Of a DNA stretch of 64,000 bases, positions 1 to 64,000 are shown one piece after another. Location: positions 12,324 to 76,323 of the forward strand of contig DAKD01000027.1 in the NCBI GenBank assembly GCA_002499085.1, in the 5' to 3' direction. The stretch is from Methanomassiliicoccales archaeon UBA280 (GTDB lineage: Archaea > Thermoplasmatota > Thermoplasmata > SG8-5). A program made the position numbers and the translations under genes. The notes beneath the pieces were generated by a model that was not told the DNA's origin, did not search any database, and was given only the letters and a program-made list of their open reading frames with translations. Numbering within the stretch: the first letter of the stretch is position 1; each line of letters opens with the position of its first letter.

Positions 1-240
1 CTTGCCATGTGCGACCACTCCTACACGTTCGGGCACTGGGGACCCATGGCCCAGGAGGTCAGGGGCGCGCTGTACGACATGAAGGACAGGCCGCTTCTCA
101 AGAATTACATTGTCGGCCTTGGGGGCAAGGACATGACTCCCGAGATCATCGAGAAGATATTCCTCAAGGCCCTGGCCCTGAAGGGCGGCAAGGACTGCGA
201 CATCGAATGGATAGGCGTGAAAGGCCACGGGGGGTGGTAG
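1..240 (+). CDS. 2-oxoacid (pyruvate-type):ferredoxin oxidoreductase alpha subunit, C-terminal fragment (5' end outside window)
   Basis: The reading frame is open from the window edge and ends at TAG 238-240. The tail ...NYIVGLGGKDMTPEIIEKIF... resembles POR/VOR alpha C-termini. It lies directly upstream of the beta-subunit gene. Confidence 0.6.
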   Translation, partial: LAMCDHSYTFGHWGPMAQEVRGALYDMKDRPLLKNYIVGLGGKDMTPEIIEKIFLKALALKGGKDCDIEWIGVKGHGGW

Positions 241-296
241 GATGAAAATGCGAAGCTTTTTCAGACTTAGCCTGCTGCGGTGCAGGAGGCGGTAGG

Positions 297-1205
297 ATGG
301 CGAAGTTCACTATCCCCACCGAGGAATACATGAACCCGGGCCACGTCGGCTGCCTGGGATGCGGAGCCTGCCATGCGATGCGCTACACCCTGAAGGCGCT
401 GGGCCCCAAGACCATGGTCAGCATCCCGGCCTGCTGCTGGGCAGTCATGCCCGGACCTTTCCCTCTGAAATGCCTCGAGGTGCCGCTTATAAACACTGCT
501 TTCGAGGTCACCGGAGCCTCGATATCGGGGATCAAGGCCGCGCTTGATGCGAAGGGCATTACAGATGTGACAGTGGTGGGATTCGCCGGGGACGGCGGCA
601 CCGCTGACATAGGCATACAGGCGCTCTCCGGCATGGTCGAACGCGGCACCGATGTCATCTACATCATGTATGATAACGAGGCATACATGAACACGGGCAT
701 ACAGAGAAGCTCATCGACGCCTGTCGGCGCATGGACAACGACCACGCCCGTCGGGACAACAAAGGACTGGAAGAAACAGCCCAAGAAGAACATGATGGAG
801 ATCATGGTCGCGCACAAGATCCCTTACGCTGCCACGGTCAGCGTCGGCTTCCCCGAGGACATGATAAAGAAGTTGCGCAAGGCCCAGTCCATCAGGGGTC
901 CCAAGTTCATACAGATTTACGCGCCATGCCCGACCGGCTGGCGAATGCAACCCGAGAAAACGATCGAGGTCTGCAGGCTGGCCGTTTCGACGGCCGCCTA
1001 CCCGCTGTACGAGGTCGAGAACGGCGTTTACACCATATCGAGGAAGCCTTCGGAGCTGAAGCCGATAAAGGACTACCTGGCCATACAGGGCAGGTTCAGG
1101 CATCTGCCCCAGGAGGAGGTCGACGCCATGCAGAAGACAGTGAACTGGGAGTGGAAGCGGCTGCTGAAGCTGGAGGAATTCACCAAGGGGCTGGTGGAGG
1201 AATGA
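297..1205 (+). CDS. 2-oxoacid (pyruvate-type):ferredoxin oxidoreductase beta subunit (TPP-binding)
   Basis: 302-aa ORF. It has an N-terminal Cys cluster (CLGCGAC) and a TPP-binding signature (GFAGDGGTADIG ... YDNEAYMNTG) typical of OFOR beta subunits. Confidence 0.9.
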   Translation: MAKFTIPTEEYMNPGHVGCLGCGACHAMRYTLKALGPKTMVSIPACCWAVMPGPFPLKCLEVPLINTAFEVTGASISGIKAALDAKGITDVTVVGFAGDGGTADIGIQALSGMVERGTDVIYIMYDNEAYMNTGIQRSSSTPVGAWTTTTPVGTTKDWKKQPKKNMMEIMVAHKIPYAATVSVGFPEDMIKKLRKAQSIRGPKFIQIYAPCPTGWRMQPEKTIEVCRLAVSTAAYPLYEVENGVYTISRKPSELKPIKDYLAIQGRFRHLPQEEVDAMQKTVNWEWKRLLKLEEFTKGLVEE

Positions 1206-3070
1206 GCCGGCTTCTGGACAGGGAGAAGGGCAAGAAACTTTTCCTTCTGGGCAACGAGGCCATTGTCAGGGGCGCGCTCGAGGCGGGCCTTGACTTCGCT
1301 GCCACATACCCGGGAACACCGTCATCCGAGATAGGCAACACATTCTACGAGATAGGGAAAGAGGCAAAGGTCTATTTCGAGTTCTCCACCAACGAGAAGG
1401 TCGCGACGGAAGTCGCTGCTGCTGCCTCGGCGTGCGGGCTGAGGGCCATGACATTCATGAAGCATGTCGGCCTGAACGTCGCGGCAGACCCGTTCATGAC
1501 CATAGCTTACACGGGCGTGCGCGGGGGATTTGTCATAATCACTGCGGACGACCCGGGCTGCCATTCGAGCCAGAACGAGCAGGACAACCGGTACTACGCA
1601 AGGCTGGCCAAGGTACCGATGCTGGAGCCGGCGAATGCCCAGGAGGCCAAGGACATGACGCTGGCCGGATTTGCCCTGTCCGAGGAACTGGGGCATGCTG
1701 TCATGCTGCGCACCACCACCAGGCTGAACCATGTCAGGGGCGCGGTCGAGATAGGTGAGCTCGGGCCGCAGCGCGGGAAGGGCCATTTCGACAAGGACCC
1801 GAAGAAGTTCGTCACAATCCCGGCTCATGCCAGGGTTGACCACGCGCTGCTGCTCGAACGCATGGCCAAGGCCCTGGAGATATCGGAGAAGTCAGAGTTC
1901 AACAAAGTCATAGACATGGGCGGCTCGGAGTACGGCGTAATAGTCTCGGGCGTCGCCTACAACTATGCGGCCGATATAATGGCCGCGGCCGGCATCAAGG
2001 GAAGAATCCTGAAGCTGGGAATGACCTGGCCCCTGCCCGAGAAGATGATGTCCGAGTTCATCAGATCCGTGGACAAGATTGTCATAGCCGAGGAGGGCGA
2101 GCCCCTGCTGGAACAGGCCGTCATGGGCCTGGCCAAGGAAGTGAACCCTAAAATCCAGGTGTTCGGGAAGCGGTCGGGCCATTTCTCCGTGATGGGCGAG
2201 TACGGGCCTGACGTCCTGAAATCCGCGTTTTCAAAGATAACCGGGAAAGACCTGATGCCCAAGGATGTACACGCGGCTAAAATCCCGCTGCCGCCGAGGC
2301 CCCCGTCCCTGTGCCCTGGCTGTCCCCACAGATCCACATATTATGCCGCAAAAAGGGCGCTCAAGCAGAACTTCAAGGAGGCTATCTTCTCTTCCGATAT
2401 CGGCTGCTACACCCTGGGCATACAGGACCCGCTGAACACTGCGGATTTCCTGCTGTGCATGGGCTCCAGCGTGGACGCGGCAGGGGGATTCTCCAAGGCG
2501 ACAGACCAACCCATCCTTGCCTTTCTGGGGGACTCCACATTCTTCCATTCCGGGATACACGGCGTCGTGAACGCGGTATACAACCGCCACAAGTTCGTCT
2601 ACACTGTCCTGGACAACAGGACCACTGCGATGACTGGCCACCAGCCCAACCCAGGCATGGGCACTGACGGCCGGGGCAATCCCGCGCCAATGATTTCGAT
2701 AGAGGAGGTCGTCAGGGGATGCGGCGTGGATTTCATCAGAACCGTGGACACCAGCGACATCAAGGCCATGCAGAAGGCCTACGAGGATGCGCTGGCCCAT
2801 GACAAGCTTGCCGTGATCGTGGCCAAGAGGGAATGCGTGCTCCTGGAAGTCAGAACCAGGAAGAAAGCGGGAAGCTTCCTCACATGGCAGATAAACCAGG
2901 AGGAATGCAAGAAATGCCAGGTCTGCATAAAGACCTGGGGTTGCCCTGCGATTTACCTGGCAGAGGACGGCACAGTTCACATCAACGAGGGGATATGCAA
3001 CGGCTGCGGCATCTGCGCCAAGGTATGCCCGTTCGGTGCCATCCACGAGAACACGGAGGCGAGGAAATGA
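1202..3070 (+). CDS. iorA: indolepyruvate:ferredoxin oxidoreductase alpha subunit
   Basis: ATG at 1202 overlaps the upstream stop (ATGA). Supporting motifs: LLGNEAIVRGALEAGLDFAATYPGTPSSEI, the TPP motif GDSTFFHSG, and two C-terminal CxxCxxCxxxCP ferredoxin clusters. The ORF-track start at 731 is an out-of-gene extension overlapping the previous gene. Confidence 0.9.
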   Translation: MSRLLDREKGKKLFLLGNEAIVRGALEAGLDFAATYPGTPSSEIGNTFYEIGKEAKVYFEFSTNEKVATEVAAAASACGLRAMTFMKHVGLNVAADPFMTIAYTGVRGGFVIITADDPGCHSSQNEQDNRYYARLAKVPMLEPANAQEAKDMTLAGFALSEELGHAVMLRTTTRLNHVRGAVEIGELGPQRGKGHFDKDPKKFVTIPAHARVDHALLLERMAKALEISEKSEFNKVIDMGGSEYGVIVSGVAYNYAADIMAAAGIKGRILKLGMTWPLPEKMMSEFIRSVDKIVIAEEGEPLLEQAVMGLAKEVNPKIQVFGKRSGHFSVMGEYGPDVLKSAFSKITGKDLMPKDVHAAKIPLPPRPPSLCPGCPHRSTYYAAKRALKQNFKEAIFSSDIGCYTLGIQDPLNTADFLLCMGSSVDAAGGFSKATDQPILAFLGDSTFFHSGIHGVVNAVYNRHKFVYTVLDNRTTAMTGHQPNPGMGTDGRGNPAPMISIEEVVRGCGVDFIRTVDTSDIKAMQKAYEDALAHDKLAVIVAKRECVLLEVRTRKKAGSFLTWQINQEECKKCQVCIKTWGCPAIYLAEDGTVHINEGICNGCGICAKVCPFGAIHENTEARK

Positions 3071-3654
3071 CCCGCATAGTCGTTGTCGGAGTCGGTGGCC
3101 AGGGAGTCCTGTTCGCCTCGAAGGTCCTTTCCGAGGCCGCGCTTGCCGAGGGCAAGAACGCCGTCATGAGCGAGGTCCACGGCATGGCACAGCGCGGCGG
3201 CGTCGTGATGTGCAATATCTGCGTCGGCTGCATCGAGAGCTCGCTCGTGGGCGACGCCGAGGCTGATATAATATTCGCATTCGAGCCCATGGAAGCTTAC
3301 AGGGCGCTGCCCAAGGCCAACAAGGGCACGAGGTTCGTGACCAGCACATCCCCTGTCGTGCCCGTGGTCGTGTCCATAGGCAAGCAGAAGTACCCTGACA
3401 TAGAAGCCATGTTCGCCGAGATAAAATCCGTAACGCCGAAACTCACTGCGGTTGATGCCGATGCCCTGGCCATGCAGGCCGGGTCTTATGTCACGGCGAA
3501 CTCGGTCTTACTGGGCGCGCTGGCCGGAACGCCGGAGTGCCCGGTGTCCAAGGAGAAGCTTGTGGAAGCGCTGAAGAACTCGGTGCCCCCCAAGACCATT
3601 GAAATGAACCTGAAAGCCTTCGAACTTGGGCTGGAGTTCGCGAAGCATCATTAG
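3067..3654 (+). CDS. iorB: indolepyruvate:ferredoxin oxidoreductase beta subunit
   Basis: ATG at 3067 overlaps the iorA stop (ATGA). The N-terminus MTRIVVVGVGGQGVLFASKVL...HGMAQRGG is typical of IorB and the OFOR gamma family. Confidence 0.9.
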   Translation: MTRIVVVGVGGQGVLFASKVLSEAALAEGKNAVMSEVHGMAQRGGVVMCNICVGCIESSLVGDAEADIIFAFEPMEAYRALPKANKGTRFVTSTSPVVPVVVSIGKQKYPDIEAMFAEIKSVTPKLTAVDADALAMQAGSYVTANSVLLGALAGTPECPVSKEKLVEALKNSVPPKTIEMNLKAFELGLEFAKHH

Positions 3655-3663
3655 AATTCGTCT

Positions 3664-5211
3664 CTATCCTACGATGGTCCAGGCATTGAACTCCGGATAT
3701 ATCGAACCTGTGCCATAATCAACGAACCTGTTCTCGACGATTATGATATCGCCTTCCGAATATGTGCCAGTGACATTCCCAGACACAAATATATTGATGG
3801 GCATTTGGTCGCCATACATGCCAGAATAGGTCACGAGGTTTATCCATGTTTTGTTTTCATAGGAATCATACCATATGTATCCAATCCTGTCCCTTACCAC
3901 AACCTTATCGCCAACGCCATATGAGTGCCAAGCTATGGGCACGTCTGACCCATTGATTACACCGTCGTTGTTCCTGTCCAGCATGTCGTCCCAGAATTCG
4001 TTCACTGTCACTGCGGAGTAGATGTCGTTCTGGCCCCAGTAGTGTAAAAATAGAGGTGTAAGGAGAACTGCGGCTATAACCGCAGCAGCCATGATTTTTT
4101 TATTGGCAAGCTCCCGCCCCCTGTCGTTCTTCCGCGCCCAAACCGCAAATGCCATTACCAGGATGGCAGCAACGGATATTGCTGCCAGCATGTATATTGC
4201 CCGGTTGTCCTGGAGAGGTTCTACCGGCTCGGGCGGTACAACAGGCAATGGCTCTATCATCACATCGCCCAGATCAATAACTCCCCTTTCTGTGACATTG
4301 ACAAACACCGGCTGAGACAATCTGTACCCGTCGTCCACTTCCAAGGTGTAGTTCCCGGGCCTGGGCTGGAAGGAGAAGGTTCCGTCAAAATGATGAATGT
4401 CTGCTGCATATCCGCCAGGTCCGTTGATTTCTCTGAGATAGATGTTTGACCAAGTATCGCCTGCTATTCTTCCCGTAACATCTGCTGTATCATCGTACAA
4501 TTCACTGTAAACAGAGAACCTGTTCCATATCCTGGCAGTTTTCCAGGTCTGGTTGCCGAATGCGCCGTCCGGGGCGAACGCGCTCTCCCAATCCTCGGTA
4601 CGGTATTCCTGAAGGGAGTTGGAGTAGACTGCCATAAATCCTGATGATGCGTAGGTCTCATTGCAATCACTGTCATCTTGAAGGCCAATGCCGATACAGT
4701 GTCCGATTTCATGCATTATTACATGCCGGGTTTCATTATATAATCCGGTTATCTCTACGTTAATGATTGCGCCGTAAAGAGGACTTGCCTGCCCTGAATT
4801 ACCGCCCGCTTGCTTTGCCACAATAAAATGAATATGGGTAGCTGGTCGGTCATGGTATTGGCGGTGTATGGCCCTCCATTCATAATCACTAATGTATGGA
4901 CTCCCTGCTATGACATTGTTCGTGCTGTTGAAATCCACCGTGGCAGTGATGTTGCGGGCCTCGAAGTATGTTTCAAGGAAATCGAAGGCATCGATAACTT
5001 CGGGTGTCAGCAGCCCTTCGAAATAGTCGACCTCGACGTTCAGTTCATAAGTGGCCCTGGTTCCGGAGATCGGGGTTGGGCAGGAAGGTGCAGCGGCTGC
5101 GGGCATGACGGCCCAGAACATACTTCCCAGAAGGAGGACCATAACCATTAGTATTGAAATGAATAATCTGCCTCTCGGAGCGTTTTCGTCGCCGTCTTCC
5201 ACCATAGTCAC
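3664..5211 (-). CDS. membrane-anchored putative zinc metalloprotease (HEXXH)
   Basis: 515-aa ORF with an N-terminal hydrophobic segment (ISILMVMVLLLGSMFWAVMPAAAA) and a zincin motif (VIMHEIGHCIGIG). Two further hydrophobic helices (AIYMLAAISVAAILVMAFAVW, IMAAAVIAAVLLTPLF) precede a roughly 120-aa C-terminal domain. Confidence 0.55.
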   Translation of the reverse strand: MTMVEDGDENAPRGRLFISILMVMVLLLGSMFWAVMPAAAAPSCPTPISGTRATYELNVEVDYFEGLLTPEVIDAFDFLETYFEARNITATVDFNSTNNVIAGSPYISDYEWRAIHRQYHDRPATHIHFIVAKQAGGNSGQASPLYGAIINVEITGLYNETRHVIMHEIGHCIGIGLQDDSDCNETYASSGFMAVYSNSLQEYRTEDWESAFAPDGAFGNQTWKTARIWNRFSVYSELYDDTADVTGRIAGDTWSNIYLREINGPGGYAADIHHFDGTFSFQPRPGNYTLEVDDGYRLSQPVFVNVTERGVIDLGDVMIEPLPVVPPEPVEPLQDNRAIYMLAAISVAAILVMAFAVWARKNDRGRELANKKIMAAAVIAAVLLTPLFLHYWGQNDIYSAVTVNEFWDDMLDRNNDGVINGSDVPIAWHSYGVGDKVVVRDRIGYIWYDSYENKTWINLVTYSGMYGDQMPINIFVSGNVTGTYSEGDIIIVENRFVDYGTGSIYPEFNAWTIVG

Positions 5212-5284
5212 CGGGATTCATACCCCGATGTTGAAAGCGGGGTTTGGGCATTTATAACTTCCGTGGGATTGCCCATCGAATTGA

Positions 5285-6304
5285 GTGTCGGGAAATTTCA
5301 CTTTCGCCCACCCCCTGACCGGATATTTATACTGCGAGAGAGTGTTGAATCATGAGGGCAACGAAGGGGAAGAAGGATTGAGCGGGAACAAGACGGAATT
5401 CACGGATCTAGCATTGACAGAGGGGATACAGAGCAGGATATTCACAATACGCGATGCCCATGTGATGCTTGATTCAGATTTGGCTGCCCTGTACCAGGTC
5501 GGAACGAAGGTTTTGAATCAGGCGGTGAAGAGAAACAAAGGAAGATTTCCTGGTGAATTCTGCTTTCGGCTGACAGCGGCTGAATTCGGCACCTTGAAGT
5601 CACAGAATGTGACCGCAAGTTGGGGTGGGAGGCGGTCCAGACCGTACGCATTCACCGAGCAGGGGGTGGCCATGCTGTCAGCGGTTCTGAGAAGCGACGC
5701 GGCTGTTGACATCAGCGTCAAGGTCATCAGGGCTTTCGTGGCGATGCGAAGGTTCATTCTCTCGAATGCCCAGATCTTCCAGAGACTGGATACATTGGAG
5801 CTCAGGCAGCTGGAAACCGACAGGAAGATGGATGGCGTGCTCAACGCTCTCGAGAGCGGAACTCTGAAGCAAAAGCAGGGCATATTCTTCGACGGCCAGG
5901 TGTTCGACGCCCACAAATTCATCTGAGATCTTTTCAGAACCGCGGAGAAATCGATAACCATAATAGACAATTATCTGGATGATTCAGTCCTAACCCATCT
6001 GACTAAGAGGAAGAAGAATGTCAGCGTTCTGCTTCTGACCAGACACATCAGTGAGGCACTGGCCCAGGATGTGGGAAAATTTTACCGCCAGTACCCGCCA
6101 ATAGATCTCAGGGAATTCAATAACGCCCACGACAGGTTCATCATTATCGATGATGCGGAAATCTACCATTTTGGAGCATCTTTGAAAGACCTGGGAAAGA
6201 GATGGTTCGCATTCTCCAAGATGGAAATAGGAGCTGCGGAGATGCTGGTAAGGCTCAAGTCCGGTACTAACCCAGAAGCGCCTTGTACTCTGTCGGCGAG
6301 ATAA
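5285..6304 (+). pseudogene. ORF6N/KilA-N-type DNA-binding protein gene interrupted by one in-frame TGA (5924-5926)
   Basis: ORFs 5285-5926 and 6071-6304 are in the same frame. Reading through the TGA gives ...FDAHKFI*DLFRTAEKSITIIDNYLDDSVLTHLTKRKK...HDRFIIIDDAEIYHFGASLKDLGKRWFAFSK. From memory, this is the continuous architecture of full-length ORF6N-domain proteins. The true start is uncertain: GTG 5285 or an internal TTG near 5378. Confidence 0.6.
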
Positions 6305-6644
6305 GGTCGGGCGAGTCGGCCGACTTCACTTCTATTACAGCGAGCCAGCCCTTGCCGTACGGGTCGGCGTTGATGTCCCCGGGCGAGTTCTCCAGGTCAG
6401 AATTCACTTTCACGACCTTGCCCGAGACAGGCGAATAAACATCGCTCGTGCTCTTGACGGATTCCACAGTCGCGAGTTCCTGGCCTGCCTGCAATTCCTG
6501 GCCCACCTTGGGAAGCTCGATGTAGACTATGTCAGTGAGCTCGCCCTGTGCGTGGTCGGTTATGCCCACGGTGACATTGCTGCCCTCTATCCTAGCCCAT
6601 TCATGCTTCTTCGTGTACTTCAGGTTCTCCGGAACATTGGACAT
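6267..6644 (-). CDS. gcvH: glycine cleavage system H protein (lipoyl carrier)
   Basis: Supporting motifs: KYTKKHEWARIEG..VGITDHAQ and the lipoyl-lysine motif VESVKSTSDVYSPVSG. The ATG at 6644 is preferred over the upstream GTG at 6662. Confidence 0.9.
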   Translation of the reverse strand: MSNVPENLKYTKKHEWARIEGSNVTVGITDHAQGELTDIVYIELPKVGQELQAGQELATVESVKSTSDVYSPVSGKVVKVNSDLENSPGDINADPYGKGWLAVIEVKSADSPDLISPTEYKALLG

Positions 6645-6746
6645 CGAATACACCTTTGGCACTGCAATGCATGAACCATATTAATTTTATTGGTGACCTG
6701 ACAGGCGGGCCCGCCGCCCCAACGCCCGAAGGGCTTGGGACGGATA

Positions 6747-7766
6747 TCAAAACCACGAATCCAGCGACTGCTGGGCCCTCGCCTTCTGGCCCTCCGATAT
6801 CTTGTCCAGCGTGGACATCAGCCTCTGCTCCGAGAACTCGAACTCGCCGCAGAGCATTGCCAGTATTCTCTCCCTGTCCGCCTTCCCCCAGGACAGAGTG
6901 TAATCGTCAGTCGTCTTCGGGCTGAGGAATATCTCCCTGACATTCTCGAATCCCGGAACATCCAGCTTCTGCTCCCTGATGGCCGCCTCTCCGGAGCCGT
7001 GCTCCCTGATGAGCTTGAGGGCCTTCTTCGGGCCTATGCCCTTCACACCCTGGTTGAAGTCAGTGCCCATGAGCACGCCCATGTCAACCAGCTGTTCCCT
7101 GGTTATGCCGAGGGCGCCGAGCAACTCGCCCAGCTTCAGGACCTCCGGGACCACGTCCACATAGACGTTCTTGCGCGGCAGCTTTCTTCGGCCGGACAGC
7201 GTCATGTTCCTGACCAGCACTGGCGCTCCGAACAGCAACGAGTCATAGTCCTGGGATGCTGCGGCATAGACCTCGCCTTTCGAGGCCATGTAGCTGGCCT
7301 GGGCCTCGCCGTCCTCCTCGGCCTGCACGCAGGGCACGCCCATGTACCCGAGCAGTTGCTTTGCCTGGGCCGCCATCTCCTTTGTCAGCCGCGAGGTCTG
7401 CTGCGCCTTCATCCTCGCTGTCTCTGTGTCCCCTGCTTCCAGGGCCTCGTCCCACTCGGCCTGGGCCTTCTCCTTGCGCTGCCTGCGGTCCTGCAGCGTG
7501 CCGGCCTTGAGCGGGTTTGGCTTGCCGTCGAAAACGTAGACCGGTCTGATGCCGGCCTCCAGAAGGTTCGCTGTCCTGTGGAACGTGCCCGAGAGATGCG
7601 ACGTGATTCTGCCTTTCGAGTCCATCAGGGGCGTGCCGTCAGCCTGGCGTATGCTGCTCAGGAACTGGTAGAGGGCATTGTACCCGTCGATTGCCACTGC
7701 CCGGCCCTTGAAATCCTTCAGGGCGCTCGGCCTGGGCTCGACCAGGTCGGAGAGATCTATTCCCAT
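6747..7766 (-). CDS. fen: flap endonuclease 1
   Basis: 339-aa ORF. Supporting motifs: MGIDLSDLV...AIDGYNALYQFL...HLSGTFHRT..PVYVFDGKP and a C-terminal PIP-like QQSLDSWF. Confidence 0.95.
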   Translation of the reverse strand: MGIDLSDLVEPRPSALKDFKGRAVAIDGYNALYQFLSSIRQADGTPLMDSKGRITSHLSGTFHRTANLLEAGIRPVYVFDGKPNPLKAGTLQDRRQRKEKAQAEWDEALEAGDTETARMKAQQTSRLTKEMAAQAKQLLGYMGVPCVQAEEDGEAQASYMASKGEVYAAASQDYDSLLFGAPVLVRNMTLSGRRKLPRKNVYVDVVPEVLKLGELLGALGITREQLVDMGVLMGTDFNQGVKGIGPKKALKLIREHGSGEAAIREQKLDVPGFENVREIFLSPKTTDDYTLSWGKADRERILAMLCGEFEFSEQRLMSTLDKISEGQKARAQQSLDSWF

Positions 7767-7803
7767 TGCCCGGGGGAATGGAATGCGGGTTTATGGATTT
7801 TCC

Positions 7804-9645
7804 CTACATCCGCTCCTTCATGACGAATATCAGCACGATGACTGCGAGTACGATTATGACGGCCAGTATGACCCAGAACCATGGGAAGCCCCCGCCCGGG
7901 GATATTTTCTTGGCGTCGAAGTGGGGCGTGCCGTCGGCCGTGTCCATGTAGCCGGCGATGATCGTGATGTCATGGCCCTCCAGGAACTCCGGGACCAGGA
8001 ACGAGCCCTGGTACTTTCCCGATTCTGTCTGCTCCAGCCTGATCGCATACCCGGCCGGGACCCAGTTCATCCATTCAGGGTCCATGGTTCCGATGGAGTC
8101 GAGGGACCATTCGCCGACTCCCCAGAGCACCGAGGTCGGGTCGCCCGCGTTTGCCGAGAGCTTTATGTTCGCGCTTCCCCATTCGCCCGGGTCGAAGCTG
8201 CCGCCTATGCTTACTTCGCCGTCGCCGTCCAGGTTGCCCCCGAAAGCATAGAACACGAAACCGTGGTCGTTCCACGGGTTTTCAGGGAACACCTCGTAGT
8301 ACCAGTCATCGTCCAGGTCATAGCTCGGACCCGTGGAATTGTCGCGCTGCAGCGGAACTTCCAGGCGCAGCTCGATCGCGCACTGCTCGTCCGGGACCTC
8401 GAATGCGACGCTGAACTTGCCCAGGCTGTCCGTTGTGAGGGTCCCTGCGACCAGGACTTCCCTCGCTGTCTCAACGTGGCTGCCTTCGTCGAACAGCAGG
8501 GCGAAATCTGTGCCGCGCGCCGTGACATAGTAATGAATCGTCTTCAGTGCCGCGGGTATCTGGGAGTCATACGCACCGTAGGGAACCGTGACTGAATCCC
8601 CGGGCTCGAACAGTGTCTCTGTGCCCTCCCAGATTATGTCGAAGTCCGAGTGATGCGGCGTCTGGGCGGCAGGGTTGTACACCAACCCGTAAACTGTCTG
8701 GTTCAGCCCCGCGGCCAGAACATACCCGGAGAAGCCCTCCGAGCCTTCTATGTCTGGAACATGCAGGAGCGCCTTGCCGCTCGCATTGGTGACCCCCGAG
8801 AACGCATCGTAGGGCCAGCCTATTCTCTCTATGAAGTAGTTTGCGCCCTCCACTGCCGCGCCTGTCATGTCCGCGACGCAAATCTCGAATGAAACCGTGC
8901 TCCCGGACGCTGACAGCTTGTGGTACCACACATCGAGCACGTTGACGTATATCTCGACCGAGTCCTCGTCCCACATGTCCATGGGCTGCGCCACTATCTC
9001 GTACATTCCGCTCACTGATGTCTGCGGGACAGTGAAGAATACATTGTAGACGCCTGTCTGGACCTCCGTGTAGTTCAGAGGATGGGTCTCGCCCGCGGGT
9101 GTCTCGACATAAAGCTCAGTGAACCCGGATATCGGTATCGGGGAGCTGCCCGTCCTGGTGAGAATGGTGGCTGTCAGAACGTCTCCGGATTTTGCGGGAA
9201 CCATCTCCTGGCCGCATATGCTTATGTCGACGGTGTCCTGTATCGAGTAAACTGGGATGGCCAGGGCGTCGTTGTGGCTTGTCACGCCTTCATGGTCGTT
9301 TCCCAGCGTGACGTCGTGGAAGAAGTACAGGTTGCGGTTGCTGTCCGCCGCCTTGACCGTGTAAGTGCCCGAGTAAATTCCCGTGCCCGATTTGGACATG
9401 GTCAGGTTTGTCGGGTTGTTGAAATTGTGGTTCGTGCTTACGCCGGCATATATGCTTGTCGCATCGGCCAGCGTGCCCGAGTTGTAAATCCGCAACTGCA
9501 GGGTCACAGTATCACCCACACTGTAGTTCCTGTCCTCGACCGCCATTATGACGTGAAGGGAATCGTTCTCGGCCGCGGCCGGGGATATCATCCCGGCTAG
9601 CAGCACGAAACCCAGCCCCAGAGCTATGACAACCTGTCTCTTCAT
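7804..9645 (-). CDS. cell-surface protein of unknown function (signal peptide, C-terminal TM anchor)
   Basis: 613-aa ORF. N-terminus MKRQVVIALGLGFVLLAGMISPAAA. The body is rich in beta-strand/Ig-like sequence. C-terminus FPWFWVILAVIIVLAVIVLIFVMKERM. Confidence 0.6.
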   Translation of the reverse strand: MKRQVVIALGLGFVLLAGMISPAAAENDSLHVIMAVEDRNYSVGDTVTLQLRIYNSGTLADATSIYAGVSTNHNFNNPTNLTMSKSGTGIYSGTYTVKAADSNRNLYFFHDVTLGNDHEGVTSHNDALAIPVYSIQDTVDISICGQEMVPAKSGDVLTATILTRTGSSPIPISGFTELYVETPAGETHPLNYTEVQTGVYNVFFTVPQTSVSGMYEIVAQPMDMWDEDSVEIYVNVLDVWYHKLSASGSTVSFEICVADMTGAAVEGANYFIERIGWPYDAFSGVTNASGKALLHVPDIEGSEGFSGYVLAAGLNQTVYGLVYNPAAQTPHHSDFDIIWEGTETLFEPGDSVTVPYGAYDSQIPAALKTIHYYVTARGTDFALLFDEGSHVETAREVLVAGTLTTDSLGKFSVAFEVPDEQCAIELRLEVPLQRDNSTGPSYDLDDDWYYEVFPENPWNDHGFVFYAFGGNLDGDGEVSIGGSFDPGEWGSANIKLSANAGDPTSVLWGVGEWSLDSIGTMDPEWMNWVPAGYAIRLEQTESGKYQGSFLVPEFLEGHDITIIAGYMDTADGTPHFDAKKISPGGGFPWFWVILAVIIVLAVIVLIFVMKERM

Positions 9646-9728
9646 GTTTATCGCGGATTATATATAGATGCGACTATAAAAACATATTGCAGAGAAACAA
9701 TTTATATCACGGGGAGGATGCGGATGCG

Positions 9729-11072
9729 ATGGACGAGAAGGAGCTTTTGGAGAGGGCCAAGCGCCCCGGCAAGGCCGCAATGGCCTGGCACCCTTTCTAC
9801 AGGGGCAAGATGGAAGTGATTCCCAAGTGCCGGGTTAGGGACTTCTCCGATTTCGGTGTCTGGTACACTCCGGGGGTCGCCGAGCCCTGCAACGACATTG
9901 CAGCGCATCCCGAGAGGGTTTTCGAGCACACCAACAGATGGAATTACATCGCTGTGGCCAGCAACGGCACAAGGGTTCTGGGCCTCGGGGACATAGGCCC
10001 TCTGGCCGGCTATCCGGTGATGGAGGGCAAGGCCCTGCTGTTCAAGTATCTCGGCGGCGTTGATTCCACTGCCCTCATGATCGACGCCAAGGACCCGGAG
10101 AGGTTCATAGATACCGTGAAGGCAGTCGCGCCCACCTTCGGGGGAATCAATCTCGAGGACATACGGACTCCGGATTGCTTTTACATCCTGGACAGGCTGA
10201 GGAAGGAGCTGGACATTCCAGTTTGGCATGACGACCAGCAGGGCACGGCCGCGATAACTCTTGCCGGAATCATCAACGGCCTGAAGGTCGCCGGAAAGAG
10301 ACTTCCCGAAGCGCGCATCACCCTGGTCGGGGCCGGGGCGGCCAACATATGCCTGGCATTGACGCTGATGAAGGCCGGCGCTTCGCCCGGAAAGATCGTA
10401 ATCGCGGACAGCAAGGGCACGCTCCATTCCGGGAGAAAGGACCTTGAAACTGATAAAAAGAATCCGAAGAAATGGGAGCTGGCCCAAAAGACGAATTCCG
10501 AAGGAGTCGCGGGGGACATTGCAGCTGCCCTGAAAGGCGCGGACGTTCTTGTCTCGGCTTCCAAGCCCGGCCCGGGCACTATCAAGAAGGAATGGCTCGG
10601 GGGCATGGCCCACAACCCGGTTGTCTTCGCCGAGGCAAATCCCGTTCCCGAGACCTGGCCCTGGGAGGCCAAGGAAGTCGGGGTCAGGATATTCGGCACC
10701 GGCCGGTCGGATTTCCCGAACCAGGTCAACAATTCAATCGGATTCCCGGGCATCTTCAGGGGGACCCTGGATGTAAGAGCCAGCACAATCACGGATGAAA
10801 TGCACATTGCAGCGGCCCATTCAATAGCAAAAACAGCCGAGGAAAAAGGCCTGCGCGAGGATTATCTTGTTCCCACGATGGATGAAATTTCGGTATTCAT
10901 CAACACCGCGGTTGCAGTGGCCGAGAAGGCCATGGAGCAGGGCGTCGCCGGGTTGAAAAGGTCGCGCCAGGACCTGCGGGAGACGGCTGAGTTTCTCATC
11001 ACCACGTCAAGGGAAAAGACCAATTTGATGATGGATAATGGCTTCATCCTGGAGCCGCCTGAAACGGATTAG
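9729..11072 (+). CDS. NAD(P)-dependent malic enzyme
   Basis: Supporting motifs: VWYTPGVAEPC, LGLGDIGPLAGYPVMEGKALLFK, GGINLEDI, VWHDDQQGTA and the Rossmann motif GAGAAN. The ATG at 9729 lies downstream of TATA-like CTATAAAAAC. The ORF-track start at 9687 is a TTG. Confidence 0.9.
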   Translation: MDEKELLERAKRPGKAAMAWHPFYRGKMEVIPKCRVRDFSDFGVWYTPGVAEPCNDIAAHPERVFEHTNRWNYIAVASNGTRVLGLGDIGPLAGYPVMEGKALLFKYLGGVDSTALMIDAKDPERFIDTVKAVAPTFGGINLEDIRTPDCFYILDRLRKELDIPVWHDDQQGTAAITLAGIINGLKVAGKRLPEARITLVGAGAANICLALTLMKAGASPGKIVIADSKGTLHSGRKDLETDKKNPKKWELAQKTNSEGVAGDIAAALKGADVLVSASKPGPGTIKKEWLGGMAHNPVVFAEANPVPETWPWEAKEVGVRIFGTGRSDFPNQVNNSIGFPGIFRGTLDVRASTITDEMHIAAAHSIAKTAEEKGLREDYLVPTMDEISVFINTAVAVAEKAMEQGVAGLKRSRQDLRETAEFLITTSREKTNLMMDNGFILEPPETD

Positions 11073-13825
11073 AGGGACCTACGCCGGCGCAGGAAATAGG
11101 CGAATACTGCCGCAGCGATAAAAATCGCCGCGACTGTAATTGTGATCTCTGTTGGGGACAGCGAGATTTGGGATGGGGGCGGTTCCTCGGGAGGTGCAGC
11201 GTCCACTATCTGCAATGTGCACCGGTTCTGCCCCTGAATGGTTCCGTTCGCCGGATGCACGGCTACGGCTGTCAGCAAATACTCGATGACGGAGCCGTCG
11301 TTGTCAGGCAGGTCCGTAGCCGTGACAGTGAACCTTGCCCTGCCATCCGCATCTGTATCCTGATACATAGGTTCGACCATCGGTACTGCCGGGGACGCTG
11401 CCAGGGCGACAGAAGCCCCGCTGACGCTTGCCCCGTCCTGGTCTGTGACAAACACATCAACATAGGTGAAGCCCAATGTTCCGTCCTCGGAGATGTCGGG
11501 GCTGATTATGTCCGGGTCCGCAGACATCATGGCCGACAGGAAAGGCCTGCCTGCCGGATAAACGCGGATGAGTATCTGTCTGCTCGGGGCGTCTTCATAC
11601 TCCCAGTCGGACGGGTCAGTGTACTTGGCCTTGACAATCTGGATTATCGCCTCAGTCCCGTTGGCCTGGGCATCAGGGTCTGTCGGGTCGGCCCACGGTG
11701 CCGTGAAAATCACAGTCAGCTTCCCGGTAGATGAGGTGACACCGGTTTCGATTGATAGGGTTCCGACTGAGGCCGAGAGCTGGACAATGGCGCCTTCCAC
11801 GGGGTTGGCGTTCTCGTCCTTGACTAGCACCGCCAGGGAAGAAGCGGAGCCCGAGATCACAGCCGAGGGCGGGGAAACAAACTGCGCGACCAACTTATGC
11901 GGGTTTGGACCCCTGATGGCCCTTAGAGACTGTATGTTGAATACTGAACCTGCATCGCTCTGCCAGCCTGTGAACCGGTCCGAGCGAAGAGCCTCGATGT
12001 TGGTTTTGTAGTGTAGCACATCATAGGGGAGGTCGTTGCATACCGCTGCCTGGGCCTCGAATATCGCAGCCTTTCTGACAGTGTCGTTGTCTGACGACCT
12101 GGCCAATTCTACCGCGGAGTCGAAGCTCGAGTTCCTGTATCCTGCATGGTTCAACCCGACGTCCACACTCTCAGAGTGGAAGAGGCTGTATAGGAATTCC
12201 GGAGGCTCTGAATCTATATTGGTCCGGGACATGCACATGTCGAAATCCCCGGACAGCATCCTGTCCTCTATGGAGCGGATGTCCATCGCAACCGAGTTGG
12301 TATATATGCCTACGTCCCTGAACTGGTTGGCAATCATCAACCCGGGCTGGGCACATATCGGGTCATAATTGGCCTCGGGAGTGAGCATCTCGATTAGGCC
12401 GCCTGCGCCGCTGCCTATGGGTGTGCCGTCGGGATTCATCCACCATTTTCCATTCCCGGCCGCGGCAATGGCCTCGGCGCCGGAGAGCAGAGTTCCAGAG
12501 CTGTTGACCTTGTATCCCGCATTCGCCAGGATGTTCTTCGCCTCCTGCGGGTCAAAGCTGTACTTCCGTATGCTCTGGTTGTACCATGGGCTGATAGAGC
12601 TGATTGTGCCTTCGCCCGCGATTCCCGTGCACAGAAGCAGTCTCTGGACGATTGTGTTTTTGTCTATGCAATGGGCCATGGCCCTGCGCAGGGGCTTTCC
12701 TGCATCCGAGCCGGCCGTGTCGTATCCAAACGAACACCGTCCCATGTTGTATGCCAGATGGGTGAAGCTCTCGTCGAAGCTTTGGTATAGCGATATTCCG
12801 GGCTCGTTAGCGAGTTCCTGGATGAACGTTGGGGGCACTGACCATGCGATGTAATCGGTGTTGTTGCTCTTCAGCGCCAGCACCGCCGACTCCGCCGTCC
12901 TGAACGACCTGAACATGATGCCGCCCACATGCGACTGCTCGGCGAGGGAGCGCCCCCATTCGTCATGGCAGAAGTCTTCGTACGCGAAACCGGGCCCGAA
13001 GAAATGCGCGCGCCAGGCTGTGAGATTCGTGTAATCCCCTGAGGCATTAGCCCATTTGAAAATCCCGCTACCTATGGGATTCGGATTGGAAAATTCGCTG
13101 GCTGCCGAGAGGTGCCAGGAATCATATGAATCCGGAACGTAACCCGAATCGCACCATATCTTAGCGTGGTCAACGGCCTGGCCAGACGCGGCACCCGCCC
13201 ACACATGTTCGGGTAGCAGCCTTACTGCAAGCGTTCGGTTGAAGAACTGCCAGTAGGGGACCTGGAGTGTGAACTTCAGCGCGGCTTTTGTTCCGTTCTC
13301 CCAGAGTTTCTCGATGCCCAGGCCGTGCGTGATGCTGTAATCACCCTCCATCAGGCAGCGCATATCGCCCCTGGATTCGGGTAACTGAGCCGCCACATGG
13401 TAGCTAAAGAGGATGTCCCTGATATCCATCTGATGGCCGTCATGCCACATTACATTCGTGAAGTCGTAGAATATCACTGCCTCGGGGTGCGAAGAATCTG
13501 TCCATGTCGATTTGGGGGAATATCCGAAATTGCCAATCTCGCAGCCGGACCAGTCCGTTCCGAGACCTGTGGAATTGGCCGAGCCCACTGCGATGTAAGG
13601 TCTTATTTTACCTTCATCATCCAAGAAAACCGGCGTGTCATAGATCCACCGGGTCATCAGATGCGTCCAGTGGTCGATGCCGGTGTAGAAGGGGTTGGTG
13701 CTCTGGAGTTCGCCCTGCACCGCGACCCTGAGTATGAGCCCGTCCTCGGCCTGGGAGCTGGCCGGAGCCGGCACTATCGCTGCCGCGACCAGAAAAAATG
13801 CCACGAGGGGGGCGGCCCACCTCAT
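11069..13825 (-). CDS. family-5 (Opp/Dpp-type) solute-binding protein paralog 1 with Ig-like C-terminal extension and TM anchor
   Basis: 918 aa. It has a signal peptide, an SBP_bac_5-like body (...AGYKV..., WWMNPDGTPIG, FDMCMSRTNI) and an intimin/Big-like segment (VLVKDENANPVEGAIVQLSASVGTLS). The C-terminus is hydrophobic, ending in RRRRSL. Its start overlaps the upstream stop by 4 nt. Confidence 0.8.
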   Translation of the reverse strand: MRWAAPLVAFFLVAAAIVPAPASSQAEDGLILRVAVQGELQSTNPFYTGIDHWTHLMTRWIYDTPVFLDDEGKIRPYIAVGSANSTGLGTDWSGCEIGNFGYSPKSTWTDSSHPEAVIFYDFTNVMWHDGHQMDIRDILFSYHVAAQLPESRGDMRCLMEGDYSITHGLGIEKLWENGTKAALKFTLQVPYWQFFNRTLAVRLLPEHVWAGAASGQAVDHAKIWCDSGYVPDSYDSWHLSAASEFSNPNPIGSGIFKWANASGDYTNLTAWRAHFFGPGFAYEDFCHDEWGRSLAEQSHVGGIMFRSFRTAESAVLALKSNNTDYIAWSVPPTFIQELANEPGISLYQSFDESFTHLAYNMGRCSFGYDTAGSDAGKPLRRAMAHCIDKNTIVQRLLLCTGIAGEGTISSISPWYNQSIRKYSFDPQEAKNILANAGYKVNSSGTLLSGAEAIAAAGNGKWWMNPDGTPIGSGAGGLIEMLTPEANYDPICAQPGLMIANQFRDVGIYTNSVAMDIRSIEDRMLSGDFDMCMSRTNIDSEPPEFLYSLFHSESVDVGLNHAGYRNSSFDSAVELARSSDNDTVRKAAIFEAQAAVCNDLPYDVLHYKTNIEALRSDRFTGWQSDAGSVFNIQSLRAIRGPNPHKLVAQFVSPPSAVISGSASSLAVLVKDENANPVEGAIVQLSASVGTLSIETGVTSSTGKLTVIFTAPWADPTDPDAQANGTEAIIQIVKAKYTDPSDWEYEDAPSRQILIRVYPAGRPFLSAMMSADPDIISPDISEDGTLGFTYVDVFVTDQDGASVSGASVALAASPAVPMVEPMYQDTDADGRARFTVTATDLPDNDGSVIEYLLTAVAVHPANGTIQGQNRCTLQIVDAAPPEEPPPSQISLSPTEITITVAAIFIAAAVFAYFLRRRRSL

Positions 13826-16590
13826 GCTTTCTTCCTCCGCTTGAGCATGTAGCCGAAGGCTGCGGCCGCGACGAAGATTGCCGCGAGGGTGAATGTTATT
13901 TCTGCCGGCGACAGCCCCGAGTCCGACCCGGGGGGCGGTTCTGTGTACAAGTCAACCACCGTGATGGATATCGTGTTTTCGCCTTGGATGTGTGTGTCGG
14001 TCGGATGAATGGCAATTGCCGATAAGGAATACTCGGCCACAGTCCCGCCCGAACCGGAAATGTTGCCGACCGTCACCCTGAACCTTGCCCTGCCTTCCGC
14101 ATCTGTGCGCTGGTCAGCAGGCTCGATGTCTATAACCGCCGGGGAGGCACTGAGCCCCACATTCGCATTTTCCACCGGAACGCCATCTTGGTTGACGACG
14201 AGCACATCAACATAGGTGAAGCCGGGTGTGCCACCGATGTCCGAGTCTATCACATCCGGGTCTGCTGTCAGGGATACTGAAAGGAACTCGGCCCCCTCCG
14301 GGAAGACCTTGACAAGGGTTATCCGGCTGGGCGCCGGTTCGTACACAACATATTCGGGCGAGACATAGGTCGCATACTCTATGCTGATAAGCGCGCCGGA
14401 GCCGTTTATGACAGAGTCTATGTCGTTCGGGTCAGAATATGGAGCCGTGTAAGTAACAGTCAGCTTCCCGGTCGATGAGGTGTTGCCGAACTCCTGGGAC
14501 AGCGCGCCGGCGGTCGCGTTCAGCTTCACCCCGGCCCCTTCCAGGGGATTGCCGTCCTGGTCCCTGACATATACAGTTATCTGGGTCGTGGAATTGGATA
14601 GGACGGCCGAGGGCGGGCTCATGAACTGGGCGATGACCTTCCACGGCCCGGGAGCGTGGATGTTGTACAGGGACTGCAAGTTGAATATCGAGCCTTTGTC
14701 GCCCACGACCCAGCCTGTGAACCTGTCCGAACGGTAAGCCTCGATGTTGGTCCTGTAATACAGAACGTCGTAAGGCAGGTCATAGCAAATCGCGGCCTGC
14801 GCGTCCAGTATGGCTTTCTTCTTCACGGCCGGGTCGCCCGTGCTCCTGGCCAGGTCGATGAGCGCGTCGAAGGAGGCATTGTTGTACCCGGGGTAGTTCT
14901 GGCCCACATCGGCATTATCGGAGTGGAAGAACGCGTGCAGGTAGTCGGCCGGCTCGGAGCCGATGCTCCAGCCCAGGATGTACATGTCGAAGTCCCTTTC
15001 GTCAATCCTGTCGACGATTGAGCCGAAGTCCATTGCCACTGATTGGGCATAGATTCCGATGTCGCGTAGTTGCTCAGCAATAATCGCTGGCCGCTGATAG
15101 CTGATTGGGTCATAGTGTCCTTCGGGAGTCAATATATCAATCAGGCCGCCAGATGAGCTCCCTATGTTCGATCCATCCGGATTCAGCCACCAGTTGCCGT
15201 TCCTGGCTTTTGTCACGTCGGCAAGCCCCGTGGTTGAATTGATGCTGCCGTCAGTCAGTTTATACCCTGCGTCGGCCAGTATCTGCTTGGCCTTCTCCGG
15301 GTCGAAATCATAGGTCGGGACCGAGGAATTGTACCATTCGCTGAACGGTGACACCGGCCCTGTGCCGGCCACCCCAAGGTTCAGAAGATCTCTTTGGACA
15401 ATTCTCTGCTTGTCTATGCAATGCGCAATCGCCCGGCGCAACGGCTTACCCACATCCTCACCTGTCTCGTTGTACCCGAAGGATTTCCTCCTCATGTTAT
15501 AGGCCAGGTAGAAGAAGCCTTTCTCGGGGTTCTGCTGGAGGGCTATGCCGGGCTCGTTGGCCAGCTCCTGCACGTATGTCGGCGGCACAGACCAGGCAAT
15601 GTAATCTATATCGTCGGATTTCAGGGCCAGGACCGCGGCTTCGGCCGTCCTGAATATCTTGTATGTGACCGCGTCTATCTCGGGCTGCTTGGCATCCGAG
15701 CGGCCGTATTCATCGGTTCCGACATAGTCCCTGTACTTGTAATCCTCACTGAAGAAATGGTCGCGCCATGTGGATATCTTTATCGTGTGGCCGACCTCGT
15801 GGAATTCAAACTTGAAAGGGCCGCTTCCTATGCATGCGGCATTCTCGTATGCCTGGGCCGGCGCCGCAAGCCAGGGGTTCGAAAGGTAATCCGTGTCGCA
15901 CCATATCTTGGCGCCGGATAGCTGGCCTGCTGCAACTGTGTTCCATATGTGCTCGGGCAACAGGAATGTGGATATCGTGGACCTGAAGAAGTCGGCGAAC
16001 GGCTCCTGGACCTGGAACCTGAGCGCGGCCTGCAACCCATCGGCGCTCTCCCAGACCTTGTAAACATGCAGCCATCCAATAGCCGAGAAATTCGAACCGA
16101 TGGCGCCCCCATTGGCCTTCAGCGGGTTCATTGAGCCGGACCAATCCGGAATCTGGGCCGCAAGATGCATCGAGAACATGATGTCCCTGACTGTCATCTG
16201 CACGCCGTCATGCCATGTAATATTCGTGAAATCGTAGAATAGTATGGCTTCCTGCTTCGTCTGGTTCTGCCAGACATTCTTCGGGCTGTAGCCGAAGTTC
16301 CCGATCGCGCAGTCAGCCCAGGAATCGGCTTTACCCGAGACATTGGCCGAGCCCACCGCGATGTACGGGACTATCTCGTCAGTGTCCGGGTCGGTGTTGA
16401 TGGGGTCGTCGAAGATGTAGCTGAGCACGTTCCAGGACCAGACGTCGCCCACGATCAGGGGGTTGGTGCCCTTCATGTCGTCCTGCATGGCGACCCGCAG
16501 TATGAGCTCCGAATCCTGGGAGCTGGCGAGGCCGGGTGCAAGTGTCCCGGCGAGCATCAGCAGAGCCGCGGCGAACACGAGAATCCTCAT
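13822..16590 (-). CDS. family-5 solute-binding protein paralog 2 with Ig-like extension and TM anchor
   Basis: 922 aa, colinear with paralogs 1 and 3 (FDMYILGWSIGSEP, WWLNPDGSNIG). It has a signal peptide and a C-terminal TM segment ending in KRRKKA. ATGA overlaps occur at both junctions. Confidence 0.8.
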   Translation of the reverse strand: MRILVFAAALLMLAGTLAPGLASSQDSELILRVAMQDDMKGTNPLIVGDVWSWNVLSYIFDDPINTDPDTDEIVPYIAVGSANVSGKADSWADCAIGNFGYSPKNVWQNQTKQEAILFYDFTNITWHDGVQMTVRDIMFSMHLAAQIPDWSGSMNPLKANGGAIGSNFSAIGWLHVYKVWESADGLQAALRFQVQEPFADFFRSTISTFLLPEHIWNTVAAGQLSGAKIWCDTDYLSNPWLAAPAQAYENAACIGSGPFKFEFHEVGHTIKISTWRDHFFSEDYKYRDYVGTDEYGRSDAKQPEIDAVTYKIFRTAEAAVLALKSDDIDYIAWSVPPTYVQELANEPGIALQQNPEKGFFYLAYNMRRKSFGYNETGEDVGKPLRRAIAHCIDKQRIVQRDLLNLGVAGTGPVSPFSEWYNSSVPTYDFDPEKAKQILADAGYKLTDGSINSTTGLADVTKARNGNWWLNPDGSNIGSSSGGLIDILTPEGHYDPISYQRPAIIAEQLRDIGIYAQSVAMDFGSIVDRIDERDFDMYILGWSIGSEPADYLHAFFHSDNADVGQNYPGYNNASFDALIDLARSTGDPAVKKKAILDAQAAICYDLPYDVLYYRTNIEAYRSDRFTGWVVGDKGSIFNLQSLYNIHAPGPWKVIAQFMSPPSAVLSNSTTQITVYVRDQDGNPLEGAGVKLNATAGALSQEFGNTSSTGKLTVTYTAPYSDPNDIDSVINGSGALISIEYATYVSPEYVVYEPAPSRITLVKVFPEGAEFLSVSLTADPDVIDSDIGGTPGFTYVDVLVVNQDGVPVENANVGLSASPAVIDIEPADQRTDAEGRARFRVTVGNISGSGGTVAEYSLSAIAIHPTDTHIQGENTISITVVDLYTEPPPGSDSGLSPAEITFTLAAIFVAAAAFGYMLKRRKKA

Positions 16591-19343
16591 TTCCTCTTCC
16601 TCCTAGCAATTACGTAGGCCAGGACAGCCAAAACAGCCGCTGCGGCTAACGCAATCATCGGGGCGCTAAGCCCGCCGGTCACTTCGGCAGTTCCGGCCGC
16701 CTCCCTGTCCAGCACCAGGAGAGTCATGTATCCCTCGGTCCGCATCGCATCGGGAGAGTCTGAGCTCCTGGCCTGTGCTGTGAGTGTGAATTCTCCGACC
16801 GAGCCGTCATCCGCTGAAAGGTTTGCCGCCGTCACTGTGAACGTTGCCTTCCCGTCCTGGCTGGCAGTTGCCCCGGAAGGAGTTATCGCAAGGGTGCCGG
16901 ATGAGTCTGTCAGGTTCACCAGGGCATAGGGCACAGGATAGTTGTCCTGGTCTGTCACTTCCACGACAATGTTGGTGAAGCCGGGGGTTGTTCTGTCATC
17001 GCCCAGGTCGTCGATTATGTCAGGGTCCGCTGTTATCCGGAGGTTCAGGAACTGCGCTTCCTCGGGGTAGACAGTGACGAGGATGAACCTGGGCGGAGAG
17101 GGAGCGTATTTCAGATCCGGCACGGCCGCTGACGTGATCTGGATGAAGGCCTGGCTGCCGTTATCGATGTTGTCCTGTGTCGGGGGGACATACGGCGCCT
17201 TGAACGTTGTGGTGAAAGTCCCGTCCGCGCCCGATGCCCCAGTTTCCGGACTGAGTGCCCCCATTGTCGTGTCCATGCTCAATGATGCACCTCCCATGGG
17301 CTGGCCTTGGCCGTCTATCAGCGATATTGACAGCTGCGTGCTGGAATTGGAGAACACTGCCAGCTTCGGTTCCATGAATCTCGCGTACAGGGCGAACAGG
17401 GGTTTCGGCCTAAGGTTGACTATCGAGTCCCTGTTGAACACATTGCCGTTCTGCATTATCCAGCCGATGAAGCTGTCCGTCCTGGCGGGTAGAATCGAAC
17501 TGCGGAAATAAAGAACATCGAAAGGCAGGTCATACACCAGTGCTGCCTGGGCGTCCATTATGTACTTCCTCCTCAGGTCGTCATCCCCCGTCCTCCTGGC
17601 CATGTCAACAAGCTGGTCGAATGTGCGGTTCTGGTAGCCGGGATAATTCTCTCCTATTTCGGCATTGCTTGAGTGACAGAAAGCGTATATGAAATCGCTC
17701 GGGTCGGAGCCTACGTTCCAGCCCAGAACATACATGTCGAAATTCCTTTCGATAATACGGTCGACGATGGAGCCGAAGTCCATGGCTACGGAATATGCAT
17801 TGATGCCTGTGTATCTCAGCTGAAGGGCAATCATCAGTCCGGCCTGGGCCCTGATGGGGTCATAGTTGGCCTCGGGTGTGAGTATGTTGATGCCTCCGCC
17901 TGCTTCGCTGCCTATCGGCATTCCGTCGGGCCGAACCCACCATTTTCCCTCGCCGGCCGCCGCGATTGCTGCATCGCCTGTGAGATACGATGTCCCGTCG
18001 AAGACCATGTATCCTGCATCGGCCAGAATCTGCTTTGCCTTTGCAGGGTTGAAATCATATGTCGGCAGGCTCGTGTTGTACAACTCGCTCCCCGGGTTTA
18101 CCGGGCCGTTGCCGGCCACGCCGTGGCACAATAGGAGCCTCTCTATAATCTTCTGCTTGTCTATGCAGTGGGCCATCGCCCTCCTGAGGGGCTTGCCCGC
18201 ATCCCCCAGCGATGCGTTGCCGTCCTGATATCCGAAGGATGTCCTGCGCATGTTGTACGCCATGTAGAAGAAACCATTCTCCGGAATCGCATAAAGAGAC
18301 ACGCCGTTCATGCGGCTGAATTCCCGAATGAATGTGGGCGGGATGGACCAGGAGATAAAATCTATCTCGCCGTTTTCCATGGCCAGGACTGCGGCTTCGG
18401 CTGTCCTGTATATCCTGAACGTCATGGCATCTATCGCAGGTTGGTGAATAGTTCTATTCGGAAAGGCTGCCTCGACATAGGACTTATAGGCGTAATCCAG
18501 AGAGTGGAAATGCTCCCGATACGTGTCCAGCCTGATTATTTGGCCCAGCTCCCAGTATGCGAACTTGAAAAGGCCCGAGCCGACAGGCGGATCGTTCTCG
18601 TATGCCCAGGCCGGCGCCACAAGCCAGGGATTCGAAAGGTAATCCGGGTCGCACCAAATCTTGGCGCCGGAAAGCTGGCCCGAGACGGTATTTCCCCAGA
18701 TATGCCACGGGAACAGTTTGGGGGACGCTGTTACCTTGAAGAAGTTTGCATAGGGTTCCTGAAGAACGAACTTCAATGCGGCCCTGTTACCGCTCTCCCA
18801 GACTTTGTGAATGCACAGCCAGCCCGTCCTGGAGTAATTCGAGACATGCCACTCGCCGCCTCTGTCCTTCAGCGGGTTCATTGACGAGGACCACTCGGGA
18901 ATTTGGCCTGCCAGGTGGAACGAGAACATGATGTCACGTACCGTCATCTGGGTGCCGTCATGCCATGTAACGTTCGTGAAATCGTAGAAGATTATGGCTT
19001 CCTGCTTGCTGGCATTCAGCCATGTATCTTTGGGGCAGTACCCGAAATTGCCCATGGCACAGTCGTCCCAGGATTCTGCCTTCCCCGAATGGTTGGCCGA
19101 GCCCACTGCTATGTAGGGCATGACTTCCTGCGAATCGTAATCCACCAGAACCGGATAATCGTAAATCCATTTCAGGACCATGTCTGACCATGCATCTGTG
19201 GCCACAATCGGGTTCAGCCCCTTGATGTCGTCGTGCATGGCGACCCGCAGAACCAGCTCGCCCCCTGCATCCTGGCCCGAGGCAATAAAAGGCGGAAACA
19301 TCATCATCAGGGCGAATGCTACCGCCAAAGCTCTCCGAATCAT
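16587..19343 (-). CDS. family-5 solute-binding protein paralog 3 with Ig-like extension and TM anchor
   Basis: 918 aa with the same architecture (FDMYVLGWNVGSDP, WWVRPDGMPIG). A TATA-rich promoter module lies immediately upstream at 19371-19437. Confidence 0.8.
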   Translation of the reverse strand: MIRRALAVAFALMMMFPPFIASGQDAGGELVLRVAMHDDIKGLNPIVATDAWSDMVLKWIYDYPVLVDYDSQEVMPYIAVGSANHSGKAESWDDCAMGNFGYCPKDTWLNASKQEAIIFYDFTNVTWHDGTQMTVRDIMFSFHLAGQIPEWSSSMNPLKDRGGEWHVSNYSRTGWLCIHKVWESGNRAALKFVLQEPYANFFKVTASPKLFPWHIWGNTVSGQLSGAKIWCDPDYLSNPWLVAPAWAYENDPPVGSGLFKFAYWELGQIIRLDTYREHFHSLDYAYKSYVEAAFPNRTIHQPAIDAMTFRIYRTAEAAVLAMENGEIDFISWSIPPTFIREFSRMNGVSLYAIPENGFFYMAYNMRRTSFGYQDGNASLGDAGKPLRRAMAHCIDKQKIIERLLLCHGVAGNGPVNPGSELYNTSLPTYDFNPAKAKQILADAGYMVFDGTSYLTGDAAIAAAGEGKWWVRPDGMPIGSEAGGGINILTPEANYDPIRAQAGLMIALQLRYTGINAYSVAMDFGSIVDRIIERNFDMYVLGWNVGSDPSDFIYAFCHSSNAEIGENYPGYQNRTFDQLVDMARRTGDDDLRRKYIMDAQAALVYDLPFDVLYFRSSILPARTDSFIGWIMQNGNVFNRDSIVNLRPKPLFALYARFMEPKLAVFSNSSTQLSISLIDGQGQPMGGASLSMDTTMGALSPETGASGADGTFTTTFKAPYVPPTQDNIDNGSQAFIQITSAAVPDLKYAPSPPRFILVTVYPEEAQFLNLRITADPDIIDDLGDDRTTPGFTNIVVEVTDQDNYPVPYALVNLTDSSGTLAITPSGATASQDGKATFTVTAANLSADDGSVGEFTLTAQARSSDSPDAMRTEGYMTLLVLDREAAGTAEVTGGLSAPMIALAAAAVLAVLAYVIARRKRK

Positions 19344-19385
19344 GTTTTCCCGGCAAAAGCATTCTTTCTGTATATATATAATAAC

Positions 19386-19437
19386 ATTGGTACGGTGTTT
19401 TGTATATTATATAAGTATATTGGTACAACGTTTTGTA
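19386..19437 (-). promoter_or_regulatory. promoter module A: two TACAAAAC-N3-GTACCAAT boxes flanking an AT-rich core, upstream of SBP paralog 3
   Basis: On the plus strand, ATTGGTACGGTGTTTTGTA lies at 19386-19404 and ATTGGTACAACGTTTTGTA at 19419-19437, with starts 33 bp apart. The TATA-like TATATATATAAT lies at 19371-19382, between the boxes and ATG 19343. Confidence 0.55.
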
Positions 19438-19735
19438 GGCGCGCGATGTAATAGCATGACCGAGCGTCCTGTCGAAACTGCGTTTCGACGGATATTTGTT
19501 CACTGCGTTCACAAAATAAGCAGGCGGGCGGATTTTCTTCTTTTGCAGCCATTTTTCTTTTTTGGAGCCCGACTTAACACCTTGGACACCCTGCTAACCA
19601 CATAGATTTTTCGAGCAGGCTTACCAGAGTTTTTTCTATTAATGAATTTTTCTTTTTGACGACGGTAAGCCAGCGGAGAAAAATCTTTCAAAAAGAAAAA
19701 CTCCAGCGCAGCGAGGTTTATAAAAAAGAAGAATG

Positions 19736-19787
19736 GGGGTACAGGCGTTTTGTATATTATATATAATTATTGGTGCAGTGTTTTGTA
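19736..19787 (-). promoter_or_regulatory. promoter module B: second copy of the two-box module, immediately downstream of SBP paralog 4
   Basis: The sequence is GGGGTACAGGCGTTTTGTA-TATTATATATAATT-ATTGGTGCAGTGTTTTGTA. It is colinear with module A, with a few substitutions and a 1-nt indel. Confidence 0.5.
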
Positions 19788-19796
19788 AAGGCCGGG

Positions 19797-22523
19797 CTAT
19801 CTCCGTCTTCCCTTCCGCATCCTGCGCACAACCCCCAGAAGGGCCAGGGCGCTCAGGCCTATCACGGCCGGAAGCATGAGCCTCTCGGCCGCTGAACCTC
19901 CCGCCGCGTCCGCCTCCTCTACATAGGGCAGCACTGTCAGCGTGACATTCGCCGTCGCATTCCTGAACCCGCCCTTGGTGGCGTTGATTGTGATGTTGCA
20001 GTCTGCCAATGATTCGACGTCGGCCGCGTAGACTGTCACGGAGGCGCTGCCTCCGCTGTCTGTCCTGGCCTCTGCCGCGCCCAGCGTGACGTTCCCGTCC
20101 CGGGTGCTCAGCCTGAGAACCGCGCCGTCAACCGGCATGTTGGCCGCATCCCTGACCATTATGTTGAGGTATGTGAACCCGGCATTTCCCGAATGGTCCC
20201 TTGCAGTTACCGTGTCAGGGTCCGCAGCCGCCCGGATTAGCAGCGTCCTCAGCCTCTCTGGGAATATCGTTATCGTGAACGTGACTGAAACTGCGGGCCT
20301 GTAGCCGGCGAGTGTCGCGGATGTTACCGTGAGAGTCACCGACTCCGAATTCGTGTATGATTCCACCAGCGGCACGTACGGCGCTGTGAAGTTGGTCGAG
20401 AACTGGCCGTGAGCGTCTGTGCGGCCAGTCAGGTTGAGCAGGTATCCCGTGCTTGCGCTCAGGACGACATCCGCGCCCTGCATCGCGTTGCCGCTGAGGT
20501 CTGTTATCTTGACCGAGAAGGTGTGAGTGGAGTTAGACTGGCCCGTCAGGGGAAGCCCAAGGAACCTGGCCCTGAGCATGGCCTTCTCCTGCTTGACTAT
20601 GCTTGTCATGGAGAGAGCGTTCAGCAGGCTTCCGGAGCCGTCGTCGACGAAACCGTCGAAGTTGTCTGCCCTGTAGAACTCGGTGGCCGATATCTGGTAC
20701 AGAGGGTACATGGGCACGTCATAGGCAATGGAGGATTCTGAGTCCTGGACGTATTTCAGGTGCGCGGCCGGGTCTGTGGCTGACATCGCGCTCTGGAGCT
20801 TCATGTCCAGGGACGAGTTCGAGTAACCGCAGATGTTGGGGCCGTACAGAGTCATGTCGGTGTGAAACAGCCTGTAGTAGTATGTGTCGGGGCGCGCCCT
20901 CTCGCCCGAAATCACTGCCTGGCTGACGATGCACATGTCGAATTCCCGTGAGTCCAGGCGCTCGGCCAGGGCTGTCGCGTTCATCGGCACAAGCTCGGTT
21001 TTGATGCCTATGGCATTCATCTGGTTCGCCAGCATGGAGCCTGCCTGGTACATGGTCAGGTCCGTGACTGAGTCCGGAACAAGGAGCTTGACCGCGCCGT
21101 CGGGCATGCTGCCAATCCTGGTGCCGTCCGGGTTGAGCCACCAATTGCCCTCGCCCGGAGGCTGGCTCCTGTCAGTGGGCACGTAACCCGTGTTGTTCAG
21201 TATGCTCATTGCCGCAGACGGATCGAACGCGTAGGCAGGGGCGGTGAGGTTCTTCCAGAGCCCGAAGACCGCGGGAGGGTAGGACGTGGCCAGGTTGGCC
21301 ATGCTGTTCATCCCGGTTGTGTCGGCGCAGTGGGCCAGCGCCTTCCTGAGCGGCTTGCCGTAATCTATGTCCGTGAATGTGACGCTGCTGTAGTCCCTGT
21401 CGTACCCGAAGGGCCTGCGCCTCATGTTGAAGGCGACCTGGACAATGGTCTCGGACCTCAATGACTCGTAAGCCACTTCCTCGCTGCCTCCGAACCTGGC
21501 CAGCGCCCCGGGCAGGTCCCAGGCTATGTAATCGATCCAGTCCGCCTCGAGGTCCATGATCGCTGCCTCCTCGGACAGGTAGGGACTGAGCACGATTCTG
21601 TCTATCATGGGCTCGGACGCTATTCCAGATTCGTAAACGTAATACCTTGACCCGGGCCTGTAGAAATGGCCCTGCCACGCGCCGAGCGTTATCCTGCCGC
21701 CAGCATTGCCTGCCCATATGAACGGCCCGCTTCCCACAGGATTCGGGTTGGTGAACTTGGTGGCAAAGTACAGCTTCCATGAGTACTGGTCGGAGCTGTT
21801 GTATCCCGGATCGGACCATATCATGGTGTTGTTCATCGTCTGGTTCGAGGCCTCGCCGCCCCAGATGTGGTAGGGCAGTATGGGAGCCGAGAAATAGCTG
21901 TCGAACACCCCGAACAGGGGCTTCTGCAGAGTGAATTTGAGCGCGGCCCTTGACATGTCCTGGCTTTCCCAGACCTTCTGAATGTGCAGCCACCTCGAGT
22001 CCGTGTAATTGCTGCCCAGCAGCCCTGCCTTGTCTGCGAGCGGATGCCCCATCCACCCATCCTGGAAATGTGCCTGGGCATGGAACGAGAACATGATGTC
22101 CCGCGCGGTCATCTGCTCCCCGTCATGCCATTTCACGCCCCCGAAATCGTAGAACACTGTAATCTCTGGCTTGCCCGGATCCTCCCAGAGCCCTTTCGGC
22201 CTGTAACCGAAATTGCCCACGGAACAGTCCGCCCATGTCACATTGTAGGGGTTCGCCGAGACATTGGCTGTCCCGACCGCAATGTAAGGGACGCGTTCGC
22301 CAGTCTCGGGATTAATCTTTGTTGCCGTGTCGTATATCAGGCCGAGCACGTTCATGGAGGCTGCGTCAGCAGTCAGCGGGTTCGTGGATGCGAGCGGCTT
22401 TATCGCGGCCCTGAACACTGTCTCGGCGGCGGCACCGGCCTGCGCCTGTGGAACGGCCGGCACGAGCAGGGCGAGCGCCAGGATGATGCAGACCGGCCTC
22501 CAGTAAGCAATGCGGGATCTCAT
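19797..22523 (-). CDS. family-5 solute-binding protein paralog 4 (more divergent) with Ig-like extension and TM anchor
   Basis: The start is taken at ATG 22523 (MRSRIAYWRPVCIILALALLVPAVPQAQA, a signal peptide), which overlaps the upstream stop by 4 nt. The ORF-track start at 22802 runs into the upstream gene. The body is SBP5-like (WWLNPDGTRIG, FDMCIVSQ) and the C-terminus is a TM segment ending in RRMRKGRRR. Confidence 0.75.
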   Translation of the reverse strand: MRSRIAYWRPVCIILALALLVPAVPQAQAGAAAETVFRAAIKPLASTNPLTADAASMNVLGLIYDTATKINPETGERVPYIAVGTANVSANPYNVTWADCSVGNFGYRPKGLWEDPGKPEITVFYDFGGVKWHDGEQMTARDIMFSFHAQAHFQDGWMGHPLADKAGLLGSNYTDSRWLHIQKVWESQDMSRAALKFTLQKPLFGVFDSYFSAPILPYHIWGGEASNQTMNNTMIWSDPGYNSSDQYSWKLYFATKFTNPNPVGSGPFIWAGNAGGRITLGAWQGHFYRPGSRYYVYESGIASEPMIDRIVLSPYLSEEAAIMDLEADWIDYIAWDLPGALARFGGSEEVAYESLRSETIVQVAFNMRRRPFGYDRDYSSVTFTDIDYGKPLRKALAHCADTTGMNSMANLATSYPPAVFGLWKNLTAPAYAFDPSAAMSILNNTGYVPTDRSQPPGEGNWWLNPDGTRIGSMPDGAVKLLVPDSVTDLTMYQAGSMLANQMNAIGIKTELVPMNATALAERLDSREFDMCIVSQAVISGERARPDTYYYRLFHTDMTLYGPNICGYSNSSLDMKLQSAMSATDPAAHLKYVQDSESSIAYDVPMYPLYQISATEFYRADNFDGFVDDGSGSLLNALSMTSIVKQEKAMLRARFLGLPLTGQSNSTHTFSVKITDLSGNAMQGADVVLSASTGYLLNLTGRTDAHGQFSTNFTAPYVPLVESYTNSESVTLTVTSATLAGYRPAVSVTFTITIFPERLRTLLIRAAADPDTVTARDHSGNAGFTYLNIMVRDAANMPVDGAVLRLSTRDGNVTLGAAEARTDSGGSASVTVYAADVESLADCNITINATKGGFRNATANVTLTVLPYVEEADAAGGSAAERLMLPAVIGLSALALLGVVRRMRKGRRR

Positions 22524-25513
22524 CTGCTGTCCCTCCGGGCCTTCCTGCGGCCTTTGACGGTCGCCGCAAGCAGCAGAACTGAAACGGCCAGCAATGCAGC
22601 GCACGCTGCTGTTACCGGCCCGATACCGGACTGTTCGGGCGGCGCTGGGACTGTCACGGCCATGACGTCGGTGCCTGAATTTCCCGCGGCATCGCTCACT
22701 GTCAGGTTCACCTGTGTCGTCCCGGGCGACCAGAACCTGTATGACTGTTCTGGGCCGTAAAGCGTCACGGCCGAGCCGTTGTGGACGAATGTCCATGTCC
22801 AATTCACTACCCCGACATCGTCATAGGAGGCCGAGCCGTTCAGGGCTGTCTCCGAGCCTGCCCCGGAAAGTGGGACTGGCAGGGCAACGGCCAGCGGCGC
22901 GGAATTGTCCAGGACCGTAACCGTCGCAATGCTTGTGTTCGTGTTTCCGTCCGCATCCCGGACAGTCAGAGAGGCACGGTACACGCCCGGCACACTGAAT
23001 GTCCATGACACCGACGCATCGGCCGACATGATGCCCGTGTTGACGCCGTCGCTGAACACCCATGAGTATTCGGTTATGGCGACATTGTCCCTGCTCGCGG
23101 AACCGTCCAGGCTCACTGCCGTGCTCCGGTTCACCGTGATGTCCGGACCTGCATCGGCAATCGGTATCGGATAGATGAGGACGGAGAGGGCCAGTGTGTC
23201 CGTGTCAGTGCTGCCCACGCTGTCCTGCACCGTGAGTGTGACCGTGTAATTGCCCGGCACCGCGAAGAAATGGTCGGCCACAATTCCCGAAAGGTTCTGG
23301 TGGGCTGCGCCGTCAAAGAAGCTCCATGTGTAATTGACAATCCCGGCGTTGTCGGTGCTGCCCGAGCCGTCGAACCTGACCGTGTTGCTTTCGTTTACTG
23401 CGATGTCGGGGCCTGCGTCCGCGGTCGGAGCGATTATGTCGGCCTTGATGGCGAACGCATCTGTCCCGCCGGAGGCTGTTTTGCCGGGCACGGCCAGTGT
23501 CGCGGGGAAGTCGTCCGAGGCAGTCAGGCCGGCAATGAACACGCATGCGTCGTCCGCCACAGCAATGCCTTGACCGGAGTCGTCCTCCGAGCCGCCAATG
23601 TAGGTCGAATAAACAAGGCGGCCTGTGTCAGGCGCAACCTTGGAGATGAACGCGTCGGCATTGCCGCTGTTTGCCCTTGCCAGGCCGTCCCTTGTAACCG
23701 GGAAATCAGTTGATTCTGTGAGGCCGGTCACATGGGCATGGCCTTCGGAGTCCAGGGCTATGCCCCCTGCCGCTTCTCTGCCGCTGCCGCCCAGGTAAGT
23801 GCAGTATTCCGCATCCTGGCCCGAGGCGCTCAGCCTTGCAATGAAAAGGTCTGTGCCGCCTCCGAGCGCCTGCTGCGCCGCGCCGGTTGTTGCAGGGAAA
23901 TCCGTGGAGTTTGTCTGCCCGGTGAGATGGGCCCGTCCCAGGGAGTCGACGGCGATGCCTGAGCCCATGTCAGCGCCGCTGCCGCCCAGTACCGCTGAGT
24001 ACTCGAGAGCGCTCCCGTGCAGGCCCAGTTTTGCGGCGAATGCATTCTGCCCCGGCTTGGTTGCATTGAGTCGGCCCGATGTCACTGGGAAATCGGACGA
24101 GGCTGTGGTGCCTGTGATGTAGGCATACCCATCCAGGACTGCTATCCCCGAGGCCGAGTCTGAGCCTGTGCCGCCAATGAAGGTCGAGTAGAGGATGATG
24201 TCGCCCTGGAGGCTCAGCTTTGTGACGAATGCGTCTGAGTCGCCATTCAGCCGCGTGCCGTAAGCCCTGAGTGTCGCCGGGAAGTCTGCTGACCATGTAT
24301 GGCCTGTGATGTACGCCTGGCCCATGCCGTCGATCCCTATACCCGAGCCTTCCTCGTCATGGCTCCCCCCCAGGTATGTCGAGTAGTTCAGGGAGAGTCC
24401 GTCCGGGCCCAGCTTGGCCACGAATGCGTCACCCACGCCGCCGTAAGCGGCGTCCGCGGCCCCGCCCGTGACTGGGAAATCCGTGGACTGGGTCAGGCCG
24501 GTGATGTGCGCGCACCCCGAAGAGTCCACTGCCATGGCCTTTGCCGCGTCATACTGTGTGCCGCCGATGAATGCCGCATACTCGAGCGTCTCGCCCGTGG
24601 GATTCAGCTTGGCCACGAAGATGTCATGGCTGCCCCTCGGGTCCTGGACGCCTGAAACGGGCAGAACGCCCGCGGAGTCTGTCATGCCGGCGACATAGGC
24701 CGAGCCGTCAGCGCCCAGGGCCAGGGCCAGTCCCGAATCCTCCCCCCCGCCGCCAAGGAATGTGGAGTACACCAGCGGGTCTATGACAATGGCGCGGGAT
24801 GCTTCCCTACCTTCGACTGCGAAGGAATATGTGCCGTCGCCGTGAAGAACGAACCCGGATTCCAGAGTGTCGCCGGGGCTGCCTTGGTAGTATGTCTCGG
24901 GAGGCGAATCGGTGAGCGTCTCGCCCGACCCGGCCACGATGTTCAGCGAGCCGTCCGCGGCCAGATGCATCGAGGCTTGTCCTGCGACCCTCACCCGTAT
25001 CTGGGCGGGGTCAGCGAATTCGTGGACCAGGTACTGGTACTTCAGCGAGCCGTTGCTGAGCGAGAATTCAAGGTCGATGCCGTCCCACAGGTTCTCGTAA
25101 ACCAGGGCGCGGTAATTGGCCGCCCCGGTGTGCCAGCTTGCCGGGTCGTTCCCCATGAAATAGCTTGTGCGCCATGATGCGGGATCCAGCCCGAGCGGCT
25201 CGGCAGCATTGCAGCCTTCGAAGCGGAATTCCAGGGGGCCGCTGCCTGTGCGTACCGTGAAAGAGCCGTCTGCGAAGGCGATTCTGCCCGATGTCGCATG
25301 GTACCTGATCGCAGCGTCCCCGGCCTGGCCGATGTTCTCCGTGAACACGCTCATCAGGGTTGCGGGCGCAACTGACGGTTCGAACGTCCCCGAGGGCCCG
25401 GGAACGGGTTCCGGGTCCAGGGCTGTTGCCGCGGGAGGCGGATTGTCGATGCATGGGGAGAGCGATGCCAGCAACAGAAGGACCAGTATCGCGGCGGGAA
25501 TTGTGTGCCTCAT
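22520..25513 (-). CDS. SBBP beta-propeller-repeat / PKD-domain surface protein 2, C-terminal TM anchor
   Basis: The start is taken at ATG 25513 (MRHTIPAAILVLLLLASLSPC), in an ATGA overlap with the upstream stop. The protein has repeated ...G.AVD..G.AY.TG.T.S.DFP.T... units, then PKD-like units (W.F.DG ... TV.D..G), and a C-terminal TM segment with a basic tail. The ORF-track start at 26371 is an extension into the upstream gene. Confidence 0.8.
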   Translation of the reverse strand: MRHTIPAAILVLLLLASLSPCIDNPPPAATALDPEPVPGPSGTFEPSVAPATLMSVFTENIGQAGDAAIRYHATSGRIAFADGSFTVRTGSGPLEFRFEGCNAAEPLGLDPASWRTSYFMGNDPASWHTGAANYRALVYENLWDGIDLEFSLSNGSLKYQYLVHEFADPAQIRVRVAGQASMHLAADGSLNIVAGSGETLTDSPPETYYQGSPGDTLESGFVLHGDGTYSFAVEGREASRAIVIDPLVYSTFLGGGGEDSGLALALGADGSAYVAGMTDSAGVLPVSGVQDPRGSHDIFVAKLNPTGETLEYAAFIGGTQYDAAKAMAVDSSGCAHITGLTQSTDFPVTGGAADAAYGGVGDAFVAKLGPDGLSLNYSTYLGGSHDEEGSGIGIDGMGQAYITGHTWSADFPATLRAYGTRLNGDSDAFVTKLSLQGDIILYSTFIGGTGSDSASGIAVLDGYAYITGTTASSDFPVTSGRLNATKPGQNAFAAKLGLHGSALEYSAVLGGSGADMGSGIAVDSLGRAHLTGQTNSTDFPATTGAAQQALGGGTDLFIARLSASGQDAEYCTYLGGSGREAAGGIALDSEGHAHVTGLTESTDFPVTRDGLARANSGNADAFISKVAPDTGRLVYSTYIGGSEDDSGQGIAVADDACVFIAGLTASDDFPATLAVPGKTASGGTDAFAIKADIIAPTADAGPDIAVNESNTVRFDGSGSTDNAGIVNYTWSFFDGAAHQNLSGIVADHFFAVPGNYTVTLTVQDSVGSTDTDTLALSVLIYPIPIADAGPDITVNRSTAVSLDGSASRDNVAITEYSWVFSDGVNTGIMSADASVSWTFSVPGVYRASLTVRDADGNTNTSIATVTVLDNSAPLAVALPVPLSGAGSETALNGSASYDDVGVVNWTWTFVHNGSAVTLYGPEQSYRFWSPGTTQVNLTVSDAAGNSGTDVMAVTVPAPPEQSGIGPVTAACAALLAVSVLLLAATVKGRRKARRDSR

Positions 25514-28500
25514 GGCCTTCCTGCCCCCTGTCCCTTCCTCTTGCGCAGCATTGCCGTGGCCGCGAGCATTATGCAGGCAGGCAGCAACAGTGCCCACCCG
25601 TACGAGTCTCTCCAGCCAGACGACGAAACAGCCTCTGTCCCGGCCACTGTCACGGCAATACTGGCCTCTGCGGAGTTCCCGTTGGCGTCGAGAACTGTGA
25701 GCGTCACTGTGTACGTTCCCTCGGTCCAGAAGAGGAATGACTGAGTCTGGCCGAACAGGGTTATCTCTGTTCCGTTGTACACGAATGTCCAGGTGAAGTT
25801 GGCTATGCCGGAGCTGTCGTAGCTGCGCGACCCGTCGAATTCGGCCGATGTCCCGGGCAATATGATGCGGTTGGCTCCGGGGGCCGCAATCGGCGGCATG
25901 GTGTCGAGCACGGTCACTGTCATCGTGTCCAGGGCCCAGTTCCCTGCCGCATCCGAGGCATTGAGCGTGACCTGGTATGTGCCGGGCACAGTGAATATCC
26001 AGGAAGGGTTCCGGCCGAACAGGGTTATGCTGTTCAGGCCGTCGTTGAATGACCAGACCCAGCTTGCAACTCCGATGTTGTCCGTGCACCCCGACCCGTC
26101 GAAGAGTGCTGTTTCCGCCTCGTTCACTGTCATGTCCGGGCCTGCGTCTGCCGCCGGGCTTGATGTCTCGAGCACAGTCAGCACCATGGTGTCTGTGCCT
26201 GTGAGGCCTGACGTGTCCGTGACTGTGAGCCGGACCGGGTATGTGCCGGGCACGCTGAAGAAGTGGCGCACCTGCGCGCCTTGGAGAACGAAGTCGGCTG
26301 TTCCGTCGCTGAAAAACCATGTGTATGAGGTTATGTCGACATTGTCCCGGCTGGCAGCGCCGTCGAACCATGTCTCGTTGCCGCTGTAAAGGGACCTGTC
26401 AGGCCCGGCCCTGGCCGTGGGCGCGGTGATGTCGTATATCAGCACCGAGACAGTGTCCACGGCCCAGTTCCCTGCCGCGTCCCAGATCTTCAGAGTTATG
26501 GCATAGTTTCCGGGTGTGGCGAAGACATATGACGGGGTCTGGCCGTACAGAACCTTATCGACATATCTCTCGGTGAAAGACCATGTGTAGTTGACGATGC
26601 CCACGTTGTCCGAGCATGCCGCCGCGCTGAGCTGCACGGCAGTGTCCTCATCTGCGACTATGTCCGGGCCTGCATCGGCCGTCGGATGCGTGATGTCCCA
26701 AACAGTGAGGACAGCGGTGTCGGTGTCCCAGTAACCTGAGGCATCAGTGACGTTCAGTGTGACTGTGTAAATTCCCGGAACAGGGAACATGCGCTGCGGG
26801 GAAATGCCGTACATCTCGATGATTGACTGGCCGGCCGTGAAGGTCCATGTGAAATTGACTATGCCGTGGTTGTCTGTGCTTCCGGCCGCGGTGAAAGTTG
26901 CCGTCTGGCCCTCATTGATCAGCATGTCCTGCCCGGCGTCGGCAACTGGCGGGGCGATGTCCAGCTTCGTGACGAATCCGTCGCTGTTCCCGCCGAATGA
27001 GATGTCCGCAGCACCCGATGATGCGGGAAATGCGGGGGAAAACGTCTCGCCGACTATGTGCGCGAAACCTGTCTGGCCTGCGGCTATTGCCCAGGCATAA
27101 TCATTTTCCGGTCCGCCCAGGAATGTGGAGTCCAGGAGATGTGCCCCTGACGCTGACAGCTTGCTCATGAAGGCGTCAGTGCCGCCGTTGTGCGTCCTGT
27201 CATAGCCCCTCTCCGCCATGGGATAGTCGGGCGATGCCGTGTGCCCCGCAATCGCGGCGCAGCCGTATGAGTCCAGGCTTATGCCGACGCCGGAATCTGC
27301 GTTTGCTCCGCCCAGGAATGTGGAGTATGCAAGACTCTCCCCGTACCTGTCCAGCATGGTGACGAAGGCATCGCTGCCGCCGTTATGCGAGATGTCGTAA
27401 GCGCCCTCGGTGGTCGGAAAGTCGGTTGAGACTGTGCTGCCTGTGACATACACTGTGCCCCATGCCCCCACGGCTATGCCGTTGCCGTAGTCTGCGCTCG
27501 AGCCCCCGATGAATGTGCAGTACATGAACGACGTACCGGTCTGGCTGAGCTTGGCCGCGAAGGCGTCATAACCGCCGTTATGCGTCCTGTCGAAAGCCCT
27601 CGAGGTCGCCGGAAACATGGCGGACCGCGTCTGGCCCGTGATGAAGGCATAGCCGTTGCTGTCGACCGCGATGTCGTTCGCGTAGTCGTAATCGGCATGT
27701 CCCAGGTAGGTCGAGTACTCGATGGAGCTTCCATGGCGGTTAAGCTTGGTCACGAAGCCGTCGTTCGCGCCTGTCGAGCCGCCGTTGAAAGAGCGCATTG
27801 CCGCATCCGACGATATGGGGAAGTTCTGGGACCACGTGTCTCCGACGATATAGGCAGAGCCCGAGCCGTCAACCGCAATGGCGGAGGCGCAGTCCACGGC
27901 CGAGCCGCCCAGGTATGTCGAGTAAATCAGCGAGTCTCCGAGCGGGCTGAACTTGGCAACGAAGGAGTCGTAAGTGTCGCCGTTGTAGGCCGGGCTGAAG
28001 GCGCCCTGGGTCGTGGGAAAATGCTGGCTCATCGTGTAACCAGTGATGTAGGCATTGCCTTCGGAGTCGACCGCTATGCCTTTGCCGAAATCATGGGACT
28101 CGCCGCCCATCATCGCAGTGTATACCACGGAGTCGCCGTTGAGCCCCATCTTCGTGACGAATATGACATTGCTTTCCGGATTCGAGACGCTCACGTAAGC
28201 CCCGAAGGACGTGGGGAAGTCCAGTGAGTCAGTGTATCCGACTGTGTATGCGCAACCGTCCGTGCCTACGGCAACATCGGTCGGGCGATCATACCCAGTG
28301 CCGCCGATGAATGTCGAATATATCAGCGGGTCTATGGTCATGGGCCGGGACATGTCCCTCCGCCCAAGGCTGAATGAGTACATGTTTTCGGAAAGGACCG
28401 TGAAACTTGCCTGGATTTTTTCGGCGACCGCGTCGGTGTAGAACACATCCAGGCCTGCATCGGTTATGCTGCGGCCGTTGCCCAGTTCCATCTCGAGCCC

Positions 28501-29097
28501 GGAATCGGACACGCTGAGCGCCTCCGCGCCTTCGGCCTTTATCCGTATCAGCCCGGGGTCTGCTCCCGGGGCCACCGAGAACTCGTATTTCACCGAGCCG
28601 TTGACGAACATGTATGTGAGGTCTATGCCGTCCCACAGGTTCCTGTAAACGACAGCGCGGTAATTCGGCACTCCAGAATGCCATGAGCCTTCATCCTGGC
28701 CTATGAAAAAATTGCTCTTCCAGGGCAGCGGGTCCGAGCCTTCGGGCCCGGCTGCGTTGCAACCCGGGAAACACAGCCGAAGAACGCTTTTCCCGGATGC
28801 GCCGGACTCCGCTCCCCCGGCAGTGTAGATGAAAACAGAATCGGATGCGAAGGCCATGCTGCCCGATGCAGCATAGAAAAGCACATCCGGGTTCGGAACC
28901 TGGCCCAGATTCTCGGTGAAGGCGGCCGTGGGCTCGGAGCGGATGGCCGGGGCATGCGCTGTTTGGGCCGGCAGCAGGGCTGCCCCTGATTCCGGTGTTG
29001 CCGGCGCAGAGGCGGACCTTTGCTGAATCAGTGCCGGAAAGAGCAGGCAGAACACCAACACGCAGCAGAGGCAAAGAGTAGTTAATCTGGTCGGCAT
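25510..29097 (-). CDS. SBBP beta-propeller-repeat / PKD-domain surface protein 1, C-terminal TM anchor
   Basis: 1195 aa. It has a signal peptide (LCLCCVLVFCLLFPALI), about nine SBBP-type repeats, five PKD-like repeats (WTFTAGQ, WSFTERY, WFFSDGT, WSFNDGL, WTFVYNG) and a C-terminal TM segment. Confidence 0.8.
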   Translation of the reverse strand: MPTRLTTLCLCCVLVFCLLFPALIQQRSASAPATPESGAALLPAQTAHAPAIRSEPTAAFTENLGQVPNPDVLFYAASGSMAFASDSVFIYTAGGAESGASGKSVLRLCFPGCNAAGPEGSDPLPWKSNFFIGQDEGSWHSGVPNYRAVVYRNLWDGIDLTYMFVNGSVKYEFSVAPGADPGLIRIKAEGAEALSVSDSGLEMELGNGRSITDAGLDVFYTDAVAEKIQASFTVLSENMYSFSLGRRDMSRPMTIDPLIYSTFIGGTGYDRPTDVAVGTDGCAYTVGYTDSLDFPTSFGAYVSVSNPESNVIFVTKMGLNGDSVVYTAMMGGESHDFGKGIAVDSEGNAYITGYTMSQHFPTTQGAFSPAYNGDTYDSFVAKFSPLGDSLIYSTYLGGSAVDCASAIAVDGSGSAYIVGDTWSQNFPISSDAAMRSFNGGSTGANDGFVTKLNRHGSSIEYSTYLGHADYDYANDIAVDSNGYAFITGQTRSAMFPATSRAFDRTHNGGYDAFAAKLSQTGTSFMYCTFIGGSSADYGNGIAVGAWGTVYVTGSTVSTDFPTTEGAYDISHNGGSDAFVTMLDRYGESLAYSTFLGGANADSGVGISLDSYGCAAIAGHTASPDYPMAERGYDRTHNGGTDAFMSKLSASGAHLLDSTFLGGPENDYAWAIAAGQTGFAHIVGETFSPAFPASSGAADISFGGNSDGFVTKLDIAPPVADAGQDMLINEGQTATFTAAGSTDNHGIVNFTWTFTAGQSIIEMYGISPQRMFPVPGIYTVTLNVTDASGYWDTDTAVLTVWDITHPTADAGPDIVADEDTAVQLSAAACSDNVGIVNYTWSFTERYVDKVLYGQTPSYVFATPGNYAITLKIWDAAGNWAVDTVSVLIYDITAPTARAGPDRSLYSGNETWFDGAASRDNVDITSYTWFFSDGTADFVLQGAQVRHFFSVPGTYPVRLTVTDTSGLTGTDTMVLTVLETSSPAADAGPDMTVNEAETALFDGSGCTDNIGVASWVWSFNDGLNSITLFGRNPSWIFTVPGTYQVTLNASDAAGNWALDTMTVTVLDTMPPIAAPGANRIILPGTSAEFDGSRSYDSSGIANFTWTFVYNGTEITLFGQTQSFLFWTEGTYTVTLTVLDANGNSAEASIAVTVAGTEAVSSSGWRDSYGWALLLPACIMLAATAMLRKRKGQGAGRP

Positions 29098-29144
29098 TTA
29101 TCTTTCACCGTGGCATCCTGCCATTGAACAGGGATATGGTATAT

Positions 29145-29168
29145 ATGGATTGCCGGATGGCAATCCAT
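29145..29168. promoter_or_regulatory. perfect 10-bp-arm palindrome ATGGATTGCC-GGAT-GGCAATCCAT in a divergent promoter region
   Basis: Read directly from the sequence. It abuts the TATA-like GGTATATATGG between the surface-protein operon (start 29097, minus strand) and the phosphoesterase gene (start 29215, plus strand). Confidence 0.45.
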
Positions 29169-29214
29169 CTCCCGCGGGCACGGGAATTTTATACACCGAG
29201 GGATTGCATGCTTC

Positions 29215-30261
29215 ATGAACCGTGAGCGCGCGGTGCAGGCCGCAGGGTTCGGCTTGCTGTTCGTCATAACAGTCATCATCAATTTCTATGCGTTTGACAG
29301 GATGTGCGGCCTGCTGGGCCTGGGCGTTTTCTGGGTCTCACTGGCATATGCGGTGGTCCTGACTTGCCTGCTCGCCGCGGGGTTCCTGGTCCGAACGTCC
29401 GCGGTCAGAGGGACAAAGGCCTTGTTCGTGGCAGTTACAACCGTGTACGGTCTAGAGTTCACTGCCCTGGCCCTGCTCATTCCCTTCGACATAGTGAATC
29501 TAGTTCTCCCGCTGCCTGAAAGGGATTGCGGCGTCGGCATCATGTGCTTCGTCATCGCGGTCGCGTGCGTCTCGGCAATAAACTCGCAGATGCTCTGCGT
29601 CAGAACCCTGAGCCTGCCTTTCGCGAGGAGGCTGAGGGCTGTCCAGCTATCCGACGTCCACATAGGCGCGGTTCACGGCGCCCGCTACCTCAGGAGGGTT
29701 ATTGATGCGGTTAACCGGTTGGAGCCTGACCTGGTGCTCATCACCGGCGACATAGTTTCCGGTGCAGCAGCCCCGGAGGACAGCCGCCTCGAGGGCTTTG
29801 CCGGGCTGAAGGCCAGGACGCTCTTGGCGCCGGGGAACCACGAGTACTACGAGGGCATGGACCAGATAGAGAAAGCGCTGCCCCGGAACATCGAGATCCT
29901 GAGGGACAGGGAAGTGAGATTCGACGGGTACTCGGTTTTTGGCCTGGACTTCCTGGGGCATCAGGGCGTCAGCGGCACCCGCGAACTGGAAAGAAAATTC
30001 GACTGCCCCGTGATCGTGCTGGCCCATGTCCCGCAGTTCCTCGACCTGCCCGATGGGAGTATAATTCTCTCCGGACATTACCATGCAGGCCAGGTGTTCC
30101 CGTTCAACTTCCTCGGGCATTTGTTCATAAAATATTTCAGGGGCGTGTACAAAAAGGCTGGAGTCACGCTGCATGTATCGCCGGGCACCGCGACCTGGGG
30201 TTCCCCGATGAGGTTCGGGTCGAGGAACGAGATTACGCTGCTCGAATTGGGTCAAGAGTAG
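29215..30261 (+). CDS. membrane-bound metallophosphoesterase
   Basis: The N-terminal part has about four hydrophobic helices. The calcineurin-like motifs follow: LSDVHIG, ITGDIV, GNHEYY, GHYHAG. Confidence 0.85.
   Translation: MNRERAVQAAGFGLLFVITVIINFYAFDRMCGLLGLGVFWVSLAYAVVLTCLLAAGFLVRTSAVRGTKALFVAVTTVYGLEFTALALLIPFDIVNLVLPLPERDCGVGIMCFVIAVACVSAINSQMLCVRTLSLPFARRLRAVQLSDVHIGAVHGARYLRRVIDAVNRLEPDLVLITGDIVSGAAAPEDSRLEGFAGLKARTLLAPGNHEYYEGMDQIEKALPRNIEILRDREVRFDGYSVFGLDFLGHQGVSGTRELERKFDCPVIVLAHVPQFLDLPDGSIILSGHYHAGQVFPFNFLGHLFIKYFRGVYKKAGVTLHVSPGTATWGSPMRFGSRNEITLLELGQE
30203..30251 (+). repeat. direct repeat copy A (3' end of the phosphoesterase gene)
   Basis: This 49-bp stretch matches 30549-30597 at 47 of 49 positions, counted by eye. 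Confidence 0.85.
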
Positions 30262-30548
30262 AGATTGCCCGGCACCTGCCACACGATATCGGGTGTTGAA
30301 TCGACTATGTGCATGTATTCCGGAGATTCGACGATGGCCCGACACCAGTTTCTCGGCTGAATCAGGGCCATAAAACATAAGCTTATGCTGGCAAGCGGTG
30401 AACGCCGGAGCTGAATCGTTCCAAATGTCCCGCAGGACTTTGGATGGAAAATAAAGGCGTTCGCCATGATTGTATTTTGCATTAAGGAGTCACAATCATG
30501 AAAATGCCGGTAATCAGCAATCTGGAAGCGATGTGATTACCGGGGGCC

Positions 30549-30597
30549 CCCCGATGAGGTTCGGGTCGAGGAACGAGATAACGCTGCTGGAATTGGG
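30549..30597 (+). repeat. direct repeat copy B (orphan duplicate of the phosphoesterase 3' end)
   Basis: It would encode ..PMRFGSRNEITLLELG followed by a stop, but it has no upstream ORF. Confidence 0.85.
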
Positions 30598-30729
30598 ATA
30601 ATAGCTCAGTTCGCGAAAAGTGGATGGTTAGCTGGGACAGAGTACCGGGTCACGACCCCGGCCTCGGAATTCAGAATGAAAGCAATCAGCCAGGGCATGA
30701 TCTGGTTGGCCGTTGCGCGTGTGTGGATA

Positions 30730-33147
30730 TTATAAGTCCTTTAATCGTTCCTTGAGTTTCGATACTTCATCCTGCCTCTTTCTCCACTTCTCCTCTTTCT
30801 CTGACAGGGTGGCCTCGCGCTCATCAAGTTCCGCTATCCGGGTCTGGAATTCCGCCAGAATCTCCTCGCGCATCTCCTCGGCCATCTTCTCCAGCTTCCA
30901 TTCCTGGGCCTTGAGCTTCTCGTCCTTGGCGAGCAGTATCTTCTCGTGGTCCCTCAGGTTGCGGTCCTCCTTCTCCAGGTCCTGGCGGGCCTTGACCACT
31001 TTCGCCATCTCGGCCTTGACGTTCTCAAGCTCTGCATGCACCTTGGCCTCATGCTCCTTCAGCATGTTGCGCTGCTCAGCTATCTTCTCGGCATTTGTAT
31101 GAATGGCCTGGTTCTTTTTCTCTATGTCCTTCTCGCGCTTCGCGGCTTCCTTCTCGAAGTTCTTTCTCGAGCCTTCGAACTCCTTTCCGGCAGCGTCCAA
31201 GGCTGCCTGCCTCTCCTCCAGCTCTTCAGCTCTTTCCTCTAGGCCTTTCTCGCGCTTGTCCAGCTCGAGCTTGAGGCTGTCCAGTGCGGAGCGGTGCCTG
31301 TCGAGCTCTGCCCTGTGCTCCTTGAGGTCGGACTCTTTCGCGTCGACTTTCTCGGCTTCCTTGCGCAGCTTCTCCCGCTCCGCCTCGAGTTCTTTCCCGT
31401 GATTGGCAATGTCCTTCTCCAGGCGCTGCCTGTCCTTGGCCAATTCCTTGGCCGCGGCATCGAGTTCCGACTGTTTCGCGCTCATCTCGGATTCGGCGTC
31501 CTCGATTTCCTTCGTCCTGGTTGCCAGCAGTTCCAGCTTCTTCTCCACTTCGCGTGTCGCTTCTTCCAGCTCCTTCAGCTTGTCCTCGGCCTTCTCGCGG
31601 TCCCGCTCAAGCATGCGCCTCTCCCTGGCCATCTCCGTGTTCGCGCCCTTGGCCTCCTTCTCCATATCGGCCAGCTTGTCCATGTCCGCCTTCATCCTTT
31701 CCTCGTCCGCCGCAATCTCCCTTTCCTTCTTCTCCAGCTCCCTGGACATGTTGCGCAGGGCCTTCTTCTCCTCCTTCATGGCATTCTCGATTGCGTCCAG
31801 CTGCTGGCCCATCCTCTCCAGATCCTTCTTCTCAGATTCGATGTCTGATTTTTCATCCGCAAGCTTTTTTCTTTCCTCGGCAACCGCTTCCTTTTGCTCG
31901 GCAAGCTTGGCTTCCGAGGATTCGGCCTTCTCCCGGAGCCTGGCAAGCTCCTTCTCCCTGTCATTGAGTTTGACTGTCTGCGTGTCAAGTTCCTTCGCAA
32001 GAGCGTCCAGCCTTTTCCTCTCGGAGGCCGCGCTCTTCATCTCCGAGCCCAGCTTGGTTTCGATACCCTCCATCTCCTTCTCGCGCCTGGCAAGAAATGC
32101 CTTGGAACCGTCCAGCTCCCGTGCTGTCTGGGCCAGCGCAGTTTCCCTGGAGGCGAGGTCCTTCTCGGCCTTCTGCAGGCGGTCTTCTGTCTTGAGCAGA
32201 AGCGTCTCCTTCTGAACGTAGGATTCGATTTTTTCTTCCAGGTCCACGCGGGCGGCGTTCTGGCGCTTCGTCTCCTCCGAAATGTCGGCCCAGATGGACT
32301 CGAGCTCGGACCTCTCCCTGGCGAGAAGCTTCTCCTTCTGCTCTGCCTCGGACTCGCGCGCCCGCATGACCTCCTCTTCCTTGGCCAGGATCACTTCCTT
32401 CTTCCGAAGGCTGCGTTCCTTCTCGTCGAGGATCCTTGCGCGGTTCTCCAGATCCTCCTGCCTTGCCTGGAGGCGCATCTCCTCCACCTTGCGCTCGGCC
32501 ATGGTCACGACATCGTCCTGGCTCAGACCCTTCTTGTCGGATGCCAACTGCTTCAGCAATGCCACGCTTCCGCTCCTGAGCGCGTCCAGCTCGGACCTCA
32601 TCCTCTCTATGTCCTGGGACCGGTTCACTGCTTCGAGCTTTGCCTGCTCGAGCTCGGCCGACCTCGCATCAAGTTCATCATCGGCCTTTCTCAGAACCTG
32701 GGTCCTCATCCTTCTTTCGCCGGCTTCCCTCCTGGTCTTTTCTATCCTGATCCTTTCCTCGCCCTCGACCGCGCGCAGCACCGAGCCGATGTCTGTCTCG
32801 CCCAGTATTCCGGCCGGGTAGGGTTCCGCAACATGGGTGACTGAGATGGATGATGATTTGTACGAGTAAGAGCGTATTTCGATTATACAGTCCTCGTTCG
32901 CGGAGTCGCGCGCAATCTCGTACACGGCGCTCTCGCCCAGCAATGTCCCGTCGCTCTCGTGGATCGCGAGATAGGGCATGCCTTTCCTGGTGACAAGGTG
33001 GCCCGACGAGGCTGTGCCGTCGCGCATGAAGCTTGTCTTCAGGAGGCCGTCCAGCTTGCCCTCTCCGAGTGCCGCCAAAGCCTTCGCGAGCGAGCCCTCT
33101 CCGCCGAAAACCGTGTTCAGTATCCTTCCGCCGGGCAGATTCACCAT
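30730..33147 (-). CDS. long coiled-coil protein with a ~130-aa N-terminal globular domain
   Basis: 805 aa. After the N-terminal domain (MVNLPGGRILNTVFGGEGSLAKALAALGEGKLDGLL...) there are about 650 aa of uninterrupted E/K/R/L/A-rich heptad-like sequence. No Walker motifs are present. Confidence 0.7.
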   Translation of the reverse strand: MVNLPGGRILNTVFGGEGSLAKALAALGEGKLDGLLKTSFMRDGTASSGHLVTRKGMPYLAIHESDGTLLGESAVYEIARDSANEDCIIEIRSYSYKSSSISVTHVAEPYPAGILGETDIGSVLRAVEGEERIRIEKTRREAGERRMRTQVLRKADDELDARSAELEQAKLEAVNRSQDIERMRSELDALRSGSVALLKQLASDKKGLSQDDVVTMAERKVEEMRLQARQEDLENRARILDEKERSLRKKEVILAKEEEVMRARESEAEQKEKLLARERSELESIWADISEETKRQNAARVDLEEKIESYVQKETLLLKTEDRLQKAEKDLASRETALAQTARELDGSKAFLARREKEMEGIETKLGSEMKSAASERKRLDALAKELDTQTVKLNDREKELARLREKAESSEAKLAEQKEAVAEERKKLADEKSDIESEKKDLERMGQQLDAIENAMKEEKKALRNMSRELEKKEREIAADEERMKADMDKLADMEKEAKGANTEMARERRMLERDREKAEDKLKELEEATREVEKKLELLATRTKEIEDAESEMSAKQSELDAAAKELAKDRQRLEKDIANHGKELEAEREKLRKEAEKVDAKESDLKEHRAELDRHRSALDSLKLELDKREKGLEERAEELEERQAALDAAGKEFEGSRKNFEKEAAKREKDIEKKNQAIHTNAEKIAEQRNMLKEHEAKVHAELENVKAEMAKVVKARQDLEKEDRNLRDHEKILLAKDEKLKAQEWKLEKMAEEMREEILAEFQTRIAELDEREATLSEKEEKWRKRQDEVSKLKERLKDL

Positions 33148-33229
33148 AAACTATCGCCGCGTGGAGATGTAGATATACGATATAAAATTAGAGGAAAGGT
33201 TTATCTGAATCGCTGACAATGTGCGGCTA

Positions 33230-33781
33230 ATGCCCCTGTCACCGTTTCACCTGGGTTTTGCCTGGCCAGTTTGGATGCTGAACCGGAAGAAGCTGCATTT
33301 CATGTCCCTGAGCTTCGGCTCCATGGTGCCTGACATTGAGGTGTTGCCGCTGATGCTGCTGAACGGGGAGGGGGAGCGGGCCAGGGGCCCGATGCATTCG
33401 TTCCTGGGCGCGCTGACCTTCGACATACTGGTCGTCATGCTGATTGTCTTTTTCATTGTGCCGCCGGTCGGCCGCTGGGTAAGGAGGAATTCCAAGGAGA
33501 GATGGCATATCTTTGCAGGGGTCGACGTCACCAGAGCGCCGACAGACATCGGTTGGGCATTGCTCTCGGCACTCATAGGCACGCTGAGCCATGTCATCAT
33601 AGACGTCTTCACGCACGAGTACAATCCGATATTCTGGCCCTACTTCACTCAGCGCGAGATAAACTGTATGCCTTTTGCCGATTCGGCCCTTTCGTCCCTG
33701 GTTTTCATGGTCCCCATGGGCATCGCGGTCCTGGGCATGGCTCTGATGTACTGGACCAAACCCGCCGCGCGAAGCAAGTAA
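33230..33781 (+). CDS. DUF4184-like integral membrane protein (putative metal-dependent hydrolase fold)
   Basis: Supporting sequence: MPLSPFHLGFAWP...SFGSMVPDIE...HSFLGAL...SHVIIDVFTHE, with several hydrophobic helices. The ATG at 33230 is preferred over the GTG at 33221. Confidence 0.55.
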   Translation: MPLSPFHLGFAWPVWMLNRKKLHFMSLSFGSMVPDIEVLPLMLLNGEGERARGPMHSFLGALTFDILVVMLIVFFIVPPVGRWVRRNSKERWHIFAGVDVTRAPTDIGWALLSALIGTLSHVIIDVFTHEYNPIFWPYFTQREINCMPFADSALSSLVFMVPMGIAVLGMALMYWTKPAARSK

Positions 33782-33820
33782 CTTATAATATGCGCGCCAT
33801 ATCGCGGCCGGGAGGCATTC

Positions 33821-35011
33821 ATGGACATAGGGATTGTAGGCAAGCCGAACGTGGGAAAGTCCACGTTTTTCTCTGCGGCCACGATGGCGCCGGCCGAGAT
33901 CGCGAATTACCCGTTCACCACTGTCAAGCCTAACGTCGGCGTTGGCTATGTTCACGGCAAATGCCCCCACACGGAGTTCAAAGTCCAGTGCAACCCGAAC
34001 AATGCGCCCTGCGAGAACGGCACCAGGCTGATTCCCGTGGAACTGATTGACGTGGCCGGGCTGGTCCCGGACGCATGGCAGGGCAAGGGCCTGGGCAACA
34101 AATTTCTCGATGACCTGAGGCAGGCCAGCGCCCTCATCCATATTGTGGATGCGAGCGGCTCGACCCTTGCGGACGGCACGCCCTGCGACATTGGCGCGCA
34201 CGACCCCCTGGAGGATGTGAAATTCCTCGAGCGGGAGATTGATTACTGGTTCTTCTCCATACTGCAGAAGGACTGGAAGAAAGTGTCGAGGCAATGCTCC
34301 CAGGAAGGCAAGAACGTGGACAAGATGCTGCACGAGAGGTTCACGGGACTTGCGATTTCCGAGGGGCAGATTTCTCACGCCACAAGGAGGGCGGCTCTTG
34401 AGGGGCAAACGCATACCTGGACTGACGATGACGTTCTCAGGCTGTGCGGCCAGATCCGTCGCGCCGGAAAGCCCATGATAATCGCCGCGAACAAATGCGA
34501 CCAGGCGTCCGAGAAGAACCTTGCTGCCCTGATGGCCGTCGAGGGAGCCACAGTCATCCCGACTTCGGCTGAATACGAGCTTGCTCTCAGGAAGGCTTCC
34601 AAAGTCGGGTTGCTGGAATACATGCCCGGTGACGTGAGTTTCACCCTGAGGGAACCGTCGAAGCTGAACGACGACCAGAGAAGGGCGCTTGACAAGATTG
34701 CGGCCTTCATGGAAAAATTCGGCGGAACAGGCATACAGAGATGCCTTGAAACCGCGGCTTTCGACCTTCTGGGCCTCATTCCCGTGTACCCTGTCGAGGA
34801 CGAGAACAAGCTGACCAACAAGGAGGGGTTGGTGCTTCCCGACGTGCACCTCATGCCGCAGGGCTCGAACGCCAGGGAGCTTGCCTACAGGGTGCACACT
34901 GACCTCGGAAACAACTTCATCCGGGCGATAGACGCGCGGACAAAGCGCGTGGTCGGCCATGACTACGTGCTGAAGAAGGACGATGTCATAACTATAATCG
35001 CGAGGCGCTGA
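33821..35011 (+). CDS. OBG-family GTPase/ATPase (YchF/OLA1-like) with C-terminal TGS-like domain
   Basis: G1 motif GKPNVGKST, G3 motif DVAGLV and G4 motif NKCD, with a C-terminal ...VGHDYVLKKDDVITII. Confidence 0.85.
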   Translation: MDIGIVGKPNVGKSTFFSAATMAPAEIANYPFTTVKPNVGVGYVHGKCPHTEFKVQCNPNNAPCENGTRLIPVELIDVAGLVPDAWQGKGLGNKFLDDLRQASALIHIVDASGSTLADGTPCDIGAHDPLEDVKFLEREIDYWFFSILQKDWKKVSRQCSQEGKNVDKMLHERFTGLAISEGQISHATRRAALEGQTHTWTDDDVLRLCGQIRRAGKPMIIAANKCDQASEKNLAALMAVEGATVIPTSAEYELALRKASKVGLLEYMPGDVSFTLREPSKLNDDQRRALDKIAAFMEKFGGTGIQRCLETAAFDLLGLIPVYPVEDENKLTNKEGLVLPDVHLMPQGSNARELAYRVHTDLGNNFIRAIDARTKRVVGHDYVLKKDDVITIIARR

Positions 35012-35012
35012 G

Positions 35013-37400
35013 ATGGCGGCCTGGAACGTGCGTTTGCTGACTGCGTCATACTCGCGCGAGGAGGACGTTGTCGTCGAGCTTTACGGGCGGACGGACAAGG
35101 ACCAGTCCATCACGGTACGGTACCGCGGGTTCAAGCCCTACTTCTACCTGGTGGCGCCGCCCTCGGGCATAGTGGCCGAGCTCAAGGCCAACGCAAATGT
35201 CATTTCCATCGAGGATGTGCAACTGTTCCATGACGGCCAGGACAGGCCGTGCAAGAAAGTCACAATAAAATACCCCTGGCTGGTGCCGGATTTCAGGAAG
35301 TCCTACGGAAGCCACTGCCGCGTCTTGGCGGCGGACATCCCGTTCCATCACAGGTTCATGTACGACATGGACCTGGGCGGGTGCGTCAGGGTGACAGGGA
35401 AGAAGCTGGAGCAGGGGAAGTACACGACCGACCTTGTGGTGGAGGCGTCCTCGTTCAAGAACATCGAGCCCTTCAAACCCAGACTCAAGATTCTCAGCTT
35501 CGACCTGGAGAATTCCATAAAGACGAATGAGATCCTGACGATTTGCTGCGCTGTTTCCGGCGGCGATGCCATAACATACGAGAGCCTGGTCGGCGACGAG
35601 CGGACGATGATATCCGACTTCTTCGGGCTCATGAAGAAGCATGACCCGGACATCATCACCGGGTACAACATAGACGGTTATGACATCCCGCTGATCCTGG
35701 AAAGGGCTCAGCATCACAGGATGCATGACCTGGCAATCGGCAGGGACGGCACGGAGATTCGGGACGTGAGCGAGCGCTTCTGGCGGGCCCACGGCCGCAT
35801 CATCGCGGATGCATGGTGGAATGCCAAGAAGGAGCTTCACCCGAAGCAGGAGACGCTCAATGCCGTGTCCAAGCTTGTGCTCGGGGAGCAGAAGGACGAC
35901 GTCAACCCGCAGCAGATTGACAGGGAATGGGCTCAGGACAGGGACAAGGTCGTGAAGTACTGCGTCAAGGATGCGGAGCTCGCGCTCAAAATTCTTCAGA
36001 AGATTGCGGTTCTGGAGAAGAATATGGACCTCGCCACGGTTTCCAAACTCCCGCTGGACGATGTTTTCAACGGGCGGACATCGACTCTCATAGATTCTGT
36101 GCTCATCAGGGAGGCTGACCGCAACGGCATCGCCGTTCCGCTCACGGGCGGGTTCTCCAAGGAGGGCCAGATCGAGGGCGGCTATGTACACACGATAGAC
36201 CCGGGCCTCTATGACTGGATATGCGTGCTGGACTTCAAGTCCATGTACCCGAGCCTCATAATCGCCAAGAACATCTGCTTCACAACGCTGAGCAAGGACG
36301 GGGCCATCGTGAGCCCGGAGCCCGGCGTCCGTTACCTTGACAAGGAGACCAGGTTGGGACTCCTGCCCCAGGTTCTCGAAAGGCTGATGAAGGACAGGGA
36401 CGACACGAAGAAGAAGATGAAGGCCGCCAAGACGGCCGAGGAAAAGCAATATTACGACGGGCTGCAGGCCGCCATCAAGGTCCTGATGAATGCAGTTTAC
36501 GGCGTGTTCGCTTCCGCGTTCTACAGGTTCACCAATCCGAAGATAGGCGCCAGCATAACCGCCTTCGCCCGCGAGAACACCAAGTCCATCATCAGCCAGC
36601 TCGAGACCGAGGGCATAAGGGTGATTTACGGGGATACTGATTCGGTGTTCTTCCAGTCCAAGGGCCAGACGCTTGACGAGGCAAAGGAGCTGGGATCGGC
36701 CATCGCCAAACGATACTCAAAGGAGGGCGCAACCCTGGAATTCGAGAAGATAATCAATCCCCTGTTCAGCCATGGCGCGAAGAAGAGATACGTGGGCAAT
36801 GTCGTATGGCCCGAGCAGTACATGATTGTGCGTGGCTATGAAACCAGGAGGACTGACGCATTCGATGCCCAGTCCGACGCTCTGACCAAGGTTTTCGAGC
36901 GCATACTGGACCATGACACGGAGGGCGCAATATCGTTTGCCAGGGAAACAGTGGGCGCCATAGCCAAGGGCGAGGTGGAAGCAGCCAGACTTGTCATATC
37001 CAGGTCCTGCAAGACTGAGCAGAGCTACAAGGACCCGAACAACCAGACCACCGTCCAGACCGCAAGGAAGCTCCAGGAAATGGGTTACGAGTTCACTCCG
37101 GGCATGAAAGTCAGCTGGATAGTCACTGACGCCCGCAAGACGCCCATCGAGATCGAGCCCTTCATCAGCGGCAGGAAGTTCGAGCACAAGCCCGATTACG
37201 AATATTATGCCAGGCGGGTGGCCATGACCCTGGCCAGGGTTACCGATACCTTCGGCTGGGACGTGCAGGAACTGCTCACGGGCACGCAGCAAAAATCACT
37301 GTTCAGCTTCGACCCCTCGGAGCCTTCCAAGCCCAAGAAGAAGGAGGAGCCGAAGGTCAAGAAGACTGACAAAGAATTGACGCTGGACGACTTCTTCTGA
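35013..37400 (+). CDS. polB: family B DNA polymerase
   Basis: Exonuclease motifs ILSFDLE and YNIDGYDIPLI. Polymerase motifs DFKSMYPS, KVLMNAVYG and YGDTDSVFF. Confidence 0.95.
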   Translation: MAAWNVRLLTASYSREEDVVVELYGRTDKDQSITVRYRGFKPYFYLVAPPSGIVAELKANANVISIEDVQLFHDGQDRPCKKVTIKYPWLVPDFRKSYGSHCRVLAADIPFHHRFMYDMDLGGCVRVTGKKLEQGKYTTDLVVEASSFKNIEPFKPRLKILSFDLENSIKTNEILTICCAVSGGDAITYESLVGDERTMISDFFGLMKKHDPDIITGYNIDGYDIPLILERAQHHRMHDLAIGRDGTEIRDVSERFWRAHGRIIADAWWNAKKELHPKQETLNAVSKLVLGEQKDDVNPQQIDREWAQDRDKVVKYCVKDAELALKILQKIAVLEKNMDLATVSKLPLDDVFNGRTSTLIDSVLIREADRNGIAVPLTGGFSKEGQIEGGYVHTIDPGLYDWICVLDFKSMYPSLIIAKNICFTTLSKDGAIVSPEPGVRYLDKETRLGLLPQVLERLMKDRDDTKKKMKAAKTAEEKQYYDGLQAAIKVLMNAVYGVFASAFYRFTNPKIGASITAFARENTKSIISQLETEGIRVIYGDTDSVFFQSKGQTLDEAKELGSAIAKRYSKEGATLEFEKIINPLFSHGAKKRYVGNVVWPEQYMIVRGYETRRTDAFDAQSDALTKVFERILDHDTEGAISFARETVGAIAKGEVEAARLVISRSCKTEQSYKDPNNQTTVQTARKLQEMGYEFTPGMKVSWIVTDARKTPIEIEPFISGRKFEHKPDYEYYARRVAMTLARVTDTFGWDVQELLTGTQQKSLFSFDPSEPSKPKKKEEPKVKKTDKELTLDDFF

Positions 37401-37578
37401 AAGCATACTGCCGTAGCATGCCCCGCCTCCGCATGGGCGGGGTGCCAGATACTCGCCCCACATCTCGTGAGCGGGGCGAAACCCATTTCACGGCTCTAGC
37501 ATTGGAGCGTTTCTCTCATCCTTCGCATTGCATGTTCCCCACAGATTAACGTTTATACCAGAAGCGAAATGCAGTTTC

Positions 37579-38175
37579 ATGTTCGCGCGCGGCTCCGCAG
37601 GCATTCTCGCAGTTCCCCCGTTAGCCGCGCTTTTCCTCTGGTACCTGGGCATCTGGCCTCTGGCACTTGCCCTGTCCCTGTTCTGGCTCATCCTGCTGAT
37701 GTTCTTCCGCGACCCGGAGAGGAAGGCCGGGAAGGGCATTGTCTCGGCCGCTGACGGTGTCGTGGATTGGATCAGGGCCGATGAGAAATGGCTCGTGATT
37801 TCGGTTTTCATGAACCTGCACAATGTCCATGTCAACAGGGCGCCGCTGCCCGGTGTGGCCCTGAGGGTGACCAGGAAAGCTGGCGGGATGTGGCCCGCAT
37901 TCCTCGAGCGCTCGAAAAGGAATGCCAGGGCCGTGATGGTCTTCGACACTGCAATAGGGCATGTGCGGGTCGTGCAGATTTCAGGGGTCTTCGCCTGGCG
38001 CGTTGTTCCGTATGTCAGGAAAGGAAAAGCCGTACTGAAGGGTCGCAGAATCGGCATGATTAGGTTCGGGTCCCGTGTTAACGTTTGGCTGCCCGCTGAT
38101 AAAGTTGTGTGCAGGGTGGTGAAAGGCCAGAAAACCATTGCCGGAGTGACCACGATCGCGGAAGTGAGACCTTGA
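37579..38175 (+). CDS. psd: archaetidylserine/phosphatidylserine decarboxylase proenzyme
   Basis: Supporting motifs: FFRDPER, NLHNVHVNRAP and the self-cleavage-type site IRFGSRV. The ATG at 37579 is preferred over the TTG at 37528. Confidence 0.8.
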   Translation: MFARGSAGILAVPPLAALFLWYLGIWPLALALSLFWLILLMFFRDPERKAGKGIVSAADGVVDWIRADEKWLVISVFMNLHNVHVNRAPLPGVALRVTRKAGGMWPAFLERSKRNARAVMVFDTAIGHVRVVQISGVFAWRVVPYVRKGKAVLKGRRIGMIRFGSRVNVWLPADKVVCRVVKGQKTIAGVTTIAEVRP

Positions 38176-38972
38176 GGTGGCTGAGCAAGATAAGCTCCGC
38201 GGACCTGCTCACTCTCTTCAACGGGCTCCTGGGCATGCTGGCCATAACCTACATCCTGGACGGGAACCATGTCTTCGCTGTCATGCTGATATTCATGGCC
38301 GTGATCGTCGACGGAATGGACGGCATGGCCGCCCGCAGGTTCCGCAAGAAGCATGATTTCGGCAGGTTCCTTGATTCGATATCCGATGCTGTCTCTTTCT
38401 GCCTGGCGCCCGGCATCCTGATCTACAGCAATTATTATGACGCGGCTTTGGGCAGCGCCTGGTCCTCTTTGTCCAACGCAGTCTGCGTACTGGGCAGCGT
38501 CATGTTCGTGGGCTTCGGCCTGCTCAGGCTGGCGAGGTTTGCCGGCAAGGACTACATGTCATCCGGGTTCAGGGGGCTTCCGACTCCTGCGGCTGCCCTG
38601 CTCGTAATAATTCCCTGCATGCTCTGGGGCCACTGGGATTTCAACCCATTCTCACTGAGCTACGAACTATACCCGGTTGTGGCGTGGGTCATAATCCTGT
38701 CAATCGTCATGGTGTCCGACATCCCATATCCGAAGATAAGGGGCAGAGCCGCGCTGGCTGTCGGCACGATATTGGCAACCTGCATCCTCATCATGGGAAT
38801 GTACATCATCGAGACCGGGCTCGAGCTGCCGTTTGTCCAGGTTTTCTTTGTCATGTGGGTCCTGCTCCTCTGCTATCTCCTGGCCGGGCCCGTGTACGAG
38901 GTCACCAGGCCGGGATACGTGAAACCCGAGAAGCGCCGGAAAAGGCGGCTGAAACGCCGTCAGCCAAACTGA
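38172..38972 (+). CDS. pssA: CDP-alcohol phosphatidyltransferase (archaetidylserine synthase-like)
   Basis: It carries the signature DGMDGMAARRFRKKHDFGRFLDSISD (DGx2ARx8Gx3Dx3D) and multiple TM helices. The start is inferred as TTG 38172, overlapping the psd stop (TTGA), and is uncertain. Confidence 0.8.
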   Translation: MRWLSKISSADLLTLFNGLLGMLAITYILDGNHVFAVMLIFMAVIVDGMDGMAARRFRKKHDFGRFLDSISDAVSFCLAPGILIYSNYYDAALGSAWSSLSNAVCVLGSVMFVGFGLLRLARFAGKDYMSSGFRGLPTPAAALLVIIPCMLWGHWDFNPFSLSYELYPVVAWVIILSIVMVSDIPYPKIRGRAALAVGTILATCILIMGMYIIETGLELPFVQVFFVMWVLLLCYLLAGPVYEVTRPGYVKPEKRRKRRLKRRQPN

Positions 38973-39026
38973 GGGACGGGCGAAACCTTTTATATCCACA
39001 CCCGTTAATACACACAGGGTGAGCCA

Positions 39027-40043
39027 TTGCCACTGAACCTGGACATTGAGAAACTGAGATACGGGACAGAACTCCTCAAGAGAGGGTTTGCGAAGATGCA
39101 GAAGGGCGGCGTCATCATGGATGTGACCAACCGCGAGCAGGCCATAATCGCCGAGGAAGCGGGCGCGGTCGCAGTCATGGCTCTTGAAAGGGTGCCGGCC
39201 GACATCCGCAGGGACGGGGGCGTGGCCAGGATGGCAGACCCGAACAAGATTCAGGAGATTCTGGACTCGGTATCCGTGCCTGTCATGGCAAAATGCCGCA
39301 TCGGGCATTTCGCAGAGGCCAGGGTGCTGGAGCATATGGGCGTCGACATGATCGACGAGTCAGAGGTTCTCACTCCCGCAGACCCGTTCTTCCATGTGAA
39401 CAAGGCAGACTTCAAGGTTCCGTTCGTTTGCGGGGCGACACACCTGGGCGAGGCCGTGCGCAGGATAGCGGAGGGCGCAGCCATGATCCGCACGAAGGGC
39501 GAGGCCGGAACGGGCAATGTCATAGAGGCAACGAGGCATCAGAGGCTCATCCAGGAGATGATTGACAAGCTCTCGCACCTGTCGGAGAACGAACTCAACA
39601 GCGTGGCCAAGACCTATGCGGCACCTTTCGGCAAGCTCGAGAGGGCAGTAAGGTCGCAATGGAGCGATGCCGAGACGCCGGGCGAATATGCCGTATTCGG
39701 CGGGATAACCATGTCCGAATGGGAGGCCAGGGTGAGGGCGCTTCTGGTCGAGATCAGGGACTTGAAGAGGCTGCCTGTGGTCAATTTCGCGGCCGGCGGC
39801 ATAGCAACGCCTGCGGACGCCGTTCTGATGATGCAGTCCGGCTCGGACGGCGTTTTCGTCGGCTCCGGGATATTCAAATCCAAGAATCCGAAGGAGAGGG
39901 CCAAGGCCATTGCCGAAGCGGTCGCCCATTTCGACGACCCCGCGGTTGTAATGGAAGTGTCAAAGGGCCTCGGGGACGCAATGCCGGGCATGAACATCGA
40001 TGACATTCCGGCGGAGAAGAGGCTTCAGGAGAGAGGCTGGTAG
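39027..40043 (+). CDS. pdxS: pyridoxal 5'-phosphate synthase lyase subunit
   Basis: Supporting motifs: [49 protein letters not shown] and [11 protein letters not shown]. It uses an apparent TTG start. No pdxT gene is adjacent. Confidence 0.9.
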
Positions 40044-40052
40044 GGGTAATCC

Positions 40053-40931
40053 ATGAACAAGATAAAGAGCGGGGTTTACGGCCTTAACACGCTGCTGGAC
40101 GGCGGCATCAATGAGAATTCCGCCACTGTCGTGATAGGCTGCTCCGGTGCAGGAAAGACCACGCTTGCAACCCAGTTCATCAGGCGCGGCCTCGAGCTGG
40201 GCCAGGAGGGCATCTTCGTCAGCCTTGATGAGAACAAGGAGCAGATAATCAAGGAAGCTGTCCAGATGGGCTGGAAGAAGATTGTGGATTACATTGACGA
40301 GGAGAAGCTGGTTTTCATCGATGCCTCGGGACATGAGTTCTCGGCTTTCATCAGGAAGGAGTTGCCTTCCTTTGTCGCGGACTGGAAAGGCGCGAACGCC
40401 AGGATATCCATCGACCCGCTCACGCCTGTCATGTGGTCCACGGCCGACAGGTACGAGCAGCGCGAGCTCATAGGCTTCATGCTGAAGGAGACGAGGAAAG
40501 TGGGTACCGTCCTGGCCACGCTTGAGGAGCACGGCATGGCCGGCGATTTGTCGGGCAATGAGACAGTGATCCCCATGTACCTTGCAGACTGCGTGATACA
40601 TCTCAAGAGCATACACACCCCGGAAGGTGGCCTGCAGAGGCGGCTCAAGATCCTGAAGTGCAGGAGCAGCAGGCACAGCAAGACCGAGCACAGGTATTCC
40701 ATAGTGAAAGGACTGGGAATCGTGGTGGACCCGGAGAGGTCCAGCTTGCTTCCGTCGAAGAAGATGCCTGACCAGTTCAGGAAAATCCTCGAGCAGAAGA
40801 AGGATTCCATCCCGAGCAGGGTATATACCAGGCTTACAGAGGCCCTCGAGGAGCTTAGGGACGACGACTTCTCCGAGATAGAGCTGGACACGCTTGTCCG
40901 CGAGATAATTGCCGAGTACAGCAGCGACTGA
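40053..40931 (+). CDS. single-domain KaiC/RecA-superfamily ATPase
   Basis: Supporting sequence: GVYGLNTLLDGGINENSATVVIGCSGAGKTTLATQF (Walker A) and VFIDASG (Walker B-like). Confidence 0.8.
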   Translation: MNKIKSGVYGLNTLLDGGINENSATVVIGCSGAGKTTLATQFIRRGLELGQEGIFVSLDENKEQIIKEAVQMGWKKIVDYIDEEKLVFIDASGHEFSAFIRKELPSFVADWKGANARISIDPLTPVMWSTADRYEQRELIGFMLKETRKVGTVLATLEEHGMAGDLSGNETVIPMYLADCVIHLKSIHTPEGGLQRRLKILKCRSSRHSKTEHRYSIVKGLGIVVDPERSSLLPSKKMPDQFRKILEQKKDSIPSRVYTRLTEALEELRDDDFSEIELDTLVREIIAEYSSD

Positions 40932-40987
40932 GTTCTGGCAAATCATTTTATCCGTGGCGCATTTATCAAGCTGTCGGAGAAGGCAGG

Positions 40988-41698
40988 ATGAGCGAGGGAA
41001 TTGGAAAAGCGCTGGCAAATGCCATTAGGGACGAGCCGGTCTTGGCGGCTGAAGCCCGTGGCCGGCATGTTTTCCAGAATTCGAACAGGCGCGGCGTTTT
41101 CACCTTGCTTACGGAGAATCCCTGCATGGGAGTGGGCATGCTGGCATCAATCACGGGCCTATCCAAGAATTCAGTTAAGTGGCATCTTGAGGCGCTTGTC
41201 AAGGCAGGGTATCTCGTCAGATTCGGAGCGGGAAGGGGCAATGTGTTTTACCCGGAGGGGCTGATAAGCCAGGAAACGGCCGGGCTGTTCCTCGTCATAA
41301 ACAGCCCGAGGCAGAGCAGCCTGTTCAGGGGAATCGTCGCCAGACCCGGGCTTTCGCAGCGCGACATAGCGACCATCCATGGGAAAAGCAGGCAATGGGT
41401 GGCCGCCTCGATGAAGACGCTGGAACAGGCAGGCCTTGTGAGCGGCGTGGCTGACGGCGCGCACACAAGGTATTACCCGACCAGACTGCTTCCTGACATG
41501 GCCGACGGTTTCTACAGGGCCTCGAAGGATTTCGGGGACTACATGCTCAAGAAGCTGGGCCGGGAGGGCGGCGCAGCCCCGGCAGTGGTGAAACACGGCC
41601 TTGACAGGATATTGGTCGAAGTGGGCCATCAATCCAGCAGGTTCAATATCGAGATAGGCGTCAATCCCTACCTAACCTGTCTCGGGTGTAAAATTTAA
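40988..41698 (+). CDS. transcriptional regulator with two winged-helix (ArsR/MarR-like) domains
   Basis: There are two copies of the wHTH pattern: ...MLASITGLSKNSVKWHLEALVKAGYLVRF... and ...GLSQRDIATIHGKSRQWVAASMKTLEQAGLVSGV... Confidence 0.65.
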   Translation: MSEGIGKALANAIRDEPVLAAEARGRHVFQNSNRRGVFTLLTENPCMGVGMLASITGLSKNSVKWHLEALVKAGYLVRFGAGRGNVFYPEGLISQETAGLFLVINSPRQSSLFRGIVARPGLSQRDIATIHGKSRQWVAASMKTLEQAGLVSGVADGAHTRYYPTRLLPDMADGFYRASKDFGDYMLKKLGREGGAAPAVVKHGLDRILVEVGHQSSRFNIEIGVNPYLTCLGCKI

Positions 41699-41715
41699 CA
41701 ATTAGTTGTACCAAT
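41697..41715 (+). promoter_or_regulatory. AACAATTAGTTGTACCAAT box upstream of the giant gene, related to the TACAAAAC-N3-GTACCAAT boxes of the SBP promoter modules
   Basis: The 11-mer GTTGTACCAAT (41705-41715) equals the reverse complement of 19419-19429. By eye, 15 of 19 positions match the full box. Confidence 0.4.
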
Positions 41716-41762
41716 GAAGTTAGATTTAAAGACTATCAATGTTAATTGTAAAACTACAATGC

Positions 41763-41770
41763 CTATATAG
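41763..41770 (+). promoter_or_regulatory. TATA box (CTATATAG) of the giant gene
   Basis: It lies about 24-31 nt upstream of ATG 41794, which suggests a leaderless or very short-leader mRNA. Confidence 0.5.
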
Positions 41771-41793
41771 TTTGCAGTGCAGGTACATGCAGA

Positions 41794-44700
41794 ATGTATC
41801 AGACAGATGATGACCTTGTCGAGCTTCTGCTCATACCGAAAGTCGGGAGAGCGCGCGCCAGGTCGCTTTTCAATGCCGGCTTCAAAACTCTCGATGATCT
41901 TGCCCGCGCAAAGCCCGAACAACTCCTTGGCATTCCCGGAATAAGCCAGGGCATTGCCGCCGGGATCATAGAGTCTGCCAACGGCATGCTCATCTCGAAG
42001 CCTGCCGACGAGAGGCTCGAGTCGAAATCCGGTATCGACATCTGCCCCCTGTGCGGGTCCATGGTCAGCGCCGGCGCCAAGGTCTGCAACGGCTGCGGAG
42101 TGACCTTCAGCGACGAGGTGGAGGACCTGACCCAGGAACTTGGGGCCCGTGAAGGGGAGGAAGGGCATGACGGATTCTGGTACAGAGACCAGGGAAAATT
42201 GTTCATCTGCCCGGAATGCGGCTCCCTTGTCGCGGACGGGAGCCAGGCATGCCCGAACTGCGGTGTGCGCTTCGAGGAGGGCGGAGATGAGGAGCTGGAG
42301 CCGCCAGCACCGGCCGCCGGAGACGCGGACGGGTTCTGGTACAAGTCCGGCTCGAAGATATCCATGTGCCCGAACTGCGGCTCTTTCCTCAGCGGGGATG
42401 CTGCGAGCTGCACGTCCTGCGGCCTCGTGTTCGAGGCGGGCGAGGAGGAGGAGCTGGAGCCGGAAAAATTCACATGCCCCATGTGCAAAAAAGACCTCCA
42501 TCCTGGCGCGGACAGATGCGAAGGGTGCGGATTCGACTTCTCCGCGGAGAAGGACAAGGACGGGTTCTGGTACAAGGAACAGGGAGGCCTGTTCATGTGC
42601 CCGAACTGCGGCGCATTCATACCCAGAGACGCCGAGAGATGCAGCATATGCAATTCAGTCCTCGAGGTTGGCGAGGAGGAGGATGTGCCTCAGCCCCAGG
42701 CTGTGCTCTGCCCGATGTGCGGCATTCCGGCGCCGGCCGGTGCCGGGAAATGCGCAAGCTGCGGGTTCGACTTCTCCGAGGAGAAGGACAAGGACGGGTT
42801 CTGGTACAAGGACTCGGTGGCGCTTTTCATCTGCCCGATGTGCGGGGCCTTCATGTCCGAGGCGGCGGATAAATGCGCAAACTGCGGGGCTGTGTTCGAA
42901 GAGGACGGGGCGGAAAAGGAGACCGCGAGAGATATTGTTCCCGACATGGCCGCGAAAATAACCGTGGAAAAGGAGGCAGATGAACTCATCGAGATGATGG
43001 AGATCGAGGAGGAGCTCGATGCCGCCACAAAATCGGGTCCCCGGGATTCTCAAGACCTGCCCGCCGATGGGGAGACTGTTGCGCCTGTGCCCGCTTCCGA
43101 TTCTCTCGTGCTGTGCCCTGTTTGCGGTGCGTTTTCAAGATCCGGCGGGACCAAATGCCCTGCATGCGACGCCGTGTTCGACGACATAGAGGACATGGAG
43201 CTTGCGGGTGTCAGACCCGCGAGAGCCGCAGATGCAGAATTGGCTAGCGAGATGGCGGCCGAGATCCGGGAGATCGAGGCTGAGCTCCTCGAACCGGCCA
43301 AGCCCATGAAATCGGAGAGGGGCGGCGTTTCCAAGGACTTCCTGGACAGGTGGAAGAGGCTTGACGGGAACGGTGGGGTTTCTGGACAGGCAGGCAAGAG
43401 GTCTGCCAAGCCCACGGATGCGGAAATTGAAAAGGAGCTGGGCCTGGACGGCCTACCGCGGGCCGAGGACCTGTCTTCGCAGATTGACGAGGCCGAGCTG
43501 GAGGCGGGCATAGACGAGATGGCAGGCAAGCCCAAACCTGCGGGATTCTGGATCCAGAGGGCGAGAGAACTTGCCGCTGGCGGGCAGGTGGAGGAGGCAG
43601 TTGCATGTCTTGACAGGGCTGCGGAAACAGACCCGGACAGGGAGCTGGAGTACAAGCGGCTGATGCTCGAGCTGATGGGAGTTGGCTACCCCGAGGCAAA
43701 GGTTGACATTTCAGAGATTGCGGCGATAGACGACATAGGAGAGCTGAAAATAGACAGGGAGCTTCTCTCGGGAAAAACAGAGAGAAGGTTGGCTGAGATA
43801 GACCGCGAACTGGACAGGGAGCCGGGAAACAGCGCGCTCTGGCAGGAGAAGGGGGAGCTTCTGGAGAAGCTGGGGCGCCATGAGGAGGCTGTCCAGTGCT
43901 TCGACACCTCCATCAGCATGACATACGCGGAGCTCAGGAAGGAGACGAAGGACGCGCACAGGCATGTCCCCCAGATAGGCATCGGGCTGACAAACGGCCA
44001 GGGCCGCGTGAACGGCCGCGTGAACGGGCTTCTCATCCAGCGCGGGCTTTCCAGGGGAGAGACCAATGGCCTTGCCGATGGAAGGACAAACGGCCGCGTG
44101 AACGGGCTCAGGGTCCCGAGGGGCAAGATCAACGGCATGGTTAACGGACTTTCTGGCAGGGTGAACGGCCTAACTAACGGCAAGATCAACGGAACAGGAC
44201 TGGTCAGCGGCAGGACAAACGGAAGGACCAACGGCCGCATTAACGGCACTGGTATGATAAACGGCGCCGGCATGGTCAACGGCTCCAGAGGCCTCATCAA
44301 CGGCGGGCTAGTGAACGGCCTGGGCCTCGTTAACGGAGAGGCAATGGTCGGCGGCTCCGGCGTCCTTCGCAGGATGAGGAGAAGGCGCAGGGAGCGCATA
44401 ATGTGGCGGTACAGGCTCACGGCAATGGCCCTTTTCGTCACGCTGGTGCTGATGCTCTCCATGCTTGGGAACCTGATGGTCGAAGAGGAGTCGGGCGCAA
44501 TTCACATTGACGGCAGCTTCGCAGACTGGGACGGAGTGCGGATTTACAGCAACTTCCTCGGAGCGCCGGTGAGCCCGAACCTGAGGATCCTCGAAACAGG
44601 GATGGTGCTCGAGGAGGATTCGGTCAAAGCCAGGGTGCTGTTCGAGGGACAGCCTTTCAATGCGGCCGATGGGGCGGTCGATTCTGTATGGGCGTTCATA

Positions 44701-47700
44701 GACCTTGACGGCGACCCGGCCACCGGGTACATCCTGGAGGGAATGGGCGCAGACCTGGCCGCGGAGATGTACGGCTGGAACGGCACTGTCATGGGCACCA
44801 ATCTCCACAGGTTCGACGGCACGCTTAACAGGAGCGACTGGAACGGATTCTACAATGCCGGTTCCGTTGACTGCGAGTTAGGGGGCAACGGCCTCGAGGC
44901 AAGCCTGCGCATACCCCGCGACATGGCAGCGAGCGTGAATGACCCCGGCATGCTCGTCATGACGCTGGACTCGGAGGGAAACTCCGATGTCACGGACTAT
45001 TTCATGTCAGAGTCCGCGGGGGGAAATGCAGCCACGTTCAGGCATTCCGGGGCCGACATCCTCACCCAAGGAACTGCCGCAACCCTGGGCGAGCTTACAT
45101 TGAGCGCACATTCCGCGAACGGGGCAGAGTTCCGGAGCCTGGATTTCACTGCAGAGGGAACCTTCATGCCGGACATTTCCCTGATCGGCTCGGACGGCAG
45201 CGAAATACCTGTTCGCCCGTCTGTATCCGGAAATACTCTTTCCCTCGAATTCGTGCATCCCCTGGTTCTGGAATACGGCACGGCTGTTACATTGACTCTT
45301 GAGGCAAGCATCCCCCTAGCGGCCGCGGGAACTCTGGGCCTCAGGCTTGATAGCGCCAATGCAACTGACGGGGCCAGAGTGCGCAACCTGAATTCGAAGC
45401 TGCACAACCTGGGCATGCCGGAAGACATGACAGTGGACGGGGCCTTCGGAGACTGGGCATATTCGCCGGCAAACCCTGACAGGGCCGGAGATGTGATTTC
45501 CGGCTCGGGGAACCGGGATTTCATCAATTCGAACGTTGACCTTGCGGACGCAAGGCTTGCTGACGATGGCGTCAGCCTGTTCTTCTACGCCTCGGTTCAT
45601 GGCGTTATGATGGGCGGCTCCGAAATCCCGACGATAAGGTCCAGGCCGGGACTGCCGGGGCCGGCCGGCGAGGCTGACTCGGACAGGGATTCTGTGCCTG
45701 ACAGGCTTGACACCCTCTACCTGGACTTCAACAATGACGGGATTCCCGATTCCGAATCCGTCATGCCGGATGACGCCCCGGACCTTGACGGCGACGGCAT
45801 TGCGGATTATCCGGGCGGACCAGATTGGTGGCTGAACACCACCATACCCGCGGATGTCGAGGCGCCGTACGGCGGCTCCTTTGTCTCGGTGTACATAGGG
45901 CCGGTCGACGTGTCCCACCGGGAGAATCTTGGCGACGACAGGGCCTACATCATGTTCGATACCGATGAAAATCCGGCGACAGGAAGCAACCTGAGGGGCG
46001 CTCCCGGGGTGGAGTACGCCGTCGTGATAAGCGGAAAGCAGAACCGCATAATGGCAGCCGAGCTCTACGTCAGCGACCCAAGTCACTTGCCCACCGGCTG
46101 GAGGTTTGTGAGGGATGTTTCTGCGGCAACGGACTGGACCAGGCTGGAGGGCGCGGTTCAATATTCGGCGCTCGGCCTCGGCCCGGGCGGCAATTTCACG
46201 GCCTACATGGCCCTGGAGGACTGGAACGGAGCCGGCGATATCTCCGATGAAAACCTGGGAGCCTCGGATTTGCCGGCATCGCCTTCCGGGACGCGTTCGC
46301 CTGCCGGTGACTATGTCGTCATAAACGAGATAATGCCCGCCCCGGACACAGGGGAGTGGATAGAGCTGTGCAACCCAACCTCGGGTCCGATAAACATCGG
46401 CGGATTGAGGCTGCGCATCGGAAACAGGGATCTCATCGTATTTCCTGCGAACACGATACTCGGGGCCTTCGGGTCAGGAACCGAATATTATCTTGCGACA
46501 TTCTACGGCTGGAGGGACGATATCCCCAACGGCGGCGGAACAGTCCTGTTCCAGTGGGACAGCCCTGGGCCAGGCTGGACGACGCGCGATTCGTTCACTT
46601 ACACCGCTGTTCTGGCAGGCCAGAGCTATGCCAGGCTCAAGAACTCCACCTGGGGCATGCCCCTTGACACGGACTCGACCGCGGACCTGTACGCTTCCCT
46701 TCTTCCGAGCCCGGGTGCCCCGAACGACAGGACCAGGCCCATCATCAATGCCGACAAGAATGCCGACGCAGAGTACGGCATGCCGGGCGATTCCGTAGTT
46801 TACACGATATGGTACAACAACACCGGCGACGGCAATGCCAGGCATGTCTGGGTGAATGATACGATCCCGACAGGCTTGACATACCAGTCCTCGAGCCTTC
46901 CTTATGCGTCATACTCGGGCCAGACCTATTGCTGGTACTTCTCCCACGTTGCTCCGGGGACCCATTCCTTCACTGTCACGGCCACCATCGATGCCGGCGT
47001 GCCCTCAGGCACTGTTCTGACGAACATGGTTCAGATCCAATACACTGACCAACTTTCAAGGCCCATGGGCACAACCTCGGACACTTGGGACGTCACCGTC
47101 CAGGTCCCTCCGCCGGTTATTACTCTGATCAAGACTGCCTCCTACACCAACCCGTCCCCGGGCGACGACGTTGATTTCACGATTTACTACAACAACACCG
47201 GAACCGGAACCGCAACCAATGTTTGGCTGAATGACACGCTCCCTGCCGGAATGACGTATATCGCAGCGACTCCTGTGCCGGACTCGGTCGCCGGCCAGAT
47301 CATCTTCTGGCATTTCCAGAGCTTGGCCCCGGGAAATTATCAGCTCACTGTGACGGCGCAGGTCGGAGCCGCTGTTCCGGTCGGCACAGTGATGACCAAC
47401 ACTGTCGACTGCGACTACACGGATTCGTCCGACGACCCGATTCCGGGGCTGACTGCCTCGGCAAGCGTCACGGTGACTGACCCCCTCAGCAGGATTGTCA
47501 TGAACGAGATTTCCGTCCAAGGAAACGACAACGAATGGGTGGAGGTGTGCAACCCCACCTCGACCCCTATCGATGTGAGCGGGTGGCGCATCAGGGCCGG
47601 AACTGTGACGGTATACACATTCCCCGCAGGCACGATACTTGGAGCCTGGGGCTCCGGTTCAGAATATTTCGTGGCCGATACGGGCGGCGGCAATGATTTC

Positions 47701-48762
47701 GGCAACGGAGGCGGAACAGTACAGCTCCAGCGGCGAATAGGTTTGGTCTGGACGACCATGGACCAGACAACCTACCCGGGCGGCATAGCCGCAACCCAGA
47801 CATGGTCCAGGTTCAAGCATGAGGACACGGGAATGCCGGAGGACACAGGCGCGACTGCGGACTGGTACATTTCCGACAATGCATGGCTGGTACCCGAGGG
47901 CCCGACCCCGGCCGCGCCCAATGACAGGAAGAGGCCCATAATGGAAGTCTGGAAAAGCGCCTCTCCGCTGATTGCTGAGCCGGGACAGCTGGTGACGTAC
48001 ACAATATGGTACAACAATACCGGCGACGGGAATGCCAAGGATGTGTGGGTCAATGACACGCTGCCCACCGGAATGGATTATGTCTCGGCAAACCCGACCC
48101 CCGCAAGCGTCTCAGGGCAGGACATTGTCTGGTACTTCAACAATGTCAACCACAACACAGTCAACTCCATCACCCTGACGGCAAGAGTGAGCGCGCTGGC
48201 AGCCGACGGGGACATTCTGGTCAACACTGCAACTCTGGTCTACCATGACGCGCTCAGGAGACCCATGGGCTCGAGCGCGGACACGGCCGATGTCACATGC
48301 TCCAGAGCCGTGATCTCTGTCGAAAAAGTTGCTGATGTCGCCGAGACCGTGGCAGGAGGCACTGTTGTTTACACGATATATTACAACAATACCGGCAGCG
48401 CAAACGCCGGTTCAGTGTGGGTCAACGACACGCTGCCCGCGGGAGTGACTTTCATGTCTGCCAGCATCCCGCCGACTGTTTCCGGCAGCGTCCTGAGTTG
48501 GCATCTGACCGATGTTGCTCCGGGCACGCATTCCATAACTGTGACTGTCGCTGTAAATGCCACGGCAGGAAGCGGAACAATAACCAACTGGGCTTTCCTG
48601 GACTATGCCTCCAACTACGGCACAGCCCTGGGCTCCGGTTCGGACTCCGCAACCGTTATCATCCCGGAGATGGGGCGGCTTGCCGTGCCTCTGCTGGGCA
48701 TCATGCTGATGGCAATTGCAGGAATAGGAAAAGGGAGGAGGAACGATGGAAAGAAAGTATGA
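41794..48762 (+). CDS. giant (2322 aa) bitopic protein: cytoplasmic HhH + 8 zinc ribbons + TPR + N-G repeats; extracellular Ca-binding-like D-rich repeats + 2x[lamin-tail domain + 2 DUF11 repeats]
   Basis: One uninterrupted ORF. Domains in order:
- HhH motifs: LIPKVGRARARSLFNAGF and LLGIPGISQGIAAGI.
- Eight CxxC-N(9-12)-CxxC ribbons, four of them preceded by DGFWYK/R.
- A TPR-like segment.
- An (x)NG repeat tract, followed by RRMRRRRRE and a TM helix.
- D-rich DxDxDG-like repeats.
- Two LTD units: VINEIMPAP..EWIELCNPT and VMNEISVQG..EWVEVCNPT.
- Four DUF11-type units: YTIWYNNTGDGNA..VWVNDT.P.G.
- A C-terminal TM helix followed by KGRRNDGKKV. Confidence 0.85.
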   Translation: MYQTDDDLVELLLIPKVGRARARSLFNAGFKTLDDLARAKPEQLLGIPGISQGIAAGIIESANGMLISKPADERLESKSGIDICPLCGSMVSAGAKVCNGCGVTFSDEVEDLTQELGAREGEEGHDGFWYRDQGKLFICPECGSLVADGSQACPNCGVRFEEGGDEELEPPAPAAGDADGFWYKSGSKISMCPNCGSFLSGDAASCTSCGLVFEAGEEEELEPEKFTCPMCKKDLHPGADRCEGCGFDFSAEKDKDGFWYKEQGGLFMCPNCGAFIPRDAERCSICNSVLEVGEEEDVPQPQAVLCPMCGIPAPAGAGKCASCGFDFSEEKDKDGFWYKDSVALFICPMCGAFMSEAADKCANCGAVFEEDGAEKETARDIVPDMAAKITVEKEADELIEMMEIEEELDAATKSGPRDSQDLPADGETVAPVPASDSLVLCPVCGAFSRSGGTKCPACDAVFDDIEDMELAGVRPARAADAELASEMAAEIREIEAELLEPAKPMKSERGGVSKDFLDRWKRLDGNGGVSGQAGKRSAKPTDAEIEKELGLDGLPRAEDLSSQIDEAELEAGIDEMAGKPKPAGFWIQRARELAAGGQVEEAVACLDRAAETDPDRELEYKRLMLELMGVGYPEAKVDISEIAAIDDIGELKIDRELLSGKTERRLAEIDRELDREPGNSALWQEKGELLEKLGRHEEAVQCFDTSISMTYAELRKETKDAHRHVPQIGIGLTNGQGRVNGRVNGLLIQRGLSRGETNGLADGRTNGRVNGLRVPRGKINGMVNGLSGRVNGLTNGKINGTGLVSGRTNGRTNGRINGTGMINGAGMVNGSRGLINGGLVNGLGLVNGEAMVGGSGVLRRMRRRRRERIMWRYRLTAMALFVTLVLMLSMLGNLMVEEESGAIHIDGSFADWDGVRIYSNFLGAPVSPNLRILETGMVLEEDSVKARVLFEGQPFNAADGAVDSVWAFIDLDGDPATGYILEGMGADLAAEMYGWNGTVMGTNLHRFDGTLNRSDWNGFYNAGSVDCELGGNGLEASLRIPRDMAASVNDPGMLVMTLDSEGNSDVTDYFMSESAGGNAATFRHSGADILTQGTAATLGELTLSAHSANGAEFRSLDFTAEGTFMPDISLIGSDGSEIPVRPSVSGNTLSLEFVHPLVLEYGTAVTLTLEASIPLAAAGTLGLRLDSANATDGARVRNLNSKLHNLGMPEDMTVDGAFGDWAYSPANPDRAGDVISGSGNRDFINSNVDLADARLADDGVSLFFYASVHGVMMGGSEIPTIRSRPGLPGPAGEADSDRDSVPDRLDTLYLDFNNDGIPDSESVMPDDAPDLDGDGIADYPGGPDWWLNTTIPADVEAPYGGSFVSVYIGPVDVSHRENLGDDRAYIMFDTDENPATGSNLRGAPGVEYAVVISGKQNRIMAAELYVSDPSHLPTGWRFVRDVSAATDWTRLEGAVQYSALGLGPGGNFTAYMALEDWNGAGDISDENLGASDLPASPSGTRSPAGDYVVINEIMPAPDTGEWIELCNPTSGPINIGGLRLRIGNRDLIVFPANTILGAFGSGTEYYLATFYGWRDDIPNGGGTVLFQWDSPGPGWTTRDSFTYTAVLAGQSYARLKNSTWGMPLDTDSTADLYASLLPSPGAPNDRTRPIINADKNADAEYGMPGDSVVYTIWYNNTGDGNARHVWVNDTIPTGLTYQSSSLPYASYSGQTYCWYFSHVAPGTHSFTVTATIDAGVPSGTVLTNMVQIQYTDQLSRPMGTTSDTWDVTVQVPPPVITLIKTASYTNPSPGDDVDFTIYYNNTGTGTATNVWLNDTLPAGMTYIAATPVPDSVAGQIIFWHFQSLAPGNYQLTVTAQVGAAVPVGTVMTNTVDCDYTDSSDDPIPGLTASASVTVTDPLSRIVMNEISVQGNDNEWVEVCNPTSTPIDVSGWRIRAGTVTVYTFPAGTILGAWGSGSEYFVADTGGGNDFGNGGGTVQLQRRIGLVWTTMDQTTYPGGIAATQTWSRFKHEDTGMPEDTGATADWYISDNAWLVPEGPTPAAPNDRKRPIMEVWKSASPLIAEPGQLVTYTIWYNNTGDGNAKDVWVNDTLPTGMDYVSANPTPASVSGQDIVWYFNNVNHNTVNSITLTARVSALAADGDILVNTATLVYHDALRRPMGSSADTADVTCSRAVISVEKVADVAETVAGGTVVYTIYYNNTGSANAGSVWVNDTLPAGVTFMSASIPPTVSGSVLSWHLTDVAPGTHSITVTVAVNATAGSGTITNWAFLDYASNYGTALGSGSDSATVIIPEMGRLAVPLLGIMLMAIAGIGKGRRNDGKKV

Positions 48763-48947
48763 GCACAGGACAAGGAGCAGGACAGGATGGATGTGGGTTG
48801 CCTTTGAGGGGGCCCTATCCAACCTTCCGATACTGGTATGCGGGTTCGCCGTTGCACTAGCCCTTGTCAACGATGTGTTCGGAAGCTGATTGCTGCACTG
48901 ATGCCGAGATGGCGCCGAGGCAGAGCCAGGGTTAAGCCGATGGCAGT

Positions 48948-50087
48948 TTACATTATCTTGGCCAATGCATTTTCGGCCCTCTCGGCCATGGGTGCGGAGC
49001 CTGCGGCCCTGAATGATTTAACCGCGTCTTTCAGATGGACTGCCGCTTCTTCTTTCTTGTTCTGCTTCGACAGGCATTCGCCGTATGCCAGCGCCATCAG
49101 CCCGGTGTCGAACGGTATTCCCAACGAGACCATCTTCAGGAGGGCGGCCAAGTAATTCTCGCTTGCCTTGCCGAGATTTTCTTCGTTTTCGTGAATCAAG
49201 CCCCAGGCGAATTTCACCATGGCCTGGAGATATTCGTCCTGTATCCCGGCGGCATTGTCCTCTGCCATGGTGATGAATGTCCTCGCTTCCAGGTTCCGGC
49301 CTTCCCTTATGTGGCATTCTGCGAGATTTGTCAGGAGGTAGGACATGTTCCTCCGCACGCCCTTTCCCGTTGTGAGCCTCAGGCCTTCGTTGAAGCATTC
49401 TATGGCCTTGGAATACTTGCCCATCACCTTGTGTGTCTCGCCGGTGTTGTTGAGGACCCTGGTGGCTTCTATGACGTTTCCGGCCTTGGTGTAATGCTTA
49501 AGAGCTGCCTCGTTCGAGGTTATAGACAGTTGGTAATTGCCCAAATCGAAGGCCGCGGTGCCGATGAGGGCCTGGGCTGCGCCCATTATGTCATCGTCTT
49601 CCGACTCCTCGGCGATTGCGAGGGCCTTTCTCGCGTTCAGTATGGCCTGGTCGCCCATTCCCTTTCTCCAGAATATTATGCCCTTGCCTATCATGGCCTT
49701 GGCCATCATGGGATGCCTGTATCTGTGGCCAAGATGGGTTATGGCCTGGTCGAATTTTTTTTGTGCCAGGTCCCATTTGCCTTTCTTGGACAGGATGGTG
49801 CCGGAGTTTATCAGGGCCTCGCCCATGAAGCCGACAAGATTGTTCCGAGTGGCGGTCTGAAGCACATTGTCCAGGAACATCAGGGCGTCAACCCATTGCC
49901 CGGTTATGTGATTCACCTCGGCCAACTTCATCATGATGTCCAGCCTCTGCTTGATGTCGCCGGGAGCGGTTTTCTCCGCCATATCGAGCGCGTCCCTGAG
50001 AATGTAGTGGGCACGGTCGTAATCTCCCTTGGCTGTGCTCAGGTCGGCCAGCGCGAGAAGGGACATGACATCGGTTTGGAGGGACAT
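48948..50087 (-). CDS. TPR-repeat protein
   Basis: 379 aa made of consecutive 34-40-aa helical repeats with the A/G/Y/L TPR pattern (..YSKAIECFNEGLRL.., ..LGKASENYLAALLK..). TATA-like ATTATATATC lies about 30 nt upstream on the minus strand. Confidence 0.8.
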   Translation of the reverse strand: MSLQTDVMSLLALADLSTAKGDYDRAHYILRDALDMAEKTAPGDIKQRLDIMMKLAEVNHITGQWVDALMFLDNVLQTATRNNLVGFMGEALINSGTILSKKGKWDLAQKKFDQAITHLGHRYRHPMMAKAMIGKGIIFWRKGMGDQAILNARKALAIAEESEDDDIMGAAQALIGTAAFDLGNYQLSITSNEAALKHYTKAGNVIEATRVLNNTGETHKVMGKYSKAIECFNEGLRLTTGKGVRRNMSYLLTNLAECHIREGRNLEARTFITMAEDNAAGIQDEYLQAMVKFAWGLIHENEENLGKASENYLAALLKMVSLGIPFDTGLMALAYGECLSKQNKKEEAAVHLKDAVKSFRAAGSAPMAERAENALAKIM

Positions 50088-50174
50088 TGCTTGGGAATAA
50101 TCCCAATGATATATAATGGTTTGAGACAGATGCGGTGTAGTTGTGCATGATGGGCTATGATTTCTGGCTCTTCC

Positions 50175-50277
50175 GGCGCGGGCTGGGCGGTTGGCGGGAT
50201 TTGTAGGGGAGGCGCGCGGGGCGGTTGTAGGGATTTGTGGGGGAGGCGCGCGGGGCGGTTGGCGGGATTTGGGGGTG
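50175..50277. repeat. three tandem G-rich ~34-bp repeats (GGCGCGCGGGGCGGTTG[TA/GC]GGGATTTG[T]GGGGGA)
   Basis: Read directly. The units are 50175-50210, 50211-50244 and 50245-50277. They lie upstream of the TPR gene start. Confidence 0.85.
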
Positions 50278-50736
50278 TTGTGTTATTCGAAGGATGAAAA
50301 AACGTAATCAATGCAAGAGCTTACAGATTGATGGCGATTGCTTCACAACATTTCGCAGAGAGGCGCAATCGCCGGTTGCGACGAATTTGATCGATTGTCG
50401 CCAAAGAAATTCGTCTTACCTCCCTTCCCCCGGTGTGAGTGAAATTGCTCTGATTTGTAACTGATTCAAAAAAGGAAGGGAGGGCTAGCCTTGTCAGAAG
50501 GGATGGGATGCACTCTAACAACTAGCCCAAAATCCCCCAATTGCCTATATAAATAGGAGTATATAAATACCTTTTGAGTAAGATTTATATATAAGGTATC
50601 GAAATTATTAACGACCGGCTGACAGTTTTTCACTATAATCATATAAAAGAATTATTCCCTGGTCTGATAAATTGATTAATATATATTTTTCACATATATA
50701 AATAATTGATATTTGGTTTTCGCGCCGTGCGGATGC

Positions 50737-51618
50737 TCAGAGATAGCCCGATGTCTGCAGGAGCATTATGTCCTCCGTGCTCAGCTTTTCGCCTCTCTTG
50801 AACTTCTCGTATATGTCCTTGGCCTCGTCGCGCTCGCTCTTCTGCTCGCGCGGCGCTGCCGCATCCTCTTCTGTCGGGGGCGTATCCCTGTGCCTGAGGC
50901 CTGAGAGCATCTTGTCGTAGTCGTGGACCTGCTTTATCATCTCTATGTGCTTCTGATGTTCCTCGTCGGCCTGGACCTTGCATTTTATGAAGCTGTCCTG
51001 GGCCTTGTCCGCCTCCTTTCTTATGGCGTCGGAGCGGTCGTAAATCTCCATCATGCTGTCATGCTCTTTCTGGGACTGAACCGCCAACTCCTCGACCTTC
51101 GCATGGAAGTATTCGGCCTTGTCCCTGGCCTCGTTCGCTTCCGCAATCAGCGCCTTTATCTCCTCATCGCCCTCGAGCTCCTTCTCCAAGGCCTGTATCT
51201 CCGCGTTGAGGGCGCGCATCTGGTCTATCAAGTCCTTCTCCTTGCTCGGGCTCAGCGAGGATGTCTGCTGCTGGAATTCCAGGTCCTTGAGTTTCTTCTT
51301 CAGAAGCCTTATCGGAGGGCCCTTGCGGGGTTCCTTGTCGCGTTTCTTTCTTGCAAGGACCTCGGCTGTTTCGTTGACCCTCCTGTTCCACAGGTCGCGC
51401 TGCACCTTGATGTCCCTGACTTCCTGATTGAGCTGGTTCCGCTTGGCCTTGTGGACGTTGGCCTGGTCAATGTGCTCCCTGGCCTGGGCGTTCAGGTCGT
51501 CCCTCTTCCTGACCCACTCCTTTGTCTGCTCGTTCAGCCTGTCCCTGTGGTGGCGGTGCTTCTCCGCCTCGGCGTTGTGACGCTCGCGCTTCTCCATCAG
51601 TTCCTCAATCAGATCCAT
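50737..51618 (-). CDS. conserved archaeal coiled-coil protein (COG1340-like)
   Basis: 293 aa of charged, heptad-rich sequence ending ...IYEKFKRGEKLSTEDIMLLQ. The assignment to the archaeal coiled-coil family is from memory of that pattern. Confidence 0.6.
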   Translation of the reverse strand: MDLIEELMEKRERHNAEAEKHRHHRDRLNEQTKEWVRKRDDLNAQAREHIDQANVHKAKRNQLNQEVRDIKVQRDLWNRRVNETAEVLARKKRDKEPRKGPPIRLLKKKLKDLEFQQQTSSLSPSKEKDLIDQMRALNAEIQALEKELEGDEEIKALIAEANEARDKAEYFHAKVEELAVQSQKEHDSMMEIYDRSDAIRKEADKAQDSFIKCKVQADEEHQKHIEMIKQVHDYDKMLSGLRHRDTPPTEEDAAAPREQKSERDEAKDIYEKFKRGEKLSTEDIMLLQTSGYL

Positions 51619-51759
51619 CGGACACCAATGCCGTAAATATGCTGGCGCTTCGTCTAATAGAAGATTGCCTTATTAAGCCTTTCGGATTTTTCTCTCCGTC
51701 GGAATTTTCAGTTCCCGACCGGTATGGGGCCCATTTCCCAGTATTGACTGTCGTCCCCT

Positions 51760-52170
51760 CCGAACGCCCGCAGGGCTTCGGTTGAAGAGAAAACCCAACG
51801 TCCGAAGGACTTGGGATGGAGAGTAAACTACCAGCCCCTGAAGGTAGTGGCGAATTCATTATAATCGGTGAAATTCGCCCTATCTCCAGTCTTCCTTCGG
51901 AAGCCTGAAGAGGCAGGCGTTTGGAGCAACGATATTCGCTGCGACTTAGCCGAATTTTGAATTCGGCGATAGTTGCCAGGGCTGGAAGTTTACCATGGGT
52001 TAGTTATATGCCGAATCAGAGATTCGGCAAACCCATTTTGAAATGTCAAAATGGAGCATACCTATTTTATCGAAGCCTGGGAGCTTCGATTCATTTTGAT
52101 TATATATTCACGGTATGCAACGGTGGATTGACTACTGCCCATGCCGATTCATCTCAGCCCTGAAGGGCTG
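51760..52170. ncRNA. candidate structured RNA / hairpin array (unclassified)
   Basis: At least nine stable hairpins lie in a 570-bp non-coding gap: 51760-51781, 51794-51815, 51828-51847, 51849-51879, 51891-51903, 51949-51967, 52010-52028, 52033-52054 and 52069-90. A tenth lies at 52155-52170. There is no convincing ORF. I could not recognise a known RNA family. Confidence 0.3.
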
Positions 52171-52191
52171 AAGGTTCTCGGCATCTTTACA

Positions 52192-53499
52192 CTAAATCAG
52201 ATGGAACCTGTCATATGCGGGATGGCCGCTGTGGAAGCAGTACTGTATGGTTTTGAAATCCCTCTTCAGCTTTATGACGTCCTGCTTGACTTTGTCTGTC
52301 GGCTCCTTCCTTACTATGGCCCTGACGATGAGGTCAGCAACCTCAGCCATGTGCGATTCTTTCATGCCCAGCCTTGTGAGTTCCTGGGAGCCGAGCCTTA
52401 TGCCGCTCGGGCTCTTGGGCTTGGTGTCTCTGGGCAGCATGTTCATGTTGGCTATGATGTTAGAATCCTCCAGAAGCTGGGAGCAGGGAGAGCCGCCGCC
52501 GTGCTCCTCCACATCTATCGCAATAATGTGGGATGCGGTGAACCCTTTGTGCTCGCAGAGGACCTTGATGCTGCGCTCGTGAAGGGCCTGGCCCAGGGCC
52601 TTGGAGTTCCTGATTACCTGATCGGCATACTGGGCACCGAACTCGATGTGTTCGGCCAGGGATATCCCGAGCGATGCCATGGCATGAAGGTGGTGGTTGC
52701 TCGTGACGCCCGGGAATATGCCCGCGTAAAGAGATTTGGCCATCTTGTCGTCCCGCGGGTTGGCCACCAGTATTCCGTGCTGCGGGCCCGGGAATGTCTT
52801 GTGCGTGCTGCCTGTTATGACTTCTACCCCTTCCCTCAGCGGGTCCTGGAACTTGCCGCCGGCTATGAGCCCGAGGACGTGAGCGCCGTCGTACCAGACA
52901 TAACAGCCCACTTCGTCGAGCGCGTCTTTCAGCTCCTTGATCGGAGAGGGGAAGAGAAACACAGACTGGCCGAAAAGCGCTATTTTCGGTTTGACTTCAA
53001 GTATTGTGCGCCTCGCGGCATCCACATCTATATTCATCTCGTGCGTGTCGAACGGGTAAGTGTGGCTGACCAGGCCCCTCAGGCCGACCGCGCCGAACTT
53101 CGCGGTGCTGATATGCGCACCGTCTGACAGCGCGCAGTGCGTTATCGGGTCGCCGTACTTTCCCAAAGCCTTCAGGACCCCGAGGTTGGCAACAGTCCCG
53201 GATGTCGGGCGTACGTCCGCGTGTGTGCACTTGAAAAGCTTCTTGGCCAGGTCCATGACCCTGGTCTCCACCTTGTCGACGTAGATGTTTCCGTGATAAT
53301 ATCTCTCGCCCGGAAGGCCCTCGGCATAACGGTCGCAGAAATCCGAGACCAGCATCTCCCTTGCGAGCGGACTGATAAGGTTCTCCGAGGCTATCATGGG
53401 CAATGAGTCCCCGAACCATTCGTGATGCCTGTCTATCTGCTCGACGATGTAATCGGCTTCCTTCCTCATGTCACTCAAGGTTTCACCGCAGGGGACCAT
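52192..53499 (-). CDS. glyA: serine hydroxymethyltransferase
   Basis: Supporting motifs: LPMIASENLISP, YAEGLPGERYYHG, and the PLP-lysine context GSTHKTFPGPQHG. Confidence 0.9.
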   Translation of the reverse strand: MVPCGETLSDMRKEADYIVEQIDRHHEWFGDSLPMIASENLISPLAREMLVSDFCDRYAEGLPGERYYHGNIYVDKVETRVMDLAKKLFKCTHADVRPTSGTVANLGVLKALGKYGDPITHCALSDGAHISTAKFGAVGLRGLVSHTYPFDTHEMNIDVDAARRTILEVKPKIALFGQSVFLFPSPIKELKDALDEVGCYVWYDGAHVLGLIAGGKFQDPLREGVEVITGSTHKTFPGPQHGILVANPRDDKMAKSLYAGIFPGVTSNHHLHAMASLGISLAEHIEFGAQYADQVIRNSKALGQALHERSIKVLCEHKGFTASHIIAIDVEEHGGGSPCSQLLEDSNIIANMNMLPRDTKPKSPSGIRLGSQELTRLGMKESHMAEVADLIVRAIVRKEPTDKVKQDVIKLKRDFKTIQYCFHSGHPAYDRFHLI

Positions 53500-53621
53500 G
53501 TTTTCTGGAAGTATATATCTTTCTCATGGCGGTTTCCTTGCCCCGGTGCCAGGCCTATTATATTTTTGTTCGGGTATAAAAAGCATAGCCTTTTATCCAT
53601 GACGGATATTTCCGGTCCGGG

Positions 53622-54977
53622 ATGTCTCTAACGACCGCGTCAGCCGACGCTACGCCCGAAAGGAAGGCCCTGTGGTTTTACTCGTATTTACCCACGAACA
53701 TGGCGGGCGGATGCTTCGACTCGCTGTTGCCCATATTCATCGTACTGGCTCTCGGAGGCACAGTCGGGGATGTGGCCGCGGTGTCTGTGGCCGCGTCCTT
53801 CGCTGCCGTTCCGTCCCTCATATTCTGGGGCAGGGTATCTGACTCGATGAAATGGAGAAAGCATTTCGTCGTCATGGGTTTTCTGGGAAGGTCCATAGCG
53901 TACACTATAATGGGTTTCTCCGTCAGCACGGGGGACCTGCTGTTCGCAAACATAGTCATGGGCCTACTGGCATCGGCAAGCACGCCGGCGATGAGCATAC
54001 TGATCCTGGAATCGTTCGACAGGAGGGTGTGGTCAGAGAAGATCGGCCTTTTCAACCGGGTCGCCGGAATCGGCAACATAGCAGGCATAGCTCTCGGTTC
54101 ACTGTGGATAGCCTTCTCTCCCGGGCTATTCGGTGTGGAGGTCTCACTGAGACTGCTTTTCCTCATCAATGCCCTGCTCGCGCTTGTGGGTTCATGGCTG
54201 GCATTTGCCCTTATCCTTGAGCCGGGCGAGAAGCTGTCGAGGGAAACATTCTACGAGCATATTCTCCAGATAATACGATGGACCCATGACAGGAGCCGTT
54301 ACCTTCCCGACAAGATACACCATTTCTTCTCCTGGAAGCACCTAAGCCGAGTATTTGAGCCCGGGTCCAGCGGCAAAAGCTATATGTCCTGGTTCCTGGC
54401 ATCTACGTTCATATACAATATCGGGGCCGTGGGATTCTTCACCATAGCGCCAGTTTATCTTCTCGATGAGCTCGATATGGACGGAGCCACGGTCTTCGGC
54501 CTTGCCTTGATCCAGGCCATAGCGTCAACTCTCCTCTTCAAATATTTCGGAAGGTTCTCGGACAGGGGTGACAAGCCCAAGCTGCTGTTCTTCTCCAAGG
54601 TTGCCAGGGTGGGCATATTCGCCATGTATATTTTCACCGCACCGATACTGGCAGCTAGTTTTGCGGTCGCCGTGGCTTTCCTTGTGGCGCTGCATGTTGC
54701 CATCGGCATAACCTGGGCCATCATTGCGGATACGCAGCTTCCCATCGCCGTGAGCGCGGGCCCGGACGAGCGCAAGGGTTCGCATGCGGGGGTGTTCAAT
54801 GCGGCCGTGGGCCTGGGTGCGATCGCCGGCGGAGCCTTCGGCGGGATATCCGCAATCGGTATAGGCTTTGTGCCCTCGATAGTTACCTGTGCATTGATTG
54901 TGGGCGCGAGCGGCATAATTCTCAGGACAAAGGTCAGAACTGGCAAAGGAACCGGACCTGTGAATGAAAGTGCATGA
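53622..54977 (+). CDS. MFS-type transporter
   Basis: 451 aa with about 12 hydrophobic helices. The loop 2-3 motif is MFS-like (GRVSDSMKWRKHF). Confidence 0.7.
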   Translation: MSLTTASADATPERKALWFYSYLPTNMAGGCFDSLLPIFIVLALGGTVGDVAAVSVAASFAAVPSLIFWGRVSDSMKWRKHFVVMGFLGRSIAYTIMGFSVSTGDLLFANIVMGLLASASTPAMSILILESFDRRVWSEKIGLFNRVAGIGNIAGIALGSLWIAFSPGLFGVEVSLRLLFLINALLALVGSWLAFALILEPGEKLSRETFYEHILQIIRWTHDRSRYLPDKIHHFFSWKHLSRVFEPGSSGKSYMSWFLASTFIYNIGAVGFFTIAPVYLLDELDMDGATVFGLALIQAIASTLLFKYFGRFSDRGDKPKLLFFSKVARVGIFAMYIFTAPILAASFAVAVAFLVALHVAIGITWAIIADTQLPIAVSAGPDERKGSHAGVFNAAVGLGAIAGGAFGGISAIGIGFVPSIVTCALIVGASGIILRTKVRTGKGTGPVNESA

Positions 54978-55005
54978 ACCGGCCCGGGGGTTTGCGTTTT
55001 GAAAC

Positions 55006-56607
55006 TTAAGGGAGCGCGACGTATTCGGCCACCTTGGCCGCGACCGCCTGTTCACCGAGCGCAGTTTCAAGCTGATGCAGGGCCGATATCGGCCTTGCCC
55101 TGAATATCCTCATTGCACGTTTCCTGCCAACCCCGGGCAATGCCTCCAAGGCGGAAAAAGGACAGCTGTTGATGTCAAGAGGGTACTGCACAGCAGTCAG
55201 GCTCCTGCTCCCCAGCGCAGTTACCTTTGCATCGAGGAATATTCCGGGGGGAAAGTCCTGTGGCACTGCCACAAGCAGCGGATAGGTCCCTATCTGCCTG
55301 GAGAACATGAGCTTGCCGATCCTCACCTCGGTGAACACGTTCTTCAGGATGGTACCTATGGGCGCAACCCTTTCAAGCATGACCGGATCGATCTCCGAAC
55401 GCACAAATTCCCTGAAGCGGATGAATGGCTTCTTGCTGCCCTTCCTTGGGAATCCGCGTCTCACTGGCGATACCTGCCTTATGTTGATTCTCCTGACTGC
55501 CAGGCCTTCTTTCGCTATGCTTTGCAGAAATGCCGAGTTGGCCAGGAAGGTCTCGGGGGTCTCGCCTTCCAGACCGGCGAGGAAATTCAATCCCGGCAAC
55601 AGCCTCGGAAGCCCTGTTGGACCCCTTTCCAGCCCGACCCTGTTTATCATCCTGATGGCTGCCTGTGCCTCTTCCGCTGTCGAGTTAAGATTGTTTCTCC
55701 CGGCCACTGCCGGGTCCGCGCTTTCCAGGCCGAGCGACAGGACGTTTCCTGACGTGCAAGTTTTGACGAGCATTTCCAGTATTCTTTCCGATTCGTCCGG
55801 GTGGCGGGAAATCACCGACGGGTCGGCATTGTCCGTGTGCAGCACCTCTATGCCTTCGAGTCTGGAAAGCCCCTTGAGAACTGCAGAAAGAGCGGAGACG
55901 TTGGGCTTGGGCGTCGGCGTGTCTCCCACGCCTTCCGCCCTGTAGCTGAACAGGCATGACTGCCCGCCCAGCCGGAAATTCGTGCAACCCGCCTTCAGTA
56001 ATGCCTTGACCTCGGAGATTATGCCCGTTTCGTCTCTGAAGACAGGCATGCCGAACAGCGCCTCAGTGCAGAAACTGCACCCACCGGTGATGAAATGCGG
56101 GCATCCGTAGGACATGTCAATCTCGCATACCAGCGGCTGCGGAAAATCCTGATGCTGCTTCACCGCTGAAGCGCCCAGAATCGGCCAGGCATTCCATTCT
56201 TCCTGTGTTCTGCGCCTTTTCTCATCGGAGCCCGAGGCAAGAGTGTCGTAAATCCATGCATCCGGATCGCAGCCCCAAAGATGGTCGCCCCGCATGATTT
56301 CCTGCGGTTCGGCGGAGTGCCATGTCGCTGTTTCCAAGGTTGACAGTTCCAGAATTTCCTTCAATTCCCTGGCAGACATCGGCATGGACCTGAGGTACTT
56401 TCCCGGAACCAGGGCTCCGGAGATTATTAGCAGTAAATCGCCTGTCGGCCGCCTCCCGGAGCGCCAATGGTCTATTGTCATGTACTCGGGCTCGTGGCCT
56501 GCAGCAGCAACCGCGCCCGCACAATACCGGGGGTAGGGGCTCATGAACGGCGGGACACCCAGCCTGGAGGGTTCGTCTATGTACCCGTCCAATATTGTTA
56601 CGCGCAT
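55006..56607 (-). CDS. radical SAM-superfamily protein with C-terminal helix-hairpin-helix
   Basis: It has the Cys cluster YGCPHFITGGCSFCTE, a TIM-barrel-like middle region (LGGQSCLFSY, LSLGLESADP) and a C-terminal LEALPGVGRKRAMRIF segment. Confidence 0.65.
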   Translation of the reverse strand: MRVTILDGYIDEPSRLGVPPFMSPYPRYCAGAVAAAGHEPEYMTIDHWRSGRRPTGDLLLIISGALVPGKYLRSMPMSARELKEILELSTLETATWHSAEPQEIMRGDHLWGCDPDAWIYDTLASGSDEKRRRTQEEWNAWPILGASAVKQHQDFPQPLVCEIDMSYGCPHFITGGCSFCTEALFGMPVFRDETGIISEVKALLKAGCTNFRLGGQSCLFSYRAEGVGDTPTPKPNVSALSAVLKGLSRLEGIEVLHTDNADPSVISRHPDESERILEMLVKTCTSGNVLSLGLESADPAVAGRNNLNSTAEEAQAAIRMINRVGLERGPTGLPRLLPGLNFLAGLEGETPETFLANSAFLQSIAKEGLAVRRINIRQVSPVRRGFPRKGSKKPFIRFREFVRSEIDPVMLERVAPIGTILKNVFTEVRIGKLMFSRQIGTYPLLVAVPQDFPPGIFLDAKVTALGSRSLTAVQYPLDINSCPFSALEALPGVGRKRAMRIFRARPISALHQLETALGEQAVAAKVAEYVALP

Positions 56608-56745
56608 CGGAGTGTCATAGCCCGGCCGGTTTAAATGCTTTTCAAAAGGGATGGGCGGGGTCTGCTGGGGCTTTGTGCGGCGACTTGGGTTATGCTTTTA
56701 TCCCCCGAGGGTTTTGGGTTCTTAGGAAATTGACGAGGACGATGC

Positions 56746-57432
56746 ATGAACCCCGTATCTTGGCTGATTGAATTCATCCTGCACCTGGATTCGAACCTTG
56801 CCTACATGATTGACCAATACGGGCCCTGGGTATATGCAATCCTGTTCATCGTCGTATTCTGCGAGACCGGGCTCGTGGTGTTTCCCTTCCTCCCCGGGGA
56901 CTCTCTCATATTTGCGGCCGGCGCCATGGCCATTGCCTACGGCTCGTTCAATATCTGGGCCCTTTTCATCGTATTTGTCTCGGCTGCCATCATCGGGGAC
57001 ACTGTGAACTACTGGCTCGGCCACTATGTTGGCCCGAAAATATTCTCGAAGGAGAATTCCAGGCTCTTCAAGAAGAAATACCTGGATGATGCCCACGTGT
57101 TCTACAGAAAGCACGGCCCCAAGACAATATTCCTGGCGAGGTTCATACCCATCATGCGGACATTTGCGCCGTTCGTGGCCGGCGTAGGCAGGATGGATTA
57201 CAGGAAATTCGTTGTTTACAACGTGGTGGGTGCCTTTGCCTGGGTGTCCATATTCCTGAGCCTGGGGTATGTGTTCGGCGATCTGAGAGTTGTAAAAGAG
57301 AACATTACTTTGCTCTTCGTGGCCATAATCATAGTCTCCTTCGTTCCGCTTATTCTCGGCTGGCTGTTGGAAAGACGCAAACAGAGAATTAAAGCCAGTC
57401 GCCAAAAATCCACAGCGGGAAAACACCGATAA
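56746..57432 (+). CDS. DedA-family membrane protein
   Basis: Supporting motifs: CETGLVVFPFLPGDSLIFAAG and RFIPIMRTFAPFVAGVGRM. Confidence 0.85.
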   Translation: MNPVSWLIEFILHLDSNLAYMIDQYGPWVYAILFIVVFCETGLVVFPFLPGDSLIFAAGAMAIAYGSFNIWALFIVFVSAAIIGDTVNYWLGHYVGPKIFSKENSRLFKKKYLDDAHVFYRKHGPKTIFLARFIPIMRTFAPFVAGVGRMDYRKFVVYNVVGAFAWVSIFLSLGYVFGDLRVVKENITLLFVAIIIVSFVPLILGWLLERRKQRIKASRQKSTAGKHR

Positions 57433-57470
57433 TTACTGGTTGCCATCACGGAAAGGCTTAAATCCCGCCC

Positions 57471-57479
57471 ATTATATAG
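57471..57479 (+). promoter_or_regulatory. TATA box (ATTATATAG) of the tRNA gene
   Basis: It lies about 30 nt upstream of tRNA position 1 (57508). Confidence 0.5.
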
Positions 57480-57507
57480 ACACAGCACCCAGGTCAGACC
57501 ACGCCAC

Positions 57508-57740
57508 AGCGGGGTGGGGTAGCCAGGAAATCCCATCGGGCTCATAATCCCGGAAGCTTGCTTTCGGGAATGGGACACCCGAAGACCAGTCGTTCAAACC
57601 GAGGGCCAGTGTCTGTAAACAATCACTGGCAAAACTGGCCGAGGCCGTGCCGAATGGTGCAGCTATTCGTGCCGGCCCGAGACGGGCTTGCCCGTCGAGA
57701 CGCAGGCAAAGTTGCTTCGTTGAAAATCGACTCCCCGCTA
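57508..57740 (+). tRNA. initiator tRNA-Met (anticodon CAT) interrupted by two introns
   Basis: Exons join to AGCGGGG-TG-GGGT-AGCCAGGAAA-TCCC-A-TCGGG-CTCATAA-CCCGA-AGACC-AGTCG-TTCAAAT-CGACT-CCCCGCT-A (75 nt). This has the A1:T72 pair and three G:C pairs in the anticodon stem, as in archaeal initiator tRNAs. Intron 1 is 57547-57576 (30 nt, canonical 37/38 position). Intron 2 lies within the T-loop, about 57596/57599 to 57723/57726 (about 128 nt). Its exact junction is ambiguous because of repeated A residues. Confidence 0.8.
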
Positions 57741-57744
57741 TATC

Positions 57745-57750
57745 TTTTTT
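57745..57750 (+). terminator. oligo-T terminator after the tRNA
   Basis: A TTTTTT run starts 5 nt after the discriminator base. Confidence 0.5.
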
Positions 57751-57966
57751 ATGTTTTCCAAAATGCCATAGGGGGAGTGGCCAAAATATGCGATTTGATG
57801 ATTCGGTCTTAATTTGGCCATAGCGCCGAATTTCTTTGACGGTTCAAATCAATGGACGAAATTCGGCTGAGTCGCGGCGATGATTGCAAACACCCCGGAA
57901 CTACGCCGCTCCACTCCCCGCTATATATTTATTTACCAAAGCCGATTCCCCCCCGTGGAGGAAGAG

Positions 57967-58755
57967 ATGCTGCTTCCCGGGGATTCGGACCGGGACAGGT
58001 TCGACAGAGCCAGGCGCATAGCTTGGCTTGACATCGATGCCATTTCAAAAGCCCGGGTTCTCATGGTGGGCGCCGGCGCAATAGGCAACGAGGTTGCCAA
58101 GAACCTTGTCCTCTCCGGGTTCAGGGACGTTGTTGTTGTGGACATGGACAGGGTTGTGCATTCCAACCTGGCAAGATGCCTGTTCTTCTCACGCGGCGAT
58201 GTCGCCTCGGAGCGATTCAAGGCCGATATTGTGGCGGAGGGCATGAGAAGGCTCGATGGAGATGTGGCGGCTGTCGCAATAACAAGGAGAATCCAGGATC
58301 TGGGGGATGAATTCATTGGCGGGTTCGACCTGGTGCTCGGGTGCCTGGATAATCTGATGGCAAGGCTCCATGTCAATGCCCAGTGTTGCAATCAGGGAAT
58401 CCCGTACATCGATGGGGCCATGGACGGCGTCAGAGGTAAGGTGCAGGTCGTGCTGCCCCCTGAAACGCCATGCCTAGAATGCGGCATGAACCGCAGCCAC
58501 GGAAGAATTGTGGAGCAGAGGTTCAGCTGTACAGGAAACGATGTGTCTGTGTTCGTGCCGAAGGTGGGTGCAGAGATCACCACTACCAGCGTAATAGCCG
58601 CGGTCCAGGTCAGGGAGGCCGTGAAGATCTGTTGCGCCCAGCCGGATAAATGCCTCCGCAATCTGGCCTATTACGACGGCATGAAAAACACATTCGACGT
58701 GATGGAGATTGAAGTGAATCCCGATTGCGCGCACCATGCTCGAAAACGGCGTTAA
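57967..58755 (+). CDS. ThiF/MoeB/UbaA-family E1-like adenylyltransferase
   Basis: Supporting sequence: VLMVGAGAIGNEVAKNLVLSGF..VVVDMDRVVHSNLAR, a PCLEC Cys pair, and AEITTTSVIAAVQ. The ATG at 57967 lies about 30 nt after TATA-like CTATATATTTATTT. The upstream ATG at 57880 would place that TATA inside the gene. Confidence 0.8.
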   Translation: MLLPGDSDRDRFDRARRIAWLDIDAISKARVLMVGAGAIGNEVAKNLVLSGFRDVVVVDMDRVVHSNLARCLFFSRGDVASERFKADIVAEGMRRLDGDVAAVAITRRIQDLGDEFIGGFDLVLGCLDNLMARLHVNAQCCNQGIPYIDGAMDGVRGKVQVVLPPETPCLECGMNRSHGRIVEQRFSCTGNDVSVFVPKVGAEITTTSVIAAVQVREAVKICCAQPDKCLRNLAYYDGMKNTFDVMEIEVNPDCAHHARKRR

Positions 58756-59450
58756 TGGTTGATGCGCTCTTTCAGCAGGCGGAACCATATCTTGGCACCG
58801 TCCTTCAGAGAACTGAGCTTGTTGGCGTTGGTTCTCTTTCCGTATGTGATGTTGACCTCGCTGACTGTGAATCCGGATTTCACGCATTTCGCATACATCT
58901 CGGCCTCAACATCGAAACTCGGGGATTCCAAGTCAAGGGCGTGGATGACCTCGTCCGTGAAGCCCCACATGCCGGTGCAGACATCCGACACCTTATGCCC
59001 GTTCGGGAAAAGCACGTTGGCCGTCCGGGTCAGCGCGACATTGCCTATGAAGTTGAGTCTGGACATGGCTCCCTTGGATATGCTCCCGTTCAACCTGGAG
59101 CCCATTATCACGTCCGCCTCGCCTTTTTCAAGGGGCGGCAGCATCCTCAGGATCTCCCCCGGGTTGTATGTATCGTCGGCATCGAGCATGAACAGGTACC
59201 TGCCGTCGAAATCCTCAAAAGCTGTCTGAAGGGCATTGCCCTTGCCTATTCCTTTCTGCTTGAGAAGCCTTGCCCCCATCGAAGAAGCAATCTCGCATGT
59301 CATGTCCTTACTGTGACCGTCCACGACCACAATATCGACCTTGTAACCGAGGTTGGTGAGCTCCTTCTTCGGTATTTTGCTTATCACGCGCCCGATGGTT
59401 TCCGCTTCGTCGAGGGCGGGCAATAATATTGCAATGCTGCTGACAGACAT
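58752..59450 (-). CDS. family-2 glycosyltransferase (dolichyl-phosphate sugar transferase-like)
   Basis: Supporting sequence: IAILLPALDEAETIG, VVVDGHSKD, GKGNAL and the DxD-like MLDADDT. The ATG at 59450 is preferred over the TTG at 59471. Confidence 0.8.
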   Translation of the reverse strand: MSVSSIAILLPALDEAETIGRVISKIPKKELTNLGYKVDIVVVDGHSKDMTCEIASSMGARLLKQKGIGKGNALQTAFEDFDGRYLFMLDADDTYNPGEILRMLPPLEKGEADVIMGSRLNGSISKGAMSRLNFIGNVALTRTANVLFPNGHKVSDVCTGMWGFTDEVIHALDLESPSFDVEAEMYAKCVKSGFTVSEVNITYGKRTNANKLSSLKDGAKIWFRLLKERINH

Positions 59451-59508
59451 AGGCCCATCCGTTAAGGGCAACTAACTCACATAGTATTTATATTTATCGT
59501 TGATTGCG

Positions 59509-59525
59509 GCGTTGCACCTAAAGTC
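59509..59525. repeat. left terminal inverted repeat
   Basis: See the mobile element entry. It is followed by subterminal GACCYTAAAGTC copies at 59532-59543 and 59552-59563. Confidence 0.8.
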
Positions 59526-59561
59526 GCGTTTGACCCTAAAGTCGGGATTCTGACCTTAAAG

Positions 59562-60401
59562 TCATAAAGTGTCTTTGAAAACGAGTGGTTTCTTTGGTGT
59601 TGCGGTTTTTGGTTCATCCCAACGCCCGAATTTTCTTGATGCCATTCCATAAACAAAAACATTATCCCTATAAATGCAATTGAAATTTATTTTCTCAAAC
59701 AATATCTTCATGATTCGCGGCTTAATCATATTGAATCGAATTTCCCGATAGTGTGTTGCACTATCATTGCGCATCTCTATCTCTCCGATGTTTAGCCCTT
59801 TGTAGCGCAATAAAACTTTCTGCTCAGGCATTTGACCCGCTGAAATTGCTCGGGAATTACAAACTTCCATATATTCCCCAAATAAATCGACCACGTCTTT
59901 ATAATAAAACACATGAAAAGCCCCGTCATGTTTTACAGTTAAATAATCTACTTCACCGCCATTAAAAATGGATTTGTTTATGAACGCCCTTAGTCTTGCT
60001 TTGTTTTGGAGTCTTTCGGCAAGTTGTCGCATAGGGGTTCTTAACCTCTCTTTGCTTGGTATTTTATCTAAAATATATTCATCATACGTTGCTGGAAAAG
60101 AATTAATGCACTCTATTAGTAAACCGCCTATCCCGTTCATTACTGTAAAGGCATCGTCGTGTTCAAATCTCCCCAAACCATAAAGAAAAATCTGCCATTT
60201 TGATTTGCCACTTTTAACGGAGTGCGCATCACCAGACGGGTCTATTACGTCTTTTTTGGCTTTTATGTCGTTTTTGTAATCGTGCTCTAAACCAATTGAC
60301 AAAGCAAACTCTAAAGCATCATCATGCCCTCTTTGGCGATACGCCCTGGCATCCTCCGAAGTTGACGCTCTTGTTTTTTTAGGCTTTACGGCATTTTCCA
60401 T
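59562..60401 (-). CDS. putative type II restriction endonuclease (partner of the adjacent methyltransferase)
   Basis: 279-aa AT-rich ORF whose start overlaps the methyltransferase stop by 16 nt. It shows no recognisable family by eye. A possible PD-(D/E)xK-like stretch is DVIDPSGDAHSVKSGK. The call rests mainly on gene context. Confidence 0.5.
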   Translation of the reverse strand: MENAVKPKKTRASTSEDARAYRQRGHDDALEFALSIGLEHDYKNDIKAKKDVIDPSGDAHSVKSGKSKWQIFLYGLGRFEHDDAFTVMNGIGGLLIECINSFPATYDEYILDKIPSKERLRTPMRQLAERLQNKARLRAFINKSIFNGGEVDYLTVKHDGAFHVFYYKDVVDLFGEYMEVCNSRAISAGQMPEQKVLLRYKGLNIGEIEMRNDSATHYREIRFNMIKPRIMKILFEKINFNCIYRDNVFVYGMASRKFGRWDEPKTATPKKPLVFKDTL

Positions 60402-61378
60402 ATTATCAATTCATGTGATTTTTTCACATGACTTCCTCCGTTTCCATTCGCCCTATTTACCCCGATTCTCGTATCGCCCTGGCCGAATGTGTATTGCCAT
60501 TCAGGGGTTATAAATTCGAAATCTTTATACCATTCTCGAATCGTGGAACAGTCGTTGTATGACAGTACGAATCCGCCTTTGTGTTCTAATAGGTAGTCCC
60601 TAAGCAACTCGTGCTTAAAACCCTTATGATGCACCGGGAAATTGCGGTGCGGATATAATCCAATAAACATTTTACTATCGCCACCGAGGAAATATGGTGG
60701 GTCACAATACATGAAGTCGTTTTTGTGTTTTGACATGATTGTTTCAAACGATGCGCATTTAACATCTAAATTACCTACTCTGAATTTACGAACCTTGTCT
60801 ATTAACGTTGCGTATCTTTTTTCATCTAAATATATATCGGATGGCCACCCTAAGAAATGTGGCCCGTATGACGTGTTATGATTGAAATAATACAATGCGG
60901 CCAGGTCTAATTTATTTGTAATCATTTCTTTTTTGTCCCAATGCAACTTCAATATGCTTTTAATCCTCTTAAATTCGTCCCTTGTTGGTTCAAATTCTCG
61001 CAATCTTTTGTAAAGTGCTTCGGGGTGCTTTATCTGCTCACCCCAGTAATTAACTAATATGTCAAATATTTCATAGCCTTGGACTTCCATCCCTAATTCT
61101 TTTGCGCACGCTATTTCAACAGAGCCAGCACCAAAAAACGGCGATACCAGTTTACTTGTGTTATCTGGGATATGTTCCACAATCATACCAACAGCCAGAC
61201 TTTTACCCCCAGGGTATCTAAGCGGAGATTCGACATATCTGCGATATTTCATTTTGCCTTTTATGGGCGTTAGCCTCTTTAGAAATGCTTTTTTTCTTTC
61301 TAAAATTGTTCCGGTCGTTCCAAACTTCGTTTCAGCATTCATATTTTCGCTCTTTCCTGACATTTGGTCAATCCCCAA
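60386..61378 (-). CDS. D12-class (Dam-like) N6-adenine DNA methyltransferase
   Basis: Supporting sequence: LRYPGGKS, SAM-binding motif SPFFGAGS, and catalytic motif YCDPPY. Confidence 0.85.
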   Translation of the reverse strand: MGIDQMSGKSENMNAETKFGTTGTILERKKAFLKRLTPIKGKMKYRRYVESPLRYPGGKSLAVGMIVEHIPDNTSKLVSPFFGAGSVEIACAKELGMEVQGYEIFDILVNYWGEQIKHPEALYKRLREFEPTRDEFKRIKSILKLHWDKKEMITNKLDLAALYYFNHNTSYGPHFLGWPSDIYLDEKRYATLIDKVRKFRVGNLDVKCASFETIMSKHKNDFMYCDPPYFLGGDSKMFIGLYPHRNFPVHHKGFKHELLRDYLLEHKGGFVLSYNDCSTIREWYKDFEFITPEWQYTFGQGDTRIGVNRANGNGGSHVKKSHELIIWKMP

Positions 61379-61559
61379 CTTCTCGAATCCTGAGAAAACT
61401 CTTTCCGTCCTCGCTCTCGATAATCTCCCATCTCAACACACTGCCTTTTTTCAAGCCCATCTGACTTATGATAAACGCGGGTATGGTAGTCCTATAAGAA
61501 GTTCCCTTAGAGGTCGCCGAATGTACTATTGTTTCGTTGGCACTTGGATTTCTTGGCAA
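61368..61559 (-). CDS. AbrB/SpoVT-fold small DNA-binding protein, candidate controller of the R-M operon
   Basis: 63 aa. The stretch TTIPAFIISQMGLKKGSVLRWEII fits the swapped-hairpin AbrB/MazE pattern (xxIPxxxxxxxGLxxGdxvxw). Its stop overlaps the methyltransferase start by 11 nt. Confidence 0.55.
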   Translation of the reverse strand: MPRNPSANETIVHSATSKGTSYRTTIPAFIISQMGLKKGSVLRWEIIESEDGKSFLRIREVGD

Positions 61560-61702
61560 TCAATCACCGAACATACATGGCTTATCGAGTATATAATCTT
61601 TATCTGTCTTTCTTGTTTGGTCAAAATTTACCTATTCATGGACAGAAAGAAAGACCGACATATTTATATAGTTAGTGTGCTTATAGGTAGATAAAGAGGT
61701 AG

Positions 61703-62962
61703 ATGAGATTGACAGAAAACATACTAAACTCGGACATAAGTGAGATAGAAATCGAACACGACGGCGTAAGCATCCCGTCATCGACCAGGCTTGAAAAGGC
61801 AATGAAAATACTGGAACTGGACGACCCGATACATGAGGTCGAACATGGTATTTTCACGGTCAAGAGTCAAAGCGGATACGGGCTTTACAAGGTTGAGGAT
61901 TCTGGCGAATGGAAGTGCAACTGCCCGGATTACATCACGCGCGGCGGGGAGTGCAAGCATATTCTGGCAACGAGGTATTATCTCGAAGTCCAGAGGGAAA
62001 CAATCACAGGCACAATATCCGAGAAAATCCCGATTGCGCCGAGCCAAGCATGGTCGGCATACAACAAAGCACAAGTCATGGAAGGCGAGATATTCGAGAA
62101 ATTACTCCGTGAATTGTGCGACACAATACCAGAGCCAGAGTATGAATTTGGCAGACCAACAATCCCAATCGCAGACCAAGTATTCTGCGCGGTCATGAAG
62201 TCTTACAGCATGATGTCCAGCCGAAGGGCGCACACGTTCCTGAGAGATGCGGAAAAGAACGGAACGCTTACCCATGCACCGCATTTCAACCAAGTTTCAA
62301 AGACCCTATTAAAGCGTGAGATAACGTCCGTATTGCAGAAATTGATAAGGAAATCCGCGATTCCACTGGCCAGCATCGAATCTGATTTTGCGATTGATTC
62401 CAGCGGGTTTTCAACGTCCAAGTTCAACGCTTATTGCGGCGCAAAGCATGGTGTAAAGAAAACCCACGACTGGATAAAGGCGCACATCTGCACCGGAGTA
62501 ATAACCAACGTAGTAACCGATGTAGTTATTACAGACGGGCATGGGGCTGATTCCCCGCAGTTCGAGGGATTGTTGAGGGGTACAGCCGAGTCCTTCGAGA
62601 TAAGCGAAGTATCCGCAGATAAAGCCTATTCATCAAGGCTTAACCACGATGTAGCCATTGAGGTCGGCGGTCAGGCGTTGATTCCTTTCAAGAGTAATGC
62701 AAACGGGAAAAAGCAAGGCTCGAAGGCATGGAAAAATGCTTACCACTATTTCCAGTTGCACCGGGATGAGTTCAACGCCAGATACCACAAGAGGTCGAAT
62801 GTTGAAACTACCTTTGGCGCGATGAAGGCCAAGTTCGGCGAGAACCTCAAATCTAAGAAGTGGGTTGCCCAAGGTAATGAATTACTTTGTAAGATACTGG
62901 CCTACAATATCACCGTGCTAATCGCCCAGATGTATGAGTCCGGCATCGAGCCGGACTTCTAA
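61703..62962 (+). CDS. DDE transposase (IS4/IS5-type catalytic core) with N-terminal SWIM zinc finger
   Basis: The SWIM motif is WKCNCPDYITRGGECKHILA (CxCx(n)CxH). The DDE core is FAIDSSGF ... VSADKAYSS ... and YHKRSNVETTFGAMKAKFG (the Y-x2-R-x3-E-x6-K signature). Confidence 0.8.
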   Translation: MRLTENILNSDISEIEIEHDGVSIPSSTRLEKAMKILELDDPIHEVEHGIFTVKSQSGYGLYKVEDSGEWKCNCPDYITRGGECKHILATRYYLEVQRETITGTISEKIPIAPSQAWSAYNKAQVMEGEIFEKLLRELCDTIPEPEYEFGRPTIPIADQVFCAVMKSYSMMSSRRAHTFLRDAEKNGTLTHAPHFNQVSKTLLKREITSVLQKLIRKSAIPLASIESDFAIDSSGFSTSKFNAYCGAKHGVKKTHDWIKAHICTGVITNVVTDVVITDGHGADSPQFEGLLRGTAESFEISEVSADKAYSSRLNHDVAIEVGGQALIPFKSNANGKKQGSKAWKNAYHYFQLHRDEFNARYHKRSNVETTFGAMKAKFGENLKSKKWVAQGNELLCKILAYNITVLIAQMYESGIEPDF

Positions 62963-63195
62963 TTTAATTTTGATTTGTTCATCATATCTGGTTCTTTTTT
63001 AAGACAAAAAAGACACGGTAATTTATACTTCATTTCACTCGATTCTAAAAAATTAATAGCCTCATTCTTTGTTTCAAACGAGTGCCATGTGCCATGTTTA
63101 TCATCAATCGGCGCACCCATTTTTTTTATTTCTTTACATCCTTCAATATGCAACCGCCCAGTACTTGTTAATTTGTCTAAATATACCCAATACAT
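62959..63195 (-). CDS. small Cys-containing hypothetical protein (transposon cargo)
   Basis: 78-aa AT-rich ORF (MYWVYLDKLTSTGRLHIEGC...LPCLFC). It is convergent with the transposase and overlaps it by 4 nt. No family was recognised. Confidence 0.35.
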   Translation of the reverse strand: MYWVYLDKLTSTGRLHIEGCKEIKKMGAPIDDKHGTWHSFETKNEAINFLESSEMKYKLPCLFCLKKEPDMMNKSKLN

Positions 63196-63295
63196 AGATT
63201 TCCACCTAAATTCAATATGCTCTGAGAGTACTTAATATTTAAGCTGAAACCGACCCTAAAGTATCGTTTCTGACCCAGAAGTAGCCATTTCAGAG

Positions 63296-63312
63296 GACTT
63301 TAAGTGCAACGC
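63296..63312. repeat. right terminal inverted repeat
   Basis: See the mobile element entry. Subterminal GACCCTAAAGTA (63252-63263) and GACCCAGAAGTA (63272-63283) precede it. Confidence 0.8.
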
Positions 63313-63432
63313 TGTTGATTGCCGTAATATTTTCAATATGTAATATAAAAATATGATGGGTATGTCGCAGAAATGAGGTCAAATATATGGTTTCAAAAAG
63401 TTTTATATGGAAGTTACTGCCTTGTGTTCATT

Positions 63433-64000
63433 GTGAAGCCCAGAAACGAGACTGTGACTGATCTGCATGGCATGCTTCTGAGGGCCGGTTTTGCCGCTTC
63501 GGACCCCAAAGACCTTGTCCACTCGGGGTTCGACATAGTCGCCAGAAGGGACCAGGTCATCCTTGTCATCAAAGTTGTAACCAATGCGAACTCCCTCAAC
63601 GAAGAGATGCTCACCGGGATGAAGACGCTCTCCAACGCAGTAAGGGGTTCCGCGATCCTAATCGCCCTTAAATCCGGAACAGAACCGATTGAAGACGGCG
63701 TCGTATACACAAGGACCGGTATACCGATGATTTCTCTGGGTACGCTGAGAGACCTCATTGAGGATGGCATCCCCCCGATAGTTTATGCGGCCAGCGGCGG
63801 CTTCTATGTCGAGGTGGACTCGGAGGTCCTGAGGAAGGCAAGGGACGGGGGGCTTTCTCTGGGCGACATTGCGGAAATGGCCGGGGTGACCAGGCGCACG
63901 ATAAAGATGTACGAGGACGGGATGAGCGCGAAACTGGATGTGGCTCTTCGGATTGAGAAGGGCCTTGGAAAGGAGATCATATTGCCTCTGGACCCGCTGT
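63433..64000 (+). CDS. conserved archaeal HTH (Xre-type) regulator with N-terminal nuclease-like domain (COG1395-like), 3' end outside window
   Basis: My own translation, because the ORF is absent from the track (it has no stop before the window end): VKPRNETVTDLHGMLLRAGF..GFDIVARRD...GIPMISLGTLRDLI...GLSLGDIAEMAGVTRRTIKMYEDG. The start is uncertain: GTG 63433 or ATG 63373. Confidence 0.65.
   Translation, partial: MKPRNETVTDLHGMLLRAGFAASDPKDLVHSGFDIVARRDQVILVIKVVTNANSLNEEMLTGMKTLSNAVRGSAILIALKSGTEPIEDGVVYTRTGIPMISLGTLRDLIEDGIPPIVYAASGGFYVEVDSEVLRKARDGGLSLGDIAEMAGVTRRTIKMYEDGMSAKLDVALRIEKGLGKEIILPLDPL

Follow-up and report, generated by a model that had tools for sequence, protein, structure and literature searches.

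Does a binding protein whose gene lies far from any permease gene still serve an importer, or has it taken on another task at the cell surface? This question is raised by an island of six minus-strand genes in the window (the whole 64-kb stretch of DNA that was analysed), which encodes four family-5 solute-binding proteins (SBPs) together with two proteins composed of a beta-propeller and PKD domains. The host of the island is an uncultured, non-methanogenic sediment archaeon of the class Thermoplasmata, from the SG8-5/UBA147 lineage; a search of its genome gave no match to McrA, and the absence of McrA ruled out a methanogen context. Thermoplasmata of the SG8-5/UBA147 type occur widely in anoxic sediments, where detrital peptides are believed to sustain them. 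The window also contains genes for an IOR-type oxidoreductase and a malic enzyme, and a putative HEXXH protein at 3664-5211 that had no Pfam match. The six genes and their control regions are arranged as follows.

11069-13825, minus strand: SBP1, 918 aa, an OppA-type binding protein with stalk and anchor, encoded last in operon 2
13822-16590, minus strand: SBP2, 922 aa, an OppA-type binding protein with stalk and anchor, encoded second in operon 2
16587-19343, minus strand: SBP3, 918 aa, an OppA-type binding protein with stalk and anchor, encoded first in operon 2
19344-19796, minus strand: AT-rich inter-operon spacer of 453 bp, in which oligo-T runs follow SBP4 and a TATA/two-box promoter precedes SBP3
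19367-19446, minus strand: two-box promoter module before SBP3, recognized by its motif and by alignment with the promoters of other species
19717-19796, minus strand: duplicated two-box module within the spacer
19797-22523, minus strand: SBP4, a divergent family-5 SBP with stalk and anchor; 908 aa when translation is taken to start at the ATG of the ATGA overlap
22520-25513, minus strand: SBBP-A, 997 aa, with a signal peptide, a DUF7948 beta-sandwich, a seven-bladed SBBP propeller, three PKD domains and a TM anchor
25510-29097, minus strand: SBBP-B, 1195 aa, with a signal peptide, DUF7948, an SBBP beta-propeller, five PKD domains and a C-terminal TM helix with a basic tail; first gene of operon 1
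29098-29214, minus strand: divergent promoter region of operon 1, 117 bp, with a palindrome and a TATA-like box

The open reading frames and a Kyte-Doolittle scan bear out the description of the locus in an earlier note, made from the sequence, as six minus-strand genes at these positions whose products have hydrophobic segments near both termini. Each protein has exactly two such segments, an N-terminal one resembling a signal peptide and a C-terminal one followed by a cluster of Arg and Lys. The four ATGA stop/start overlaps listed in that note were all found on the minus strand, at SBP1/SBP2, SBP2/SBP3, SBP4/SBBP-A and SBBP-A/SBBP-B, with SBBP-A overlapped at both of its ends; the 3′ end of SBP1 overlaps by 4 bp with the convergent malic-enzyme gene. 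One point needs correcting: the six genes do not form a single coupled unit. Between SBP4 and SBP3 lies the 453-bp spacer, with its promoter elements and T-runs, and the island is two operons rather than one, SBBP-B/SBBP-A/SBP4 (operon 1) and SBP3/SBP2/SBP1 (operon 2). An Rfam search of the spacer (19344-19796) returned zero matches.

The identity of the four binding proteins is clear from their domains. The Pfam model SBP_bac_5 (PF00496, gathering score 32.4) matches all of them with 98-159 bits, the lowest score being that of SBP4 (98 bits), and each has in addition two Big_1/Invasin_D3 matches, in agreement with the Opp/Dpp-type bodies and Ig-like extensions proposed earlier. The AlphaFold2 model of SBP2, the only one of the four paralogs used for fold comparison, has a mean pLDDT of 89 and consists of a two-lobed body, beta-sandwich domains at about residues 650-765 and 770-880, and a terminal helix at 895-921. 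In Foldseek it matched AppA (1xoc) with an E value of 2e-35 and a target TM-score of 0.84, and DppA (1dpp) with a target TM-score of 0.82; the ligands of its structural neighbours range over peptides, nickel complexes, opines, sugars and sialic acid. The charge clamp of DppA, which we take to consist of D408 and R355 holding the two peptide termini, is absent from SBP2 in a phmmer alignment to 1dpp, D408 falling opposite a gap and R355 opposite Gly491. AppA, the best structural match, likewise has no Asp at the D408 site in its alignment. Given the missing clamp, the ligands may be peptides, oligosaccharides or metal chelates.

Such proteins ordinarily raise the expectation of a permease nearby, and the earlier note drew attention to the lack of ABC permease and ATPase genes in the window. 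Profile searches with BPD_transp_1, oligo_HPY and ABC_tran found no match on the whole of contig C16 (95.7 kb), so this absence reaches past the 64-kb window. A permease on the same transcript, named beforehand as the finding that would speak against a role outside transport, is likewise absent from C16, and the island SBPs are unlinked to a permease. The genome bin does hold a type-II importer on contig C8 (a 2095-aa SBP, OppB of 334 aa, OppC of 770 aa, OppD and OppF), and this is its only Opp-type permease set, as against six family-5 SBPs. A type-I operon was not found in the bin but occurs on L018 (k141_1557340), a 105-kb contig of metagenome assembly ERZ27315072.

Type-I operons encode an OppB of about 675 aa and an OppC (about 780 aa) carrying a PQQ-like propeller insert, and it is to the SBPs of these operons that SBP1-3 are most closely related. 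At five loci (L003, L005, L010, L012 and L015), SBPs of about 950 aa that are 60-64% identical to SBP2 are encoded directly upstream of OppB(675)-OppC(780)-OppD-OppF, and the nearest paralog group of SBP1-3 directly precedes OppBCDF in all seven congeners and on L018. SBP2 is the closest of the four to this operon-linked group (64% identity in the body). L017, a 132.7-kb contig of the same assembly as L018, contains the island SBP genes, with 100% identity across the 6.8 kb that were compared. L018 itself has a repeat family of about 170 bp in common with the bin, where it recurs at more than 10 sites or contig ends, and the region upstream of its type-I Opp operon contains a block nearly identical to the island spacer (aligned within 19440-19720). 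Orthologues of all the other L018 genes are absent from the bin, and the L018 OppBC genes have no match above about 76% over their length among the sampled congeners G001-G006. The case that L018 belongs to the organism of the island is circumstantial; that the island SBPs have a cognate importer elsewhere is strongly indicated.

One could suppose instead that the species has truly lost the type-I operon and that the island SBPs serve the C8 importer alone, a view favoured by the C8 set being the sole Opp-type permease set in the bin. We consider this quite unlikely. Both operons are kept in seven of seven congeners; what is missing from the bin, at 77% completeness, is the whole syntenic region of the type-I operon, not merely the operon; L018, which derives from the same sample, carries the operon; and the island SBPs share about 35% identity with the C8 SBP, as opposed to 60-64% with the type-I SBPs.

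The SBP tree contains five well-supported clades. A tight polytomy unites those of SBP1, SBP2 and SBP3 with that of the Opp-linked SBPs, and SBP4 stands apart as a clade on a long branch (1.34). By this tree the island SBPs are old paralogs kept as separate orthologous groups, a pattern that fits the diversification of ligand specificity previously suggested by their tandem arrangement. The best-conserved part of each orphan group is the SBP body, above stalk and tail, with identities of 59-69% for SBP1-3 and 53% for SBP4 (71% in the Opp-linked group).

Conservation in the island SBPs is lowest in their tails (23-33% identity within groups). These are tripartite, a Pro-rich linker leading into a TM helix with an R/K cluster behind it, and lack the strongly conserved tail of the operon-linked SBPs, in which TPFP[TS]F is followed by a TM helix with Cys. 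The tripartite layout and the sharp conservation of TPFP[TS]F in the operon-linked orthologues, in a genome that encodes archaeosortases of both ArtA-like (116 bits against a cut-off of 75) and ArtC-like type, could mean that the C-terminal helices are archaeosortase-type sorting signals that are cleaved off, leaving the proteins lipid-anchored or released. The earlier note had recognized that such cleavage would undo its picture of tethered proteins. No PGF-, PEF- or other CTERM model, however, reaches its curated cut-off on the island tails, even with E values up to 10 considered, while PEF/PGF-like tails sit on other proteins of the genome; together with the poor conservation of the island tails, this makes cleavage very unlikely.

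A further tie between the island and the type-I importer lies in the promoter before SBP3, which has the form TTTACAAAAC-N3-GTACCA ... TATACAAAAC-N3-GTACCAAT ... TTATATATA and aligns, at a mean column identity of 77%, with the promoters found in other species before orphan-SBP genes and type-I Opp operons (alignment A3). The strict two-box motif has four matches in the genome, against 0.5 expected, and three of them are in the island. The fourth is at C2:4225, upstream of an unannotated membrane protein. In several species the two-box promoter is common to the orphan-SBP operons, the type-I Opp operons and the adjacent gene for an HTH regulator, and the set of SBP paralogs and the importer are probably under a common regulator, for which a 342-aa HTH protein encoded at 8361-9389 of L018 is the candidate. 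The promoter of operon 1 differs in having no two-box module, and SBP4 and the SBBP proteins may therefore serve another purpose. The regions upstream of SBBP-B in relatives did not align, and hence revealed no conserved operator for operon 1.

In Pfam, SBBP-A and SBBP-B match DUF7948 (PF25778) with 123-130 bits and SBBP (PF06739) with 117-119 bits, followed by three or five PKD domains, and the AlphaFold2 model of SBBP-A (mean pLDDT 83) shows a seven-bladed propeller. Among known structures, the best Foldseek match of the propeller is CylK (PDB 7RON/7FH6; E 2e-23, about 20% identity), a cyanobacterial Friedel-Crafts alkylating enzyme whose active site requires an N-terminal, RTX-like Ca2+ beta-roll (PMC8916777). 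The island proteins, in contrast, begin with the DUF7948 beta-sandwich, which is all-beta and without an RTX match, and they are extracellular and anchored, with no halogenase context seen. Because the N-terminal catalytic partner domain differs, a CylK-like enzyme function was rejected. A second match, the Methanosarcina mazei surface-layer protein 1l0q (E 2e-12), is likewise an archaeal surface protein with a seven-bladed propeller and PKD, but it is built of YVTN rather than SBBP repeats, and DUF7948, the TM anchor and the coupling to an SBP are additional features of the island proteins.

The coupling of a binding protein to the propeller/PKD proteins, which the earlier note had read from the gene overlaps, is real. 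SBBP-B, SBBP-A and SBP4 are syntenic on one contig in six of seven congeners, the same proportion in which SBBP-B orthologues adjoin SBBP-A, while SBP4 follows SBBP-A in congeners without exception; the 4-bp stop/start overlaps recur at two of the related loci (L009 and L002). This synteny is not found in other genera. Operon 1 is a genus-specific addition, and the sole new element is the pairing of an SBP with propeller proteins. SBBP-A and SBBP-B are probably of bacterial origin, and substrate capture is perhaps the role of the operon. A bolder proposal is that SBBP-B, SBBP-A and SBP4 form a new archaeal surface capture complex, in which the anchored propeller/PKD proteins would act on a macromolecular substrate, by binding or processing it, and SBP4 would receive the product, and, more broadly, that stalked SBPs and propellers make up much of the envelope of the wall-less SG8-5 archaea; in this full form we regard it as doubtful.

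These observations bear on the proposal, also made in the earlier note, that the four SBPs and two propeller/PKD proteins serve no ABC importer and instead constitute a tethered envelope layer, or an adhesive or capture coat, on a wall-less archaeon. Several features are in keeping with it. All six proteins are anchored, and N-glycosylation sequons abound in five of them (12-18 as against about 5-6 expected; SBBP-B has 8 against 9 expected), the SBPs of operon 2 probably being N-glycosylated. The gene overlaps suggest stoichiometric co-production, the synteny of operon 1 is conserved, the Methanosarcina surface-layer protein has the same propeller and PKD architecture, and six SBPs face one permease set in the bin. 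Yet orphan status, anchor and Ig stalk, which had been taken as pointers away from transport, do not have that meaning here. All six family-5 SBPs of the genome, including that of the C8 Opp operon, have a long C-terminal extension and a TM helix; stalk and anchor are the standard SBP design of this genome, used by operon-encoded SBPs too. Moreover, the nearest paralogs of the island SBPs head OppBCDF operons, the promoter is common to SBP3-2-1 and the type-I Opp operon, and it is the body rather than the stalk that is best conserved. A surface assembly independent of any ABC importer is unlikely.

Membrane-anchored SBPs are also known outside this lineage, and the archaeal mode of OppA includes a C-terminal anchor (PMC3387779). 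The anchored OppA proteins of Saccharolobus solfataricus and Aeropyrum pernix described there share with the island SBPs a family-5 body, an SPase I-type signal peptide and a C-terminal TM anchor. They have a glycosylated Ser/Thr-rich linker, however; its place is taken in the island SBPs by a pair of folded Big_1 domains, together about 230 aa long, and a short Pro-rich linker, and the island genes stand in tandem and away from a permease, one of them coupled to propeller/PKD genes. Because SBP homologues are known to act in chemotaxis (PMC3387779), the island SBPs might alternatively be sensory receptors like BasA and CosA of Halobacterium, feeding signalling rather than transport. No CheW or CheA match was found in the 77%-complete bin, and the operon linkage of paralogs to OppBCDF in relatives also speaks against this idea; a chemoreceptor role was rejected for want of Che genes and is extremely improbable.

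Taken together, the standard stalk and anchor, the Opp-heading paralogs of all seven congeners, the operon on L018 and the common promoter indicate that SBP1-3 are most likely accessory receptors of an importer. We think it probable that the island has two parts, with SBP1-3 acting as receptors of the type-I importer and operon 1 providing a surface capture function that feeds SBP4. From the observed gene order, domains, folds, synteny, phylogeny and common cis-element we infer the ligands of the SBPs, their docking to OppBC and any contact between the SBBP proteins and SBP4. SBP3, SBP2 and SBP1 would be exported by Sec-type signal peptides. A C-terminal TM helix would fix each of them in the membrane, and two Ig-like (Big_1) domains would raise its binding body above the surface. 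Each would bind a different oligopeptide-like ligand and pass it to the type-I OppABCDF importer, or to the type-II importer on C8 if the type-I importer is truly missing from the genome. SBBP-A and SBBP-B would perform a surface capture or presentation step for the strongly diverged SBP4. Given that the TPFP[TS]F tail is absent from the island SBPs, close association with the permease could be limited to the operon-linked SBP. Degradation of peptides has been predicted for the UBA147/SG8-5 order (bioRxiv 10.1101/2020.03.09.984617).

The use by an orphan SBP of the permease of another SBP is established for MppA and OppBCDF of E. coli (PMC10622912). There, as proposed for the island, an unlinked paralog of the operon SBP, presumably with another ligand, is served by the same importer. 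Delivery of ligands by the island SBPs to the type-I importer would parallel this, with indirect support from the common two-box promoter. The island differs in having three or four tandem orphans, all of them membrane-anchored, and a promoter module common with the importer operon.

For annotation, these results call for caution: where a bin is incomplete, orphan status says little in favour of a role outside transport. The analysis also yields concrete, testable parts: a candidate regulon box with a candidate regulator, a candidate receptor-partner pair in SBP4 and SBBP-A/B, and four receptor ectodomains fit for ligand screening. The locus suggests that a single importer draws on several stalked and anchored receptor paralogs, whose promoter module it has in common with them, and shows that to this receptor set one genus has added two propeller/PKD proteins.

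The window is C16:12324-76323 of a bin of 1.75 Mb (37 contigs, 77% complete), and its 11069-29097 interval is filled by six long open reading frames on the minus strand, whose protein lengths are counted from the ATG within each overlap.

Genes of the island and its metabolic neighbours (window coordinates)
731-3070, IOR-type 2-oxoacid:ferredoxin oxidoreductase (TPP_enzyme_C, POR_N, Fer4), about 8 kb from the island
9687-11072, malic enzyme, abutting the island
11069-13825, minus strand, solute-binding protein SBP1, 918 aa
13822-16590, minus strand, SBP2, 922 aa
16587-19343, minus strand, SBP3, 918 aa
19797-22523, minus strand, SBP4, 908 aa
22520-25513, minus strand, propeller/PKD protein SBBP-A, 997 aa
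25510-29097, minus strand, propeller/PKD protein SBBP-B, 1195 aa

The six genes and all four ATGA overlaps described in the earlier note were recovered from the sequence, as was the signal peptide and C-terminal TM helix with an Arg/Lys tail that it ascribed to every product: each protein has exactly two hydrophobic stretches, one N-terminal and signal-peptide-like, the other C-terminal and followed by an R/K cluster. Pfam searches agree with its domain assignments, with SBP_bac_5 and two Big_1/Invasin_D3 matches in each of the four SBPs, and DUF7948, SBBP repeats and 3 or 5 PKD domains in SBBP-A and SBBP-B. N-glycosylation sequons are in two- to three-fold excess in five of the six proteins. 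The description of a single co-directional island holds for the shared strand and the four overlaps, but a 453-bp AT-rich spacer (19344-19796) divides it into two operons, SBBP-B/SBBP-A/SBP4 and SBP3/SBP2/SBP1; within this spacer, SBP4 is followed by oligo-T runs and SBP3 is preceded by TATA-containing promoter elements. At 13826-13845, 16591-16610 and 22524-22545, Shine-Dalgarno-like purine tracts lie 5-12 nt before the next gene's ATG. These tracts are Arg/Lys codons (AGG/AGA/AAG runs such as GGAGGAAGA) of the upstream gene's basic tail, so that the anchor tail also provides the coupled gene with its ribosome-binding site.

The absence of ABC permease and ATPase genes from the 64-kb window extends to the whole 95.7-kb contig C16, on which a profile search found no BPD_transp_1, oligo_HPY or ABC_tran match. 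The earlier note had proposed that these anchored orphan SBPs may not act, or not only, as transporter receptors; we consider a non-transport role improbable. All six family-5 SBPs of the genome (four in the island, one on contig C21 and a 2095-aa protein heading the bin's only Opp operon, on contig C8) carry a long C-terminal extension and a TM anchor; because the Opp-operon SBP shares this design, it is no argument against transport, and C-terminal anchoring is the described mode for archaeal OppA-class proteins (PMC3387779). The 2095-aa SBP (C8:84120-90407) has an SBP body and a Gly run, repeated beta-rich modules totalling ~1400 aa, and a TM helix with a cytoplasmic tail that is acidic and rich in Glu and Pro.

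Against a non-transport role stands an Opp-linked sister clade. Five loci from other species carry a same-family SBP (~950 aa, 60-64% identity to SBP2, same Big_1 stalk) directly upstream of OppB (~675 aa), OppC (~780 aa, with a PQQ-like propeller insert), OppD and OppF. Coordinates from whole-genome searches place this type-I operon in all seven congeners and in the majority of the order's genomes, alongside a second operon, type II, whose first gene encodes a giant SBP. A maximum-likelihood tree resolved five well-supported clades (SBP1, SBP2, SBP3, SBP4 and Opp-linked), with SBP1, SBP2, SBP3 and the Opp-linked proteins forming a tight polytomy and SBP4 on a long branch. Within each orphan clade, conservation is highest in the SBP body (59-69% for SBP1-3, 53% for SBP4), near the value of the Opp-linked clade (71%) and above that of their own stalks and tails. 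Very large extracytoplasmic inserts (type-I OppB ~410 aa, OppC ~530 aa) occur in Opp permeases at L005:3179-7541, L018:12907-17278 and own C8:92057-94369; the type-I OppC insert gave PQQ/BamB-like propeller matches and the own type-II OppC insert no Pfam match. The inserts may be matched in height to the SBP stalks.

A further line of evidence is a two-box promoter module, TTTACAAAAC-N3-GTACCA, a TATA-like stretch, TATACAAAAC-N3-GTAC[A/C]AAT and then TTATATA (77% mean column identity). Copies precede SBP3 in the island and the corresponding orphan SBP in L001, L002, L004, L009 and L013; others precede the type-I operon in L003, L005, L010 and L018 and, in both L003 and L018, the HTH regulator gene next to that operon. 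The strict box has four hits in the source genome (0.5 expected), three of them in the island spacer; the operon 1 promoter is without the module. This distribution points to one regulon of orphan receptors and importer. In the HTH protein (342-353 aa; L018:8361-9389, L003:185-1246), which is encoded just upstream of the type-I operon, the C-terminal third holds two winged-helix regions (HVO_0163_N and MarR/HTH_24 type). With the same module in the promoter of its gene, the protein is a candidate autoregulated regulator of this SBP/Opp regulon.

As to Opp/Dpp permease genes elsewhere in the genome, the bin holds only the type-II operon on C8; the type-I operon is not in the bin but is present, behind the HTH gene, on L018, a 105.7-kb contig of ENA assembly ERZ27315072. 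The island SBP genes also occur in this assembly, on a 132.7-kb contig (100% identity over 6.8 kb fetched). None of the other dozen genes on L018 has an orthologue in the bin, so the whole region is missing, not the operon alone. L018 carries a ~170-bp repeat that recurs at more than 10 sites in the bin, often at contig ends and with up to 96-100% identity, and that probably breaks assembly. The repeat has an internal palindrome (GGGAAGCGG runs ... CAATGGCTG..CAGCCATT ... CCCCTTCCCC) and is found at L018:7943-8283, at own C26, C27, C36, C8, C22 and C7 (ends), at C29:39.8-40.3 kb and on C33. A block just upstream of the L018 SBP (L018:9500-9745) matches part of the island spacer (window 19440-19720) almost exactly. 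It lies just upstream of the two-box promoter, contains a 7-bp-stem hairpin (GTCGAAAC GCAG TTTCGAC), has a weaker copy at C4:78407-78537 and gave no Rfam match. The L018 OppBC genes had no match above about 76% over their length in the sampled congeners G001-G006, the nearest being G003, also the island's nearest relative. Several results thus tie L018 to the source organism or a very close one, and the source organism itself likely has the type-I importer.

The confident AlphaFold2 model of SBP2 (mean pLDDT 89, pTM 0.82) shows the two-lobed body in full, with two beta-sandwich domains and a helix at the end of the chain. Since the Foldseek neighbours of the body (AppA, DppA, NikZ, GbpA and a Thermotoga mannoside-binding protein) span several ligand types, the fold leaves the ligand class unfixed. 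DppA D408 and R355, which clamp the dipeptide termini, are not conserved in SBP2. Against a chemoreceptor role, no Che system was found in the bin. Cleaved C-terminal sorting signals are not favored: the genome encodes ArtA-like (C21:15519-16355, 2.3 kb upstream of the C21 SBP) and ArtC-like (C33, about 80.8-82.0 kb) archaeosortases, yet no island SBP or SBBP tail matched a CTERM model above cut-off and the tails vary more than any other part of the proteins, making a plain TM anchor the better reading. PEF-/PGF-like tails occur on other large proteins, four very large ones (C5:55171-63636, C5:99680-102259, C33:52701-71531, window 41794-48762) having (I)PE(F/M)-TM-basic ends that resemble PEF-CTERM signals. 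Operon-linked SBPs have a sharply conserved tail, TPFP[TS][FA]-(L/I)(V/L)VASVFC(V/I)A(A/S)VSY-basic cluster (L003:1513-4380, L005:246-3101, L010:8795-11629, L012:9947-12787, L015:110-2968), found neither on any island SBP nor elsewhere in the bin; this tail may be a sorting signal not yet recognised or else a TM helix packing against the permease.

The model of SBBP-A (mean pLDDT 83) combines a DUF7948 beta-sandwich with a propeller of seven blades, three PKD domains and a TM helix. Its best structural match is the CylK propeller (E 2e-23), but CylK-type enzyme activity is not inferred because the catalytic N-terminal RTX-like domain of CylK is missing here; SBBP-A also matches 1l0q, a Methanosarcina surface-layer propeller and PKD fragment. 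The DUF7948-SBBP module is very common (at least 7939 hits at E <= 1e-10 among 8000 candidates scored); named hits outside the source lineage are almost all bacterial, with fusions to cohesin, dockerin, SLH, lectin and Ig modules, and the module resembles a generic surface-binding unit. In a set of 40 relatives, SBBP-A and SBBP-B occurred as a pair in six of the seven congeners, in every case in the order B-A-SBP4 with one to four more SBPs after it, and in no other genus of the family. This conserved order, with 4-bp overlaps recurring in L009 and L002, indicates that the SBBP/SBP4 coupling is real and genus-specific; it is probably functional, in a role that we can only infer. Between SBP4 and the SBP that follows it, the closest congener has an inserted gene in the opposite orientation (L002:6018-7355), whose secreted 445-aa product gave two Laminin_G_3 (concanavalin A-like lectin/glucanase) matches.

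The island SBPs would function as archaeal anchored OppA proteins do and, in genetic terms, resemble E. coli MppA, an orphan SBP using OppBCDF (PMC10622912). What distinguishes them from both is a folded Ig-like stalk, a tandem array, a shared promoter module and the coupling of one SBP paralog to propeller/PKD proteins. Annotated homologues come only from Thermoplasmata and Methanomassiliicoccales MAGs. UBA147 (G002), placed in the same genus as the source genome, has been assigned to order SG8-5, non-methanogenic, predicted peptide degraders (preprint 10.1101/2020.03.09.984617). McrA was not found in the bin, and the IOR and malic enzyme genes near the island are consistent with amino-acid fermentation.

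Follow-up and report, generated by a model that had tools for sequence, protein, structure and literature searches.

The window, as the whole 64-kb stretch of DNA analysed is called here, harbors a conserved set of neighboring genes on its forward strand, to which all features below belong except a palindrome without assigned strand. The first gene encodes a KaiC-like single-domain ATPase of the RecA superfamily (40053–40931, +, 292 aa), followed by the gene of a dual-wHTH regulator (40988–41698, +, 236 aa). As noticed in the original prediction, both lie directly upstream and on the same strand of a giant gene (41794–48762, +), a single ORF encoding 2322 aa. Its product is predicted to be a bitopic surface protein with its N-terminus inside. 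A micro-ORF of 47 aa (48746–48889, +) follows, which is preceded by GGAGG and has a 17-nt overlap with the giant gene's stop codon. Comparison of related loci indicates a conserved module of KaiC-like ATPase, 2xwHTH protein, giant protein and 47-aa TM micro-protein, in which the giant gene takes third place. Scans of the 64-kb window for tRNA genes and Rfam families were empty.

The giant protein belongs to a family. About 20 full-length homologues are known from Thermoplasmata and Methanomassiliicoccales-related MAGs, which share 39–70% identity and are collinear over 99–100% of the length. All complete relatives unite the cytoplasmic Zn-ribbon module and the ectodomain in one ORF, in agreement with the proposed single polypeptide. 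Short matches restricted to the N-terminal part are few (P0034–P0037); their source is a metagenome library that lacks annotation, and they may have been truncated. The identical protein is found on NCBI DAEZ01000023.1 and on ENA ERZ27315072, two independent assemblies, which speaks against an assembly chimera. Family alignments display invariant key residues in both halves of the protein. A compositional break at 44.4 kb was looked for in the giant gene and none was found, and the only tandem repeats are three short ones (26–42 nt), all within the part coding for an NG repeat. A genome scan with the full 14-sequence alignment gave no sufficiently conserved block and was repeated with 7 closer sequences. 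None of the three findings that had been named in advance as refuting the proposal, concerning topology, chimerism and fusion, was obtained when each was examined. Judged by these comparisons, the giant protein is a real, conserved and putatively membrane-spanning surface protein of uncultured Thermoplasmata archaea.

Only two hydrophobic segments are present, at aa 873–898 and 2287–2314, and an N-terminal signal peptide is missing. The first segment, TM1, is preceded by the basic patch RRMRRRRRERIMWRYR and is a likely signal anchor (patch and TM1 together 44368–44487, +). Its N-terminal flank contains 9 K/R, the C-terminal flank 0 K/R and 4 D/E. The same asymmetry is seen in 35 of the 36 members of the family (on average 5.0 K/R on the N-side vs. 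0.9 on the C-side). The positive-inside rule therefore places the N-terminal 870 aa in the cytoplasm, both in the giant protein and in 35 of the 36 relatives, as the original prediction had it. This orientation agrees with the distribution of the domains, since the 32 Zn-ribbon cysteines all precede TM1 and the isopeptide/CLIPPER, LTD and Ca-loop modules all follow it, which supports the claimed extracellular location of the C-terminal ~1390 aa. In the family, cysteine accounts for 3.2% of the N-terminal part vs. 0.3% of the C-terminal part. The density of N-glycosylation sequons was no guide to the topology, as the ectodomain contains 15 (13 expected). The giant protein is thus predicted to be of type II, with a flexible cytoplasmic arm of ~870 aa and an outward chain of beta-sandwiches of ~1390 aa.

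The domains proposed earlier were recovered by HMM searches, in which HHH_5, Zn_ribbon_3/DZR, TPR, LTD and DUF11 all scored above Pfam's own cut-offs. At the N-terminus, an (HhH)2 head is located (aa 9–68; 41818–41997, +), whose two HhH motifs match HHH_5 (PF14520) at aa 10–62 with 41.8–49.7 bits against a cut-off of 27, and which AF2 models with a pLDDT of ~90. Its closest structural relatives are domain 5 of Hel308/Hjm, the N-terminal domain of RadA/Rad51 and the N-terminal extension of haloarchaeal eL32; among PDB entries, 2zj2 is matched at E 2.6e-8, and 1pzn and 9l94 as well. The first hairpin of the head is basic. A helicase or recombinase core is absent from the giant polypeptide.

The head is followed by eight CPxCG-type zinc ribbons (aa 84–458; 42043–43167, +) separated by acidic, disordered linkers. 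A regular expression for CxxC-x(6-20)-CxxC returned exactly the eight units claimed, starting at aa 84, 139, 192, 228, 269, 306, 347 and 441, and the motif DGFWY[KR] precedes four of them (units 2, 3, 5, and 7). In the AF2 model, the ribbons appear as beta-hairpin beads (pLDDT ~70–78) on a disordered string; all of their Cys columns are invariant (alignment A4). Further downstream, a conserved motif is present, GGVSKDFLDRWKRL (aa 508–522; 43315–43359, +). Within this motif (GVSKDFLxRW), the F, R and W are invariant in alignments A1 and A4, and the pattern [KRS][DS]F[LIM]xRW was found in 22 of the 27 relatives checked. The TPR-like helices are present as well (aa 585–720; 43546–43953, +, pLDDT ~90); this domain includes LWQEKGELLEKLGRHEEA, and TPR_2, TPR_8 and TPR_9 match at aa 585–615 and 682–709. 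The arm ends at the membrane with the N-G tract already seen in the original prediction, a basic Arg/Asn/Gly-rich repeat of [RLK][VTI]NG units (aa 722–858; 43957–44367, +), which is predicted to be disordered (pLDDT ~29) and gave no match in a Pfam scan. Its G and N columns are invariant throughout the family. Overall, the arm is strongly acidic, and its AF2 model is mostly of low confidence (mean pLDDT 59).

The ectodomain consists of two parts. Part 1 (aa 899–1608; 44488–46617, +) is all-beta in the AF2 model (mean pLDDT 74.6) and gave no match in Pfam and PDB sequence searches. The domain of unknown type assumed for this region resolves, according to AF2 and Foldseek, into a set of beta-sandwich modules, to which no specific fold name could be given. 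Foldseek searches with the 721-aa ectodomain model returned solely generic adhesin, CBM and Ig beta-sandwiches with TM <0.2, a value that is low because the model is multi-domain. Two of the modules begin with DGxFxDW, and the second of these has conserved acidic loops of the DxDxDG type around aa 1293–1340 with invariant Asp columns. These loops are what stands of the thrombospondin-like D-rich repeats described before; a match to TSP_3 itself was absent (none with E<=1 in aa 1291–1610). The D-rich tract is of low AF2 confidence.

Part 2 (aa 1609–2286; 46618–48651, +) has the order 2x (LTD + CLIPPER + CLIPPER). The duplication of this block, recognized from the beginning, amounts to 47% identity over 274 aa (E 1.9e-73). 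The Lamin tail domain (PF00932) is present in two copies (73.8 bits, cut-off 34.3), and DUF11, now called CLIPPER (PF01345), in four stretches (175 bits, cut-off 24.6; TIGR01451 E 2e-46). One of the DUF11 repeats aligns to the CLIPPER crystal structure 9IFR, a weak match with E 0.0012. CLIPPER is an extracellular, CnaA-like isopeptide domain (PMC12617251). With its CLIPPER stalk, LTD and Ca loops, the ectodomain has the look of an adhesin with a structural role more than of a classical sensor of ligands. Among the relatives, the ectodomain is swapped and the cytoplasmic module kept, which is typical of receptors with variable inputs.

At the C-terminus, the family-conserved tail IIPEM-GRLAVPLLGIMLMAIAGIG-KGRRNDGKKV is found (48652–48762, +). 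The hydrophobic and basic parts of the second TM helix and basic tail postulated here exist, but they belong to a conserved [IV][IV]PE[FM]-hydrophobic-basic ending, and 33 of 36 relatives end in such a PE[FMYL]-type tail. This arrangement of motif, hydrophobic helix and basic residues is the three-part one of PEF-type signals. A sorting signal resembling the archaeosortase PEF-CTERM is a more likely role for this helix than that of a permanent second TM helix; or else the tail would be a simple C-terminal anchor. Against the PEF-CTERM and PEFG-CTERM HMMs (TIGR03024, TIGR04296), the tails scored, the window tail and four relatives, remained below threshold (best 14.6–16.2 bits vs. 23–25). In the other ORFs of the window and of the related loci, PE[FM] tails were searched and seen in the giant proteins alone; the other surface proteins of the window have a different ending, a TM helix with a basic anchor. 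Archaeosortase substrates with PGF-, PEF- or PEFG-CTERM (Haft et al., 2012, as cited in PMC12617251) share with the giant protein the IPE[FM] motif, the hydrophobic helix and the basic tail, a family-conserved end on a surface protein with CLIPPER domains. They differ in that the giant tail scores below the NCBIfam cut-offs and in that these substrates have a cleavable signal peptide, in contrast to the uncleaved N-terminal signal anchor behind 870 cytoplasmic residues predicted here. Processing of the PE[FM] tail would make the giant protein an unusual archaeosortase substrate, one that retains an N-terminal membrane anchor.

In the micro-ORF product, the N-terminus is basic, and the TM helix at the C-terminus carries the motif NLP[IL]LVCG. 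The micro-ORF is conserved behind the giant gene in L005, L006/L017, L008, L009, L015 and L019.

The KaiC-like ATPase matches PF06745 with E 6.6e-37, and an NCBIfam search of the 292-aa protein also gave KaiC-type matches. It has an intact Walker A motif (GCSGAGKT), the motifs FVSLDE and LVFIDAS and a conserved C-terminal extension of ~65 aa ending in ..EIIAEYSSD. The regulator contains HTH_24 at aa 32–76, MarR_2 at aa 107–161 and a conserved C-terminal domain; homologues of it occur in the same lineage only (12 clusters). A CxxC at its C-terminus was considered as a conserved metal site and rejected, since it is missing in distant orthologues. Co-occurrence of the three genes, suggested for phylogenetic profiling, was seen at every related locus with enough upstream DNA: the order KaiC-like, wHTH, giant is found adjacent and on the same strand in 17 loci (L003–L024), and the last two genes in L013, where the locus ends inside the wHTH gene. 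The triad also occurs in distant loci without a PdxS neighbor (L021, L022, L024). In most loci, the KaiC-like gene begins 9 nt after pdxS and may be co-transcribed with this housekeeping gene. Across loci it is far better conserved (62–93% identity) than the giant gene (28–73%). Here, all elements of a KaiC-centered cassette are found, as Walker A and B are intact, a DNA-binding output and a membrane partner adjoin, and the arrangement is conserved across genomes. Family B, an HhH-Zn-ribbon-polytopic-TPR family, was considered as a wider KaiC partner and rejected, the one locus examined having neither a KaiC nor a wHTH gene. The neighborhood of P0026 is uninformative because the contig end is reached.

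Between the regulator and the giant gene, a conserved promoter is present (41753–41769, +, 11 loci). It consists of a BRE-like ACTACAA followed by TATATA (41764–41769). The TATA box noted earlier is real: in each of the 11 homologous loci that were compared, TATATA occupies positions -27 to -32 relative to the ATG, together with a conserved CTAYAAT block. Starting 30 nt before the giant gene's ATG, the box implies a leaderless or near-leaderless mRNA. Further upstream, ~85–97 nt from this ATG, the palindrome AACAATTAGTTGTA is located (41697–41710). Its ACA-N6-TGT core has ACA and TGT columns that are invariant in 11/11 aligned upstream regions, which have a mean identity of 59%, and it has no second match in the 64-kb window. 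It is a candidate binding site of the wHTH protein encoded next to it, as an operator or as an upstream activating site.

A second type of cassette exists in L026, L004, L029 and L030. Here, an HTH protein (~180–200 aa) is followed by a KaiC-like protein (~237 aa) and a giant protein. These KaiC-like proteins share 24–27% identity with those of the first type and the HTH proteins have no detectable similarity, which indicates that both are different paralogues. In the type-2 giants, an N-terminal head of ~190 aa replaces or precedes the HhH domain. An HMM of this head matches the head of P0122 (E 2.6e-13), which in turn matches the Pfam family KaiC (PF06745; profile positions 37–191, without the P-loop) with 27.7 bits against a cut-off of 26.6, and also MEDS. 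This suggests that the type-2 head is an inactivated KaiC-like domain, the link being transitive and running via P0122 just above the Pfam cut-off. A Pfam scan of the ~190-aa heads of P0027 and of the L004 protein gave no match, and comparison of type-2 heads with the cassette KaiC-like ATPase yielded nothing with BLAST and a probability <1% with hhalign. In P0017, a type-2 head is combined with the LTD/CLIPPER ectodomain that the window protein also has. As a Rosetta-stone type of evidence, the fusion of this putatively inactivated KaiC-like head in type-2 giants would link the cytoplasmic arm to KaiC.

The giant protein is probably the membrane part of an uncharacterized surface-to-cytoplasm signaling or tethering module. 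Of the roles suggested originally, nucleoid tether, DNA uptake and signaling, comparative support was gained by signaling or coupling alone. The functional readings rest on gene neighborhood and domain logic. Adjacency of the triad, the second cassette, the head fusion, the swapping of ectodomains and the conserved promoter and palindrome favor the view that the giant protein, as a surface receptor or adhesin, is coupled to a hub of KaiC-like ATPase and wHTH protein, a reading we hold tentatively, at slightly less than even chances. At the cell surface of Thermoplasmata, which is wall-less or thin-walled, the ectodomain would serve in adhesion or as a receptor, and the arm would be a scaffold on which the KaiC-like ATPase docks, and perhaps also the wHTH protein or, via the HhH head, nucleic acid. 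The giant protein's state, in terms of ligand or adhesion, tension or integrity, would then be relayed to the KaiC-like hub and from there to the wHTH regulator, which would act at the ACA-N6-TGT site upstream of the predicted strong, leaderless promoter of the giant gene. An archaeosortase-like enzyme would probably process or lipid-anchor the C-terminal tail after export, and such anchoring would hold the ectodomain at both ends. A role as archaeal signaling hubs has been proposed for KaiC-like ATPases and iKaiC/MEDS domains, a concept that is itself a prediction (Makarova, Galperin and Koonin, 2017, as cited in PMC5847659). These hubs share with the module a single-domain ATPase with intact Walker motifs adjoining a wHTH gene and a membrane-linked partner, and an iKaiC/MEDS-like domain fused to the partner, as in some relatives of the giant protein. 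The partner here differs, being a bitopic protein of 1400–2900 aa with an HhH/Zn-ribbon/TPR/NG arm and an adhesin-type ectodomain. A paper describing the architecture of the giant protein or the cassette was not found; a prior mention in Makarova et al. (2017) is possible.

The adhesin-stalk modules of the ectodomain also fit an abundant structural envelope protein or adhesin, for instance of a coat, an S-layer-like structure or aggregates, whose Zn-ribbon/TPR arm is tied to FtsZ, the cytoskeleton or a cortical scaffold, and whose expression or assembly is all that the KaiC-like ATPase and the wHTH protein control. In Methanothermobacter, aggregation is brought about by DUF11 proteins (PMC6759345, as cited in PMC12617251), the strong and conserved BRE/TATA consensus suggests high expression, and a chain held at both ends would lie along the surface. 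A precedent for the arm is CdpC, whose CPxCG ribbons and long disordered linker tether FtsZ1 to the membrane (bioRxiv 10.64898/2026.07.16.738847). Nevertheless, such a role leaves the inactivated KaiC-like domain fused to the arm of type-2 relatives and the adjacency of two different KaiC/HTH paralogue pairs unexplained, and FtsZ is encoded near the giant gene in one locus only (L006). We consider this role rather unlikely, if a serious competitor.

More doubtful is an archaeal counterpart of integrin-type outside-in coupling, a variant in which an adhesin fixed to the surface at both ends has a zinc-ribbon arm of 870 residues that keeps at the membrane a ring of the KaiC-like ATPase and perhaps the wHTH protein or DNA. 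The KaiC-like hub would be switched, and transcription thereby reprogrammed, when the putatively isopeptide-stabilized ectodomain adheres or comes under mechanical load, and the head domain, HhH or inactivated KaiC, would be an exchangeable docking piece.

Still less probable is a nucleic-acid membrane tether, in which the HhH head, perhaps with the NG repeat and the ribbons, binds DNA or RNA and thus ties to the envelope the chromosome, mRNA, or DNA on its way in or out, and the KaiC-like ATPase acts on that nucleic acid. The head does most resemble the DNA-binding (HhH)2 domains of Hel308/Hjm and RadA/Rad51 with its basic first hairpin, the NG repeat is Arg-rich, and KaiC-like ATPases belong to the RecA/RadA superfamily. 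However, (HhH)2 domains also serve protein-protein contacts, and an iKaiC domain can replace the head in a relative with the same ectodomain (P0017). In addition, the conserved neighborhood is devoid of pilus, competence, nuclease or translocase genes, and the arm as a whole is acidic. Finally, an artefact could result from chimeric assembly, from read-through between two genes or from pseudogene decay, but nothing was found in its favor, and it is only the unusual size and domain combination that raise the question. It is already refuted by the collinear homologues and the two independent assemblies, with the invariant residues, the few short repeats and the uniform composition at 44.4 kb on the same side.

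KaiC-like ATPases are the most abundant predicted signaling ATPases of archaea, and we know of almost none with a known input or output. The cassette offers a concrete, conserved and testable case, with a membrane partner that has a huge putative docking arm, a regulator and a candidate operator. The giant protein also suggests that some archaeal "adhesin-like" giants span the membrane with large cytoplasmic domains and are not passive surface decoration, which bears on envelope organization and sensing in wall-less Thermoplasmata.

Other known systems resemble parts of the giant protein. Cytoplasmic zinc module, single TM helix and extracellular domain are also the layout of bacterial proteins such as zf-HC2 anti-sigma factors and TcaA, whose match to the giant protein is marginal. 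Here, homology is confined to the zinc ribbon, the scale is very different, the partners of the giant protein are KaiC-like and wHTH proteins, and archaea have, to our knowledge, no sigma factors. Fibrillar adhesins with DUF11/CLIPPER stalks (PMC12617251) and the Methanothermobacter aggregation proteins are likewise large and combine tandem CLIPPER with other beta-sandwich modules; the fibrillar adhesins have no cytoplasmic domain, in contrast to the giant protein, which is one third cytoplasmic. CdpC (HVO_0399) from Haloferax volcanii, likened to the giant protein by its published description only, has CPxCG ribbons and a long disordered linker at the cytoplasmic face of the membrane as well, but two ribbons and no ectodomain. 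Distant multi-Zn-ribbon relatives of CdpC have been reported in Thermoplasmatota (bioRxiv 10.64898/2026.07.16.738847).

The gene neighbourhood of the giant gene (41794-48762, forward strand) represents the main new result. Here, the gene tables of four divergent homologues were combined with tblastn searches of the window proteins against 24 loci. Whenever a contig extends far enough upstream, the giant gene is preceded by a KaiC-like ATPase gene (about 292 amino acids; 40053-40931 in the window) and a gene encoding a regulator with two winged helix-turn-helix (wHTH) domains (about 236 amino acids; 40988-41698), all adjacent and on one strand. This order, called type 1 in the following, was found in the related loci L003-L012, L014-L017, L019-L022 and L024. 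It confirms the original prediction, which had placed both genes directly upstream on the same strand and had proposed to profile their co-occurrence. PdxS lies upstream of KaiC in most loci, with the most distantly related (L021, L022, L024) as exceptions; judged by gene order, this leaves KaiC-wHTH-giant as the conserved core. In most related loci a gene for a DUF7121 coiled-coil protein (50737-51618, reverse strand; 51-87% identity) lies between the giant gene and SHMT, which may be simple synteny.

The type-1 KaiC-like protein retains both Walker motifs (A and B) and the catalytic FVSLDE, and is 62-93% identical among loci, far above the conservation of its neighbours. At its C-terminus, about 65 amino acids (40737-40931, aa 229-292) form a conserved helical extension ending in ..EI[IL]xEYxx[DEG], which might, speculatively, act as a docking peptide with the TPR domain of the giant protein as one possible partner. 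The wHTH regulator has homologues in this lineage only. A fourth gene completes a conserved four-gene module: a micro-ORF of 47 codons (48746-48889, forward strand) overlaps the stop codon of the giant gene by 17 nucleotides, has GGAGG in front, and encodes a peptide that is basic at the N-terminus and has a TM helix with NLP[IL]LVCG at the C-terminus. It is kept downstream of the giant gene in at least six other loci (L005, L006/L017, L008, L009, L015 and L019). Locus L026 contains two giant genes, one of them encoding P0027 of the second cassette type, each followed at the same position by a micro-ORF for a 46-47-amino-acid CxxC..CCVC zinc ribbon.

Upstream of the giant gene, the predicted TATA box was recovered as TATATA in each of the 11 upstream regions compared, starting 27-32 nucleotides ahead of the ATG and preceded by a conserved CTAYAAT block (BRE/TATA block at 41753-41769, at a fixed distance from the ATG in 11 loci). 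An archaeal TATA box usually lies about 26-27 nucleotides upstream of the transcription start, and because the TATA-ATG spacing matches this distance, it fits a leaderless transcript. The palindrome AACAATTAGTTGTA (41697-41710), with an invariant ACA-N6-TGT, is situated about 55 nucleotides further upstream, where it starts at the wHTH stop codon; its distance from the ATG is again fixed in 11 loci. No second match occurs within the 64-kb window, and nothing else in this intergenic region, which otherwise averages 59% identity, is as well conserved. Archaeal activators usually bind at this place, and the palindrome is a likely candidate operator of the adjacent wHTH protein.

A second, paralogous cassette type was found in four loci. 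Here, the order is HTH protein (about 180-200 amino acids), KaiC-like protein (about 237 amino acids) and giant, as seen at L026:6743-14603 (giant P0027), L029:3997-11668 (P0017), L030:1615-9014 (P0122) and L004:18567-24747, where the giant has 1640 amino acids and the cassette follows directly downstream of a type-1 cassette. The type-2 KaiC-like proteins share 47-59% identity with each other, just 24-27% with type-1 KaiC, and lack the C-terminal extension; for the HTH proteins no BLAST similarity to the type-1 regulator was found. These comparisons indicate that the same triad is maintained with different paralogues.

The type-2 giants possess an N-terminal head of about 190 amino acids with an alpha/beta fold, which replaces the HhH in P0017, P0122 and the L004 protein and precedes it in P0027. 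An HMM built from four such heads matches the P0122 head (E 2.6e-13), which in turn matches MEDS and Pfam KaiC PF06745 (27.7 bits, barely over the 26.6-bit cut-off; profile positions 37-191, not covering the P-loop). By this route the head would be an inactivated KaiC-like (iKaiC-like) domain, a modest and transitive link since direct hhalign comparison of the heads with the cassette KaiC was not significant. Inactivated KaiC domains have been described as partners of archaeal KaiC hubs (PMC5847659, citing Makarova et al., 2017). P0017, with such a head, has the same LTD/CLIPPER type of ectodomain as the window protein; therefore, head domains are exchangeable within one family.

By sequence and comparison, the giant protein itself is a conserved bitopic surface protein. 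Just two segments (aa 873-898 and 2287-2314) have the hydrophobicity needed to cross the membrane, and the window protein is without an N-terminal signal peptide. The flank on the N-terminal side of TM1, RRMRRRRRERIMWRYR, contains 9 K/R within 15 residues, the C-terminal one, EESGAIHIDGSFADWD, zero. In the family (36 members), the 20-residue flank before TM1 averages 5.0 K/R, against 0.9 after the helix, and the positive-inside rule is obeyed in 35. Furthermore, the family-wide cysteine content is 3.2% in the N-terminal parts, with the residues located in zinc ribbons, and 0.3% in the C-terminal parts, and to our knowledge the domain types on the C-terminal side occur in extracellular proteins only. 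Because of this charge asymmetry, cysteine split and domain content, the predicted orientation, N-terminus inside and ectodomain outside, is accepted.

The anticipated second TM helix and basic tail are both seen at the C-terminus, which reads IIPEM, hydrophobic helix, KGRRNDGKKV. This description has to be extended, as [IV][IV]PE[FM] is kept at this position in 33 of 36 family members and makes the tail resemble the archaeosortase signals PEF-CTERM and PEFG-CTERM. With 14.6-16.2 bits the tail does not pass the cut-offs (23-25) of the corresponding HMMs, and it is described as PEF-CTERM-like, not assigned as a member.

Within the cytoplasmic arm, Pfam matched HHH_5 (aa 10-62), many Zn_ribbon_3/DZR (between aa 84 and 470) and TPR units (aa 585-615 and 682-709); together with LTD and DUF11 in the ectodomain, every domain type proposed for checking thus matched at Pfam's own cut-offs. 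A simple pattern scan for CxxC-x(6-20)-CxxC returned exactly eight ribbons, of which numbers 2, 3, 5 and 7 have DGFWY[KR] in front, in line with the predicted counts of eight and four. An AlphaFold2 model of aa 1-898 (alignment of 19 sequences) displays an (HhH)2 head of high confidence (pLDDT about 90) and eight small zinc beads, each a beta-hairpin (pLDDT about 70-78), spaced by acidic disordered linkers, as well as two long helices and a confident TPR-like helical domain (aa 585-720). The head most resembles domain 5 of Hjm/Hel308 (2zj2, E 2.6e-8), the HhH extension of haloarchaeal eL32 and the Rad51/RadA N-terminal domain. Between ribbons and TPR lies a short conserved motif, G[VI]SKDFLxRW. 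The stretch of about 135 amino acids before the TM helix, a basic, membrane-adjacent repeat of [RLK][VTI]NG units (43957-44367, aa 722-858), is modelled as disordered (pLDDT about 29) and has no Pfam model; it is kept in every family member.

The ectodomain contains two lamin-tail (LTD) and four DUF11 domains at Pfam's own cut-off. The block of one LTD and two DUF11 domains occurs twice, as originally noted, the copies being 47% identical across 274 amino acids. DUF11 is now named CLIPPER, and its crystal structure revealed that the domain is extracellular and that an isopeptide bond stabilises it (PMC12617251); one repeat of the window protein aligns weakly to the CLIPPER structure 9IFR. The first part (aa 899-1619) is modelled as all-beta (mean pLDDT 74.6), and Foldseek returned generic adhesin, CBM and Ig-like sandwiches only, with no specific fold; two modules herein open with DGxFxDW and show a weak mutual similarity. 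For the D-rich tract, the proposed thrombospondin-like nature found no TSP_3 match in Pfam, but its DxDxDG-type aspartates are invariant across homologues.

Across the family (about 1400 to 2900 amino acids), the cytoplasmic module and C-terminal tail are retained and the ectodomain is swapped: LTD is absent from P0019 and P0020, and macroglobulin-type domains are present in P0026 and P0122.

By type, the window's cassette would belong to the KaiC-centred archaeal signalling cassettes and the giant to the archaeal adhesin-like surface proteins. Each domain type is already known; the novelty lies in how they are combined, in the size of the cytoplasmic arm and most of all in the conserved cassette. 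No paper on this combination or cassette was found in our literature search, and a 2017 KaiC survey outside that search may already list the neighbourhood. Our tentative reading, held with slightly less than even confidence, is that the arm would be a scaffold on which the KaiC-like ATPase docks, and that through the wHTH protein the module would make transcription respond to the state of an adhesin or receptor at the surface. A less probable reading, though one to be taken seriously, is that the protein is chiefly a structural coat or adhesin with an arm attached to the cytoskeleton, KaiC and wHTH being mere regulators; the zinc ribbons of CdpC, which anchor FtsZ1, offer a precedent. A nucleic-acid tether acting through the (HhH)2 head is improbable, weakened because HhH is replaceable by iKaiC in relatives and no DNA-transaction genes were found near the giant gene. 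The giant ORF as an artefact, left with a vanishingly small probability, is ruled out by the identical protein in two assemblies and about 20 collinear full-length homologues. The giant module offers a clear, testable way into archaeal KaiC-hub biology and envelope sensing.

The predicted single ORF reads through as an uninterrupted translation of 2322 amino acids. The identical protein is present on NCBI MAG contig DAEZ01000023.1 (GCA_002497815.1) and an independently assembled ENA contig; the agreement of two independent assemblies and the collinear homologues speak against the chimerism that had been considered. The homologues (39-70% identity, 99-100% coverage; 5.8 billion proteins searched) originate without exception from uncultured Thermoplasmata, Thermoplasmatota or Methanomassiliicoccales-related MAGs, and are named only as lamin tail, DUF11 or zinc ribbon domain-containing proteins. 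Searched exhaustively with HMMER, 1.84 billion representatives yielded 43 proteins below 1e-30; when one genome was scanned for each GTDB species, the family turned up in that lineage only, with Ca. Proteinoplasmatales SG8-5 and UBA147 among the carriers. The family is therefore small and limited to one lineage.

A related family (P0053, P0076, P0079, P0090, P0094 and others; L027:4190-7720) comprises proteins of 800-1400 amino acids with HhH, 7-11 zinc ribbons, a polytopic membrane domain (4-7 TM helices) and, at the C-terminus, a TPR (..NKGYVLVKLGRYDEA..). At the one locus examined, no KaiC or wHTH gene was found alongside.

The window encodes further surface proteins. Each of three tandem paralogues (11069-19343, reverse strand; about 918-922 amino acids) carries a signal peptide and, at the C-terminus, a TM helix with a basic anchor (..SP[TA]EIT..); their domains are SBP_bac_5 (peptide/oligopeptide-binding) and the Ig-like Big_1. 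A 1283-amino-acid protein (22520-26371, reverse strand) combines DUF7948, SBBP beta-propeller repeats and PKD with a C-terminal TM and basic anchor. An 805-amino-acid ORF (30730-33147, reverse strand) without Pfam match has a coiled-coil-like C-terminus and lies in a region of strongly negative AT skew (-0.31). Finally, the low-GC segment 59562-62962 (0.41 versus about 0.58) contains a D12-class N6-adenine DNA methyltransferase, next to it a 278-amino-acid ORF without Pfam match that may encode a restriction enzyme, and also a DDE_Tnp_1 transposase, and looks like a small mobile or restriction-modification island.

Follow-up and report, generated by a model that had tools for sequence, protein, structure and literature searches.

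We conclude, at a probability of roughly 0.9, that an interrupted gene in the DNA of an uncultured Thermoplasmata archaeon probably is its functional initiator tRNA (tRNAi-Met) gene, and probably its sole one, with two protein-spliced bulge-helix-bulge (BHB) introns. The gene lies in a 64,000-nt stretch of contig DAKD01000027.1 (Methanomassiliicoccales archaeon UBA280), called the window below, where it spans 233 nt (57508–57740, + strand) in three exons of 39, 22 and 14 nt. The initial annotation of this stretch had read it as a tRNAi-Met split by an intron at the 37/38 site and by a second one of about 128 nt in the T loop. This reading holds: the predicted spliced product equals the intronless orthologue, BHB-type motifs are present and homologous introns occur in relatives. 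The coordinates and sequences that it gave were confirmed base for base.

Gene structure and splice motifs

The gene and its flanking signals are laid out as follows.

57452–57464, + strand: A/T-rich box AAAGGCTTAAATC, putative promoter part, conserved upstream of tRNAi orthologues
57472–57479, + strand: TTATATAG box, putative promoter part, 29–36 nt upstream of the gene
57508–57546, + strand: exon 1, AGCGGGG...CTCATA (full sequence AGCGGGGTGGGGTAGCCAGGAAATCCCATCGGGCTCATA), 39 nt, tRNAi-Met positions 1–37; acceptor 5′ strand, D arm, anticodon stem 5′ strand and CAU anticodon
57547–57576, + strand: intron 1, 30 nt, canonical 37/38 site, BHB motif
57577–57598, + strand: exon 2, ACCCGAAGACCAGTCGTTCAAA, 22 nt, positions 38–59; anticodon stem 3′ strand, variable loop, T-stem 5′ strand and T loop to A59
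57599–57726, + strand: intron 2, 128 nt, T-loop 59/60 site, BHB-flanked, three hairpins
57727–57740, + strand: exon 3, TCGACTCCCCGCTA, 14 nt, positions 60–73; T60, T-stem 3′ strand, acceptor 3′ strand and discriminator A73
57745–57750, + strand: oligo-T run TTTTTT, by its sequence the probable archaeal terminator of the tRNA gene

Joining the three exons gives a 75-mer that ARAGORN calls tRNA-Met(CAT), in keeping with the textbook 75-nt initiator first proposed for it. Its sequence reads A1:U72, G29–31:C39–41 and a TTCAAAT T loop; A1:U72 and three consecutive G:C pairs at 29–31:39–41 are initiator identity elements. The 75-mer matches the intronless genes of three relatives at 75 of 75 bases (loci L005, L006 and L014; loci of relatives carry the letter L throughout), and the Rfam tRNA model RF00005 gives 58.6 bits for the L005 and L014 genes, which are identical to the predicted spliced product of the window. 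CCA is not encoded at the 3′ end. Unspliced, the gene was missed by ARAGORN with the intron option, a check that had been suggested at the outset, as well as without it, and by Rfam both at the gathering threshold and at E ≤ 10.

The three exons follow one another in tRNA order on a single strand, with one promoter region before the first and one oligo-T run after the last. A split or permuted tRNA gene was ruled out by this order within 233 nt. We also rejected a self-splicing group I or II intron or an insertion sequence, the 128-nt insert having neither a conserved ORF nor a match to an Rfam intron family, and a protein-coding reading, the candidate ORFs (57558–57812, + strand; 57216–57578, − strand) overlapping the tRNA. 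Both upstream boxes stand at the same distance before the tRNAi genes of L001, L005, L006, L007, L011 and L014, and T-rich stretches lie 3′ of the gene in all relatives. The box expected about 30 nt upstream and the oligo-T run expected after the gene were both found (57472–57479 and 57745–57750); either of the two upstream boxes may be the one that acts as TATA box.

We took a BHB motif to consist of a 4-bp central helix (H) with a 3-nt bulge at either end, outer helices h and h′, and a cut behind the second nucleotide of each bulge. Folding of the junctions, as the initial annotation had proposed, allowed motifs close to this form to be drawn at both introns, at 37/38 and at 59/60. In intron 1, the 5-bp anticodon stem serves as h, H consists of C:G, U:G, C:G and A:U, the bulges are UA/A and AC/A (slash, cut), and h′ has 1 bp, a 1-nt slip and then 8 bp (9 bp in all). 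In intron 2, the T stem (5 bp) takes the part of h, H consists of U:A, U:A, C:G and A:U, the bulges are AA/C and AA/U, and h′ has 5 bp with one extra U. Both predicted motifs are best described as near-canonical, not strict, because in each intron h′ comes into register only with one 3′-strand nucleotide left unpaired, between H and h′. The unconstrained MFE fold pairs this extra nucleotide, which gives a 5-bp H and a 2-nt 5′ bulge.

By sequence the T-loop splice point is ambiguous from 56/57 to 59/60, and a BHB forms at 59/60 only; the registers 56/57 to 58/59, which would yield the same product, were rejected on sequence reasoning and the BHB test. At both introns the motif keeps its geometry in every relative; for the T-loop intron it recurs in all homologues and in an unrelated 65-nt intron, and the ends of the T-loop intron are invariant (NCGA...UCG-U-UGRA-AA/U). 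A D-loop intron of L026, at 20a/21, has a perfect H, both bulges and h′ with almost no h helix, and it looks like a relaxed HBh′ motif.

These features suggest the following route of maturation. Transcription from an archaeal BRE/TATA-type promoter would produce a pre-tRNA with a leader, a trailer and about 233 nt between them, in which the anticodon stem and the T stem would each extend into a 4-bp helix with two 3-nt bulges, presenting four scissile bonds in two BHBs. The archaeal splicing endonuclease (EndA) would then cut on the 3′ side of A37 and A59 and on the 5′ side of A38 and U60. An RtcB-type ligase would join the three exons and probably circularise both introns, and RNase P, tRNase Z and the CCA-adding enzyme would complete the 75-nt tRNA. 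The boundaries, BHB geometry, conservation and covariation are observed; which enzymes act, in what order, and what becomes of the introns is the presumed part of this scheme. Searching the window and the fetched loci for EndA (tblastn with the M. jannaschii protein, its sequence verified against PDB 1A79) returned only insignificant matches inside unrelated surface proteins of about 920 aa and a weak one (E = 0.8) in a PDDEXK gene of relatives.

Orthologous loci and conservation of the long T-loop intron

To place the gene among its relatives, we used three sources of loci. An exact scan with the exon-1 39-mer over one genome from each of 185,579 species found nine loci, all in Thermoplasmata, Methanomassiliicoccales or Proteinoplasmatales MAGs, with one match per genome; no second copy with this 39-mer was thus present in the intron-bearing MAGs behind L001, L002 and L007. 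Six of the nine loci hold an uninterrupted 75-nt gene, which in L005 and L006 is identical to the predicted spliced product of the window and in the other four differs at C47U alone. ARAGORN detects the intronless gene in L003, L005, L006 and L014. L010–L012 came from a metagenome scan with the 3′ intron/exon junction, and L013–L035 from contigs encoding homologues of the adjacent ThiF protein.

A VTT/DedA gene on one side and a ThiF-family gene on the other flank the tRNAi gene in all these loci, with the exception of L025, where the tRNA gene is inverted. Since this position is shared by genes with and without introns, the tRNAi loci are orthologous. Their intron content varies as follows.

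No intron: L003–6, L008, L009, L014–19
37/38 intron only: L001 (31 nt)
T-loop intron only: L002/L012, L020, L025 (131 nt in L002)
T-loop intron present: L010, L028, L034 (contigs cut 5′ of the intron, so that the 37/38 site is not covered)
37/38 intron and long T-loop intron: window, L007, L011, L013
37/38 intron and a different, 65-nt T-loop intron: L023/24
47-nt D-loop intron and T-loop intron: L026/27

Homologues of intron 1 were found in L007, L013, L023 and L001. Over at least nine distinct intron configurations the exons are near-invariant, the sole variation being C or T at position 47 (C47U), whereas the introns diverge heavily between relatives. Constant exons with diverging introns fit a functional spliced gene and are the opposite of what a decaying pseudogene would show. 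Four independent sequencing runs that contain the population of the window show this locus at 100% identity; DNA of the population is present in SRR1313283, SRR1313285, SRR1313287 and SRR943332. The relatives all belong to Thermoplasmata-type archaea; the closest ThiF homologues are only 70–75% identical, and the host is therefore not closely related to any listed genome. In a neighbour-joining tree of the adjacent ThiF proteins, the losses of the T-loop intron in L005, L014 and L001 fall inside the intron-bearing clade.

The long T-loop intron itself is a structured RNA conserved through compensatory change. Seven homologues (123–145 nt) were aligned, and the RNAalifold consensus comprises the T stem, the BHB, a 5-bp closing helix and three hairpins, the middle one of about 18 bp. 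Paired cells make up 96% of this structure, against 30–45% in slid controls; 16 pairs changed on both sides, and none of 500 shuffles reached the observed covariation score. The helices contain 12 G:U cells and 3 A:C cells, an excess that points to RNA-level selection on the + strand.

Known families do not account for this fold. The window and 10 relatives gave no Rfam family for the intron or for the element downstream of the gene, the intronless tRNAs alone being found, and a C/D or H/ACA guide RNA in the long intron was rejected for want of boxes and of any Rfam match at E ≤ 10. The earlier observation that C/D boxes are absent was borne out, neither TGATGA nor CTGA occurring in 57599–57726. 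So was the suggested link to a repeat family of the GCCGAAT...ATTCG hairpin inside the intron: the hairpin sits at 57649–57669, and the window has 9 matches to the motif where 0.45 are expected.

The fold would, at the minimum, bring two distant splice sites together, and a function of its own is possible for the intron. The conserved structure suggests that the excised RNA may have a function, and a stronger version of this idea is that the intron is kept mainly as a stable, probably circular three-hairpin non-coding RNA with its own job, on the model of the C/D box sRNA of euryarchaeal tRNA-Trp introns. We hold this to be a tentative reading, somewhat unlikely on balance. The 16 covarying pairs, the persistence of introns of 123–145 nt in at least seven lineages (including the separately named Proteinoplasmatales SG8-5) and the invariant nucleotides outside the BHB speak for it, as do the functional RNAs documented in archaeal tRNA introns (PMC4090602). 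However, the intron is wholly lost in the close relatives L005 and L014, L001 has lost it yet kept the 37/38 intron, and L023 carries the unrelated 65-nt intron at the same site; the missing boxes and Rfam match count against it too, and bringing the splice sites together may be the compact fold's sole service.

A downstream element that ends in a copy of exon 3

Shortly after the tRNAi gene the window contains a second structured unit.

57768–57926, + strand: downstream structured element, about 155 nt, conserved, ending in a copy of tRNA exon 3
57779–57819, + strand: hairpin H1 of the element
57825–57867, + strand: hairpin H2 of the element
57874–57909, + strand: hairpin H3 of the element

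Its closing helix, in which ATAG-GGGGAGTGG pairs with CCACTCCCC-G-CTAT, encloses H1–H3 and mimics the acceptor/T-stem minihelix of tRNAi, with C52:G62 replaced by a compensated swap to G:C. The element ends in ACTCCCCGCTATAT, whose 14 bases also close the tRNA gene. They belong to a direct repeat (57727–57750, starting TCGACTCCCCGCTATAT..., and 57910–57933, starting TCCACTCCCCGCTATAT...) that begins exactly at U60, the 3′ splice site, and the same arrangement occurs in L007, L010, L013, L020 and L034. The repeated piece includes a non-tRNA flank (TAT and a T-rich stretch) and lacks CCA, and the copying therefore took place at the DNA level and not from mature tRNA.

A covariance model (R1) built from six copies scores them at 150–175 bits on the + strand and 17–40 bits on the − strand; the window element reaches 169.5 and 28 bits, respectively, and the held-out L034 copy 128.7 bits. 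A protein-coding reading was rejected here as well, the conserved blocks lying in different frames in different copies. In the 186 kb that the window and the loci make up, every full copy stands beside a tRNAi gene: one in the window, L007, L010 and L013, at least two in L011 (a near-identical relative of L013), two and a stub in L020, and one and a stub in L034. Stubs were found in L025, L026 and L028, and a degenerate copy in L001. Elements thus accompany only intron-bearing tRNAi genes, almost always those with a T-loop intron, and none of the intronless genes has one. In L025 the stub has followed the 3′ end of the inverted tRNA gene instead of remaining beside ThiF.

At 128–132 nt the element body is as long as the T-loop intron, and we searched for homology between the two: local alignments were no better than those of shuffles, and nhmmer was negative in both directions. 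Pattern scans of IMG/VR with element H1, the element 3′ end, the intronless T arm and the intron 3′ junction gave no match apart from L036, a chance 18-mer inside a phage ORF, and BLASTN of phage and plasmid collections gave none; an origin from a virus or plasmid was rejected on these results. Between the exon-3 repeats there are about 165 non-coding bases only, with no integrase, recombinase or element genes. The downstream copy was also rejected as an alternative 3′ exon, as it lacks a BHB and would give a C:C mismatch in the T stem. The A/T-rich stretch at 57745–57750 could, by its composition, double as a TATA-like box for the element.

Two ideas lead for what the element is. One is a small RNA ending in a tRNA minihelix that uses tRNA end-processing. 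The other, comparable to the model of PMC3293823 based on mobile elements, is that the element arose when the 3′ exon was recombined or duplicated, an event that may also have seeded the T-loop intron. A rival account of the locus says that a DNA-level process targeting or duplicating the tRNAi 3′ exon, by recombination or integration at TCGACTCCCCGCTAT, made both the intron and the downstream tandem elements, the intron being selfish or neutral and surviving because, by chance, it can form a BHB. We consider this unlikely. It would explain why the direct repeat begins precisely at the 3′ splice site, why each unit ends in an exon-3 copy and a T-rich spacer, in 0.2 to more than 2 copies, why copy number differs between the near-identical contigs L011 and L013, and why intronless genes have no elements, and a published model connects the integration of mobile elements with the gain of introns in tRNA genes and with the scattering of tRNA fragments (PMC3293823). 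Yet these units of about 180 bp have no integrase, transposase or terminal-repeat signature, their bodies share no sequence homology with the intron, the viral, phage and plasmid collections hold no match, and the co-occurrence could be shared ancestry within one clade.

A related proposal, which we offer as a speculation with the odds well against it, is that the T-loop intron and the tandem downstream units are two products of one undescribed process acting on the tRNAi 3′ exon (positions 60–73) in this Thermoplasmata clade. If true, structured units of about 130 nt, each ending in or followed by an exon-3 copy, would form a tRNA-derived, tRNA-processing-dependent family of small RNAs, and duplication or insertion of a unit at U60 would seed the gain of a BHB intron, a living example of how archaeal tRNA introns originate. 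The process would then sit in a lineage thought to be without non-canonical introns, and might imply a broadened EndA specificity.

Very improbable, finally, is a decaying pseudogene disrupted by the T-loop insertion in a cell supplied by an intact tRNAi elsewhere: the insert is large, ARAGORN and Rfam detect no tRNA at the locus, and the neighbourhood contains tRNA 3′-end fragments and a mobile island with an IS transposase and a Dam methylase, but the exons have stayed the same in all lineages apart from the one C/T difference while the introns diverged, the BHB-forming ends are invariant, the intron helices covary, synteny makes the gene an orthologue of tRNAi genes that have no intron, and the intron-bearing MAGs each have a single exon-1 match.

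Known intron systems and biological meaning

The reading as a functional gene with two BHB introns draws on a mechanism and a 59/60 position that are already known, and its layout is known from other archaea. Archaeal tRNA introns are reported to measure 11–129 nt, with medians of 12–25 nt, and 37/38, 20/21 and 59/60 are among their reported positions (PMC4090602); the 59/60 position, and a 37/38 intron paired with a 59/60 break, have been documented in other archaea (PMC4090602, PMC3239211, PMC3218864). Cluster II Euryarchaeota, which include the Thermoplasmata, are described as having "exclusively" the α′2 form of EndA, with narrow specificity (PMC5829648), and are reported with single canonical introns (PMC5829648, PMC4090602). 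The EndA of T. acidophilum is listed as narrow in specificity (PMC6379350), and an α′2 enzyme removed a D-loop HBh′ intron poorly (PMC5829648). Our literature search found no paper that treats Methanomassiliicoccales and tRNA introns together.

Pre-tRNAs of ARMAN-2 (Ca. Micrarchaeum acidiphilum; Fujishima et al. 2011, PMC3239211), tRNA-Cys(GCA) and tRNA-Pro(GGG) among them, use the same 59/60 site with the T stem as exon-side helix, can have more than one intron per gene and belong to a host that branches with the Euryarchaeota. They differ in that one of their 59/60 introns has 13 nt, against 128 nt in the window gene, and in that some of their introns have relaxed hBH motifs and their host a special ε2 EndA; the conserved three-hairpin fold and the initiator tRNA are on the side of the window gene. 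The permuted tRNA-iMet(CAU) of Thermofilum pendens (Chan et al. 2011, PMC3218864) is the same tRNA with the same two interruptions, a 37/38 intron and a 59/60 BHB junction. There, however, the 3′ piece (position 60 to the 3′ end, with an encoded CCA) lies upstream of the 5′ piece, whereas the window gene has collinear exons, no encoded CCA and extra copies of positions 60–73 downstream.

The multi-intron tRNAs of Thermoproteales and other Crenarchaeota (Yoshihisa 2014, PMC4090602) likewise show patchy gain and loss, with up to three BHB introns per gene and with 20/21 and 59/60 sites, and intron transposition has been proposed for them (PMC4090602). Their EndA is the broad-specificity (αβ)2 form (PMC4090602); the present gene belongs to a Thermoplasmata host, and the homologues of the window intron reach 139–145 nt in relatives, beyond the reported range of 11–129 nt. 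Because the host is of the Thermoplasmata/Methanomassiliicoccales type and not one of the Thermoproteales, the case is more unusual than the initial annotation assumed. The euryarchaeal tRNA-Trp intron with its C/D box sRNA (PMC4090602) resembles the T-loop intron in being long and conserved with an interior under selection, but it occupies the 37/38 site and has C/D boxes, whereas the window intron lies at 59/60 and has neither C/D nor H/ACA boxes nor an Rfam match. The tRNA-Thr(GGU) of Caldiarchaeum subterraneum (Sugahara et al. 2012, PMC3293823) also combines intron gain with a nearby duplicated tRNA fragment and population-level variation. Its 5′ fragment is separated by a 1.8-kb element encoding a recombinase (PMC3293823), whereas the window locus has 3′ fragments on non-coding structured units of about 155 nt, without a recombinase.

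What is new is the lineage, an intron size that reaches 145 nt in relatives, the conservation of its fold and the initiator tRNA as carrier. The intron family of 123–145 nt exceeds the range quoted for archaeal tRNA introns (PMC4090602). There is also a practical side, as no intron-bearing copy is detected by ARAGORN or by the Rfam tRNA model: annotation would show the clade's genomes without an initiator tRNA, an apparent loss that affects the completeness and quality checks of MAGs.

One essential tRNA has up to two introns per gene and, across the clade, three intron sites (20a/21, 37/38 and 59/60). This diversity predicts either an unrecognised broadening of EndA or a wider tolerance of α′2 enzymes. 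Together, the presence and absence of introns among close relatives and the units terminated by exon 3 provide an unusually well-resolved natural series for the gain and loss of BHB introns.

Intron variants in related initiator tRNA genes

Relatives whose loci were fetched for comparison include two in which the introns of the initiator tRNA gene are arranged differently from the window:

L026 1650-1894 (GCA_028703755.1, JAQVMG010000014.1): gene with D-loop and T-loop introns
L023 1161-1330: gene with a 37/38 intron and a differing 65-nt T-loop intron
L024 905-1074: the same arrangement and relative as L023

L026 has a 47-nt intron at 20a/21 in the D-loop in addition to its T-loop intron, and lacks the 37/38 intron. 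In the D-loop intron the central helix is perfect, and the two bulges and the helix on the intron side are present; its exon-side helix is nearly absent, giving an HBh'-like structure, a type of substrate reported to need a broad-specificity splicing endonuclease (EndA). In L023 and L024, the 65-nt intron (GCGATGATGGATGACAC...) differs in sequence from the long T-loop intron, is still located at 59/60 and has the same BHB-forming ends, which indicates that its interior has been exchanged and the splice-site module kept. Its GATGATGGATGA stretch looks like a C box; no D box was seen in this 65-nt intron.

A structured element downstream of the gene

Directly 3' of the initiator tRNA gene lies a conserved structured element of ~155 nt, with copies also in comparison loci:

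Window 57768-57926 (+): element
L007 3802-3974 (-): copy
L010 1178-1351 (-): copy
L011 10874-11045: copy
L013 3805-3976: copy
L020 2066-2238 and 2246-2413: two copies
L034 48-218: copy

The element folds into three hairpins within one closing helix, which mimics the acceptor/T-stem minihelix of the initiator tRNA. The end of the element repeats tRNA exon 3 and adds a T-rich stretch. Its tandem repetition ranges from 0.2 to >2 copies depending on the locus, and even near-identical contigs differ in copy number. Across the window and the fetched loci, it neighbors intron-bearing initiator tRNA genes only. Searches of Rfam, viral and plasmid collections returned no match to it.

Hairpins and other features of the window

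GCCGAAT-loop-ATTCGGC hairpins are overrepresented in the window (9 matches vs 0.45 expected) and may represent a lineage-wide hairpin or protein-binding motif. They include:

51849-51880, 51949-51967 and 52010-52028: intergenic cluster of three, 3' of the SHMT gene
57649-57669: inside the T-loop intron
57825-57867: hairpin 2 of the downstream element

A covariance model built from copies of the downstream element gave only a marginal match at 51906-52045 (-; 15.7 bits, E=0.13).

Two further regions were identified:

59562-62962: low-GC stretch (0.41-0.47 vs ~0.57 elsewhere)
11069-13825 (-) and 13822-16590 (-): a tandem pair of paralogous ORFs (918 and 922 aa)

The low-GC stretch is probably a mobile restriction-modification/IS island. 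Of its three genes, one is an ORF that matches no Pfam family, one codes for a D12-class N6-adenine DNA methyltransferase and one for a DDE_Tnp_1 transposase; in relatives the counterpart position is occupied by a PDDEXK_19/HTH_3 gene. In each tandem ORF a signal-like segment lies at the N terminus and a membrane anchor at the C terminus, and their predicted products look like secreted or surface proteins of solute-binding type. Weak tblastn matches of EndA to these ORFs were spurious.

Detection by tRNA finders

ARAGORN and the Rfam tRNA model found none of the intron-bearing initiator tRNA genes (window, L001, L002, L007, L013, L020, L023 and L026); identical intronless genes are found by both. 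Because the intron-bearing genes are missed, annotation of genomes in this clade will report the initiator tRNA as missing.
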